Assembly: GCF_006345805.1 (NCBI RefSeq)
Contig: NC_042997.1
Location: forward strand, 182,714,001 to 182,778,000
DNA from: Octopus sinensis
Lineage: Eukaryota
Length of the DNA: 64,000 nucleotides
Direction: 5' to 3'
This document shows, piece after piece, positions 1 to 64,000 of this stretch. A program made the position numbers and the translations under genes. Positions within the stretch are counted from its first letter, which is position 1; each line of letters opens with the position of its first letter. The notes under the pieces are model-generated. The model did not search any database and was not told where the DNA came from. It was given only the letters and a program-made list of their open reading frames with translations.

Positions 1-1189
1 ATAACCTCAAGACCTATGATCAAAGCCATTCCAGTTGTAAACATTCAGTCTTTCGTTTTTACCTCAGCCACAATGTATCTAAAACTACATTATCCAGTAT
101 ATGTTGCCTTTTTCTGACACAGCATGGTTTAATTTGATATTGTAGTTACTATTTTTAAAGTTCATGCATGTTCATAGTGACTCCATCTTTAGCATGTTTG
201 TAGAGGTTTTTTCTTTGTGTAACACCAAATCAGCTTTGTAAGAAAATTCATGGTATGCAAGTAGTCAGCCACATAACAAGGTATGTAGGGCAGATATTGC
301 TGGCAATTTGGCTGCAGTTATTAGCAGGTTAGCTGACTGCACAGTGCAACAATTCTCAAATGGTGTGTTGCAGCACCTTGGTGATTTACAAGGATACCTA
401 GGTGCACCAAAGGTTTTTAAAATGAAATTTAAGGCTATAGAAAATCCTTACGAATGCTTGAGTGTTTTGAAAAATTTGTTATAAACAAATTTATAAAACA
501 TAGTAAACAATAATTTTCTATATATTTTTCTTTCAAATTTTAAAACTTTAAAACAGTTTTATTAACTTTCCATGGGAAGTGTGCCAGTAAACTTTTGATT
601 TCCAGAGTGTCATGAAATCAAAAAGATGGAAAGTATTTGTGTAAGGGCTCCCTCATTTTTTTTGTGTTTTTGATAAATGTGTATATACATCTACATATAT
701 ATTGATTATATAGTAACGCTTTTTTTTTTTCTGTGTATCATTTTTTATCCCGACAAAGAGGGTTTATTAAAGATGTATATTAGTCAAAGGAGCAGTTGTT
801 AATAATTCTTTCTATATTCTTTAACACAACTGCAATGCTCTTATTCATATAGTAGCTACACCTATTACTATAAGAACTATCATACATGATATCATTACTA
901 TAGGGACTACTTTATTATTTAAGAAAAGACAAACTGTTTGCAAGCTAAAACCTCCAAAAAGTAAAACTGCCAATATTGAAGATATATGCCAGTTTGTGAT
1001 ATGTTTTGGATAATCAATAAGATGTAATAATAGCAGATGCTACATTTGGAATTTACTAACAATCTTGATGTCCTTACAAAAAGGACAGCTGAAATTTCCA
1101 GAAGTTATATAATAAAACATTTTGTATGTTTGGTAAAAACACAAATCTAAATGTATACATCAGAAAATTATAATAAATAATCTGTCATG

Positions 1190-2690
1190 GAAAGTAAACA
1201 AACACTTTAGTTACTTCGTTATAATAAATACTTCACCATATTGAATAAACAAACAATTTAACCAATCAGTTATAGTTTATCACAATTAGTAAACAAACAC
1301 TATAGTCAGTTATAACAAACAGTTGATTAGACACACTGTAATGCTTTAGTCATTTGAAATCAGTGAATGAAATGGCTTTAAGGAATAAGAGGTACACTAA
1401 GATCTGTGAGGCTCAGTTTGAGGAAGAGTGGAAAAGGTGTGGAGGTTAGATACTATAAGCACCCCCTATGCACACCTATCTCTGAGCTGAGAAACAGGGA
1501 GACACCCTCTCTCTCTGTGTACACTCTCCATCTCTGGTTTGAATAAATAGTTCAAGATTCACAGTAAACACTAGTTATTTAGTTATAAGAAATACGTTGC
1601 TATACTCATTAACAAACACTTTGGTTCATTAGTTATAATAAATAAATCATACAATGAGTAAACAAACATTTTACTCAGTTTTAATAAATTATTAATCATA
1701 CTGAGTAAACAAACGGTTTAGACAGTTATAATTAATAGTTCACTATACTGAGTAAACAAACACATTACTCAGTTATCACAATATAGTCCACCATATTCAG
1801 TTAACACACTCTACCCATGTCTGTAGCAATAACTAGTTCCTCATACTCAATAAACACACTAATATGTCAGTAACAATAAATAGTTAACCACACTCAGTAA
1901 ATACACTCTAGTATGTCAGTAAAAAGTTTGGTCATTAGTTTACCATACACTGTAAATGCACTGTAAAATGTCAGTTCACCATGCTTAGTAAACAAACACT
2001 AACATGTCAGCAATAACAGTTAACCATATACTGTAAATAAATAAACACTCATTTGTCAATCATAATACATAGTTAACCATACTCAGTAAATACATACTAG
2101 TATGTAAGTGATAACAAATATTTCGTCATACTGACGTCATAGACAGTTAATTGTAATAAACAGTTCACCATACTCAATAAGTACACCCTAGTATGCCAGT
2201 AATAATAAATATTTCAGTATACTCAGTAAACACACTGTAATACACCTGTAATAATAAATAGTTCACCCATACTGAGTAAACACATTGTAGCATGCCTATA
2301 ATAATAAACAGTTTCACCATACTCAGTAAACACACTCTCTAGTATATCAATAATAATAAATAGTTCACACTCAGTAAACACAGACTTGAGTATGTAATAA
2401 TAAATAGTTCATTATGCTCAGTAAATACACTCTAGTATGCTGGGAAAAATAAATATATTACCATACTCAGTAAATACACACACTAGTTTGCCAATAATAA
2501 TAATAAGTGGTTCACCCATACTCAAATACGTACTCTAGTATGTAATAATAAATAGTTCACTATATTTAGTAAATACACACTTGGTATGTCAGTAATAAAA
2601 AATAGCTCACCATACTCAGTAAATGCACTTTAGTAAGTCAGTAATAATAAGTGGTTCACTACATTGAGTAAACACATTATTCTGCAGTTA
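1190..2690. repeat. Degenerate ~47-50-bp minisatellite (consensus approx. AGTTCACCATACTCAGTAAACACACTCTAGTATGTCAGTAATAATAAAT); decayed units persist to ~4.3 kb
   Basis: Recurrent catactcagtaaa / aataaatagttcac motifs at ~48-nt spacing, clearest at 1790-2690. Confidence 0.85.
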
Positions 2691-4530
2691 GTTGCAGCAG
2701 AACATTTAAGATATTTGAGAAACAAACACATCAGTGTAAGTCATCATAAAAAGCCCAAAATGCTCAACAAACACAGTAATGTCAAAATATACAACACAAC
2801 AGAAAACAGTTCAGTTTGCCCATTATAACAGGTAGTTCATAATAACAATTAGTATACCATGTGTATTCCATTTTTTAAAATTGGTACACCATATTCCTAC
2901 ATGTCATAAGAGGTAATTAGGAGAGTAGGCATCAGGAATTGTATCTGGTCATAAAACACTGCCTTAAAATGTCCCATTCAACCCATGCCAACATAGAAAA
3001 GTGGACATAAAAATGGTGATGATGAATATAGGCAAAAGGCTAGATATTTGGTAGTAAGGAGTGTAATCAATCTTATCAACCTCAGTGTTACTTGACTGGT
3101 ACTTTTTGTGGTCTGGAAGGATGAAAAGCAGTCAACCTCAACAGGATTCACAGCCAGAACACGAAGGGACATAATTCAATACTGTAAGGTATTTTGTCAG
3201 TACCTCTACATATTCTACCAAGCCACTACCTTCATTTCACAATAATCATTTAAAATCCAGTCAGACTGTTATAAGTTGTTTACCATTCTCAGTAAAGAAT
3301 GACATTAATGAGCCAGTTATACAGTTCACCATGCTCTATAAACAAACATTTACATAAACACACACACACACAAAACCCTATGCCTGAAAACCCCATGCAT
3401 CCACAAGTGAAACTCAGAGTAGCAAGAGAGTGACTTGACCAAAACAGCATGCATGCATACAAACATACATTGAACTTAGCAAATTAAATATTACTCAGTT
3501 AAAATAAACTGTTTGCCATACTCAGTACAAACACACAACCTTCTATAAACAGTTCATTCATCTTTGAATAAATACTACAGTTCACTGTATCCAATAAATA
3601 AAACCTCAAACATTCATTTCCCCATCCATGCTCTGTATGTGTAGGATGGTGTTCTTCTCTGAAGCTATCTTTATAACTTTCTGAAGCTAATCACAGAACT
3701 GTAAAGAAGGAATAAACATGTTGTTAGTCCAGCTTGGGTTCATGCTTAGCTTAAATGTGCAACACAACGGATTTCAAACGGCTCAAACTTATGACGATGT
3801 GCCCAATAGCGTAATTGCAAACTTATAGGAGCTCACATGTAGAAACAGTTACAACAAATTGTTTATCATACTCGCTCAACAAATATAACAATCAGTCCAT
3901 TATAATAAATGGCCCACAATATTCGGTTAATGCACAACACTGTTAGACAGTTCCCCATTCTCGAGAAACAAATAACCCGGTCAATAAATAATTCATTATG
4001 CTCAGTACACACACACACACAGACAGACACCAGTTCGATCAGTCATGAAAATTAGTTTACTATATTTGTTTAAAAAATGCCACCGAAGTCTGTCAGTTAT
4101 GATAAATAGTTTCTCATACTCAGTCTACACATACTATAATAGTCAGTCACTTCATGAATCCCAACAAAGAATGCACCACAGTCAGCCATTTACAATAAAC
4201 GATCCCCCAATGCTCAGTAAACACATATCACTTAATTAACAGTTCACTAGAGACAGTAAACGACCCTCCGCTACTCAATAAACAATTCACCAACACACGC
4301 TCACAATGTACATATCAAGATAAGTTATAGTACTTAGTTCACCAGATTGAGCAACATACACCCCCCTCCCTCGATCAAACAGGATAAATAAACAGTATGT
4401 AGTGAACACGTCCAGTGGTCTATTGTAAAGAGCTAGTTTTCATTCTCTTTCTTCTCCTTGTCATCATCTTAATTGTATTTGCTATTTACGCTTTGTCACT
4501 TTTTTCCCCATTTTGAAAAGAATTCTTTTT

Positions 4531-4536
4531 TTTATT
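4531..4536 (-). promoter_or_regulatory. Candidate polyadenylation signal AATAAA ~200 nt after the stop
   Basis: TTTATT on the + strand. The hexamer is common in AT-rich DNA, so a longer 3'UTR is possible. Confidence 0.35.
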
Positions 4537-4736
4537 ATATGCTGCCATTTAGATTTAGCAGTTTTAGTCAATCTCCTTTATCTACTCACACAATACTGTC
4601 CAGTTTTCTTAATCAATATCTCATTCACTAGCTTAATCCCAAACCTTCTCAGATCAGTTGCTAAACAGCTTTATAACAGACTCTTCTCACACAGAGAAGC
4701 TTGAGAGAGTTATATTTTTCTCTTTTGTTTTTGTGT

Positions 4737-5219
4737 TTACAATATTGAACAATAAGGAGATGCATATGACGCATATGATGCCATATAGTTCCATCTTCCT
4801 TCAGTCTCAGTTTTCCTTGTTTTCTCAGTTTGTGCATGAATTTCATCTTCCCAAACTTCGTCGTATTCTCTCTCGCTAATCTCACTGTCATCATCATCGC
4901 TGCTCTCCAGACTCCAGTCAGCAGGATAGGCAAGCATCCTCTCACAAGATGAGGAGGTTGAGGTTATCATTGTATTTCTGCTTCGACCGGCACCGCTGCC
5001 ACCACCGCCACTGCCGCCGCCACCACCACTACTGCTGCTGCTGCTACAGAAGCTGGCGCCAAGCTGAGAGGCAGAGCTTGGAGAGGTGTAACTCAGAGCT
5101 TTCATTCTGGAACTGTGGAATTTGTGGAAATGCTTGCCATCTTGACAGTCCATCAGGTATCCAATGATGGGCAGGGGAAGAGGGGATGCCCATGGATTAG
5201 GTTCTGGGATCGCTAGATT
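4737..5219 (-). CDS. Terminal exon 19 (160 aa: Pro-rich start, Ser/Gly linker, acidic patch, ...SPYCSIL*)
   Basis: tttgttttgcag acceptor; 483-nt open frame to TAA (track ORF 4737..5297); ends in CaaX CSIL. Confidence 0.92.
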   Translation of the reverse strand, partial: NLAIPEPNPWASPLPLPIIGYLMDCQDGKHFHKFHSSRMKALSYTSPSSASQLGASFCSSSSSSGGGGGSGGGGSGAGRSRNTMITSTSSSCERMLAYPADWSLESSDDDDSEISEREYDEVWEDEIHAQTEKTRKTETEGRWNYMASYASYASPYCSIL

Positions 5220-5307
5220 CTGCAAAACAAATGAAGTCATAAAACAGTAAATAAATAAATAAATAAATAACAAGGCGGGGTATGAACTCAGAGACATAAC
5301 TAAATAC

Positions 5308-5546
5308 CTATTTCTTTACTACTCACAAGGGGCTAAACACAGAGAGGACAAACAAGGACAGACAAACGGATTAAGTCGATTATACCGACCCCAGTGCGTA
5401 ACTGGTACTTAATTTATCAACCCCGAAAGGATGAAAGGCAAAGTCGGCCTTGGCAGAATTTGAACTCAGAACGTAACGGCAGACGAAATACCGCTGAGCA
5501 TTTCGCCCGGCATGCTAACGATTCTGCCAGCTCGCCGCCTTCTAAA
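5308..5546 (-). mobile_element. Young tRNA-derived SINE (family A; central CTTTCATCCTTTCGGGG..GATAAA..AAGTACCAG domain)
   Basis: tRNA-like head with A/B-box-like motifs; 11-bp TSD TAACTAAATAC at 5297-5307 and 5547-5557; many related copies in the window. Confidence 0.85.
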
Positions 5547-5701
5547 TAACTAAATACTGTCAGCTATTTTAACCGATACTCTACTGAAGCTGTCTAATTT
5601 TTGGTACATAACAATAAATTAAGGGTGACTGATTCAATCCTTACACTTGACTGATACTTATTTTATTAGCATGGCACTGCAGTGGTTTATTTTTGTATTA
5701 A

Positions 5702-5921
5702 CCCTTTCATTACTGTATTTATTTTGAGATGCTCTGTATTTCTTTCAATTACTTTAAATATAACAAAGAATTTAGTAAAATAACTTAGTTATCATTAAAC
5801 TGGTGTTGGGAACATAAATTGTAACTAAGGTTTGGTGGAAGATTTTAATTCAAAACTTATGAAAACAAGACATTTATACTCAGAGTCAGAGCCAGTTTCA
5901 GCCAGGTTGGTAACGAAAGGG
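5702..5921 (+). mobile_element. piggyBac-type MITE (220 bp)
   Basis: TTAA TSDs both sides; TIR CCCTTTC(A/G)TTAC. Confidence 0.8.
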
Positions 5922-5952
5922 TTAAAGAAAAATAAGAAAAATAAAAAGGTAC

Positions 5953-6033
5953 CTGCTTTAATTGGTATTGCAATAGATCAGCCATTGACTTTTGGTTTCT
6001 GCGATCTTTGAAAGACAATGGTGAACGACCATC
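5953..6033 (-). CDS. Exon 18 (DGRSPLSFKDRRNQKSMADLLQYQLKQ)
   Basis: tcttcttttcattcag acceptor, CAG|GTACC donor, 81 nt; continues the repeat (DK|DGRSPL). Confidence 0.92.
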
Positions 6034-6112
6034 CTGAATGAAAAGAAGATATGAACAGTGTATGATAAATGAATGATGGAAAGAATGATAAAAATAATAA
6101 ATAATGGCTTCT

Positions 6113-6270
6113 TAGCCACTGTGTGATTAAGAAGCCATTATTTGCAAAGATGTGGTTTAAGCCCCACTGCATAGTACCTTAGTACCTTCCGAAAGTGTTT
6201 TCTATTATAGCCTCAGGCGGACCAATGCCTTTTAAGTGAATTTGGTAGACATAAACTTTGTGGAAGCCTC

Positions 6271-6315
<45 letters not shown>

Positions 6316-6530
6316 GTCTTTGTGTCATTGTTTGTCTCCCAATACTGCTTGACAACCAGAGTTGGTTTGTTTAAGCCTCTGTAACTTAGTGGTTTGGCGA
6401 ATGAGTCCAATAGAATAGATACCAGACTTAAAAAAACAAGTACCGGGGTCAATTAAAACCCTTAAAGACAGTGTGCCAGCAATGCCACAGTTCAATGACT
6501 GATACAAGTAAAAGACAAAATGATAAATTT
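6113..6530 (+). mobile_element. tRNA/CORE-like SINE (family C) with internal (TG)n microsatellite
   Basis: Decayed tRNA-like head and CORE-like block, (TG)n at ~6272-6310, 3' part shared with 23975-24365 and 51400-51640. Confidence 0.7.
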
Positions 6531-6979
6531 AATAAATAATGAAAAGAATGTTAAAAAAAATTAATAATATTAGACTTTTAGCTGTTAGTAACTGGATTAT
6601 ATATTTTTGCAATATTTTTACTGGATACATCACAGGGCTGTGGCCATGCTGGGGTATTGCCTTTTAAAGAATAGTGGATTATATTGACCCCAATACATTT
6701 TTATTAACTGGTTGTTATTTTATTAATACTGGAAGAGTGAGCAGTAAAGATAACCTAGGCAGGATTTGAAATTAGCCAATCAATACATGCATTCACCAAT
6801 CTATTCATCCATATATACATATCCAACAGGTTTCTGCAAAGTTTTCATCAATCAGATTTTATTCACAAGGTCAACTTGAAGCTATGGTAGAAGACACTTA
6901 TCCAATGTGACACATAGTGAAATCAAAATTAGAACAATGTGTTTATTAAGCACTCAACTTCTACATTATAGGCCATAAA

Positions 6980-7800
6980 TGTACAGAAATATGCAAACAT
7001 ACATATACACTAGTATATCTAAATTTCTTGTATAAACATGCCCTATTTCTTTATAACAAAATTCTGAATTATTACAATTACAATCTCCTAGATATATTTT
7101 TTTTAAACTTTCGAGACTGACTTTTGATAGGAGCTTGTTATAATTAAATAAGATACTACTTATCTTCTTACCAAGCTTATAACAAATTTTGACATTTATA
7201 TGTCTAAAATTTTCTGGCAAAAGTTTTTTTTTTTTTTTTTTCTAATTACATTATCTAAATTAACATCAATGAAATTACTAACATAGTATCTTTAAATACT
7301 CAACTTTAACATTATTGGCTTTCACTTCAGCCATTTTCATTAACCAATTACAAAAACTATCCACTAAAAAACTAACTTCAAATAACTCTCTATGGCATAT
7401 ATTTATTATTTCTTTAAGTTCTGCATAAGAACACTCTCTTAACATTATATATCAACCATAATATTCTTTCTTTATATATAAATCATTAAGTTTATCCCAA
7501 ATCAATGAAGCATCTTTTCTAACCTTATTTCTGTTCTTAATCCTACGTCCATGGCTATGTTTCCTTCTAATCACTGGTTATGAGAAATATATTCCTCCTG
7601 TATCAGTATTACTAGATGTTCCCTACACCTAAAATTTTATCATTAAGGCCTAGAGGGTATCTGCTACATAATACCTTAATCCCAAACCACTCTTCTTCTA
7701 AAAGTTTCTGTCTAATATTATCCATACTGCTATTTATTTGACCAATTATTTGAAGCTTATTGTTTTTAAACCCTAAGCTATGCTCTCTAAAGTGTTCATA
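6980..7800 (-). mobile_element. Heavily decayed LINE 3' remnant, possibly L1/Tx1-like
   Basis: Fragmentary coding-like minus-strand text (xGLGL-like motif); many stops; class uncertain. Confidence 0.25.
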
Positions 7801-8639
7801 AATTTTGACAATGTTCTCTTAATTTTTCTCTACCAAATCCATTCATGAAGCTTTGGTCAACCCAGACCTATATTATATTTGGGACTGAACCCAAAACCAC
7901 ATGGTTAGGAATCAAATCTCTTAACTACGTAGCCATGCTTGTATCAGGCCTTATTTTTAAAATTCTAAAAAGACTAATATATTACCTGAAAAGACTAATA
8001 TATTTACAATTTTTATTTTAAATGGCTTTACATACATTTTTGTTATTCAAAACAAATAAGTTTAATGCCAGGCTTCTAACAAGAAAGATTGTAAAGTTCT
8101 TTTGAACTGAATGTTAATCAGAAAAAAAAACATTCTTTTTTGTTCTATAGATTTAGTCTACATTTAAAGTTCCAAATACACATTGAAATGTAAAGGGCAA
8201 ACATTTTCACAAAACCTCCTTCAATGCTACTCCACCACACAATTGAGGAATCTTGTCTTGCATGTAATTTGGTGACTTTGTTGGTACTAGTGTTGTATAA
8301 AAAGCAAACAGTACACTCTGTAAAGTGGTTGGTGTTAGGAAGGGCATCCATCTGTAGAAATCCTGTCAAAGCAGACAGTGAAGCATAAAGTCCTCTGGAT
8401 TGCCAGCTTCTATCAAACTCTCTAACCTATGCCAGCATTGAAAATGCATGTTAAATGATGATGGTGATGATGAGATTCCTGAGATTCGCCAACACTACAC
8501 CTGATTTTCTCCCCTCCATACACACGTAAGCATGTATCTGACTCATACACTGTTCACTTCCCAGACGTTTGTACATTACTGCATATGCTTTATATGCACT
8601 TTAGACAACTGGTGCACCTGAGCACTGTATACAATAATT

Positions 8640-8675
<36 letters not shown>

Positions 8676-8694
8676 ATGATGATGAAACACATAC

Positions 8695-8796
8695 CTTATC
8701 AACAGTGAACTCAGAACATCCATAATCAATCAATATATTTGACATTTCATTATCTTCAGGCATTCCGTGTGCATAGTGAAGAGCAGTTCGATAAAA
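8695..8796 (-). CDS. Exon 17 (FYRTALHYAHGMPEDNEMSNILIDYGCSEFTVDK)
   Basis: ttttcccccgccag acceptor, GTATGT donor, 102 nt; ankyrin repeat; inside track ORF 8590..8835. Confidence 0.95.
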
Positions 8797-8903
8797 CTGG
8801 CGGGGGAAAAAAAGGAAATTACAATGCAAATACAAAATGAATTTAAAAATAAAATATTGTTAGAAACTGTGATGTGATAAATCCTTCACAAACACAAATA
8901 TAG

Positions 8904-9119
8904 GAAGTATATTTGCCACTTAAATGTGGCTAACCACTAAGGGTAGATGCTACTGTAGCTTGTAGCCCCAGGAGAACATCTCCAGCTGGCTATTGACACA
9001 CTTTCTGTGCCCAGCCAGAAAGTGTGTCAAAAGCCAGCTGGAGATGTTCTCCTGGGGCTACAAGCTACAGTAGCATCTACCCTTAGTGGTTAGCCACATT
9101 TAAGTGGCAAATATACTTC
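8904..9119. repeat. Near-perfect inverted repeat: 104-bp arms, 1 mismatch, 8-nt loop
   Basis: 8904-9007 is the reverse complement of 9016-9119; loop TGCCCAGC. Confidence 0.95.
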
Positions 9120-9450
9120 ACATTGTTGTGCAGCTACTGTTTATACCTCGTTCAGAGATTTATTATTACAAATATAGGAATCAGCTGTAAAGTTTATTAG
9201 ATATTAAATTATTCACAGCCAGGACAATGTCAATCAATAACTGATAATTGGGTTGAAGATGCAGACTAACTATGTGTTCAAAAGGGAATTTAATTACAAA
9301 AGGTATTTTAGAAATTCATAGAGACAAGAGAAAAATGCATTTAGTATATTATTAACTGCTTATGCATTAAAAACTGCTCTGGTCAGATAATTTGAAAGAA
9401 AGAGAAAATGGGTAAAAATTAATTAGTAACATACTAAGAAGTATACTAAC

Positions 9451-9570
9451 CTGGTCTCTTAAAGAGTCAAGACTTAGCTTATTTTTATAAACAAGGGTGT
9501 GAACTAATGTCCTTACAATTGGGACATAACATCTAAGAACTGCCTTGTGAAGTACAGGTTGACCATCGCC
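9451..9570 (-). CDS. Exon 16 (GDGQPVLHKAVLRCYVPIVRTLVHTLVYKNKLSLDSLRDQ)
   Basis: ctgctttctctag acceptor, GTTAGT donor, 120 nt; ankyrin repeat. Confidence 0.93.
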
Positions 9571-10247
9571 CTAGAGAAAGCAGAAGATTTCATATGGATT
9601 ATTAATCATCGAGATAAAGAATAAATAAATGTTAAAGGAAAATTATATGACATCATAGAACATATGAACCAATAATTCTAGAGTTCTAAGTGGTTTATGT
9701 GCTTCAACACTGCATAAAAACATTTTTGAAGATGATTAGACATACTTCCTTATAAAGAATAAACAAATGTTTCAACATTTTCAGTCACATTCCTTTACAC
9801 ACACACATTTTATTTGCATATAAATTTTAAAAAAAAACCATATATACATACATCGTATGCTTTACATTTAACCTACTCAATCCTACCCTCTCTTTTATTT
9901 CATGATTCATGTACTCGTGCTTCATACTTTTTTGTTGTACACGTTTCATGACGTCCTGTGCCCACATATGCATATATACATATATACGTATAAATGTAAG
10001 TATGTACACATAGGTATGTATATATGCATATATGTATATTATTTATATTATTTATATATATATATATATACACACACACATATATATATATCACCATCAT
10101 CATCATTTCAGAACTACAACAATTTACAAGGCATGTTTAGATGAAATTTACACTTCTTTTGTATAATGTGTACATTGTAAATAGTCATGGAGAAAAACAG
10201 ATATGCAAAATTTGTTGGGCATTGCATTGAAAGAAACTTTGGTTTAC

Positions 10248-10373
10248 CTTGTATCTGGCACCAGCAAGGCAAGGTTCAAATGCAGAAAGTTCTGGGTCAT
10301 TAGTAATTAAGTTGTTAGTTACTTCCTCCACATTTCCTTCAACAACAGCAGTAACAAATAATTTGATTTTCTC
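10248..10373 (-). CDS. Exon 15 (EKIKLFVTAVVEGNVEEVTNNLITNDPELSAFEPCLAGARYK)
   Basis: tttattgcag acceptor, GTAAAC donor, 126 nt; inside track ORF 10185..10379. Confidence 0.92.
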
Positions 10374-10547
10374 CTGCAATAAATATAATCAGTCACCTGT
10401 TAAAGTAGCATTTCTTCACAGTAACATCTATCATGTCTTTTCAAACACACAGGCATGTAATTTTTTTATTTTTACAAATACATAATAATGATATTTTTTG
10501 ACAAAGCACATGACACAATTTAAAGATGATTATAGATGATTTAGATT

Positions 10548-11200
10548 CATCATCATCATCGTTTAACGTCTGCTTTTCATGCTAGCATGGGTTGGATGAT
10601 TTTTGACTGAGGACTGGAGAATTAGATGACTGCACCAGGCTCCAATCTGATCTGACAGTTTCTACAGCTGGATGCCCTTCCTTACGCCAACCACTCTGAG
10701 AGTGTAGTGAGTGCTTTTACGTGCCACTGGCATGAGGGCCAGTCAGGCAGTACTGTCAATGGCCATGCTCAAATGGTGTTTTTTATGTGCCACCTGCACA
10801 GGAGCCAGTCCAGCGGCACTGGCAACAACCTCGCTCAAATGTTTTTTCACATGCCACCAGCACAAGTGCCAGTAAGGCGATGCTTGTAACGATCACACTC
10901 GAATGGTGCTTTTTACGTGCCACCGGCACGAAAGCCAGTTATCTCTCTGGTAACGATCACACCCAGATAATGCTCTTAGCACTCCACCAGCACGGATGCC
11001 AGTCATCGAATTTGATTTCGATTTCACTTGCCTCAACAAGTCTTCACAAGCAGAGTTTAGTGTCCAATAAAGGAAAGGTACACATAAGTGGGCTGGTTAC
11101 ACCCATGGCATAGGCCACAAGATTATGGTCTCATTTGGCTTGCCAGGTCTTCTCAAGCACAGCATATTTCCAAAGGTCTGAGTCACTAGTCATTGCCTTG
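10548..11200 (-). mobile_element. RTE-LINE 3'-end derived repeat (family B) with (GAT)n tail
   Basis: GGTTGGCGTAAGGAAGGGCATCCAGCTGTAGAA block and GATGAT tail, matching the 3' end of the RTE at 35.6-38.8 kb. Confidence 0.8.
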
Positions 11201-11516
11201 GTGAGGAGTCATTCTCAGAATATTGGTTTCATTTGGCACAAGGCTAGCAAGTTTGGGAAAGTGGGTTTATTACATCAACCCCAGTGCTTACTTGCTACTT
11301 ATTCTATTGACACTGAAAGGATGAAAGACAAAGTCAACCACGGCAGAATATGAACTCAGAACACAAAGATGGACAAAATTCCACTAAGCTTTTCTGCCTG
11401 GTGTACTAATAATTCTGCCGGCACTGTATTAATTGACACAGAATACTTCTTGTACGTATTTTGTCGACCTTGAAACAGAAAAATTATGGATAATTTTCAA
11501 TATTCAGAAAACTTAC

Positions 11517-11612
11517 CTGATATCTGCTAAAATTTTGAAAGGCTGAGTTATTTGGAGTAGGGGATTTCTGAGAAAGACTAGATGAATCTTCACTTTCTTC
11601 TGAAGGATTGTT
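11517..11612 (-). CDS. Exon 14, Ser-rich linker (NNPSEESEDSSSLSQKSPTPNNSAFQNFSRYQ)
   Basis: tcttttcctccag acceptor, CAG|GTAAGT donor, 96 nt. Confidence 0.85.
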
Positions 11613-11654
11613 CTGGAGGAAAAGACATGAATATTCAAGTACATAATACATAAT

Positions 11655-11740
11655 GATAATAATAAAATAATAATAATAATAATAATAATATTAATAATGA
11701 TAATAATAATAATAATAATTATTATTATTATTATTATTAT
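11655..11740. repeat. (AAT)n/(ATT)n microsatellite
   Basis: Directly visible. Confidence 0.95.
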
Positions 11741-12229
11741 TAAACTACTGGATTAAAATCAACACTAATCACAAATGTAGCTCTCAGAAAGTATGTGAAT
11801 ATGTATATTAGTATGTACAAATGTGTGTGTTTGTGTGTGTGTGTATCATCATCATCATCGTTTAATGATCACGTTTGAATGGTGCTTTTATGTGCCACTG
11901 GTACAGGAAGCCTTCAGGCAGCACTGGCAACTACCCATGTATGAATGGTGCTTATTGTGTGCCACCAGCATGGGAGCCAGTCAGGCAGCAATGGCATTGG
12001 CCACAATTACAATTTCCATTTTGGTTTTGATTTGATTGAGATTCTGACTGAGATTTTGATTTTACTTGACTCAATAGGTCTCCATGAGTACGGCATGTCG
12101 CCCAATGATTCAAAGGTACTTTTTAAATAGGCCGGTCATGCGACACTGGTATAGGTCACAGCTGTGATCTCACTTTACTTGCAGAGTCCTCTCAATCACT
12201 GTTACCTTCCCAGAAGATTTTATACCTAT

Positions 12230-12480
12230 GTGCCTAGCCTGTGAGGACCCTGGCTAAAGCTCCCCTCTTGTATGCAGCATACATCAACACGTCTCCATTC
12301 AAGCATCTCTACAATCTCACTAGACCTACCTTTCAATGTGCCTACATTGACATTGCCAACTCTAAAAACTGGGAGAGGAATTTGGGAGGAAACCTGGGAA
12401 AGGGAGATGTTATTCAGTGCCTGAAAAGAAGGTTTCCATGTTTGTCTGATATACATGTTACACCTGTTCTCACTTTTGAT
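12230..12480 (-). mobile_element. RTE LINE fragment, endonuclease N-terminus
   Basis: Track ORF 12226..12456: RVGNVNVGTLKGRSSEIVEMLEWRRVDVCCIQE (APE motif I); preceded by decayed family B sequence at 11845-12230. Confidence 0.8.
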
Positions 12481-12842
12481 CTGTCATCATTCAAACATTC
12501 AAGCATGTCAATATTGTTGCCCCTACTGGAGGTAGGAGTAAGTGTTAGTGGTGTTGTAAGTATAAGTGTTATGAACATCGTAAATTTAAGCATTACTGGT
12601 GCTGCAGATATAAGTATAGATAAATAAAAGCAAATATGAATATCAATATGCCAATGTTAGATTAAGTAGGTGGGCTGCTAAACTAGTTGCATTTGTCCCA
12701 GGAGAAAGAGGAGGAGAGGAGGGAGGTGAAATTGCAGACATGGTAGAGGATACTGCCAATGAGGGAAGGGGTTTCCGGTGAGTGAAGAGAGATATCCAGT
12801 ATTGGTGGTGGGGGTGGAATAGGCAGGTGCACTGTGAACAAG

Positions 12843-13551
12843 CAAGGGTTATTTAAGAGATAGTACAAAAAACATGTAGCCAACATGGAAACACAGAAGG
12901 AAAGGAGAACTAAGGGTATTAGAGAGATTTCATTTGGAAATTACATGAAGAATTAAGGAGAAGACAAAGGCTGAGAGAGAGAGATTAGGAAGTTATATAT
13001 CGAAGAGTCAATTTAAATAATTAGTTACGAAAGTACATATTAGTAAATAATGCATATTAATAATGAATGAAAGAATGAAACAATCATAAAAACAAGAGAA
13101 TATCTTAGCTTTGCAGTGCATAACTGGGTACCAATAGATACCAACACTTGAATGAGTTGCATGAAAATCTGAGAGGGGAAACATGTGAGAAAGATATTTT
13201 TATATATATGCTACGACCAGAAGTGGACATTATGAATGGGTATTTTCACCTTGGGCAGTAGAGAATAGCAGAGAATAGCACAAGAAGCCATAGTCAAAGG
13301 AAGGATTAAGAGATAATACGAAAAATATTTAACAAACACGAAACACAGAGGAGGAAAAAAAATTGGGGGGCAAGGGTTATTTAAGACATAGTATGAAAAA
13401 ATATGTAACCAACTTAGAAACACAGGAGGAAAGGAGAACTAAGGGTATTAGAGAGATTTCATTTGGAAATTACATGAAGAATTAAGGAGAAAACTAAGGC
13501 TGAGAGAGAGAGAGATTAGGAAGTTATATATTGAAGGGTCAATTTAAATAA
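12843..13551. repeat. Pair of ~180-bp direct repeats (12843-13021 and 13371-13551) in decayed LINE-like DNA
   Basis: CAAGGGTTATTTAAGA...GTCAATTTAAATAAT occurs twice ~528 bp apart. Confidence 0.85.
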
Positions 13552-13877
13552 TGTATGCTCAAACAGGTATGTGTATATTAAGATATTTAAGAATAGAGAT
13601 TAAGTGGTTTTGTAAATTAGGGGAAATCTGCCACAGTAAATATTTTACAGTTGGTTGGCAGGGTTCAGCAATAGACAATACATGAAACAGTTGTTGATTT
13701 AGGTAGGGCAAGTGTGTAGTTGGAAACTTTGAAGGACATAAGAATGGATTAGATAAAGTGGGGATATAAATCATAGTTGGACTAATACTTGCAGAGTGTT
13801 GGTGAGTAAAAACAGCTTTGTGACCTAGCTAGCTTACAGCTTATTGAAGTGTGTTAAATAATGATGTAAAAACCTAC

Positions 13878-13970
13878 CTCCAATGGCATCACAAAGTAGC
13901 GGTAGTCATGTAATGCTAACAACTTGAAGTTGGCATCATTTTTACTTTCGAAACACCACCGAAACACAGT
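13878..13970 (-). CDS. Exon 13 (TVFRWCFESKNDANFKLLALHDYRYFVMPLE)
   Basis: ttttatatttttccag acceptor, GTAGGT donor, 93 nt. Confidence 0.88.
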
Positions 13971-15637
13971 CTGGAAAAATATAAAAATAGGATTGTCTGA
14001 AAAAGAGAGAATGCTTTACAAACATCACAAACTGTGGCACTATTTTTAGGTGTCATATTTTGCTTTTGCATCCACTTCTTCTATGTGTCAGGCAAGACTT
14101 CTTGAGGCATTGTTCTATGGCATTTCCTGATGCCAACTTTTACTTGTCTTTACATGCTTTTACTGAGGTTTCAAATATATTATGTGGGAAACAAACAACA
14201 TTGCAGCATCCCAATCAATATTAATGTGAAAACACATGAAAAAACATGCATACATACACATACATATTCTGGACAATTTCCATTTACTGAGTTTCTTTTA
14301 CAATGCAATAGAAGATATTTATCCAACAGGTCACACATAGGGTATGAAATTTTATAGCAAATACACAGCTTAAGGCAATTATTGGATAGTTTTAAGAACA
14401 TCTGATGACTAGTTAAGAGACATAAAATTATAAATCATGGAACAGTAGTTAATTACAAAACTGCAACACAGTATATATATACATATACATATAGAAAAAT
14501 TAAGTTAGAGGTTATGCAACCATCTAAGGGATAAATGTATCCATAGGTTAACAGTAGTTGGTAATTTAAATGGTAAACCGTAGTTTAATATATTCAGATA
14601 AAAAAAGAAATAGAGCAACAATTAACAATTATACAAACATATACACACACACAAAAATAAATCTTGGTGGTGGGAATTATCTGTTCAAGGGAACATGGTA
14701 AAACCACACAAAATGTATTGCTCAAAGAATTACTACTGAATACAAATATGTTTTGTTAAAAAGAGTATAGGCAACCTTATTTGAATCCAGTGTTGTCATG
14801 TTTTAATGAGTCATCTAGAGCTATCTCCCCTGTCACATCATTAATAACCAGGTGGCGCTCTTATCCCGGATCGGAATAAATACTTCATGTACATGAAGTC
14901 TTCGAAAATTCTTACGAGTTGTTGTTGTTCCTCACTGGATTAATTCCTACAGCTATTGAAGGATGACCGAACATTATAGTAAATTAGTGGGCTAAAAGCT
15001 CTCTAAAAGAGTGAGTCCAACAAAAGATGTTTCATTTCATTCTTGTATGAGACAAATGCCAATATTGCTGGACTCACTGGTTTAATTAAACATATATTGG
15101 CTTGTTTCATTTAGCATCTGTTTTCTTATGCTAGCATAGTTCAGAAGCTCTTCTTACTGCCAATTCTTATTTTTATATGATTTTTAAGTAAGGGATTTTT
15201 TTTTTTATCTCAGAAGAATTAGAAAGTGCAGAGATAGCAGATAAATTGTTGACAGGAAATGTCAACAATTATCACTGTAATCATAGCTCAGTGTAGTTTG
15301 TAAACATTTACACACACACACACGTGTGTGCATCTGAGAATGTGTAGTGTCGTGTTTGTGTGTATGCTTCATGCAAATTAATTCCTAATAAATATGTCTC
15401 AGAGTGATACAAGGTTATACAACTGTAGAGAAGAGCTATACTGGATTGAACTGACAATAGTATGTGATTGATACTAATTTTAGTAACTCCTCAAGAATAA
15501 TATGCAAAGTCATACTCAGAAAGATTTGCCCTCAGGTTGTATTTCAGCGCATGTTCTAAGATTACATAAAAAGAAAAATGGAATATATTTATTTAATTTC
15601 AGGACGTAGAAAATATTTCAAAGAAAAATATAATTAC

Positions 15638-15706
15638 CCTATCAATTACTTCAACAACATCTGTAGCGTCACATTCAGCAGCATATTCCCGACTGTTCAG
15701 GTTAAA
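15638..15706 (-). CDS. Exon 12 (FNLNSREYAAECDATDVVEVIDR)
   Basis: tattttctcag acceptor, GTAATT donor, 69 nt. Confidence 0.88.
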
Positions 15707-15827
15707 CTGAGAAAATATAACAATTACTTCAGTTAAAAAACTACAAATGAAAAATAAGTCATTTTGTATTTTCATTAAAAAGTTAGTATAAAATGTTAAC
15801 TTAAAACATCCAGTGACTGAAGAATTA

Positions 15828-16313
15828 CCATAAATCATCAAGTATAGTCCGCCCTTGAGTATAATATGCAGGGGATTTTTAGGGGCTGTACCTCTGAAAA
15901 ACCTAAACCTTGTGTATAATACGCACCCCTTCTCTAACTTAAGTTAAGGAGGTCTATATAACGTCCTCGGTTTGTAAAAATGTATACGGTAATGTCCTTT
16001 ATTATTATTGTATATATAACAAATGTATATATGCAAACGTGTAGCTTTTTTGTGCATTTTGTTTGCAGAAAATAAAGAAATAACAGTAATAACGTTTAGT
16101 AAATGTTGCTAACTGCAAGTTATGGATGATTTAAGTTATTTTCGTGACTGACATCACAAAATGAGTCTGAATAAACATTGCCGGACAGCAAATAGAGACT
16201 TGGACATTGCTTAGAAAATAATTTTCATTTTTAACCTTGTATTTAGTACGCACTAGGGATTTTAACTTTCAAATTTTGGGAAAAAAATGCGGATTATACT
16301 TGAGGATTTATGG
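15828..16313. mobile_element. Tc1/mariner (pogo-like) MITE
   Basis: TA TSDs; TIR approx. CCGTAAATCCTCGAGTATA; three copies in the window. Confidence 0.8.
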
Positions 16314-16319
16314 TAGTTA

Positions 16320-16582
16320 CACAACATACTGGCATGGCATTGGTTACGATGACAAGTGTTCCAGTTGATCTGATCAATGGAATAGCCTGAGCATAAGATT
16401 AACGTGGAATTGGTTGAGCACTCCATAGACATGCGTAACCTTAACGCAATTCTCAGGGAGATTCAGCATGACACAGAATGGGACAAGGCTGGCTCTTTAG
16501 GGCACAATGCACTGCCAGGAATCGAACTCATGAACTTACAATCATGAGCTGAATATCCTAACCACTAAGCCACATGCCTCCA
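16320..16582 (-). mobile_element. tRNA-derived SINE (family D)
   Basis: Minus strand starts TGGAGGCATGTGGCTTAGTGGTTAGG..GAGTTCGATTCC (A/B boxes). Confidence 0.7.
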
Positions 16583-17342
16583 CAGTTACGCAACAAGGAA
16601 CTGGATAAGAGATATGGGTCAGGTATACATGAGTATTTTTCTCAGTCATTCTATGTTCATTCACAAAACTCCTACATACTTCACTAGTCATTCTAAAATC
16701 TGCAGTAAAGACTACACAACACTAAAGAGATCCAAATAGATCAAAACAGGTGGAGTTGTCAACATATTGCCAAAGTCACATTCACTTCCCAATTGCATTC
16801 CTTATTTAATTAAAATTTCAAGTTTTCTCCCCTGTATTTTTCTTTTTGTGATGGAATTTATGATTCTGAAAATTGTTCTCATCCATCAATTGAGATGAGA
16901 ATATATTTGATTATTTTATATAATATATATCAAATATATTTGAATATTTAATCAAATATATTATTTGATTTGGTTTGTTCTATAATGTATGTCAATGCCC
17001 ACTTTACTTTTCAGTTTTCCTGGAGTAGACACTGACAGGTACTTGTTACTACTCATTCATCCATACAGTTTACAACTGCTTAATTTAGGTCTAACAACAA
17101 ACCTAGGACTATAGTCAACTCCTAAATGAAGACACCTGGTTGTAATTTATATTGAAGTAGGAGTATTGCTTATAGTAAAACATCAGATCTCTGAATATCA
17201 CTGCATCCAGTTGCTTTATATCAGAACAATATGCAGTTAAGTTCAGAATATTGTGGTTGTTGTTGCTATTCTTAATTGACAAAAATTACCTTATTCTATA
17301 AATAACCTGGTTTGATTACTTAAGCATAGAAATTTTTCTTAA

Positions 17343-17562
17343 TTCTTTCATTACCAACCCGGCTGAAACCGGCTCTGGCTTTGAATACAAATGTTTTGTT
17401 TTCATAAGGTTTGAATTAAAATCTTCCACCAAACCTTATTCAGAATTTATATTCCTAACACTGGCTGAATGATAACCAAGTTATTTTACTAAATCCTTTG
17501 TTATATTTAAAGTAATTGAAAGGAACACAGAGCATCTCTAAATGAATACAGTAATGAAAGGG
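17343..17562 (-). mobile_element. piggyBac-type MITE, same family, inverted orientation
   Basis: Reverse complement of the 5702 copy; TTAA flanks; left TIR slightly decayed. Confidence 0.8.
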
Positions 17563-17714
17563 TTAAATATAAATTCAATAACAAAGATTATTTTCAGGAT
17601 CTAATTTCCAATTCACAAAGTAGCGTTAATCAAGAAAAGCAGGAAAATAAGGTATGTAGTAGTAAAAGATAATTTTAAAATAAAAAATTATATAAAAAAA
17701 CTCAAATCCTTTAC

Positions 17715-17819
17715 CTTATTTTTAGCAGTAATTAAGTTGGCACAACCTTTTTTAAGAATCACTTCAACAATCTCCTTTGGCACTAGGTAATCAATACAAT
17801 GTAAGATCACATTTTGTCC
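17715..17819 (-). CDS. Exon 11 (GQNVILHCIDYLVPKEIVEVILKKGCANLITAKNK)
   Basis: ttgtttttcag acceptor, GTAAAG donor, 105 nt; ankyrin-like. Confidence 0.92.
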
Positions 17820-18052
17820 CTGAAAAACAAATACATTAATTTATAACATGGACACAAGGTCACATACATTGGGGAGGTTTATAGTCGATTATATCAATAC
17901 TTGTACTTCACCGATATGCATTGTATTGACCTCAAAAGGATGAAAGGCAAAGTGGTATCCACTGGGATTTGAACTCAGATCATAAAGAAGCTATGACCAA
18001 ATACTGTGAGGCATTTTGTTCAATATTTTACTGATTCTGTCAATCCACCACA

Positions 18053-18141
18053 CTCACTCAAGGGCTGCCCTGGGTGACACTCACTCAGGGGCTGCCCTGG
18101 ATGGCACACACTCAAGGGCTGCCCTGGGTGGCACACACTCT
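18053..18141. repeat. 30-bp minisatellite x3 (CACTCAAGGGCTGCCCTGGGTGGCACA-type)
   Basis: Three tandem near-identical units; explains track ORF 18016..18303. Confidence 0.85.
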
Positions 18142-18199
18142 AACTACACCACTGTTGCTTCCACTTTAAATAACAAACACATTCGACAAGATTCTTTCA

Positions 18200-18760
18200 A
18201 AACTTTACTACTTCCCTTTACTTCTCTCATAGCTATGGACATATATGAACTAACTGTCAAAACATCTCTGGGAGCTTCAAAATGTCAAGGTTATCAACCC
18301 TGACAATATCTCTTCTATTAGCCTCAAATGTTACACACATGAACCAGTTCCTCCCTCATCAAACTCTGCAGTTTTTCTTTCACAGCAAAAATTCACTCCA
18401 ATCTCTTGAGGTATATCACAGTCTATCCAACCCCAAGCAGGCCAATCTTTTTGAACTTGCCAATACACTACAATACCTGGTTAATAGATGCTCTATCTTC
18501 TCCCTCTGTTTGCTTATTGTGTCACTATTACAACAACCTCTGTTATCTTGAAGTAGCTTGTTTCACATCACCACTACCCAGGCAAATCTAATAGGCCTGT
18601 CTCTGCTTCTCTCATCAATCTTATGGAATTCCATTCCCATGTTTTTTTTTCTTGTATTAAGCTTCAAGATGTCTCCAAGCTGAGGGTAACTTCCTCCCTT
18701 TATCAAACCAGCTTTGAAGGCCCCAAAAGAGATATGTGCACTGCCATCGTCTTCTGACTA
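18200..18760 (+). mobile_element. Decayed LINE RT C-terminal remnant (CR1/L2/Jockey group)
   Basis: CLLCHYYNNLCYLEVACFTSPLP resembles the LFYRYYNGxCSxEL motif of such LINEs. Confidence 0.45.
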
Positions 18761-18814
18761 AACAAAAACAAAAATTTCCCTATACGAAAATAATGAGATA
18801 TTTGTTCCACTTAC

Positions 18815-18934
18815 ACGATAGAATAGTTTAGACAAATTTTCAGGTCTATTTGGTATAGTTTTTTCAATCAATTCAGGAGATATAGGAGAAGTAGAGCAGT
18901 TCATGAGGACAGCAAAGAGCAGAGGAATATCAAA
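18815..18934 (-). CDS. Exon 10 (FDIPLLFAVLMNCSTSPISPELIEKTIPNRPENLSKLFYR)
   Basis: tttatctttcag acceptor, GTAAGT donor, 120 nt. Confidence 0.9.
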
Positions 18935-19539
18935 CTGAAAGATAAAGTATTCAAAATAACAGATTAGCACTTCCACCATATTGTTCTTTTGTAAGCACAA
19001 CTGCAGTAGTTGGTGTTGTTTCACCCCAAGTCAACCCTGGTCAAAGACACTCAGGCTATGATCATCCTATCTTATTTTCAAATACAGTGTATCGAGCAGT
19101 CCAGTATTCTATCTATCACTCCTGGTTACTATTTCTAGCAGATCAAATAACTACATTGCCTAAAAGGTCAATAGTTGTTTCTAGGCTGCAAGTCAGAACA
19201 GATTTATGATTGAGCAAAATTCCAGAGTGGTCACTGCTAGAATGCCTTTGAATGTCAAAAACATTTCTTATTCCACTGGTCTTCATATATAATGGAAATG
19301 CTGATCTATGGGTCATATGTTTTTTTGTTCAAACTGTGACAATATGAAGACACACACATATACATGACAGGCTTCCATATAGTTTCCATCTACTTGATTT
19401 CACTTATAAGGCACTGATCAGCTAGGAGTTAGAGTAGAAAACATTTGCCCAAAGTGCCATGCAGTTTGATGGAACCCAAAACCACTTGGTTGCAAAGCAG
19501 GCTTCTTAACCACATAGCCATGCCTGTGCCTTATACTCA

Positions 19540-19830
19540 TCACCATCATCGTCTAACGTCCGCTTTCCATGCTGGCATGGGTTGGATGAGTTGACTGAGG
19601 TCTGGCGAACCAGATGGTTGCACCAGTCTCCAATCTAATCTGGCAGAGTTTCTACAGCTGGATGCCCTTCCTAATGCCAACCACTCTGAGAATGTAGAGG
19701 GTGCTTTTATGTGTCACTGGCACGAGGGCCAGTCAGGTGGTACTGGCAACAGCCACGTTCAAATGGTGCTTTTTATGTGCCACCTGCACAGGAGCCAGTT
19801 CAGTGGTACTGGCAATGACCAGGCTCGAAC
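19540..19830 (-). mobile_element. Family B (RTE 3'-tail) copy
   Basis: Same diagnostic block and tail. Confidence 0.8.
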
Positions 19831-20465
19831 TAATTATTATTGCTGATAGAGAAAGTAAATGGTCACTAACTGTACTGTTTTATACTATACACTTATGCTT
19901 CAGTGTTCTTTGTTTATATCATGTCAGAGTCAAAAGAATATGTAAATATGTGATCAATTATATCAGCTATCTATAAATAGTCCTCTTAATTCATATGTTC
20001 CGTTTTCATACTCCTCACACTTAGAAAGTCTGATGAGTATGAAATTTGAAAAGAATAGATGAATTTTGATGTCTTCTTGTATACATATACGAAACTACTA
20101 TTTTGTTCTACAAGAAAAGAAAAATTTGACAGATATGAATCATGAAGACTGCCTGTACTCTCCCCAAATAAATTTTGTTTTGTCCTTAGACAAGAGAAGT
20201 CATATTTTATGACTAGTATTATCTGGATCTAGATTTTATATTTAATTTTACTTTTATTGTATCAACAAATAAAGAAAGGAAAGATTCATGATCTTTTTAC
20301 AGGACTGCTAACATTTATGGGGAAAAGAAAGAAGGAAGCACAATGTGTGAGTTTCAAGACCAGTGGATGATTTGTTGACAGGAAAAATGACATCTTTGCT
20401 TGTAGTTTAGCAACTTTTGAAGAAATACAAATGTAAACAAACACAGATACACATACATGTGTGTA

Positions 20466-20850
20466 CCGTAAATCCTCGAGTATAGTCTGCCCTTGAGTAT
20501 AATACGCAGGGGATTTTTAGGGGGCTGTACCTCTGAAAAACCTAAACCTTGGGTATAACATGCACTCCTTCTCTAACTTGAGTCAAGGAGGTCTATATAA
20601 CATCCTTGGTTTGTAAAAATGTATACAGTAACGTCCTTTATTATTATTGTATATATATCACAATGCAAATGTGTAGCTTTTTTGTGCATTTGGTTTGCAG
20701 AAAATAAAGAAATATTTGCTGGACAGCAAATAGAGACGTGGACATTGCTTGGGAAATAATTTTCATTTTTAACCTCGTATATAGTATGCACTAGGGATTT
20801 TGACCTTTAAATTTTGGGGAAAAATGCGGATTATACTCAAGGATTTACGG
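20466..20850. mobile_element. Tc1/mariner (pogo-like) MITE, internally deleted
   Basis: TA|CCGTAAATCCTCGAGTATA ... TATACTCAAGGATTTACGG|TA. Confidence 0.85.
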
Positions 20851-21829
20851 TATATCATCATCATCATCATTCAATGCCTGTTTTTCATGCTGGTATGGGT
20901 TGGCCAGTTCAAGAGGAGACAATAAACCAGGGGACTGCACCAAGCTCCAATGTTTGTTTTGGCATGGTTTTTTTTTTTTCATGATAATGGCACTAGTGAG
21001 GTCACCAAGTAACTTGCAAGGCAAGGCCTCTCAAATGATTGCAGGTTTAGTATAAAGAAAGGTGAAAATATGACAGAGAGACAGGAACAGGTATCTTGCT
21101 GAGGAGGAGATACATGGTTTTCCAAGATGAAAAATAAAGAGAGGTACAAAGTGAGTATAAGAGCACAAGAGTATGAAAGGAGTGTGACAGATGGTTAGAG
21201 ATGGAGATTGAGGTGGATACAGTGAATGGTGTACGTGGTTGGAAGTATGGTCAATGGTGAATATCAATTTTGCCAGGGGTGGGGATGAGGCAGAAGTGAA
21301 GGATATAGGAGTGGGTCAGAGAAGAGGTGACAAAGAACAGAAATGGAGAGGTGATGTGAAGTGTCAGGAGAGAAATGGTATCATTTACAGTTTCTAAGCG
21401 AGTAGTTCCATAGTGAATTATGGGGTAAGGCTTGACAAGTTTCTTTCAGTTTCCATCTACTAAATCCACCCATAAGGCTTTGGTTCACCCAGTAAACACT
21501 TGCCCAAGATGCTACGCAGTGTAACTGAACATGAACCTATGTGATTGCAAAGCAAACTATCTGAATCACACATTTATGCCTGCATCCTTACACATACACA
21601 CACATGTATATATGCATGTGTGTATGTAGATGTGCAATTGTCATATGTAAAAGATGAGAGCACTGAATGCTAGTCTGGTACAGTTTATTGTAATATAAAT
21701 ATTATAAATATAATATGATTGCCAAGATATGCTACAAATTGCTTCATGATGTTATGTCATATTTGTGAAATATATTATTCAGGTGTACAAACAGCCAACA
21801 ATATAATATAAACAGGAATAAATACATAC

Positions 21830-21946
21830 ATCATCTCCATCACACAAACTGGTATCTAGGCGTGCTCCATGAGCAATAAGAAGATCTGTCATTTTGGAAT
21901 TGTTATTACACAGTGCATAATAGAGTGGAGTAGCTCCTCGGTCACC
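21830..21946 (-). CDS. Exon 9 (GDRGATPLYYALCNNNSKMTDLLIAHGARLDTSLCDGDD)
   Basis: ttatttctgccag acceptor, GTATGT donor, 117 nt; canonical ankyrin repeat (GxTPL..A.....LL..HGA). Confidence 0.95.
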
Positions 21947-23562
21947 CTGGCAGAAATAAGGAGGAAATTACAGTTAGAAAATCAAATTTGAAGAATGGAA
22001 AAAAAAAGCACATGATTTTTTAAAGATATGAAGATTCAGATAAAACAGGAAGCTGTGATGCTCAAATCTTGTCAATGGCATTAAGCAGTTTCAAGTGTAA
22101 ATCAAAACAGAATCATGGACTCAGTTCATGAAGGACTTGGTCTAGATCATGATACTTGTTGAACTCATTCACTCACTACACATATGCCAATACATACTCT
22201 TATACATACATGGACACATTCAAGCAACTCACACAAATACTAGCATATAGCTAAACACTGAAACACACACCTGTAGAAAGACAGTAAGTGAAATGTGTAG
22301 GTGAAGATACTTTTGAAACAAAAGTCACACTGTACAGACACCAAAATGTGTTATCAAAAAAGATATAAACTTAACATTCACTTTTTCTCAACTAATAAAA
22401 GATTCAAGTTCATGTGACTTATGAAGTAAAAAAAAATGCTTAAAATTCAAGTTACAAGGATGGAAAACAACATGTAATTTGCAAATATATTTTAAATCCA
22501 GTGAATTGGCAAAGAAAAAAATAAGTAAGGAAAGAATCATCTTCAAACTTTATCAAACTTCAACCTTTTTTTGATTTACAGAAGTGCATCCTATATCTAA
22601 ATAATAAAGTTGTAGCAGGAAATGGTAGGAGGAACAGTGCATAAGAATAGTTCAAAATTCAATAATTTACTCTTTTGAAGGTTCATAGGACAACAAAATA
22701 GATTCTGTTTAAAAAAGCATAATTATTGGGATTAAAAAAAAATTTTTTTAACATTAAAAAAATGTTCAGTCTTTAATTCAAACTGACCACCATAATATTT
22801 ATTAGAATCTTTTCTTAAGTTATGTCCAAACACCAACTTAATATACCAATAACTGAAATAGATATTTTAGTAAATCATTCCAAATTCTTGGTTATTTTCA
22901 AAATTTATTGAAGCACATAGGTAGTGTCTCTCATATGGTAACTAAAGGGTTAAAGAGGTGCTCAGTATTCTAACGTAGTCACTAACATCACAGCTTTAGT
23001 GGGAGGAATCTTTCCAACTAGTGTGGTTGAGATCAGAACATTCTGACATGAAGCACTTACTTTTAAGATTGCAAAAGTATTCAATTCACACCAGCAGAGG
23101 AAACATCAGTGTAATAAAAAAAAAAGAAGAGTATATAAATAAACAAGAAAAAATACCTGCCTGCCCACAGATAATATTTTCAGAAATGACAACATTATTC
23201 CCTCTCAGGACTTACGCTCATAGATCTATGCAGAATTGCACCCAAGGACTTATGCTCTGGTTTCTATAACTTCAGAAAGTTGAACTATGAACTTTTAAGC
23301 TTCTTTTTTCTTCTCTCTTTCCATCTCCTTATTCTTTTACTCCCTTCCTCTATGTTGTCATATTATGAATATATACCATTCTCATTTTCCATACCCCCCC
23401 CCAATTTGTCTCTGATGATGGAATATCCCATACTCAAGGATATCCCAGAAACAGCTGTAAGATTTTGAATTTCTTCCTGTAATAATATTGTATATGATTT
23501 GAGATGTTTGCCTTGCCTTAATGCTTGATGTCCTGTTTAACAATTATATATATATACCATTC

Positions 23563-23875
23563 TGGAGGCGCAATGGCCCAGTGGTTAGGGCAGCGGACTT
23601 GCGGTCGCAGGATCGCGGTTTCGATTCCCAGATGGGGCGTTGTGAGTGTTTATTGAGCGGAAACACCTAAAGCTCCATGAACTCCAGCAGAGGGTGGTGG
23701 CGATCCCTGCTGTACTCTTTCACCACAACTTTCTCTCTCACTCTTTCTTCTGTTGGCCTGCTTGCTTAGCCAGTGGGGTGGGGTCATTTGAAGGCTAAAA
23801 CAATGTGAAGCGCATTGTGACCAGCGATGTGTAGCAACATCTGATAGCCTGGTCGGTCACGGTGATCACGGTGAT
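23563..23875 (+). mobile_element. Young tRNA-derived SINE
   Basis: TGGAGGCGCAATGGCCCAGTGGTTAGGG..GGTTTCGATTCCC head, CpG-rich body, CACGGTGAT repeat tail. Confidence 0.75.
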
Positions 23876-23974
23876 ATATATATATATATACTTATTTATA
23901 TATATACATACACATACATTAAACATAAACAAATTACATAGACAAATATAGTAATTTGTAACATAAAAAGATAA

Positions 23975-24365
23975 ATGTATTTATCTTTTATTTGTTTCAA
24001 TCATTAGACTGTGGCCATGGTTGGGTTCTATCCTGAAGAATTTTAGTCGAATGAATCGACCCTAGTACTTAGTTTGTTTTTATTTAAGCCTGGTACTTAT
24101 TCTATCAATCTCTTTTACCAGACTGCTAAGTTATGGGGGACATAAACACACCATCACCGGTTATCAAGTGGTGGTGGGGGACAAACAGATATAAAGACAC
24201 ACACACACACACATATACATCAGGTTACTTTCAGTTTCCATCTACCAAATCTACTCAAAAGCTTTGATCATCCCAAGGCTATAGTAGAAGACATTTGCCC
24301 AAGGTGCCATACAGTGAGACTGAATCTGGAACTAGATTCTTCTCTCCACATAGCCACACCTCGTA
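23975..24365 (-). mobile_element. SINE family C, full length
   Basis: 3' part + (CA)n + GGCTATAGTAGAAGACATTTGCCCAAGG CORE-like block + head. Partial copies near 7840-7945, 19370-19530, 21450-21590, 43312-43500. Confidence 0.75.
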
Positions 24366-24429
24366 TAAAATATTAAGATGTTTATGAAAAATAATTCAGA
24401 AATTCATAGCAAAGTATAATAATTCTTAC

Positions 24430-24522
24430 CCCATTTCGAAAATTCATATTCACTGGTTTTTTGGATTCAATAACTTCACTGACAAGAATTATGTCATCAG
24501 CAAGCACACCATGGGCCAAATC
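24430..24522 (-). CDS. Exon 8 (DLAHGVLADDIILVSEVIESKKPVNMNFRNG)
   Basis: ttttatattttag acceptor, GTAAGA donor, 93 nt. Confidence 0.9.
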
Positions 24523-25012
24523 CTAAAATATAAAATGAAAAATAACTGAATTGATTCTTTAGCAACATCAGTGTAATAAAAAATATCACAGGGGCTTGGA
24601 AAAGACAAGAATAAACAACAGCAAGCAAGACCAATCTTCGAAGAATTAAGAGGCAAAAATTTGTCTGAAAGGTGCCAAATCTTTTATCAAATGAACTCAA
24701 ATGGAAACAACTTTTCAGTGTCTCTTTTCCATATTAGTTTGGACAAAAGGGATTTAAATCTCCATTTATCTCAGCCCAGTGTCATTTCATCTAACAGAAA
24801 ATATTCTCAGAAATAACATCGTTCCCTACCATGAATCCATGTTGACCAATTTCTAATAATCTCTTATTAATGTGTTTTGGATCAGGTTAGTTATTTTTCA
24901 TAGTTATCCTTTTGAGTACCAATTACAGATAGAGGGCACATTTTACAGATAGTGACAACTATAGCTTGCAACCTCTCTACTTAAAAAAAAAAGAAAAAGA
25001 GAAATATGCTTA

Positions 25013-25524
25013 CAGTAAATCCTCGAGTATAGTCTGCCCTTGAGTATAATACGCAGGGGATTTTTATAGGGCTGTACCTCTGAAAAACCTAAACTTTGTG
25101 TATAATACGCACCCCTTCTCTAACTTGAGTCAAGGAGGTCTATATAACATCCCTGGTTTGTAAAAATGTATACGGTAATGTCCTTTATCATTATTGTATA
25201 TATAACATAATGCAAACATGTGGCTTTTTTGTGCATTTTGTTTGCAGAAAATAAAGAAATAACAGTAATAACGTTTATAAATAGTTGCTTACTGCAAGTT
25301 ATGGATGATTCTTTCATGACTTCATTGCTTTCAGGATTAGCTTAAGGTATTTTCGCACCCGATATCACAAAATGCGTCTGAATAAACATTGCCGGACAGC
25401 ATATAGAGACTCGGACATTGCTTAGAAAATAATTTTCATTTTTAACCTCGTATATAGTACGCACTAGGGATTTTGACCTTTAAATTTTGGGAAAAAAACG
25501 TGGCTTATACTCGAGGATTTACGG
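25013..25524. mobile_element. Tc1/mariner (pogo-like) MITE
   Basis: Same TIRs and TA flanks; 43 nt from the exon 7 donor. Confidence 0.85.
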
Positions 25525-25567
25525 TAAATAAGAAAAAGAAATAAGAAGATATCATTTAAAAACATAC

Positions 25568-25651
25568 CATAGATGGATTTATTTCACTAACTAAACGATC
25601 CATATTTTCAACACCATGCTCAATAGCAAGTTGTACCAAAGTTTTTCCATT
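25568..25651 (-). CDS. Exon 7 (NGKTLVQLAIEHGVENMDRLVSEINPSM)
   Basis: poly-T...ttacag acceptor, GTATGT donor, 84 nt. Confidence 0.92.
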
Positions 25652-25768
25652 CTGTAATTAATAAAAAAAAAAACCTCAGTTTGAAATTCAGTATCTTCTA
25701 GAATAATGTATTTTTTAAAGCGAGGAAACAATCAGAATTATAAGCAATTTGCTGTACTTTCTCCCTAC

Positions 25769-25855
25769 CTTCTCTATATCAGTTCTGCACCACTGATTAA
25801 CTAAACGTCGCACACTCATCAAATCATCATTTTCAACAGCATTCCACATCCCAGG
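25769..25855 (-). CDS. Exon 6 (PGMWNAVENDDLMSVRRLVNQWCRTDIEK)
   Basis: tttttctctgtttacag acceptor, GTAGGG donor, 87 nt. Confidence 0.92.
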
Positions 25856-26079
25856 CTGTAAACAGAGAAAAACAACTATGCAAAAAATTTAACAAGTTCA
25901 TGAATTTTTATAGAATACCAATTACATCTTACACAAGCCAAAACAGTCAAATTTACAAAAGATATTTTTGAGATATTCATGCTTTCTCCTTCAAATATTA
26001 GAATTTGAAATGGAATGTTTTCATCTGTATATTACATCTGTGTCATCTAAAGACTTCCAGAAGTTCTATTGGACTTTGA

Positions 26080-26310
26080 CATTCAGATAGATAGAATAAA
26101 TAGACACTGTAGACCAGATATATAAATGACATGGAGGAAAAAGAACAGTTCATAATAGATGTGGTAATTCCTCTAGACAATGCAAACAAAAGTGAGAAAA
26201 GATCTCAAAATATGCTGAATTAAAAGAAGAAATATCAAGAATGTGGAGTTGGTCAACAACAAAAATGGAAGTCATACCACTTTTGTCCCACCTAGAATGG
26301 TTGGACATGT
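26080..26310 (+). mobile_element. R4/Dong-type LINE fragment (RLE endonuclease)
   Basis: Translates piecewise to HCRPDI, FIIDVVIP, KYAELKEEISRMW. Confidence 0.65.
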
Positions 26311-26559
26311 GAATGACAAATCTGGTATGCATTGCTGATGATGTTTAACAACACAGAAATGCAGTAACCAATGATTTGATGATGTCAATGGTGTAATGTG
26401 TCTTTACATGTTGTCAAAGAGGAAAAATTTCTTGTGAGACTATTTGTGCAGTGAAAGGTCTTCCCAAGTTTCAGTGTGCACAATTATGCTAAATATTATT
26501 ATATGTGCATATATTTTACTTAATGTTGTTCAGTGCAACAACATTAATGAAATAATTTG

Positions 26560-27428
26560 AACAAGCTTTATGCAATGCCTTCCTGAAATGAGAATGCACG
26601 GACAGTTTGAAAGGAATACACAAGATGTTAAGGATAAATCAGCATCATAGGCATGGCTTGAGCAAGGTAATTTGAAGTGTACCATCGAAAGCCTGATCAT
26701 TGCTGCACAAGACTAGTATCCCGCTACCAATTCAGTGAAGTATAACATCTGTAAAACTTCTGACACCCAGAAATGCAGACTCTGTGGAAAGAATGTGGAA
26801 AATGTGACCCACTTGGTAAGTGAATGTGAGAGCTTTGCACAAAACGAATACAAGTGCTGCCACGATAAAGTGTATGTGTATCTTCATTGGCTCTTATGCC
26901 GTAAATACTGATATGAAGTAGCAGAGAACTGGTATTACATGTTCCGAGTAAAGTTATGCAGGATGATGGATAATTAACGATACTCTGGGACTATGATTTT
27001 CAGACGTGTAATCGAACACCGTCAGCCAGATAATGTCATATTGAATAAGAGAGACAAATACTGTCAGATCGTTGATGTAGCCATACCAAATGACATGAAT
27101 GTTGTCAGTAAAGAGGTTGAAAAAAATCACCAAACTGAAAATGGAAATGGCAAGACTGTATGGAAATGGCAAGACTGTATGGAATATGAGAGGGTAATGT
27201 AAAAGTGATACCAGTGGTGATTGGAGTGTTGTGCTCAATTCCATTGAAACTTCAAAACTTTTTAAGGCAACTGGAAATCCCATGCAAGATTGATGTCTTA
27301 CAAAAAGCAGCCTTATTGGGTACAGCACACATCTTAATGAAAGTATTATCTGTCTGAGGTCCTTGTTGTGACTTGGCAGATGACTAAAGACTCCAGTGCA
27401 TTTTTACCTACACTGAGTTATGAAGGAA

Positions 27429-27430
<2 letters not shown>
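26560..27430 (+). mobile_element. R4/Dong-type LINE 3' fragment with (TAG)n tail
   Basis: MHGQF..WLEQGNLK..ESLIIAAQD, CCHC knuckle CRLCGKNVENVTHLVSEC, QPDNVIL..IVDVAIP (PD-D/ExK); followed by (TAG)n(CAG)n to ~27510. Confidence 0.85.
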
Positions 27431-27509
<79 letters not shown>

Positions 27510-27907
27510 TAATGCTAACAACAATGCTCTGTTTTATCAAGAGGGGAAAATTTGTAGGAAGTTCAACAATTGAAAAAAAATGTGCCCAGTTTGTTAGTAT
27601 ATTACTAGTACTTACTTTATCCATCCTGGAGGGATAAAAGGCTAAGTGAACATTGGTAATATTTGAACTTAGGATATAACAGGACAGCATTAAACATTGT
27701 ATGCTAACTAATCCAGTATGCCACTGGGGCTGAATCAACTGCAGTATATAACTGGTATTTATCCTTTTAACCCATAAGGGAGGATAAGCAAAATTAAACA
27801 TTGCAGTACCTGAATTTAGCAAAATGTAACTAAATATTGCAAAACAAGAGACCCCAAATAGAAAATAGAAGATAGCAAATATAGTACAGAAAAATCATAT
27901 TACAAAC

Positions 27908-27991
27908 CATGTATTTTTCAAATACATTTTTGACATTGTTTTGCAATGTAGATTTTCTTCTTGTGAGTTCATCAAGGACATTGATACCCGC
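27908..27991 (-). CDS. Exon 5 (AGINVLDELTRRKSTLQNNVKNVFEKYM)
   Basis: atattttcag acceptor, weak GTTTGT donor, 84 nt; joins in frame to exon 6 (EKYM|PGMW). Confidence 0.85.
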
Positions 27992-28699
27992 CTGAAAATA
28001 TATTTCATTGATAAAACATGAATTTAGACTTTAATAACAGGTAAAGAGTTATAGTTGTAAGGCATTCACAAAAATCTAATATTTAATTAGTCAATACCAT
28101 CAATTCTGATGCTTGACAGATACTTTCTTAATTGCCTTCAGTGGGAAGAAAGATAAAGCTGACCTCAACAGAACTTGAACTCAGAATATAAAGAGTTGGA
28201 AAGCATTTTCATTAACAATTCTGCCAGTTCACTGCCTTACACAGTTTCTGATTTAGACACAAAAGAAATCTGAGGGCTGAGGTACTCGCCAGGTACTTTA
28301 TTTTATCAACAGCAGAGGTATGAAAGGTAAAGCTGACTTTAGTGAAATTCAAACCCTGAACATAAGGAGCCAGGACAAATATCACAAGGTAGTTTGCATG
28401 TCACTTTAATGAGAGTCTGCCACCCACAACCTTAATAATCCTTTCTACTATAGGCATAAGGCCTGGAATTTTTGGGTGTGTGGGGTGGAGTTGATTACAT
28501 TGATACCAGTGCTTAACTGGTATGTATTTAATTGACCCTGAAAGGATGAAAAGCAAAGTTGCCTCTGATGACATTTGAACTCAGGACATAAAAATCCTGG
28601 GGAAATGCTGCAAAGCATCTTGTTTGATATGCTAACAATTCTGATAGCTCATGGCCTTAACAACAACAACAACAACACATAGCAACAACAACAACTAAC

Positions 28700-28807
28700 C
28701 TGATTAACAGCATACACGTCTGCATTACACCGCAACAAGGCCTCAACAAAAGTGGCATCAATTTCTTTCCCATTTTGCAGGTATGTCAAAAGTGGAATGG
28801 ATCCATC
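28700..28807 (-). CDS. Exon 4 (DGSIPLLTYLQNGKEIDATFVEALLRCNADVYAVNQ)
   Basis: AG acceptor, GTTAGT donor, 108 nt; one ankyrin-like repeat. Confidence 0.9.
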
Positions 28808-28946
28808 CTAACCGAGTTATAATAGAACAGAGTTTAGAAAAAATATATAAAAATAGATCTAAAGACTTCATAAATACAAGCAAGAAATCAAATATATATA
28901 TACATACATACATATATACATACATACATATATATATATGTATATA

Positions 28947-29088
28947 TAACAAAATAATAAGTAAAACATATGCATATATACATACATATATGTACGTACC
29001 TACATCTATATGTATATATATACAAATAGATGTAGGTATGTATATATATGTATGCATATATGCATATGTTTTATTTATTATTTTGTTA
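28947..29088. repeat. AT-rich inverted repeat, ~63-bp arms
   Basis: AACAAAATAATAAGTAAAACATATGC...CCTACATCTAT pairs with ATAGATGTAGG...TTATTATTTTGTT, about 4 mismatches. Confidence 0.85.
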
Positions 29089-30340
29089 TTATATGATGGA
29101 ACGCCACGCATCCTCTTCCAAGTAAGTTTTATATATATATATATATATACTGACATATGCATATGAGTATACACAAGCACACATACATATATATAAACAT
29201 ATGCACACACACATACACATATATAGGAGAAAGAAGACAAAACTGGCAGAAATTATTAGCAACAATCAAAGAAAAGTGGAGATAATTTTTAAAGAATTAA
29301 GACTGGTTTTTGCAAAAATATTAATTTACTTGTTCTTCCTTGTTATAGCATACATCTAATCCCTAATACGCATGTTCAGTTAGCATCTCTTTTACCCTTT
29401 TACAAAAAAGAGAAGTAAGGAATAGGTTAAGTCATGTGAACTGTGATCCCTACAGTGGCTGGTTGAAAGATGCTTAGGATTCCAGTCACTCACCTTTATT
29501 GTCACACAGCATGGCTTCTTTTATGGTTTTCTCTTGTAGTCATTTATTCAAACATGAGCCTACACCATAAGAAAAGTGTTATTTAATCTGTTAACCCCAA
29601 ATTAGCCCTGATCAAAGAGATCAATGATCAAAGATATTCTAGCCATGACCATCACAATTCTATCTTTTGAAATACCAAGATATACATTATCCAATGGCTT
29701 CTTTCTTTAACATGGTAGGTTGTGATTTGAGAGAAATCTGACTACTGTTTCTAGCAGATCAAGTAACTATATAGAGGCTTCCTCATTAACCTTTAACCTT
29801 AGTGTAGTAATTTAATTATGTTAATTAAGTACGGTAAGCCATTTCACACTCTAAGGCATGGCATATTGATTTCAAATTTTGGCACAAGGCCAACAGTTTT
29901 GAGGGAGAGTCCAAGACAATTAAATTGCCCCCAGTTCTCAAATGGTACTTATTTTACCAACCCTGAAAGGATGAAAGGCAAAGTGAACCTTGGCAGAATT
30001 TGAACTCAGAACACAGAGATGGATGAAACGCCACTAAGCATCTTGCCCAGTATGCTAATGATTCTGCCAGCTTGCTGCTTTAACCTGAGGTACTACATAT
30101 TGGTATTTGATATAACACTGAAAGATAATGTCACTTTAGCAATGGCATTCTGTTGCTGGTAGAATAACAGACAGAAACGGTCCATTTCCTCATCATTGTT
30201 GTCATTATGTGGAGCATCATTGCCAAAGTAATAATCTAAACTGCCTAAAACGGCTTAAGAAAATTTTAGTCATGATAATGAAAATGATGATTAATTTTCT
30301 TCAGGACATTACAATATACATAGTTAAATATGGCACTTAC

Positions 30341-30463
30341 TTTTGTATTTGGGTGATTGATATTCAGACCTGCATTCCGTAAGAGGTAGACAAGTTTAGT
30401 GGCTTCAGCTACACCACTTGGTTTCTCAACCAATCCATTGATGAGAGTATCAAAAAGGTCATC
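30341..30463 (-). CDS. Exon 3 (DDLFDTLINGLVEKPSGVAEATKLVYLLRNAGLNINHPNTK)
   Basis: tttccttttaattctag acceptor, GTAAGT donor, 123 nt; ends in ankyrin-like GLNINHPN. Confidence 0.9.
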
Positions 30464-30907
30464 CTAGAATTAAAAGGAAACACATGTAAAGGGATATTCC
30501 TCGAATACTTATAATTTATTAAATATTTAAAACAAATTTTGTATTATGAAATGAGGACATTTTTAGAATAATAAATATTTCTTTTTTTAATACTCTTGTT
30601 CTGAGGTTTATATCATAGCAGTTGCAAACATTATAATGCATCCTAAATGGGCGAAACCTGTCCAAATCTTAGCAGGTATGTGACAATGTACTTTTAGGAA
30701 GGTGGAAATACTATATTAATGAAAATTTCAAAACAATATATAGAGACCCAAGAACAGTGAGAAATAATTCTACAATCGTCCTTGGAATAACAGGTGCAAA
30801 TCAGAAAGAGACAGGAATAAGACAGAGAGGTGGAGAGGGGCAGAGAGAATGACAGAAAGGGGAGAGAAAGATACATTCATAAGATCTTTTGGATTTTTAC
30901 ACTTTCA

Positions 30908-30910
<3 letters not shown>

Positions 30911-30990
<80 letters not shown>

Positions 30991-31011
30991 ATAATTGATG
31001 ACTTATAAGAC

Positions 31012-31047
<36 letters not shown>

Positions 31048-31066
31048 TAATAATAATAATAATAAG
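30911..31066. repeat. Compound (TG)n(AG)n and (AAT)n microsatellites
   Basis: Directly visible. Confidence 0.95.
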
Positions 31067-31328
31067 TTAATAATTAACTCTTTGAAAGCAGAAATTGGAT
31101 ATATCTGCTTGAAATTTTATTACTGTTAATTGTGGAAAGTGGTTTTACCTTCAGGTCTGACTACAGCCAATTTCTTCCATAAGGAGAGAGACAGGCAGAC
31201 AGACAGAAAGAAAAAGAGGGAGGGAATGAGGACAATTGATTCTATATTGAACTAGTACTTTATTTATTCCCTAAAACAATGAAAGGAAAATTTGATCTAG
31301 ATGAGTGCACAGAGCCAGAACAAATACC

Positions 31329-31553
31329 TATTTCTTTACTACCCACAAGGGGCCAAACACAGAGAGGACAAACAAGGACAGACACACAGATTAAGTCGAT
31401 TACATCGATCCCAGTGTGTAACTGGTACTTATTTAATCAACCCCGAAAGGATGAAAGGCAAAGTCGACCTCGGAATTTGAACTCAGAATGTAGCAGCAGA
31501 CAAAATACCGCTGAGCATTTCGCCTGGCATGCTAACGATTCTGCCAGCTCGCT
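31329..31553 (-). mobile_element. SINE family A copy
   Basis: Closely similar to 5308-5546; 15-bp TSD GCCAGAACAAATACC at 31314-31328 and 31554-31568. Confidence 0.85.
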
Positions 31554-31757
31554 GCCAGAACAAATACCATAAAACAACTTATCTGATGCTGTAACGATTC
31601 AGTTAATTCACCACCTATACGAGTTGCTTATCAAAGTAATGAATGCATGATATGGTCTAGCAATTTATCCCATCATATCAGTAGTAATTATTTCATCAAG
31701 TGAGAAAAGAATTTAGTTTGAGTGAACTTGATAGGATTTGAACTCAAAATTTTAAAC

Positions 31758-31910
31758 TATAGTCGGTAGAGCATCAGACTTTTGATCGCTAAGTTAGCAA
31801 GTGATCTGGGGGGCGTGGGTTCGAGTCCCCCCTGTGGGTGAATGCTTTTATTTTAAATGGCGGTGCATCAGCATGGCCGCAGCTCTGAGCTGAAACTAGA
31901 GAGAAAAAAA
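31758..31910 (+). pseudogene. tRNA-Lys(TTT)-like pseudogene / SINE head with 19-nt intron-like insert and SINE-type 3' tail
   Basis: AGTCGGTAGAGCATCAGACTTTT matches the tRNA-Lys D and anticodon arms; GGGTTCGAGTCCC T-arm; 5' acceptor strand missing; tail GGCGGTGCATCAGCATGGCCGCAG shared with family C SINEs. Confidence 0.6.
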
Positions 31911-32264
31911 AAAGGACCAGGAGATGGGGCAATTTGCTGTACTTAATAAGACACTTCAAGTTAAATAAAATTGCTGTCTTCCACACACACAAGCTTGTCC
32001 TTTCAGGTGCTTGTGCTACATCAACACACCTGTGCCAGTGCTATGTTAGCACACCCATGCTAGTGCTACGTAACTGCACTTGTCCCAATGGCACATAGAA
32101 AACACTCAGCACACTCTGTTCAGCGGTTGGCATTAGGAAGGACATCTAACCATAGAAACCATGCTACAACAGACAGTTGGAGCCTGGACAGCTACCTGCT
32201 AGCCAGCTCCATGTCAACCGTCCAACCCATGCCAGCATAGAAAGTGAACATTAAACAATGATCA

Positions 32265-32570
32265 TCATCATTATCATCGTTTAACATCCGCTTTCCATGC
32301 TAGCATGGGTTGGATGATTTTGACTGAGGGCTGGCGAACCAGATGACTGCACCAGGCTCCAATCTTGATTTGGCAGAGTTTCTACAGCTGGATGCCCTTC
32401 CTAACGCCAACCACTCCGAGAGTGTAGTGGGTGCTTTTTACGTGCCACTGGCACGGGGGCCAGTCAGGTAGTACTGGCAATGACCTCACCCGAATCCTTT
32501 TACACATGCCACCAGCACAGGTGCCAGTTGGTAACGACCACGCTCGAGGCGACGTTGGTAATAGTAATAT
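32265..32570 (-). mobile_element. Family B (RTE 3'-tail) copy
   Basis: Same diagnostic block and tail. Confidence 0.8.
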
Positions 32571-32639
32571 ATTATAGAACTGGTCCACTGTTTGTCTTTA
32601 AACTTAGCAGTTATATACTAGGTTTAGTTATATACCATC

Positions 32640-32846
32640 AATCCTTTAACATTTAAACCAGCCATATTAGGCCCAAATATTCTACCTGGTTTATGGTCAA
32701 ACCAACTAGATCTGACCTCTCACACCTACCCAACAATATCATTCTATAAATAATCACACCTTTAAAATCTTAAAACTGTGAGATAATGCATGATTAATTC
32801 AAAACAATATGAATAAATAAACATTAGCCTGAAAGTTAAAGAGTTA
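32640..32846. mobile_element. Second, decayed piggyBac-like MITE
   Basis: Ends resemble TCCTTTAAC...GTTAAAGAG-TTAA. Confidence 0.45.
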
Positions 32847-33256
32847 ATTAATACAACTTATTTTGTACTTATTAGAATTAGGATGCATAGTAGATGTTTG
32901 TGTTACAATAATGCTAAGACCATTACTGACCCCTTGAAATGTCTCCTCATTGACTAGTTTTCCACACAAAATATTTTATAGCTGGATGCTTTTACTTACT
33001 GTCAAACATTATTTAACTTTAAGGTAACTTATTGCATTCTAATATATTTCTAATGATTGCATCACAATACTGTATTTTATATTTCTGCTTCTTGAATGTA
33101 TGCTGATTGTAATTGTAAAAATGACTTCTAACCATGGTTACAGTTATGATGAGACAGAGCCATCTAACCCATGAAAGTGGAAAATCAAACATTGAATGAA
33201 ATCATGGATGATGAAAACCATGATGATGACAACAATGATGATGATGGTGATTATGA

Positions 33257-33366
33257 TAACTAAATATGGCAAAACAAAAGACCCCCAAATAGAAAATAGA
33301 AGATAGCAAATATAGTACAGAAAAATCATATTATAAACCATATATTTTTCAAATACATTTTTGACA
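33257..33366. repeat. ~110-bp dispersed duplicate of 27827-27935 (3' end of exon 5 plus adjacent intron)
   Basis: Direct alignment with only a handful of differences; both encode VKNVFEKYM on the minus strand. Confidence 0.9.
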
Positions 33367-33464
33367 ATGGCAATGATAGCAACTAAGATAGCAGCTAACA
33401 ATTCAATGTTAGTTTTTTTTTTTTTTATAAAAGCGTCGTAAATTACATATTATTAATGACTTAC

Positions 33465-33548
33465 TTGCTGTTCTGATATCAGCGTTTCTCCATAGAGAAT
33501 ATCCTTGGAATTGTCTGGGTTCAGCTGTCTCACATACTCATACAGTTC
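33465..33548 (-). CDS. Exon 2 (ELYEYVRQLNPDNSKDILYGETLISEQQ)
   Basis: ttttattttag acceptor, GTAAGT donor, 84 nt, open frame. Confidence 0.85.
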
Positions 33549-33594
33549 CTAAAATAAAAAGATAAATAATCATTAATAGCACTGTGTATGTGTG

Positions 33595-33647
<53 letters not shown>

Positions 33648-33649
<2 letters not shown>

Positions 33650-34210
33650 TGGCTGCCTCCTCGTTATCGAGTATGGCCATTGCACAAAGCTTAATCAATG
33701 TTGTTATCGTGCAATGCCTGTGCAAGAAGATTTTTTTTTAAAGTGGGGAAAGGCTGTGCACTGAGTCAACCCCACTCACTAAGCAACAGCAGCCATAATC
33801 CGAAAAGAAGAACAAGTCAACATCATCGGTAACCACAGAGCCGCAGGTTTTATATTGGAGTTATCCCAGTTACCTGAGTTACCTTCTCCTAGAAGGATGC
33901 CCTAACAAAGGCTAGGAGTCCTTCACTCCCAATGGTTTAACTGCGCGATCGGATATTCAGTCTGATTATTTCTATGTCCCCGTGCATGATCCAGCCTTAA
34001 GACATTTATTGGATGGCCGTTGACTCTCAAGAGTTCCTCTGCCCTTTGACGGGTTTTGTTTTTCATCCCGCAGGGTGTCCAATAAACACCCTCCTCACCA
34101 AGCTCGCGAGCTTGGTGAGGTTGCCAGTTTAGTCACCGACGACCCGACCATGTAACAGGTTGTACTGGGTTACATGTTACCAGTAGCACTCGAAAGTGAC
34201 CTGACACTAA
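33648..34210. mobile_element. Unclassified GC-richer interspersed repeat between (TA)n and (CA)n tracts
   Basis: Abrupt CpG-containing block with sharp microsatellite borders; class not determined. Confidence 0.4.
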
Positions 34211-34213
34211 TAT

Positions 34214-34272
<59 letters not shown>

Positions 34273-34771
34273 CAATTCAATAAAGAAAGATGTTATTCAC
34301 ACCATATAGAAAACATATGCTATAAAAAACCTTATTTTAAAAATCAATAAAGTACAATAAATAGTAAATAGTAGTAAAAATTTGAAACCAATATATATAT
34401 ATATGTATTGGTTTCAAATTTTGGCACAATGCCAGAAAGTTCAGGGAAAGGGATATGTTGATTACATTGATCCTACTGCTCGATTGTTACTTATTTTATC
34501 AACCCCAAAAGGATGAAATGTGAAGTCAACCATGGTAGAATGTGAACTGAAAACATCATGATAAATGAAATGCCACCAAGCATTTTGCCAGGTATGGTAA
34601 AAATTCTGCCAGCTCACCATCTTATACATATTTATTAATTACAATATTAGCATCTCATAGAAAGATAGATAAAGACACAAACACATATGCACAGCAAATG
34701 TCACCTGTTAGCATTGCTTGTGATTCTCAAATAAATTATGAAGAGAAATGACAATGGTTTAGGATCCTTAA

Positions 34772-34993
34772 CCCTTTTGTTACTGTATTTATTTTGAGAT
34801 GCTCTGTGTTTCTTTCAATTAGTTTTAAATATAGCAAATGATTTAGTAAAATAACTTAGTTATCATTAAGCTAGTGTTAGGAACATAAATTGTGACTAAG
34901 GTTTGGTGGAAGATTTTTATTCAAAATTTATGAAAACAAGACATTTGTACTACAGAGCCAGAGCTGGTTTCAGCCGGGTTGTTAATGAAAGGG
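34772..34993 (+). mobile_element. piggyBac-type MITE, same family
   Basis: TTAA flanks, CCCTTT..AAAGGG TIRs, internal sequence matches 5702-5921. Confidence 0.8.
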
Positions 34994-35599
34994 TTAATGT
35001 CTGATGTATTAGTCTAGTGGATAATGGCCTGAAACATAAATCAAGTCAAAATCATAACTGAACAGAAAACCATTTATTACAGTGGAAATCTGTCTGTCTG
35101 TCAGTCTGTCTCTGCTCAACAGTTGAAAATTAGTATATGTTCCTGTTGGCAGAAAGGTTAGAGATTCTCCTGTTATGTATGAGCTTGACAATATTTTACA
35201 CTTCCTATCATCAACCACTTTACAGCATTGCTAGGGTGCACTATTGATGCCACCAGCAGTATAGAGGTTGATTTCCAGGATTACAGTGTTTTCTTCACAC
35301 TCAGTTTTTATTCAGAGTAGCTGCTCCCTTTGATGGATTGCTTGGAGAGGACACTTTCATCTTGAAAGACAACATCTATAGTGCTGGTGACAAAAAAAAA
35401 AAAAAATGCACCTAGTCCATGCTGTAAAATGATTGTGATTGAAAAGGTATCCAACCCAGAAAACAATAACAAACTCTAAGATTTTTCAATTCTATTTTAC
35501 TATTATCGACATTTGCTGTTTCATTAAATTATGCTACCCAAATCACAAAAGAATATTTTTCTCCCTCGTGTTTTGACCACCCTAACTCTGGAACCCCTC

Positions 35600-38500
35600 T
35601 CTCTCTGTGCCTCACTCTGTTTCTCTCACTTGGCCTCACTCTGTCTGTCTGTCTCTCTTTCGATTACCACTTGCTTCGCCAAGATTTCCTCCACCAACCC
35701 CGCCCCCATGCTATATAAACTAGAGCACACACTCAGATTCCCCTACTCAATTTTTAATACCTCCACCAAAAGAATACGTATTCAGAAGATGCACTCATCT
35801 AAATTTTCTAGTTCACAGTATGCCCGCCCTCCCACCCCTCCACCTGTACCGGAAGTTCCTATCCCCTGTCATCCTGTGATTGTCTCCCATGAACACTTCT
35901 AAAGGCTTTATGCCATCCCCACCCCTACTTAGGGTTTATCTCCTATGTAAGGTAGTGATCATATAGTGCATAAATATGATGGTGTAGTGTATGCAGGTTG
36001 AATTGAAGGCTATTGTTTGTTTTTGAATTCTTCCAAATGCGAGCTTTCTTTTCAGGTACATGATGCTGTTGTCCCCCGTCCCAGGGTCTCATGAGCCCAC
36101 ACCTCCCACATCCTCAGGGTTGGCACTCTCAACGTCGGCACACTGAAAGGTAGGTCTGGTGAGATTGTTGAGATGCTTGAATGGAGATGTGTCGATTTGT
36201 GCTGCCTCTAAGAAGTAAGGTGGAGAGGAGGTTTGCCTAGGTTCTTCACAGGTAAAGAACATAGGTACAAGATTTTCTGGGCAGGGAACACTGACGGGGT
36301 TGGGGGTGTGGGTTTACGTCTTGCAGAGAAATGGGTTGATAAAGTAATTAAGGTAGTCAGTGTATGTGACAGAATACTTAAGATTAGATTAGTGCTTCAT
36401 CATGGGTTAGCAACCATTATCTCAGCCTATGCCCCTCAGCCGGGGTTACCTGATAGACAGAAAGACCGATTTTATGACTACATCATTGATGAATGACAGG
36501 GACCTTCTCTTTGTGGCTGGTGACTTTAATGGACATGTTGGACAATATACAGGGGGCTTCCATGGCGTACATGGAGGCTGCGGTTTTGGTTCCCGCAATA
36601 AGGAGGGAACCAGGCTGCTGGAGTTCTGTGGTGCAAATGATCTTAGGATTTGCAATACTAACTTCAGGAAACCTGCAAGTCACCTAGTCACCCACTGTTC
36701 TGGCAGACACACTAGCCAAATTGACTACATCCTTGCCAGAAAAAGGGAAAACCAGCTGCTTATAAATGCCAAAACCTTCCCAGGTGAAGAATGTATCCCA
36801 CAACATAGACTAGTAGTTAACAACTTCAGGATCAGGGCTAAATGGATGCCCAGAAGACGATCAGCATGAAGAAGAAGGGTCTGGAAGCTTAAAGATCCTG
36901 TGAATGGACAGAGATTTAGAGAAGCCTTTGATGAAATAGAAGGGGATATAGCTTCACACAATGTGGAAGACAACAGGAGGTTTTTATGAGACAACCTGCT
37001 GAGGGCCACTGACCAGATCTGTGGATGGTGCAAAGTCCTCTCTCGACCCAAAATAACATGGTGGTGGAACAATGTTGATGACAGGGCTATTAGAGTAAAG
37101 AAACTGGCTTGGAAGGACTGGAAGAACAGTGATAGCAGGGAATTGTATCAGACTGCCAGGAGGGAAGCTAGGAGACAGGTTTATTTAGCCAGAGGGGAAG
37201 CAGATAACAAAAAATTTGCCAATGTTCTGTACCGTGAGGACCAGAGTCTTGAGGTACTTCGTGTTGCAAGACAGTGTGTGAGAAAGAATCATGATATTGT
37301 AGGAGAGAAATATGTCCACATGGATGATGGTTCTCTTGCACTAAATGAGGCTGCAAAGAGAGAGGTTTGGAGACACCACTCTGAAAGTTTGCTCAATAAA
37401 GAGAATGAATGGAAGAAAGAGAGTTTGCCAAATGTCAACCCAACAAAGGGACCAGCTATCTGAGTTGACAGTACCTTGGTAGATAAAGCAATTAAGAGTA
37501 TGAAGACAGGGAAAGGCCCCAGCCCATCAGGAATCACTGCAGAGATGCTCAAAATATCTGGCAGTGTTGGCTATAGCCTAGTCACCTGTATAGTTAACCA
37601 GGTGATACACGAAGAGTCATACCCAATGACTGGTGTAGCAGCACCATAGTCAACTGCTACAAAGGTAAAAGTGATGCTTTAGATAGAAATAATTACAGAA
37701 GTATCAAGGGAGAAAAACTAGAAGTAGTTGATAGCTTCCGTTACCTGGGTGACCAAGTCAGTAGCAGGGGTGGGTGCACTGAAAGTGTAGCTGCTAGAAT
37801 AAGAATAGCCTGGGAAAAGTTCAGAGAGCTCTTACCTCTGCTGGTGACAAAGGGCCTCTTGCTCAGAGTAAAAGGTAGACTGTATTACGCAAGTGTATGA
37901 ACAGCCACACTACATGGCAGTGAAACATGAGCCATGACTGCTGAGGACATGCATAAGCTTGCAAGGAATGAAACCAGTATGCTCCACTGGATGTGTAATG
38001 CCTGTGTGCATACTCGACAGAAAAAAGTTGGACCTAAGAAGCATCAAATGTGGTGTGCAAGAGAGATGACTGCACTAGTATGGACATGTGGCGAGAATGG
38101 ATGAGGATAGCTATGTGAAAATGTACCACACCCTAGCGGTTGAGGGAACCTGTGGAAGAGGTAGACCCAGGAAGACCTGGGATGAGGTGGTGAAGCATGA
38201 CCTTCAAACATTAGGCTTCACCAAGGCAATGACTAGTGACTGAGACCTTTGGAAATATGCTGTGCTTGAGAAAACCCGGCAAGCCAAGTGAGATCATAAC
38301 TCATGTCCTATGCCAGGGGTATAACCAGCCCACTTATGCGTACCTTTCCTTCATTGGACACTAAACTCTACTTGCGAAGATCTGTTGAAATCAAATTCGA
38401 TGACTGGCATCTGTGCAAGTGGAGCGCTAAGAGCACCATCCAAGCGTGATCGTTGCCAGAGCAGCTGACTGGCTTCCATGCCGGTGGCACGTAAAAAGCA

Positions 38501-38830
38501 CCATTCGAGCGTGATCATTACCAGTGACGCCTTACTGGCACGTGATAAAAATATTTGACGAAGGTCGTTGCCAGTGCCGCTAGATTGGCTCCTGTACAGG
38601 TGGCATGTAAAAAACACCATGGAGAGTGACCATTGCCAGTACCACCTGACTGGCACGTAAAAGCACCCACTACACTCTCGGAGTGGTTGGCGTCAGGAAG
38701 GGCATCCAGCTGTAGAAACTCTGCCAGATCAAGACTGGAGCCTGGTGCAGCCATCTGGTTCGCCAATCCTCAGTCAAATTGTCCAACCCATACCAGCATG
38801 AAAGCGGATGTTAAACAATGATGATGATAT
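35600..38830 (+). mobile_element. RTE-clade LINE, decayed, RT core deleted
   Basis: APE endonuclease (LRVGTLNVGTLKG, ISAYAPQ, VAGDFNGHVG, SQIDYIL, QHRLVV), KAPGPSG-like and NYRSIK motifs, then GEKLEVVDSFRYLG, GRGRPRKTW, family B 3'UTR and (GAT)n tail; many stops and frameshifts; 5' boundary approximate. Confidence 0.88.
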
Positions 38831-38896
38831 ATATATATATATATACACACATATATACATACACATATATACATATATATACACACATATATTTAT

Positions 38897-38957
<61 letters not shown>

Positions 38958-38959
38958 CA

Positions 38960-39600
38960 TCATCATCATCATCGTTTAATGTCCCCTTTCCATGCTGGCA
39001 TGAGTTGGACAATTTGACTGAGGGCTGGCAAGCAAGATGGCTGCACCAGGCTCCAATCTGATCTGGCAGAGTTTCTACAGCTGGATACCCTTCCTAATGC
39101 CAACCACTCCGAGAGTGTAGTGGGTGCTTTTATGTGCTACCAGCATGAGGGCTAGTCAGGCAGTGCTGGTGACAGCAATGCTCAAATGGTGTTTTTTATG
39201 TGCCACCTGCACAGGAGCCAGTCCAACAGCACTAGCAACGACCTCGCTTGAATGCTTTTCATGTGCCTGCGTCACAAGTGCCAGTAAGGTGATGCTAGTA
39301 ACAATCACACTCGAATAGTGCTTTTTATGTGCCACCGACATGGGAGCCAGTCAGCATCTCTGGCAACGATCACGCTTGGATGGTGCTTTTAACATTCCAG
39401 TGGCACAGGTGCCAGTCATGCGGTGCTGTCATCGACCATGTCAGTGAATTTGATTTTAATTGTGATTTCACTTGCCTCAACAGGTCTTCACAAGCAAAGT
39501 TTAGTGTCCAACGAAAGAAAGATATGCATAAGTAGGCATGGGTTATGGTATCACTTGGCTTGCTGGGTCTTCTCAAGCACAGCATATTTCCAAATGATTT
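38960..39600 (-). mobile_element. Family B (RTE 3'-tail) copy, tail-to-tail with the preceding RTE
   Basis: Same block; separated from the + strand RTE tail by a (TA)n/(CATA)n microsatellite. Confidence 0.8.
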
Positions 39601-39689
39601 ATAATAATATATATGTGTGTGTGTGCATGTGTGTGCACGCACACCCATGCATATAGATATATATATGCATATGTATATCCATAACATTG

Positions 39690-40340
39690 TCTTGGTGAGG
39701 CCTAATGTTCGACGGTTGTGCTTCACCACCTCATCCCAGGTCTTCCTGGGTCTACCGCTTCCACAGATTCCCTCAACTGCTAGGGTGTGACACTTTTTCA
39801 CACAGCTGTCCTCATCCATTCGCACCACATGACCATATGAGCGCAGTCATCTCTCTTGCACACCACATCTGATGCTTCTTAGGTCCAATTTTTCTCTCAA
39901 GGTACTTACACTCTGTCGAGTATGCACATTGACATTAATCATCCAGCAGAGCATACTAGCTTCATTCCTTGCAAGCTTATGCATGTTCTCAACAGTCACA
40001 GCCCATGTTTCACTGCCATGTAGCATGGCTGTTCACACACATGCGTCATACAGTCTACCTTTTACTCTGAGCGAAAGGCCCTTTGTCACCAGCAGAGGTA
40101 AGAGCTCTCTGAACTTTGTCCGGGCTATTCTTATTCTAGCAGCTACACTTTCAGAGCATCCATCCCCGCACCTAGGTAATAGAAGCTGTCAACTATTTCT
40201 AGTTTTTCTCCATGGAATGTGTCAGAAGTTGTTCTCTGCACATTTCCAGTGTTTATTGTTTCTGAGCATCTGTCACATACAAAAATTATCTTCCCAGTTA
40301 GCCTTCCTTTGATATTGCTGCACCTTTTATGTGTCCAAAC
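39690..40340 (-). mobile_element. RTE LINE 3' fragment
   Basis: Track ORFs: WTHKRCSNIKGRL..CDRC..GEKLEIVDSFYYLG and GSGRPRKTWDEVV. Confidence 0.85.
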
Positions 40341-41269
40341 ATACACACACATACATATACAAACATGTTTATAAAAACATAGTAAAACTAATGGAAATGA
40401 AAATAATATACATATATATATATACACACACATTGTGAAAGTAATTGAAATTGAAACCATATAACAGTGAAAGTATATAACATTACAATAGAAGTGTTAT
40501 CGTTTCACTTTTGACATGTAATACCAAAACAGTGTAAGAGATAAGAGATTGTTCCGGGCTTGCTTTAGGCAAGAAGTTGAAAATTTCTTCAGCCCATGAT
40601 ACTACATTAACCCTAAGTAAGGCATGTGTAAAATTTAAATGAAATCGGTCAGGTAAATCTCGAGTTTTAGTGATGCACACATACAGACACAAACACACAC
40701 ATTCTTAGTTTTATATTTATAGATGGTATTTAATATACTTGTAGTTTGTCTGCGTTATTCATATACATGTCGCTGACAACTTTGAGTCATTTGCCTTAGC
40801 TTATTGTAACTTCATTTATGCAAATTACCTAAGCTATAAATGTCTTACATTTTTTTTGTGTATGTCTATTCCCTTGGTTGCTGAAGATACAGTGGGACTA
40901 TTGTCATGCTGATGATGCCTATTGTACAAGAAACACATGTCCATGACTGTCTTATTTCTAGATAAGCCTGTGCTTTTCTTAAATGGCATATCAGAGAGAA
41001 TGCTTGATACTTCAGATGATTTCCCTTTCTCATATGGTAATTGTGACCCCCTCCTATAGGAGCAGAGAAAATTTCAATAAATAAAGAATATATATTTTAT
41101 GGTATTTGATATACCTGTATTTGTCTATGTTGTTCATATACCTGCCACTTGCCATGCTGAGGTATTTCTCTTAGCTCAACCCCCTTCAGGTTGATGGCCC
41201 TGCTAGATTTGTAGAAAATGAGTGGGTAGACACTCCATATGATGTACCTGGTGTAAGCTATAGACACAT

Positions 41270-42385
41270 AAAAGGTGCAGCAATATCAAAGGAAGGCTAA
41301 CCAGGAAAATAGTTTTTGTGTGTAGCAGATGCACTGGGGCAATAAACACTGAAGATGTACAGAAAACAGATTCCATCACTTGCTAGTGGGAGAAACTAGA
41401 AGTAGTTAATGGCTTCCGCTACCTAGTCTGTAGTGGGGGAAGTTGCTCTGAGAGTGTAATGACTAGAGTAAGAATAGCCTGGGCAAAGTTCAGGGAGCTC
41501 CTACCTCTGCTGGCAATTAAGAGCCTCTTGCTCAGGGTGAAAGGCAGACTGTATGATGCATGTGTGCAGTGAAACATGGGCTATGAATGCTGAGGACATG
41601 TATAGGCTTGAAAGAAATGATGCTAAATGTCAGTGTGCATACATGATAGAGAGTAAGCACCCTGAGAGAAAAGTTGGGCATAAAAAGCATCAAATGTGGT
41701 GTGCAAGAAAGGCAACTGCGCTGGTATGGCCATATGTATCATATGAAGACAGCTGTGTGAGGAAGTGCCACTCCCTAACTGTAGAAGGAACCTGTGGAAG
41801 AGGTAGACCCAGGAAGACATAGGTTAAGGTGGGGAAGCATGACCTTTGAACATTGGGCTTCACAGAGGCAATGACAGGAGACTGGGACCTTTGGAGATAT
41901 GCTGTGATTGAGAAGACCCAGCAATTAAAGTAAGATCGCAGCTACGCATATCCAACCTTGATGCATTGGGCGATATCATATGCTTGAGAAGACTTGTTGA
42001 GTCACGTAATACATCAACATCAAAATAAAAATTAAATGGAAATTGTAGTTGTGATACCCGTGCCGGTGGCACATAAAAAGCACCATCCGAATGTGGCTGA
42101 TATCAGCGAAGCCTTGACTGGCTTCCGTGCCGGTGGTACGTAAAAAGCACCAACCGATCGTGGCCGTTGCCAGCCTCCCCTGGCACCTGTGCCGGTGGCA
42201 CATAAAAAGCACCCACTACACTCACGGAGTGGTTGGCATTAGGAAGGGCATCCAGCTGTAGAACCACTGCCAGATCAGACTGGAGCCTGGTACAGCCTCC
42301 TGGTTTCCCAGACCCCGGTCAAACCGTCCAACCCATGCTAGCATGGAAAACGCACATTAAACGATAATGATGATGATGATGATAT
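41270..42385 (+). mobile_element. RTE LINE 3' fragment with family B tail
   Basis: GEKLEVVNGFRYL, EGTCGRGRPRKT, tail ending (GAT)n. Confidence 0.8.
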
Positions 42386-42437
42386 ATATATATATAAATC
42401 ATCATCATCATCAGTTGTTCATGCTGGTATGGGTTGG

Positions 42438-42616
42438 GATAAAGATAGTTATGGCTGGTCTATGAGGTTACCCAGGGTTTCATGTCTATAAAGCACTTAA
42501 CTTTACATTGTCTCTTCAGACAGTCATTAGGGTCTGAGAGAGATGCTGTAAAGCCAAGCGCTTTATGGACATGAAACCATGGGTAACTCCATAGAGCACC
42601 CATAACCATCTTTATC
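42438..42616. repeat. Imperfect inverted repeat, ~85-bp arms, 10-nt loop
   Basis: GATAAAGATAGTTATGG...CTTCAGAC / GTCTGAGAG...CATAACCATCTTTATC. Confidence 0.8.
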
Positions 42617-42832
42617 TAATTACTCTACTGTTTTATCTAATTACTCTACTGTTCTGTAACTTAGAATGTGCTTCTCTTTTGGATTTATGATTTACTGATA
42701 TGTGTGTATGTGTGCATCTGTATATCCATAACAAAACAAGAAATTGGAAAATTTATTGCTATTATTTATTCACTATTGCACATGTTTCATTTGCTAATAA
42801 GAATTATTATAGAGTTTTACATGTTAGATAAG

Positions 42833-43080
42833 TGGAGGCGTGTGGCTTAGTGGTTAGGGTGTCAGCATCATGATCGTAAGATTGTGGTTTCGATTCCTGG
42901 ACTGGGCAAAGCGTTGTTCTTGAGCAAAACACTTCATTTGACATTACTCCAGTCCACTCAGCTGGCAAAAATGAGCAACGCTGTGATGGACTGGCGTCCC
43001 ATCCAGCTGGGGAACACACATGCCATTGAAACCGGGCCCATGAGCTTGGCTAGGCTTTAAAAGGGCGCATTTATTATTTT
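42833..43080 (+). mobile_element. tRNA-derived SINE
   Basis: TGGAGGCGTGTGGCTTAGTGGTTAGGG..GGTTTCGATTCC head, TTCTTGAGCAAAACACTT core-like block. Confidence 0.75.
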
Positions 43081-43699
43081 TTTTACATGTTAGATAGACA
43101 TGTAAGGAACTTCCTATTAGAAATTCTTCAGACAAAGAAATTAAATAATATAAATTTTATAGTTAGCTGAAGTATTTATATTTAGAAATCAGGAGCCATA
43201 TAGACAGTTATGAGTGAGGAAGGAAGAGCAAATTTGATATTACAGAAGAGAAAAGAGAGGGAGTCACACACATTTATACATGTAATAGGGATGTATACAA
43301 AACCATACGCATGCAGGCATGGCTGTGTGGTAAGAAGATTGCTTCCCAACCCCATGGTTCTGGGTTCAGTCCCACTGTATGGCACCTTTGCAAATGTCTT
43401 TTATTATACCCTCGGGCTGCAAGATGTCACGCAGTAGGACTGAACTCAAAACCACGTGATTGAGTAGCAAACCTCTTACTACATAATCACACCTGCACCT
43501 ATATAATATAAAACACACACACATACACACCCGCCCCCATACATTAACGTTAATCTTGAACACATTAAAATATTTTTTAAGTGACTGAGTACTATGTATC
43601 TCCTGCACTAGTCTTACGGCTGTGTATGTGTGGCTAGAGAAGGAGACATACAGACAGATTATATCTCCTGTAATAGAAACCATAAATCACTTCAGTTTT

Positions 43700-44710
43700 T
43701 ATATTTTCATTTGTTTTATAATCGAACTTATTGTAATAATCATTTATATTTCTTAATAAGACACATGTATCTTCATATTGATATTACATCACGTACATGA
43801 CATTTTCACTTTCGGAAGCCGAGCTATTGTGATATTAGGAAAATGTCAACCTTTATTACTTTTGATATCGGAATATTCATTAGTGGATGGAAATTATTTT
43901 CAATGTAAAAGATTTAGTAAAATCTCAACTTGCTTTAGATGAGCAATTTGCGAGCGATATTTGGTTATTATTCATTTTATCAGAAATTACGGGGTTCATT
44001 ATCGTGACTTTGATGCTGTTTGGAATTAATTGCAATATTGGTGTGTTGAAATTAACCCTAAGTTCTCCGCGTACCTTCATCATTATTCGTAATACTTCGA
44101 TATTCTATCCCCTCACTCCATTTTTAGAAAAAAATAATTTATAACCAATTTAAATTTTTGGTATTATTTTAAAATCTAAACGGCAGCGAGAAATAGAAAA
44201 TACTGAGAGAAAAAAAAAATTAAAATCATAGGTGGAAATTAAAAAAAAAACAAGCAATAGGAATATAAACCATCGTTGATAATCAACTGTCATTTATGAA
44301 CCAACAGGATCAATTTCTGTTTATTAATATTAATTAAAATATAAAGATATATATATATTAAAGATGTATAAATAGCTAATTCATAATTTCGTAATGAAAA
44401 GGGACATTTTCGTTTTCTTTTTTTTTCTTCTTCAAACAATCTTTGATCTGGTTGAGAAAAATTTTAGAATGCTATCAATTTAAAAGACTACATTAAGATT
44501 CTTAACCATTTTATTATTATGAAGCAAGCGACACGGACAGCTGTATTCGTCTTAATTTTCTAGCGGTAGGAAAGAGAAAGTACGCTGCCTCTGTATACAA
44601 TACTAAATTATTAGCAGGTGTAGGAGTAACGCCCAATCTATGAAAATCGAAATCACCTGTATACGTTACAATGGATGAATGGTACGAGAATTATTTTAAC
44701 AGACTGCTTT

Positions 44711-44748
<38 letters not shown>

Positions 44749-46200
44749 AACGTTGTGCCATTTGTGTAAATATATATATATATACGGTTATAAATACACG
44801 CTAAGAGAAAGATTGCTTCATCATACTAACCTCCATTCTATCAACAGAATATTTTAGCAGACATAATCAGATGTTTGTTGTTTTCTTTCTTTCACACCCT
44901 CTTCTTTTCACTTTACATTTGCTTCTCGATGGCTCTCCATTTAGACAAGCACTCACGCATACCGTTCTTACAAAGTTAGCTCCCTTGGTATTTCCGTATC
45001 ACAACAGCTTGTTGACATATGTACATGTTCGTGTATACATACATACCTAAATATGTGTGTGTATGTATGTGTACATACATACCTAAATATGTGTGTGTGT
45101 ATATGTGTGTATAGTTGTAGGCGTGTGACTGTGTGTGTGTTGGGATATGCTCTTTAGAATTTTTTTTTTTCGTTAATATTAACTAATTTTAATTTATATT
45201 AATTGATATACGTATCCAAACATTAAAATCTGAAAGATCAAAATAATAATTATGTGCTGACTAAAGGCGTAAACAAATCGTGCATCGTCTGCTGAATAAA
45301 CGTCAAACCGACAAGGGTGCCTCTGTTGTTATGGTAAGGGGAACCATTATAGTTCCGAGGTCGAATGCAAATGAATATGAATATATTGGGGCGCATAATT
45401 TCAGTGAAAAATAAAGAAATAATCTCTACTGAGAAAAATAACCTTGTTTTAAAAATTATACAAATTCATGTGTATGTAACTCATATTAAATTACTTGACG
45501 TCTGAACTGTTTATTTTTATCCATTTTTTTTTCCCGCATGAATTTTTTTTTTTTTTTTAGGAATAATTCATCAACGGTGGGTTTCGATTTGGAATGTCGC
45601 TGAAATTTCCTCCGAGAACGAGGGATCCCCCTGTCTTGTCCTACATAGTCGCTCGACCAACTAGAAATAGTGGCCAATTGTCTATAGAATCTACTCAGCC
45701 GACTTTATAACGGGAGGACACATTGGATAGCAGCTGATGTTCGATAGAGAAATGATGGAATGTTGACGATAGGAAATCGCTTGCTCATAGATTTGCTTGA
45801 TCAGGGCAAGCATGAGGAATTAATAACAAGTGAACGATGTACTAACCATTACACACACTCACTCACAAACACACACAGACAAGATAGATAGATAGATAGA
45901 TAGATAGCGAGAGAGAGAGAGAGAGAGAGAGAGTATACTGAATATATGTAGAAGAGTTTATTGGAAGCTAGTATTTCACTTCATTGTCACTCATTCCCAT
46001 TCCATTTTCTTTTTCCTCGGATTATATTTTATGGGTTTAAATGTATAAATGAAATTAGATTCATTAAAAAAAAAAACAAGAAAAACGTCAAAACGTGCGG
46101 GAGAATATATTCGTTCAGAGTTAAAGCGTTTCTCCGGAGCTACACTGAAATGGCCATTGTTTGACCGATGAAACTTTAGGGTCCTCGGTAGGTCTTAATT
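43700..46200 (-). promoter_or_regulatory. Putative promoter / first-exon region (CpG-retaining)
   Basis: CG dinucleotides become frequent from ~43.7 kb, around putative exon 1; TSS not locatable. Confidence 0.45.
45495..45539 (-). CDS. Ankyrin-CaaX gene, putative coding exon 1 (MREKKMDKNKQFRRQ; alternative ATG at 45524)
   Basis: ATG at 45539 or 45524, donor CAA|GTAATT at 45494, phase 0; reads naturally into exon 2 (KQFRRQ|ELYEYVRQL); lies in the CpG-normal region. Least certain exon. Confidence 0.6.
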
Positions 46201-46235
46201 TCATTGGCCAGTTGTTATGTTGATTGTTTGATGTA

Positions 46236-46423
46236 ATTTGATAAATGGTATTTCGTCTGCCGTTACGTTCTGAGTTCATATTCTGCCGAGGTCGACTTTG
46301 CCTTTCATCCTTTCGGGGTCGATTAAATAAGTACCAGTTATGCACTGAGGTCGATATAATCGACTTAATCCGTTTGTTTGTCCTCTCTGTGTTTAGCCCC
46401 TTGTGGGTAGTAAAGAAATAGGT
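46236..46423 (+). mobile_element. SINE family A copy, 5'-truncated
   Basis: Reverse complement of the 5308 copy from the tRNA-like region to the AAAGAAATAGGT tail. Older decayed copies near 11215-11420, 17850-18045, 27560-27820, 28130-28660, 29860-30080, 34410-34620. Confidence 0.8.
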
Positions 46424-47009
46424 TTTCATCACTAGTTTGGGTAATTACAATCTTATTAAAAATTTATTTCAGACATTTAAAAAGAAAAATTAACATTTTC
46501 AAAATTTTATGAAAAAACTTTATTTGAAATTGAATAAAATGTTGGAATGTAGCAAATTGTTTAATATTTGAAATAAGAATCAACAAAAAATAAACCATAA
46601 CTGCATTCTCCACCTACCCGACCTTCTAAAAAAAAAATTGAAAGAAAGGAAAATTCTGTAGAACTTGTTTCCCAATCTTTTTAATCATGGAAAACTCTTG
46701 AAATATATTCCGCATCTCGGAGAACACCTATGTAAAAATTATTATGTCTTTAATTTCACTCCACTTCATCCTAAAATTAAATTTCGTTTTTTATTTTTTT
46801 TTATCGCAGAAGTAATTGCTATTTTCAAGTAAGTCGAAGGATTGCATATATATACCTTTCTGCGTACCTTCAGTGCTAAAGGGACCATGCGCTTCTGGCC
46901 AGCATGTTTGAAGAGTCTTCAATTATTGTGTAGCGGTAATATTCGGCGCGAAACTGTTGGTAAAATTTCGTACCACTGATATGCCATAAGTAATAATATA
47001 TTGCTTGGT

Positions 47010-47040
<31 letters not shown>

Positions 47041-47229
47041 GATAAGAAAATGGAGAAATACATCTAAATCAAATATCAATTACCAGTTGGGTACTTCACT
47101 AGCAGTATATTGGATATATGTTATCCCATGGAGGATTGCATTTACAACCCCATCTCAATTTGTACATATATATATATATATATATATGCATATATACATA
47201 CATGTATGTACATACCTACGTATATATGT

Positions 47230-47836
47230 ACGTATACATGCATATATGGGTATAGGACGTAAAAAAAACGTGAACAAAATAAAAACGAGGACATAAAAAA
47301 CAAAATCATGGAAAACGAACTTTTTTTCAAACAACGAAAGAAACAAATAGAGAAACGAGACAGGCAATATAAAGAACGATCCCTTCATCAGTTGTCCCCT
47401 GTTTTATCTTCTCCGCGTATTGAACCTTAGGACAAGACGCGACTCCGTTAAAACAGTCGTTTCCGCAAAGCAAATTAAATAAAATTTGGGATTTACGGAG
47501 GGTCAACGTGGTAACAAAAACAGGACAGTAAGAAGAAAACAGTAAAAACAAACGGTGAGGGCTGTTAAGCCATAACGAGGTGAAGTGCTGAACGCTGGAG
47601 AAACGAGCTTTGACAGGAGACAGGCAAAAGTGTGTCTTGTCTTTTTTTAAGGCAAGGGGAAAAAAGAAATATAGCCGCTAGTCACGTGTGAACAACGAGA
47701 GTGTCAAGGAGGAAGAGTGAGGGGGAGAAAACAGAAAGAAAGAAGAATAAGAGAGGGAGAGTAGAGATAGTTGTAGAGTGCGCATCAGAATTATTCAGAT
47801 AAAACTTACTTGCGTGGCCTTCGCTCATATAATAAT

Positions 47837-47907
<71 letters not shown>

Positions 47908-48772
47908 CGTCTCTGTGGTGTTTCATGTTCTTGTCCATGTCTGTAATTATTTTTACTGTTTACCTATATAATCGGCGGCTACGTATCCACAATTGACCTT
48001 ATACGATAAGTATATTTTTTCTCTAGCATTGATACGACTCTTAATCTGTCTCTTTTTCTCTCTCTCTCTCCTCCCTTATTCCCCTTCCTTTCTTTCCCTC
48101 TCCATCCGTCTCCCCCCCCCCCTTCTACGTTTCTCTATCTCTCTCACCTCCAGCCCCCTCGATCTGTCTCTTTCTTCTCCTCCCTCGTCCACCTTCTCTC
48201 TCTTTTCATCTGTCCCTTTCTCCTGTCTTCTGTTCTCACGTGACAGCTAGCCGCCGTTGAGCGCTCTTTTCGTTTTCAGCAGCCGCAGAAGCAACACGTA
48301 TTTGTTCGTCTCCCCGTGGCCATTAGGCACAACTTCACAAGCCAGCCCCATACTCAACTCGTCCTGTCGAAAGACCCTTGTCCCACGTCCTGGTTTTGTT
48401 TTGTTGTTTATTCTTTATTTTTATTTTTACCGTTATTGTTTTTACGTTTTTGTATTCTTATTGGTGTCACGTATTCTGTTTTTGTTTATGTACTTCGTTC
48501 GTTTTCCGTCCTCGCGTTGTATACATTCGAAGCTTTCTTCCAGGGGATCTAATGCGCTTGGCTTAGATTCCCTTGGCTGGCTGGCCATATCGGAGCAATC
48601 TCAAGATTAATCAGCCGAAATTGCTAAGATGATCTGGTTCTTGACTGATGACTGAGGGCTTCGAATGTCCCGTCCTGTGGTTCTTGTGTCGTCCTGTGTG
48701 GTTTCATGTTCTTGTCCATGTCTGTAATTATTTTTACTGTTTACCTATATATATATATATATATATATATAT

Positions 48773-48806
<34 letters not shown>

Positions 48807-49140
48807 TTTATACATAAATATATATATGCATATGTACAAACATGTATGTATATATACATACATGCATATATACATACATATATTTAATACCTACATATAT
48901 ATGTATATATACATACATATATGGGTATAGGACCTTCAAAAACCGTGAACAAAATGAAAAACGAGAACATAAAAAGCAGAAACATGGAAAATGAACTTTT
49001 TTTCGAACAGTGAAAGAAACAAATAGAGAAATGAGACAGGCAACTTAAAGAACAGTCCCTTCATCTGTTATCCCCTGTTTTATCTACTCCGCGTTTCGAA
49101 CGTTGGGACAAGACGCGACTTCGTAAAACAGTCCTTTGAA
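47230..49140. repeat. Mosaic of duplicated modules (47230-47480 ~ 48915-49140; 47905-47970 ~ 48695-48760) with (TA)n and polypurine tracts
   Basis: Direct sequence similarity between the listed blocks. Confidence 0.75.
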
Positions 49141-49230
49141 CAAGGTAATGTAATCCGATGGTTAAAAGAATTCCACAAATTAGGTACCCCAAAGTCAGTC
49201 AGAAGGACGGGGTCGTGTGAGCGTGCGGTA

Positions 49231-49565
49231 TATAGTAAATCCCAAGAAAGAAGAACAAGCACAAAAGAACAAAAACGCGAGGACGTGGTACATGTAAAGT
49301 ATTAGCAGACACTCAGTGAAGGAAAGAAAGATGGTTTAACGTTTCGAGCAAAGCTGTTCTTCAGAAACAGAGGAAAGTTCAATAATCATCGTTGGCGATT
49401 TTCTTCCTCCGTCTTCCTTTCTCTTGGACTTTCCTCTGTTTCTGAAGAAGAGTGTTGCTCGAAACGTTAAACCATCTTTTTTTCTTCTATGAGCATCTGC
49501 TAATACTTTACATGTACCACGCCCTCGCGTTGTTTTTTGTGTGTTTCTTCTTCTTCTTATAGATT

Positions 49566-49572
<7 letters not shown>
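49231..49572. mobile_element. Fold-back element (~150-bp arms), probably Penelope-like terminal-repeat derived
   Basis: Arms 49231-49382 and 49424-49572 are reverse complements; each carries a minimal hammerhead-like motif. Confidence 0.7.
49438..49472 (+). ncRNA. Minimal hammerhead-ribozyme-like motif (mirror copy on - strand at 49334-49368)
   Basis: GUUU-CUGAAGA-A-GAG-UGUUG-CUC-GAAAC-GUU-AAAC: core CUGANGA and GAAA, 3-bp stem II, 4-bp stem I, palindromic ACGU stem III. Confidence 0.55.
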
Positions 49573-49625
<53 letters not shown>

Positions 49626-50663
49626 GTAATATTCCTGATGATTTGGGATGGCTATTCCTTTAAATTCGTTTAGCGTAAAACAATTTTCATTAATTATGTA
49701 TCTCAATTATGTAATAATAGAATTATAGAATTAATTATGTCTATGAAATTTATGCTTTACTGCATTTACTCTAAATATGCGTTGCTCTTAAGGATCGTTT
49801 AGCCAATTATGTGTATACATGCAAACTTCTACTGAATTCATTCCCATTGATTTGGCTATCCCCCAGTCGAAATATAGTTTAGAGAGTTCTTTGACCCAGA
49901 TTTTGAGGTTGTTCGAGGTTGGTTACAGATCAGCCATAGTAGACAAGAAGAACAACTTTTCCTAGCCAGTTCTCCACATTTCCCTCTAGGATTACATTTT
50001 ATTAGATATGTCTGTCAAAGAAAATGTCGTGCAGAAAAGGAAATCGCCGGATAAATCGCTTAATAAGTGAGATGTGGGAAACGTGTGAATATAGCAGTGA
50101 CTGACGTGAATTTAATTACCAGCAGGTTAGGTTTCCCAATCGCAAAAAACCACGAGTAAAGCCTATGCTTGCATGTAAAAGTCCCTATGCTTGCATGTAA
50201 GAAACAATTTGCATGAAAAATGATTGTCTATTTTTGGTGGGTGATATGTAACAATAGGCTTTTCTTTCCATCTGAGGCTTTTCTTTCCATTTTTTAATCG
50301 ATATTCCCTAAAGTTATGAGAAATCTCTTCAGTAGAACACGGCATGTTCTTGTCCATCTGTAGATTATCTTAAATACATACATACATACATACATACATA
50401 CATACATACATACATACATACATACAAAAATACATACATACATACACGCACATAGATAGACAGACAGGAAAGAAAACAAATCAGGAAAAATTATCTGTAA
50501 AATATTTAATTAGATCATTTTACACGTAGTTCCTTTTAAAAAATGATTATCAGTTATAAATGATATAATTGTAATCGCGCCGACAACACTATCACTAAAT
50601 CCAGTAAAATTACGAATAAAAGTTACGCGTTTCTGTAGATTTGACAATGCAATTTACAGTATA

Positions 50664-51031
50664 CTAGCAGTATCGCCCGGCGTTGCTCAGGTTTGTAAGG
50701 GAAATAACTATATAAGTATTTTTAGAGAGTTATAGCGGAAAAAAAATGATGGTAAATTTTTTTTGAGAGTTAAAAAAGGTCGAGTTGCGTCCCCTAGACA
50801 GTCTGTGGTTTGTGTTTCTGATTCTCGACCCCATGTCGAATTTATCGATTTTTTTTCAGAAGTGGGGGAACTTTTCAAAATTTTCGCTGCGTTAGTTTTG
50901 AATTATGACATTGGGCTATGTGTGTGTCAAGTTTCATCAGAATCGGTTGAAAGCAGTGGTCAGGATGAGGGTACAACCAAACAGACACACAGAAACACAC
51001 ACAGACAAACTGCCGTTTATATAGAGAGAGA
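50664..51031 (-). mobile_element. Non-autonomous Helitron
   Basis: Minus strand: A|TC 5' end, subterminal GC hairpin (CCTGAGCAACGCCGGG), CTAG|T 3' end. Confidence 0.7.
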
Positions 51032-51399
51032 TAACTGATGATAGTTCTATGTAAGTGAAAGGCGCGTAGGATGATATAACTAAATATTTATAAACACAGA
51101 CTCTTGTTTTGTTTTGCTTTCTATATGTACTCTGTCACATACCCAACTGCAGATTCTAACCAAATCATACGGTTTCCTTTCAGAAATACAGGAATACACA
51201 CGGTGTCCTAAATGTTGGTTATATTTCGTACAATTTAAACTTTAAATCGAACTGTATATATATATTATCAAATGTAAATACTTTCCTATTGCCATACCTT
51301 TCTTACACTGCAAATATTTCCTATTACACTTCCTGTCCCAACCAAATAATCTATCAACTTCTTTCTTTAATTCCACTGGAAATTACATACTCTACTCTT

Positions 51400-51640
51400 T
51401 TACTCTTAATTGTTTCAGTCATTTGACTGCGGTCAAGCTGGAGCACCGCCTTTAGTCGAGTAAATCGCCCCCCAGGACATATTCTTTGTAAGCCTAGTAC
51501 TTATTCTATCGGTCTCTTCTGCCGAACCGCTAAGTTACGGGGACTTAATCACACCAGCATCGGTTGTCAAACGATGTTGGAGGGACAAACACAGACACAC
51601 AAACATATACACACACATACATACATACATACCTAGATTA
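51400..51640 (-). mobile_element. SINE family C 3' half (its 5' half lies at ~56902-56997)
   Basis: Matches the 3' part of 23975-24365; the missing head is found 5.3 kb away beyond the nested insertions. Confidence 0.7.
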
Positions 51641-51662
51641 TATATATATATATATATATATA

Positions 51663-51717
<55 letters not shown>

Positions 51718-52033
51718 GATTAACTGTTGAAGTGGACGGACGTCTATTTGTTTCTCTCCCAAGTCAGTAGCAAGCTACACAGCTTCAAAACTAACTGACC
51801 TTAAATATATATATATTTGTAACCACGTGTTTGCCTACAAACCCGTAAGTACGTTTTCATTTAACTACAAATTGTTATATACAACTGTTTTTCTTTTAAT
51901 ATCCTCAAACAACCAAATAATCAAAAACTCACACCCTTAAGAGAGAACATTTATATATAATACACTTCTTTAACTCCCAAGAAAGAATATATATTTTCAA
52001 AAATCAAAAGGAAAACAAACAAAAGAAAAAAAC

Positions 52034-52971
52034 ATGACTAACTTGCAGGCCTGCAACAGACGAAATTGGTCTGATAACGAAATTGATGTTTTAATAAACA
52101 CATGGCTCTCTCTTTCCCAAACAGAAAATCTAAATGTCTTGTGTTTGAATGAGATTGCCGAAAAAACATCACAAGTGGTCAACACACGATCCGTCAAACA
52201 GATTCGTAGCAAGTTGAAACGTATCGAAGTATGTTTCAAACTGATAAGAGGCCATTATGAAAAGCTTCTACATATTTTCACAGTTCAAGAACAACAACAG
52301 CTAGAAAATCAGCAGCCACAACAACAACAACAACAGAATGAGCCACTCCTGGTTCCCAGCACAATGGCTGACCCTGACATCGGTCAGGCACAACAACAAC
52401 AACAACAGCCACTCCTCAACTCTAGCTTACTAGACGATTCACTAAATGTCAGTATCTTTTCACCGCTCTCACAGCAACCACCACAATTATCATCATCATC
52501 ATCACCACCGCTGCCACCATCGTCTTCTATCACCAAAAATACCGACAGAAAACCAATAAGAAACCACTGCCCTCCTCTTCCCCCACATCACCACCTCAAT
52601 ACTACTGCAGTAGTAACAAAAACTTAAAGAAACATAGGAAGCAGAATGCGCCCCCCACGGCACAAACAAGAAATCCCCAAATATGCCGCTATTCACTGCG
52701 CCAGAGACTCTGCACAAATAGTGACTGCATCTTCACGCATCTACCCGGCACTAGACGCACTACCGGCCAAGGCCAAAGCACGCATCCCACAATAACATCA
52801 ACACCACCAAATAGTAAATCGAAATTCAAAACACACACAACTCGGAGTCCCAAAATCTGCCGGTATTCCCAACGTGAGAGAACATGTCTACTGAGTGACT
52901 GTCCCTTCACTCATCTTCCAGGGACCCGACGCACAAACAGAAACGGGGCCTCAAGCCAACACACAAACTGA
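52034..52971 (+). CDS. LINE ORF1 (one frameshift near 52620): Myb/SANT-like N-terminus, polyQ, two CCCH zinc fingers
   Basis: NWSDNEIDVLINTW..RSVKQIRSKLK; C-x8-C-x4-C-x3-H at 52684-52740 and 52858-52914. Confidence 0.7.
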
Positions 52972-53211
52972 ATAACAATAAAAATAGAAACACACCATGC
53001 TGCAGTAATGCTGGTCCAGTCTTTTCAGGAAGACACAAAAACAACAACAACAAAAGTGGAAACTACAACCCTATCCAACAGTGCAACCACACCTCCACCA
53101 AAAACTGCTCCCTAAGCAGGAAAATTCTTTTTTAGCCATGTTGAACATGGCAAAAGAGATACACAAAAACATTCTAGCCATCACTCAACACCATCCTATG
53201 CTATTACCCCA

Positions 53212-56200
53212 GTGCACCAATTCCCCACATTGCTGCCACTAACACACACAAAAAATCCAAGCCCCCTGCAACAGTCAAAACCAGCCACTACACTAACCTC
53301 CACATTCCTACTCAATGCACAAGGTGTCAGCCCTTCCATCAATGCACAAAAATGGAAGGTCCAATTCATTGAAGACTGGGTTGGTAACCATTCACACCAC
53401 ATCCCTTTCTTCATTCTCACTGAGACCTACCTTGACAACTCCCACTTGGAAGCCGAAGTGAGAGTGAAGAATTTCACAACCATCCGCGCGGATCGTATCG
53501 GCAGGAGGAAGGGTGGAACTGCCATTTTCCTGCATGATTCATTTACGGCAGATGGAAATAGTATATTCTCCAACGGCTACTGTGAATCAGTCACCGTGCA
53601 CAACAAAGCCAATGACCTGACAGTAATTGGGCTCTATAGGCCGCCCCAAACACCCATACTGTGCTTTAAAGAATGCCTCAACAGCATTAAGTGCTTTATT
53701 CAACAGTGCCATTCTAGCAACATACTCATGATGGGAGACTTCAATCTACCCTGTGTTGACTGGACTACAAACTGTTTGAAACCAAGCACTCCCGCCTCAA
53801 CCGCTGACAAAGAAGCAGCAGAGTCACTTTTCGACTTTACGAATGAGTTTTTCTTGTCCCAACTTGTCCTTGCACCAACAAGACATCAGAACATTTTGGA
53901 CCTAGTGTTTAGTAACCACACTAACACTATACATAACGTTACAGTGGAAAAACCCTTCTTTCAGACCATGACATGGTTCTCTGTAACATGAAATTCCACC
54001 AGCCGAAAGCTAATCCTAGTGACCTTCCTCCAGCCCACCCATTTGACAACATGGATCTCCATAAAGCCAACTGGGATGCAATCAGGAACGAGCTATCAAA
54101 TGTTGACTGGTCCTTTACACATACACACATCTCCACCAACCATAAAACATCTTGGCAGATCTTTGTAGACACCGTCACAGACATATGTGCAAAACACTCC
54201 CCACCAAGACCTGTGAACAAAAAGTGCAGAATCCCCCAAAACAGAAAAACCATTATCAGAAAAATAAAGAACAAACAAAAAATTAACAAACTAAAGTACT
54301 GCCAACAGCAACACACACATTCGACGGCTATCGCACTGCTTGAATCCAAAAAATATAACCTCCAACAATGCATGAAGACCCTCATCAATAACCAAAGATC
54401 AGCTGAGGAGAAGTGGGCCATTGAAAAAATCAAACTCAACCCCAAAGTGTTCTTTTCATTTGCGAGGAAACGCAGGGTCACTGTCTCCACTGTAGGCCCT
54501 CTAATTGACGAAACTGGCACTCTCCAAGATAATGCCAAATCCATGGCCGAGATACTGCAGAAACAATACTGCTCTGTTTTCAGCAATCCTGATATGGCCG
54601 ATCTGGGCTGTATCAGTGATGTCAACCCCAACACACTATATCGGACATAACGTTTAGTGCCCCTGATGTCTTAGCGGCGATAAACGAAATAAAACACAAT
54701 TCAGCAGTAGGCCCCGATAGGTTCCCTGCTTGTGTCCTGAAGGTGTGTCGACACCAACTTGCATCTCCCCTTGCTAATCTGTGGAGAAACTCACTGGATG
54801 CTGGCTATATTCCAAAAACCTTCTGTCCCAGTCTGTTGTCCCAGTTTTCAAAAAGGGAAACAAGTCCCTTGCAGTGAATTACCGTCCGATCTCACTCACC
54901 TCTCATATCATCAAGGTATTTGAGAGGGTGGTGAGATCTCGAATAACCCAATTTCTGGAAAGCAACAGACGGCTGATCTCCAACCAACATGGGTTCCGTA
55001 ATGGAAGGGACTGCCTAACGCAGCTCCTGCATCACTTTGAGGACATTTTGAGAGCTTTGGGAGAGGGCTCCAACACCGATGTCATCTACCTTGATTTCAG
55101 TAAGGCCTTCGACAGGGTCGATCACAAGATCCTATTGAAAAAACTATCCAACATTGGTGTCTCTGGAAAGTTACTGAAATGGATTAAGTGTTTCCTGACA
55201 GACAGATCTCAACATGTTGTAGTTGAAGGGGTAAAATCAAGCCCAGCCAAAGTCAGTAGTGGCGTTCCGCAAGGCACTGTGCTGGGCCCACTTCTTTTCA
55301 TCATTTACATTAATGACATTAATGACATCATCAAGCACAGCAACATAAAAATCTTTGCAGATGACTCCAAGCTACAGAAGGTCATAAATGAGGCGAGTGA
55401 CCGGACATGCCTTCAGTCAGATCTACTGGCTGTTATCCAATGGGCAGAAAAAAACAATATATGCTGCTGAACGAGGATAAATTTGAGCTAATCCACTTTG
55501 GAAAAGAGGATGCCCTGAAACTCCCATACTCCCTTCCTTCAGGTGAAACTCTCGGGCGTCCAACAACATCAGAGACTTGGGAGTAATTGTGGACAACAAC
55601 GTAAGCTGGGCCACTCATATAAACACCAAAGTTGACATGGCCCGCAGAATGTGTTCCTGGATTCTCAGAACTTTCCAGTCGAGAGATATCCACACCATTC
55701 CTTCTCTTCTCCACTTTTGCCCGACCCCACCTTGAATACTGTTGTCCACTGTGGTCTCCCCACACAATACAAGGTATCATAAAAGTTGAAGCACCTCAAA
55801 GGGCAATCACAAAAAAGATAGATGGCATGACAGGCCTCGACTATTGGGGTCGGCTAGAAAAGCTAAAACTCTATTCTCTCCAACGTCGTCGTGAGCGCTA
55901 CATCATCTGCATGATGTGGAAATATTCATCAGCATTGCCCCAAATGATGTGGCATCACCTTTAAGGTACATCCAAGGCTTGGCCCCGTGCCATCCGCCCA
56001 AAACAAAAATCGCACTCTCATCTCATAAAACAATACGGCACAATTATTTCACCTCAATTGGCCCCCGCTCTCTTTAACATTACACCAAAACACATTAAAA
56101 CAGAAATGACCCTATAGGGTTCAAGAAGTCTTTGGACAGATTCCTTCAAGAAATCCCGGATAAACCCCCTACACCCGGATATGTCTCTGTAAACAATAAC

Positions 56201-56236
56201 TCTCTACTTGAGTGGGCCATAGTGCCCAAATTCTGA
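53212..56236 (+). CDS. LINE ORF2, APE endonuclease + reverse transcriptase, broken by several frameshifts
   Basis: ILTETYL, GLYRPP, MGDFNLP, NILDLVF, NYRPISLTS, QHGFR, YLDFSKAFDRVDH, GVPQGTVLGPLLF, FADDSKL, RPHLEYC in track ORFs 53212..55964; true start not determined. Confidence 0.88.
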
Positions 56237-56333
56237 CTTGAAAGACTTCACCAGGTGGTGCTATTAAGTTAGACATGGCCTGGGCCAATAATGGCCGAAA
56301 CCTATCAAAGTATATATATATAATATATATAAT

Positions 56334-56392
<59 letters not shown>

Positions 56393-56446
56393 CGTTTATA
56401 TATGTTGTGCAAGATTCTATGTGAAGTCGTGTGTTGAAACAGATAT

Positions 56447-56814
56447 GTTATATTTCGGAATGGTCATTTTGCCAGTTTAGCCAATAAAAACACACGCACT
56501 ATATATTTGGTGTTATTTTGCTTCAGTGTTATTTATTTTTTACATTAAATCTTATCTTATTTCGGCCAGAGTTCTTTCGTCACACTCCTGTAACCGCATC
56601 AGTGGTCTTTTGTTTTCTTTTCTTAAGGAGAGACACAAATAAGAAAGAAGAACAAAGGACCCTGATGCGGTCACAGGAGTGTGACGAAAGAACTCTTGGC
56701 CGAAATAAGATTAAGATTAAGTAAAAAATAAATAACACTGAAGCAAAATAACACCAAATATATAGTGCGTGTTTTTATGGTCTAACTGGCAAAATGACCA
56801 TTCCGAAAGATAAC
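56447..56814. mobile_element. Fold-back element (~175-bp arms, ~16-nt loop) between (TA)n tracts
   Basis: 56447-56624 pairs with 56641-56814 with few mismatches. Confidence 0.85.
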
Positions 56815-56829
56815 AATATATATATATAT

Positions 56830-56897
<68 letters not shown>

Positions 56898-56901
56898 CCA
56901 T

Positions 56902-56997
56902 ATACGACGGGCTTCTACCAATCCACTCACAAGGCTTTGTCAGCCCGGAATCATGTGGTGGTAAGCAACCTATTTACCACACAACCCACTCCTGCGC
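56902..56997 (-). mobile_element. SINE family C 5' half with internal deletion
   Basis: ACGACGGGCTTCT..ATCCACTCACAAGGCTTT..TTACCACACAACCCACTCCTGC, reverse complement of the 63621 copy. Confidence 0.7.
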
Positions 56998-57186
56998 CAT
57001 GAAAAAGCCTTAGTCAGAAACGTCAACATTTTCCATATCTCACAGGCTGACGCACAACAAATTCTCAAGGATTTACAATTATTATTGTTGCTGACATAAA
57101 ACCCTCGCAAATTTCGACTGATTCTGGATTTTTCCCCAAACTCAATCATAATTTGATTCAGGCAATATGGGATAAGTAGTGTATAT

Positions 57187-57229
<43 letters not shown>

Positions 57230-60200
57230 TTGGGTTTGGGTTTGGGTTTTATGGTGTGCATGTGCACATGCGCACAGAATCAAGTTGCAAGGTACGCTGA
57301 TCCACCTCCCTGAAAAACCGAGCTTTTGTGCCTATGTTACATCATCTGATTCTCATCAAAGATTGATGGAAGTTTTTTTTTCGCATTTGGGAGGAATGCG
57401 AAAAATTTCTCTGACGAATTTTAAAGTACCAACATCAAAAGAAACTGATGCAAATAATAAATAAATAAATAAACAAATAAACAAAAGCAATTAAAACTGC
57501 AAGGAAAAGGATCAAATACCTTCATCTGCAATATTACAATGATTTTAGGTGAACGGACTCCCAGAAATAACACCAGCAATAACAACTGTAACAAATTCAT
57601 GGTCGGGTTATTGCGACTACACCAGCTAACCCACCAACCCTGCTTGGTGCGAGAACACTCTACGGAATGAAAAAATATCTGTCAAAAGGTGAATTAACTC
57701 AGGAGAGTCCACGGTCATCTAATATTATGCATATATATCTGTTTAAGATGCATGTAAAAATTGGATTTTCGGTAGATTGTGCAGAGAAGAGCGAATGGTA
57801 AAATTTCAACAAGCAAAAAGGCGATGTTCGGCAATGCCGCTGTGTGATATGAACCTCAGAGCACAGTAAGACACATGAAATGCACTGGTCAACTTACTAC
57901 ATCTCTGATACATCCTCTGTCATCTCGGCCATGCATTCCATTGAATCAAGAATTCAAGGAAGGATGAAGTTAATTCTCCAGCGCAACACAATTGTCACAA
58001 TAATCCAAATCTTGCGCATGTCAAGATTTTCCAAACTAAGTCAAAACTCAAACTTTTTCAAACCACAAACAGATCGCAGACCTTTTGTTGCAATAGTTAG
58101 GGATTCACGCGCGTCTGCGACAATAAAATATTGCCATTTCTGAGGTTGCTTCGCTTGTGAGGGCACACGAAAGATATAGCAAAGGCAAGAGTAGTCACGA
58201 ATCTGCAGTCGCTAGTGCGGTTCCCGACTCCATTATTGATTAAGAAGGGCTGTGTCTTGGTCATCTTCGAAAACGATTGACAGATCGATAACAAATACAT
58301 AATCAAGCATATATTTTTGCCTTCGTTCCTTCCTCTTCATATATTGAAGTCGATTTGACAGAAAATATGGCTAATCCAGAAATTGGCGTACTAAAAAGCC
58401 ATAGAAAAATAGTTGTGGGAAGTCGGCGGATCTATCAAAAGAACAAATTCGATGACAACATAGCCAATAACAACACAAAATACTCTTCAGTTTCACAGCT
58501 ATTTATAAGATAAACAAAAAAACAAAAAAGAGGTGGGAAATAAAACAAAACAGTTATGTAAGTAGATTAAATAGAAGTTGTCTTCAAGAAGACAGCAATG
58601 AACAGACTTCTGGTGAGAGTAGCACCAGAGTTCTATAAAGCATTAAGATGTGCTTCCAACGAGATATGAAAGTTTTCACGGACGTCCAGAAACAGTGGCT
58701 TTTACAGGAGTACTTCAGAGATCCTTCGGTTAAGTATTCATTAAACCCACTCCCCGTTCATTTTTTGTCAACTACAATTATCACTTTATTAAGGGCTGAT
58801 TGTGTAAAATACACGTGACATGTGAAGTGTCTGGAAGCAGAATCACAAGCTCAACGGTCCATTGATATAGATATGATAACAGTTATAAAAGTATAAAAGA
58901 CTCTTAAACTTGATCAGACAGTTCCATCTGTCCGACAGGTATCGAATAGATTTCTTGTTTGCATCAATGTAGACTTAGATAAATTACAGCAGATTATCCG
59001 GGTCGTATTTAGAAAAAAATATTGATTAGGCTAGTGGATTTGGTAGTAAGCAGACACGAGTAAATCCTTTTTAGCAGTATCTATCGAGAGTATCTATCGA
59101 GGACAGACTTTACGCAATGCGAAAATTGTAGACAGGGTTGGGTGTAGACAGATTTTGATCGGGCTAACTTAGATCTCTCAAAACCATTTGTCAATGTTCA
59201 ACACCGTTACGTGAATACTGTTCTAAACGCGATCTTCGATTTCGCTTTCAGAGAATGGATCTATGTATTACATAACGGCATCTACTTAATAGTTAGAGTA
59301 AATGGCCATCTATTAGAACATTTCAATAACATGCGCTCTATCTGTCAAAGGTTGGGAGGAGAAAACCGCGATGTGTCTTGTTGAAAGCTGGCTGTGACAC
59401 ATTGTGAGTAACCGAAATCATTTCTTGCCCGAAGTGGTCTGCCTAGTGAGTTAGGGGCCAGACTGTTTTTATAGAGTAGACTAGCTTAAGGTGTCCCGCT
59501 CTACGCGCGGGTGAGGGTGTGGTTGTTACTTTCTGTTGCTTCCTTACTTGTTTCTTATGGCCACATTCTCCCTCTTTGTTTCTCTCCCCTTTCTCTCTCA
59601 CGTTCCCACTCTCTTACTCTTCCTTTCTCTCGGACTCTCCCAAGCTTTCTCTTATTCTCTATCTTTCTCTATCTCTCTCTCTCCCATGTATAAAAGACAA
59701 AAGATCTTGAGTAAGTTAAGAAGGAAAATATTTTGAAAGATTAATCATAAATATCAGGCAGTGACAACGGAAAGCACACTTGCCTTTTGTACGTGCCACT
59801 ATTTGAGCGATTAAAAATAAGGAAAAAAAGGATTTCTTTGTTAAATTTAGTACTTATTTTGGGAATTTTTCGACGATTGACGATGCAAAAGAAAGTTCTT
59901 AACACGGGCTGCATGCAGCTGTAAATTTCATTCAGAAAAAATGAAAACTGTAAACAATAAAAAATAAAAGGTAAAAATGACAAATTTTTTTCAACTTCAA
60001 AAATCTTGCCTGAATTTTCAAAATTTGGAACCCATTTTCCGCGCTTGAATTACAAATCCGCTTCCACTTTACCATGTTGAAAATTTGATTGAAATCGGGC
60101 AAAAGGTGTCCAATCTAGACCCCCAAGTGTCCCCCCTCCCAAAACAATAAAATCCCCGTTTTCACACCAAAGCAAACACTGTAGCGCCCCAAAACGTCTC

Positions 60201-60542
60201 CCAATCAATTTCTCACCTCAAATTTTAATCCCCTTCCAGCCACATTTAGACCCCTTTTACATAAAAATCCAATTTGCATCAACGTTCGCCTTCTTAATTT
60301 TATAGATTAGATTAGATGCCAATCGCGCCAATCTGGAAGGGGTTAGAGCCCCCTTGAATCGATAAAAAAATCACTCTTCTCACCATAGCAACCGCATCTT
60401 TCCAGATGGCGAGTTTTAACCTACTCAACACTCTGCCTCATCACGCCTTCTATGGCTGTATCAATTTTCAGCTCGATCCGACCACTGGTCTAGCCGCCAA
60501 CCTCTGCCGTAGCAAAATGTGTACACAATTTTGACCCAAAGC

Positions 60543-60606
<64 letters not shown>

Positions 60607-60609
<3 letters not shown>

Positions 60610-61096
60610 CAGAGAAACCCGGTCTTGCTCGGGATTAAAATAGTTTATCATTGTTTTATTTGTTTCGGTATATTATAACCCGATTTAATTCGGGTCTACG
60701 CGGGCCACACTTTAAAAGTTGAGGAATTTTGCCATAGAGGCCACACCTTTCAACTCAAAGTTGCCATGCAAACTCGCCAGAACTTTTAACAGGTGTGCAA
60801 ATTTTCAGCTCAATCCGACCATATTTACTAACACTTTTGCCTGTATAACTGCTTGTGAGACAACGTCCGCTCTTTTCACAAATATGTAATAGACTTATAG
60901 AGATACCCAGCCTTGCTTAGGATTAAAATGGCATAGTTTTTCATTGTTTTACTTGTTCGGTTAATATAAACCGATTTCATTCGGGTCTACTCGGGCCACA
61001 TTTTAAAAGATAAGGGATTTTGTCCTAGAGGTCACGCTTTTCATTTGAGGAAAAAAATAGTTGCCATGCAAACACGCCAGCACTTGTAACACAGGC
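60607..61096 (-). mobile_element. Two tandem, diverged non-autonomous Helitron-like units
   Basis: TAGCAGAGAAACCCGGTCTTGCTCGGG resembles the 3' end/hairpin of 50664; second related unit starts ~60899. Confidence 0.5.
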
Positions 61097-61503
61097 GTAC
61101 GAATACCACCTGCCGTCGCTCAAACTCTTCGGAAAACCCGGGACCCTACCAAGTCGAGCGACGACGATTAACCGGCTCGATCGAACGGGGAAAGAGAAAA
61201 TTCGGTGGGGGAGAATGGCAGCGAACCCGGCAACCGCCGACCGGAGAGAACAACAACAACAACAACAACAACAACAGGAAGAGATACAGAGAGAGACGGC
61301 GGAAGGCAATTGGCTTACGTTTAACAACAGTTTATGACAATCATTACAATATCAGATACAATGTAAAATACATCAGATATATCAAAGGTCCTCCGAATAC
61401 ATAAACCTCCCCAGAAATTGACAGAACAAAAGATTTACCCGTCTGCTTGACGACAACTCACAAAAGTAGGTCGTAGCACTCAGTTTCTCAACTGACCCCA
61501 TAT

Positions 61504-61557
<54 letters not shown>

Positions 61558-61654
61558 TATATATGCATTAAATATATACATGTACATATATACGCATTTA
61601 CGCATTATATATATATATGTACGCATATATACAAATGTATAGAAATTATATATG

Positions 61655-61685
<31 letters not shown>

Positions 61686-61689
61686 TATA

Positions 61690-62641
61690 TAATTAATCAA
61701 TATAGGGTGCCAAAAAAAATTTTGTAGAATTTTTTTGCCACCAGCGGCCTAGTGGAAAAAATTAAATAGTCATAGACCATAGACCATTTTTAAGTTCAAC
61801 ATCAACAATCAAGGAACGGCCATAATAGGCCATTCACCCACTAGAAATAACAGCCAAAGCTTCAACCGCAAATAAAAATCAATTCCGTAAACAGGAGAAA
61901 ATTTTAAAAACATTTACCCTGTAATTTCTTATACGATGCACCGTTTCATCTGCTGTTTAATGGTAAACTAACCTGATTAAATTAAATCAGGCCAATCTTC
62001 CATAGGCCCTCAGATTCTTCAGTAAGAAATAGCCACAAGTCGGAACAGATATTTTCACGAGGCATTTCCGACCCTGCCAAGGTAATATCTGACCTAAAAT
62101 TTTCAAATCATCGCACTCGCGCCAAATTTATCGGCAGCAAATAAATATAAGCCGTCGATTCCATTACGGAATTAACCAGAAAATTCATAATTAATCAATA
62201 TAGGGTGGCAAAAAAAAATTTTGTAGAATTTTTTTGCCACCAGCGGCCTAGTGGAAAAAATTAAATAGTCATAGACCATTTTTAAGTTCAACATCAACAA
62301 TCAAGGAACGGCCATAATAGGCCATTCACCCACTAGAAATAACAGCCAAAGCTTCAACCGCAAATAAAAATCAATTCCGTAACAGGAGAAAATTTTAAAA
62401 AACATTTACCCTGTAATTTCTTATACGATGCACCGTTTCATCTGCTGTTTAATGGTAAACTAACCTGATTAAATTAAATCAGGCCAATCTTCCATAGGCC
62501 CTCAGATTCTTCAGTAAGAAATAGCCACAAGTCGGAACAGATATTTTCACGAGGCATTTCCGACCCTGCCAAGGTAATATCTGACCTATAATTTTCAAAT
62601 CGTCGCACTCGCGCCAAATTTATCGGCAGCAAATAAATATA
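61690..62641. repeat. Near-identical tandem duplication, period 498 bp, flanked by (TA)n
   Basis: 61690-62150 and 62188-62641 align almost perfectly. Confidence 0.92.
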
Positions 62642-62642
62642 G

Positions 62643-62726
<84 letters not shown>

Positions 62727-63620
62727 TACATATATACATACACACACACACACACAATATATAAATACAGATATATACACTTTGTATATATATACATATT
62801 TATATATAGATACACACACGCACATATAAATTAACCCAATATATATTTGATTCATAATATTTGTTCTCATGATTGTGTGATGGTGGTAGGCGATAATAAT
62901 TCACCGTTGTAAAAGGCCTGTGGCTAGAATATTCAAACTTTTTCGGCTGTTAACGCTTTCTCTCTATGAATGCAGACAGACGTACACAGAGAGAGAGAGG
63001 CGGTGGAAGAAAGAGTGACAGAGCCGGCGAAGGTGGCGGGGGAAAGAGAGTGGAAGCTGTCAAACGTCGTTATAGAGAGAAATTGGAGGGAAGGGAGGAA
63101 AGAGAGAGATCGAGGAAGAGATGGCGATATGCGAAAGAGAGAAACGACAAACACTTGTCAAAGTGTGGGTTTTGTTGCCCTAGTAGCCACAGCTTTTGAG
63201 ATAGGGGTTTGTAATCTAGTCCACTCACTTCCTCGCCTCTTTTTACATGTCCTTGTAAATTTTGGAGCCAATCCGACCCCATCTAGTGCTCCTTAACCCG
63301 TTCCTATCAGACAAACTTTTCGCATTTCAGCTTCATAGATATTGAAAGCGTTCAAAGTTTAGATCATCCGAGAAGCCATATTATGCCACAGCTTCACGCT
63401 GATTGCCCGATTTATCGATCAATCACGTGAAACTGTAGTGGTTTACTCGTGATTATTAACTATTTCACACTTGGGGGTCCGAATTCCTACAAATCATTAG
63501 AAAGACTTACGCATCCACAATGACAATTTTTATAAAATTTTCAAGTGAAATTTTCTTTTGCTCATATATTAAATTGGCTTAATCTTTTGGCTGGAATTAT
63601 TTAAAAAAAAGTACCTATAG

Positions 63621-63780
63621 GTGCAGGAGTGGCTGTGTGGTAAGTAGTCTGCTTACCAACCACATGGTTCCGGGTTCAGTCCCACTGTGTGGCACCTTGG
63701 GCAAGTGTCTTCTACTATAGCCTCGGACCGACCAAAGCCTTGAGAGTGGATTTGGTAGACGGAAACTGAAAAGAAGTCCG

Positions 63781-63782
<2 letters not shown>
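63621..63782 (+). mobile_element. Young SINE family C 5' half running into (TA)n
   Basis: GGCTGTGTGGTAAG (A box-like), GGTTCAGTCCC (B box-like), ACCTTGGGCAAGTGTCTT CORE-like block. Confidence 0.8.
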
Positions 63783-63826
<44 letters not shown>

Positions 63827-64000
63827 ATATATATATAATATATATATATATAATATATATATTATATATATATATTAATATATATATATATATATAATAT
63901 AATATATATATATATATATTATATATATATATAGTATATATATATATATGTATATATATAATATATATATATATATATATTATTATATATATATATAATA
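63783..64000. repeat. Long imperfect (TA)n microsatellite; other (TA)n tracts at ~33600, 38830, 47850, 49570, 51640, 56310, 56815, 60550, 61505, 62650
   Basis: Directly visible. Confidence 0.95.

What the first reader, a model, noticed from the sequence alone, without database searches (positions are those of the whole stretch)
4737..45539. Hidden 19-exon gene for an unnamed ankyrin-repeat protein with a prenylation signal
Seen: 19 small exons splice into one ~739-aa frame with two ankyrin-like blocks (exons 3-12 and 15-18) separated by a Ser-rich linker (exon 14), a distinctive Y-M-P-G-M-W-N-A-V..VRRLVNQWCR motif, and a low-complexity tail ending CSIL. Established: ankyrin repeats are protein-interaction scaffolds. 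Inference: a membrane-tethered adaptor of a family I cannot name, with no catalytic domain visible. This is the best candidate here for an undescribed system.
Basis: partly seen in the sequence, partly recalled or inferred. Interest (0 to 1): 0.72.

Follow-up and report, generated by a model that had tools for sequence, protein, structure and literature searches.

The report
Octopus ankyrin-repeat gene with lipid-anchor signal
The window holds a real 19-exon octopus gene for a long ankyrin-repeat scaffold with a floppy tail that ends in a conserved lipid-attachment (CaaX) signal; it belongs to an unstudied family found in many invertebrates, and is an ordinary gene rather than a new kind of system.

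Summary
The gene is real and lies on the minus strand. It has 19 coding exons and 18 GT-AG introns, all phase 0.

The start is the ATGGAG mini-exon at 44836-44831, which gives 726 aa rather than 739.

The model rests on four lines of evidence:
- Full-length transcripts from other cephalopods align end to end with the spliced CDS.
- An 88%-identical single-gene protein is annotated in Argonauta hians.
- The CDS is 97.9% identical to O. bimaculoides, with no indels or stops; surrounding non-coding DNA is about 92% identical.
- A horseshoe crab orthologue has a near-identical 19-exon, all-phase-0 layout.

The protein is about 16 ankyrin-type helix pairs, one per exon, in two blocks joined by a Ser-rich linker. 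A roughly 150-residue disordered tail follows and ends in CSIL. Cys at position -4 is present in 41 of 46 relatives.

The family occurs in molluscs, chelicerates, crustaceans, a tardigrade, a rotifer and a flatworm. Every member is "uncharacterized" or carries an arbitrary automatic name. Pfam, PDB sequence search and Foldseek find only generic ankyrin repeats.

The best reading is a prenyl-anchored scaffold; its binding partner is unknown. Interest is modest.

The parts
44831..44836 (-). Coding exon 1: ATGGAG (Met-Glu), donor gttagt.
   Evidence: identical, with its flanks, to the annotated start of O. bimaculoides LOC106872778; cephalopod transcripts start ATGGAGGAACTC with upstream in-frame stops.
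45495..45539 (-). Not supported as coding.
   Evidence: the ORF is destroyed in O. bimaculoides (ATG lost, 4-bp insertion, stop). No orthologue has this N-terminus.
33465..33548 (-). Exon 2 (84 nt), ELYEYVRQLNPD..., first helix pair
30341..30463 (-). Exon 3 (123 nt)
28700..28807 (-). Exon 4 (108 nt)
27908..27991 (-). Exon 5 (84 nt)
25769..25855 (-). Exon 6 (87 nt): family signature PGMWNAVENDDLMSVRRLVNQWCRTDIEK
   Evidence: motif conserved in molluscs and arthropods
25568..25651 (-). Exon 7 (84 nt)
24430..24522 (-). Exon 8 (93 nt); last exon of the O. bimaculoides model LOC106872778
21830..21946 (-). Exon 9 (117 nt): best canonical ankyrin repeat, GDRGATPLYYAL...
   Evidence: (Ank 227-254)
18815..18934 (-). 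Exon 10 (120 nt)
17715..17819 (-). Exon 11 (105 nt)
15638..15706 (-). Exon 12 (69 nt)
13878..13970 (-). Exon 13 (93 nt); end of the first repeat block
11517..11612 (-). Exon 14 (96 nt): Ser-rich, poorly conserved linker
   Evidence: low pLDDT in the orthologue model
10248..10373 (-). Exon 15 (126 nt); start of the second repeat block
9451..9570 (-). Exon 16 (120 nt), GDGQPVLHKAVLR...
8695..8796 (-). Exon 17 (102 nt), FYRTALHYAHGM...
5953..6033 (-). Exon 18 (81 nt), DGRSPLSFKDRR...; last helix pair
4737..5219 (-). Exon 19 (483 nt including the stop): EPNPW motif, then a low-complexity, acidic, disordered tail ending in the CaaX box CSIL

Best explanation
Window 4737-44836 (minus strand) is a single, intact, selectively maintained octopus gene of 19 coding exons.

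**The product (726 aa).**
- It is an ankyrin-type alpha-solenoid of about 16 helix-pair repeats, with one exon per repeat.
- The repeats form two blocks joined by a short Ser-rich linker.
- A conserved EPNPW motif follows the last repeat, then about 150 disordered, acidic, low-complexity residues, then the C-terminal CaaX box CSIL.

**Proposed mechanism (inferred).**
- The CaaX cysteine is prenylated in the cytosol. With X = Leu, the prenyl group should be geranylgeranyl, added by GGTase-I.
- The protein is then processed at the ER by -aaX cleavage and carboxymethylation.
- The lipid holds the C-terminus on the cytoplasmic face of a membrane.
- The long flexible tail lets the rigid ankyrin solenoid act as a membrane-tethered docking platform for one or more unknown protein partners.
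- It has no catalytic activity of its own.

**The family.** The gene belongs to an old protostome family found in molluscs, chelicerates, malacostracan crustaceans, a tardigrade, a rotifer and a flatworm. No member of this family has been studied.

**Shown versus inferred.**
- Shown: gene structure, ankyrin fold, disordered tail, conservation of the CaaX box, taxonomic range, and absence of other domains.
- Inferred: actual prenylation, which membrane, and the scaffold role.
For: **Gene model.**
- 19 exons with all introns GT-AG and phase 0.
- The spliced CDS (1-2181) aligns end to end with a cephalopod transcript contig, L004 115-2277. The protein is 72% identical to P0010 over 1-726.
- A second transcript, L003, spans exons 4-19.
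- It is 88% identical to the single-gene Argonauta hians protein.
- Against O. bimaculoides, all 19 exons are intact with splice sites kept. There are 46 nt and 13 aa differences in 2181 nt (97.9%), against about 92% identity in non-coding DNA.
- Exon layout is conserved. The Tachypleus orthologue has 19 all-phase-0 exons of near-identical sizes; Gigantopelta has 20.

**Fold.**
- Pfam finds only Ank families.
- The AlphaFold2 model of P0010 has pLDDT 82.6 and pTM 0.78. Helix pairs cover 1-380 and 405-565, and residues 585-716 are disordered.
- PDB sequence search and Foldseek find only generic ankyrin solenoids.

**CaaX.** Cys at -4 is present in 41 of 46 family sequences from at least six phyla, although the preceding tail is unalignable and varies from about 50 to 220 residues. 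The five exceptions are four that end early, inside or soon after the repeat region, and one with a different C-terminus.

**Family.** About 35 end-to-end relatives were found before generic ankyrin giants take over the hit list. Their names are 'uncharacterized' or mutually contradictory automatic labels.
Against: - No RNA-seq from the window's own species was available, so the junctions are supported by orthologous transcripts, not by reads from this genome.
- Prenylation has not been demonstrated for any family member.
- There is no polybasic stretch or nearby second cysteine next to CSIL in the octopus protein, so the target membrane is uncertain. By the usual rule (my own knowledge) it would be endomembranes.
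- X varies across the family (L, V, M, Q, S, T), so the lipid type would differ between lineages.
- No binding partner can be predicted from sequence.
- A related mollusc and annelid clade (P0128-like) has the same solenoid but no CaaX box. The fold can therefore work without a lipid anchor.
Confidence: 0.75

Rival explanations
1. The locus is really two adjacent genes, as annotated in O. bimaculoides: LOC106872778 (exons 1-8) and LOC106880455 (exons 14-19), with the middle exons non-functional.
For: The NCBI annotation of O. bimaculoides has exactly these two models. In that assembly exons 9-13 lie on the opposite strand.
Against: - In the window all 19 exons are collinear on one strand.
- P0001 ends in intron read-through. 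The first exon of P0002 maps to the opposite strand of intron 8 in the window, so both models look like annotation artefacts of the inverted segment.
- Exons 9-13 are intact and 98-100% identical between the two species.
- Transcripts from other cephalopods, the Argonauta gene, and orthologues from other phyla are all single and collinear.
Confidence: 0.03
2. The protein is a soluble ankyrin scaffold and the C-terminal CxxX is not used as a prenylation site.
For: No experiment exists for this family. A paralogous clade lacks the motif. X is variable, and some tetrapeptides (CVVT, CAIS, CSLS) are weak-looking CaaX boxes.
Against: Cys sits exactly at -4 in 41 of 46 sequences, at the end of otherwise unconserved tails, and a2 is nearly always I, L, V or M. 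That pattern is hard to explain without selection on the CaaX box.
Confidence: 0.12
3. It is a membrane-targeted regulatory subunit of protein phosphatase 1, of the MYPT3/TIMAP (PPP1R16A/B) type. Those are the known animal proteins that combine ankyrin repeats with a CaaX box.
For: The overall logic is the same: ankyrin repeats plus a C-terminal CaaX box. This comparison rests on my own knowledge of PPP1R16A/B.
Against: - There is no RVxF-type motif in the octopus protein, and none is conserved in the family.
- It has about 16 repeats rather than about 5.
- No PPP1R16-named protein appears among the named hits.
- The ankyrin repeats start at residue 3, leaving no N-terminal PP1-binding arm.
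Confidence: 0.03
4. It is a latrotoxin-like toxin or a PP6 / tankyrase / ankyrin-2 homologue, as some automatic database names for its orthologues say.
For: Source names such as 'Alpha-latrotoxin-Lh1a', 'ankyrin-2', and 'PP6 regulatory ankyrin repeat subunit A-like'. Generic ankyrin hits to such proteins in PDB.
Against: - The names contradict each other between close orthologues.
- Similarity is confined to ankyrin repeats, with Foldseek TM-score at most 0.26.
- There is no other domain, and no room for an N-terminal toxin domain because the repeats start at residue 3.
- A CaaX-tailed protein is cytosolic, not secreted.
Confidence: 0.01

Closest known systems
Uncharacterised protostome orthologues, for example Argonauta hians 'AlphaAlpha-latrotoxin-Lh1a, partial' (P0191), Gigantopelta aegis LOC121388424 (P0011), Tachypleus tridentatus LOC143236459 (P0020), and Amblyomma americanum LOC144113914 (P0007)
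   Same: - End-to-end collinear homology: 88%, 45%, 33% and about 29% identity respectively.
- The same signature motifs: PGxWxAV..VRxLxNxWC, GDGQPxLHxAVL, RTALHYA, and EPxPW.
- The same variable disordered tail and a C-terminal CaaX box.
- The same one-exon-per-repeat, all-phase-0 gene structure.
   Different: Only the tail sequence and length, and the X residue of the CaaX box. X is L in cephalopods, ticks and horseshoe crabs, Q in gastropods, and M in crustaceans.
O. bimaculoides LOC106872778 and LOC106880455
   Same: They are the two halves of the same gene. CDS identity is 97.9%.
   Different: The gene is annotated as two genes with the middle missing, because exons 9-13 are inverted in that assembly.
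PPP1R16A/MYPT3 and PPP1R16B/TIMAP (ankyrin repeats plus CaaX; membrane-targeted PP1 regulators). Comparison from my own knowledge.
   Same: The architecture logic: an ankyrin scaffold held at a membrane by a C-terminal prenyl group.
   Different: No RVxF motif, about three times as many repeats, and no detectable specific sequence relationship.
Long ankyrin solenoids such as the ankyrin-R/B membrane-binding domain
   Same: The fold class. These are the best Foldseek and PDB hits.
   Different: - TM-scores are low (at most 0.26).
- There are no ZU5, UPA or death domains.
- Membrane attachment would be through lipid rather than through bound membrane proteins.
CaaX-less paralogue clade of molluscs and annelids (P0128, P0071, P0149; given automatic names such as ANKRD53, PP6 subunit A, RF_0381, MIB1)
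   Same: The same solenoid, with recognisable WC..D, xRxxLHYA and DKDG motifs. It matches the family profile as a single stretch at E about 1e-44.
   Different: It has no CaaX box and only about 22% identity. The search found no link to vertebrate ANKRD53.

Membership tests
Ankyrin-repeat proteins (Pfam clan Ank) | Significant match to the Ank / Ank_2 profiles | tested here: met
   Ank_2 scores 63.8 bits (cut-off 27.3) and Ank 34.3 bits (cut-off 21.1).
Ankyrin-repeat proteins (Pfam clan Ank) | Stacked helix-turn-helix repeats forming a solenoid | tested here: met
   The AlphaFold2 model of the 72%-identical orthologue shows about 16 helix pairs with pLDDT above 90. The Foldseek top hits are all ankyrin solenoids.
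CaaX prenylation substrates | Cys at the fourth position from the C-terminus with an aliphatic a2 residue | tested here: met
   CSIL followed by the stop codon, at 4751-4737.
CaaX prenylation substrates | The motif is conserved in orthologues despite a divergent tail | tested here: met
   Present in 41 of 46 sequences. Of the five exceptions, four end early and one has a different C-terminus.
CaaX prenylation substrates | Actual covalent attachment of farnesyl or geranylgeranyl | not testable with these tools
   This needs metabolic labelling or mass spectrometry.
Protostome CaaX-ankyrin family (unnamed; defined here by profile A3) | End-to-end collinear match, including the signature PGxWxAV..VRxLxNxWC | tested here: met
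Protostome CaaX-ankyrin family (unnamed; defined here by profile A3) | Shared exon-intron structure: about 19 exons, all phase 0, one repeat per exon | tested here: met
   Octopus compared with Tachypleus and Gigantopelta.
MYPT3/TIMAP (PPP1R16) PP1 regulators | An RVxF PP1c-docking motif N-terminal to the repeats | tested here: not met
   The regex [RK][RK]?[VI]{P}[FW] finds nothing in the octopus protein and nothing positionally conserved in 25 relatives.
MYPT3/TIMAP (PPP1R16) PP1 regulators | Specific sequence homology to PPP1R16 | not tested
   No direct comparison was run. No PPP1R16-named protein appears among the named hits.
Latrotoxins (an automatic name given to some orthologues) | A large N-terminal non-ankyrin domain ahead of the repeats, in a protein of about 1,200-1,400 aa | tested here: not met
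   The protein is 726 aa, the repeats begin at residue 3, and Pfam finds no non-Ank domain.
Vertebrate ANKRD53 (an automatic name given to one paralogue) | Recoverable homology beyond generic ankyrin repeats | tested here: inconclusive
   A profile search with the paralogue clade returned molluscs and annelids, then generic ankyrin proteins. No vertebrate ANKRD53 appeared among the 120 listed hits. The search method depends on shared short exact words, so a distant link could be missed.

The most novel reading that the evidence does not exclude
This would be a protostome-wide family of lipid-anchored, roughly 16-repeat ankyrin scaffolds. It has a fixed one-exon-per-repeat architecture and no member in insects, nematodes or vertebrates. 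That absence would explain why it has never been studied. It would define a previously unrecognised membrane-recruitment module with its own conserved client or clients.
Probability: 0.5. Interest if true: 0.4.

Novelty: new member of a known kind. Interest (0 to 1): 0.3.

Why it matters
**For annotation.** The window gives a clean, collinear gene model that repairs a split annotation in O. bimaculoides. It also shows that the 'alpha-latrotoxin', 'ankyrin-2' and 'PP6 subunit' labels on orthologues are ankyrin-repeat noise.

**For biology.** This is a conserved invertebrate family that combines a long ankyrin solenoid with a strictly conserved CaaX box. Its 18 phase-0 intron positions are the same in a cephalopod and a horseshoe crab, which makes it a tidy example of repeat-per-exon architecture. 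It is also a candidate membrane scaffold in ticks, mites, molluscs and crustaceans.

**Limits.** It is one uncharacterised gene among many in non-model genomes. It does not open or settle a long-standing question.

Tried and rejected
- **Canonical ankyrin motif regexes on six frames** found only one repeat. The repeats are too degenerate, so I switched to homology.
- **Looking for ATGGARGTR upstream** found nothing. Relaxing the donor found ATGGAG|gttagt at 44836.
- **Handing in the spliced protein.** I used orthologue alignments instead for the profile search, and did not pursue the look-up by other means.
- **PDB sequence search and Foldseek** gave only generic ankyrin hits and no specific relative.
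- **Literature.** Locus tags of the orthologues occur in no paper. A search on ankyrin plus CaaX gave only unrelated systems.
- **The 'ANKRD53' label on a paralogue** was followed up. No link to the vertebrate protein was found.
- **RVxF search** for a MYPT-like mechanism was negative.
- **Rfam and tRNA scans** of the whole window were empty.

Full report
**1. Is the observation in the sequence?**

The window is AT-rich (32-45% GC) and full of microsatellites and retroelement debris, as expected for a cephalopod genome. PGMWNAV..VRRLVNQWCR is at 25855-25784, and CSIL plus the stop codon is at 4751-4737.

A search with a rough concatenation of plausible minus-strand ORF pieces returned two O. 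bimaculoides 'uncharacterized' proteins. P0001 (238 aa) covers the N-terminal part and P0002 (351 aa) covers the C-terminal part. It also returned gastropod, tick and transcript-derived relatives.

Mapping these onto the window by tblastn and reading the boundaries gave 19 coding exons. Every intron is GT..AG with a pyrimidine tract, and every intron is in phase 0. The frame is open for 726 codons.

**2. Exon 1**

- In O. bimaculoides the first ATG is gone, and a 4-bp insertion turns the second ATG into ATG GGA TAA.
- The sequence ATGGAG|gttagt at 44836-44831, 700 bp downstream, is identical with its flanks to the start of the annotated O. bimaculoides gene.
- Full-length transcript contigs from another cephalopod (L004, L005) begin ATGGAGGAACTC... 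(MEELY...) with in-frame stops upstream.
- Orthologues from other phyla also start ME.. directly at the first repeat.

The start is therefore 44836, and the gene span is 4737-44836.

**3. Is it one real gene?**

Four independent lines of evidence say yes.

(a) Transcripts.
- The spliced 2181-nt CDS aligns from first to last base with the Logan transcript contig L004 (115-2277) at 71.5% nt identity. The protein is 72% identical to P0010 over 1-726.
- A second contig, L003, spans exons 4-19.
- These cross every junction, including 8/9 and 13/14, which the O. bimaculoides annotation lacks.

(b) A single 723-aa gene product is annotated in Argonauta hians. It is 88% identical over residues 2-726.

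(c) Selection.
- All 19 exons have intact counterparts in O. bimaculoides with no indels or stops, and all AG/GT sites are kept.
- There are 46 nucleotide differences but only 13 amino-acid differences in 2181 nt (97.9% identity), against about 92% in surrounding non-coding DNA.

(d) Gene structure.
- The horseshoe crab orthologue (P0020, L006) also has 19 coding exons, all in phase 0.
- Its exon sizes are 33/90/141/99/99/87/84/96/117/123/105/69/99/60/126/114/102/84/360. The octopus sizes are 6/84/123/108/84/87/84/93/117/120/105/69/93/96/126/120/102/81/483.
- The gastropod Gigantopelta has the same layout with one extra intron.

**4. Why it looked 'hidden'**

In the O. bimaculoides chromosome assembly, exons 9-13 lie on the opposite strand, upstream of exons 14-19. 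The spurious first exon of P0002 maps to the plus strand of intron 8 in the window, at 22822-22884. This implies an inverted segment with breakpoints in introns 8 and 13.

P0001 ends in read-through of intron 8. The annotation therefore split the gene and dropped its middle. The inverted exons are still intact and 98-100% identical, so a scaffolding error is more likely than a real disruption. I could not test this.

**5. What the protein is**

Pfam finds only ankyrin families (Ank_2 at 63.8 bits) in the octopus protein and in four orthologues.

AlphaFold2 on the cephalopod orthologue P0010, with a 35-sequence family alignment, gave pLDDT 82.6 and pTM 0.78. The model shows:
- helix pairs over residues 1-380 and 405-565, with pLDDT mostly above 90;
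- a weak linker at 381-404, which corresponds to the Ser-rich exon 14;
- a disordered region at 585-716.

Overlaying the exon boundaries shows one helix pair per exon for exons 2-13 and 15-18. The introns fall in the inter-repeat loops just before the G-x-T-P-L-H-type position.

PDB sequence search and Foldseek return only generic solenoids: ankyrin-1/2, DARPin fusions and tankyrase ARCs, with TM-score at most 0.26.

**6. The CaaX box**

Of 46 family sequences collected, 41 have Cys at -4, and a2 is almost always I, L, V or M. Examples are CSIL, CAIL, CIIL, CVIQ, CCIM and CNIL. Four of the five exceptions end early, inside or soon after the repeat region, and look like truncated gene models. 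The fifth (Mizuhopecten, P0188) has a different C-terminus.

The tail between the conserved EPxPW motif and the CaaX box cannot be aligned and varies from about 50 to 220 residues. The terminal tetrapeptide is therefore under its own selection.

With X = L, the cephalopod, tick and horseshoe-crab proteins would be GGTase-I substrates. Gastropod proteins (X = Q) would be farnesylated. This follows from the established CaaX rule and is inference here.

**7. The family and its range**

An exhaustive profile search found about 35 end-to-end, single-stretch relatives before generic ankyrin giants take over the list.

Named members come from these groups:
- cephalopods, gastropods, bivalves and a chiton;
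- horseshoe crabs, ticks, Varroa mites, spiders, scorpions and a sea spider;
- mantis shrimp, crab and shrimp;
- a tardigrade, a rotifer and the flatworm Macrostomum.

No insect, nematode, cnidarian or deuterostome appeared among them. This is not proof of absence.

All source names are 'uncharacterized' or 'hypothetical', or are arbitrary labels: ankyrin-2-like, alpha-latrotoxin-Lh1a, PP6 ankyrin subunit A-like, RF_0381. The locus tags appear in no paper.

A more distant mollusc and annelid clade keeps the solenoid but lacks the CaaX box. One member is auto-named ANKRD53, but a profile search from that clade found no vertebrate ANKRD53.

**8. Mechanism**

The best-supported reading is a prenyl-anchored scaffold. 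A rigid solenoid of about 560 residues is tethered by a flexible, acidic leash of about 150 residues to the cytoplasmic leaflet, where it recruits unknown partners.

The nearest functional analogues I know are MYPT3 and TIMAP. The family has no conserved RVxF motif and no detectable specific homology to them, so it may work like them but is not one of them.

The octopus tail has no polybasic stretch or second cysteine next to the CaaX box. By the usual two-signal rule (my own knowledge) this predicts endomembranes rather than the plasma membrane.

**9. Verdict**

This is a new, well-supported member of an already-predicted but unstudied ankyrin/CaaX family. Interest is modest (0.3). The most useful products are:
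- the corrected gene model;
- the explanation of the split O. bimaculoides annotation;
- the conserved CaaX box and repeat-per-exon structure.

Noticed in passing
L002 2132-9116 (O. bimaculoides CM046601.1, about 172.81-172.82 Mb), compared with window 13878-21946: In the O. bimaculoides assembly exons 9-13 are inverted relative to exons 1-8 and 14-19. The breakpoints fall in introns 8 and 13. The exons are intact, so this is probably a scaffolding error, but a real inversion is not excluded.
   Followed up: partly
L002 1-9062 (minus strand of the locus): A 411-aa gene model with Pkinase and PH_3 hits (PDPK1-like) starts inside the inverted exon 9 and runs in the same sense as exons 9-13. It may be a chimeric annotation caused by the same rearrangement. 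No kinase exon was seen between exons 8 and 14 in the window.
   Followed up: no
window 51974-55961 (+): A decayed non-LTR retrotransposon. It has a Myb/SANT-like ORF1, an AP-endonuclease domain (Exo_endo_phos_2) and a reverse transcriptase (RVT_1, 100 bits), all broken by frameshifts. It explains the GC-rich block at 52-56 kb.
   Followed up: partly
window 36200-40500 (intron 1, both strands): Fragments of similar LINE elements (an endonuclease piece at 36411-36866 on the plus strand, and C-terminal RT-like pieces at 39373-40496 on the minus strand) and 67-115-bp tandem repeats at 38450-38658 and 42056-42213. These account for the 45% GC block inside the 11.3-kb first intron.
   Followed up: partly
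window, many sites, for example 5420-5563, 11291-11383, 28531-28656, 29941-30033, 31436-31598, 34465-34638: A short interspersed repeat recurs in several introns in both orientations. In translation it reads ...FAFHPFGVDK(I/L)ST.... It is probably an octopus SINE. A second repeat, which reads GAFYVPPA.. in translation, also recurs at 38.3-38.7 kb, 42.0-42.3 kb, 10.7-11.1 kb and 19.5-19.9 kb.
   Followed up: no
all 18 introns of the gene; L006 and L007: Every intron is phase 0 and falls between helix pairs. The positions are shared with a horseshoe crab and a gastropod. The one-exon-per-repeat layout therefore predates the split between molluscs and arthropods.
   Followed up: yes
C-terminal tails of gastropod orthologues (P0003, P0005, P0011, P0185): Gastropod tails carry an acidic dileucine-like motif (E/D-x-x-D-L-L) about 10-15 residues before the CaaX box. 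The octopus tail instead has an acidic Ser/Asp/Glu cluster (SSDDDDSEISEREYDEVWEDE). These may be sorting signals. This was not tested.
   Followed up: no
L003 about 778-785: The Logan transcript contig has a 1-nt frameshift in an A-run at the exon 11/12 junction region. This is why gene calling split it into 260-aa and 365-aa ORFs. It is most likely an assembly error.
   Followed up: partly
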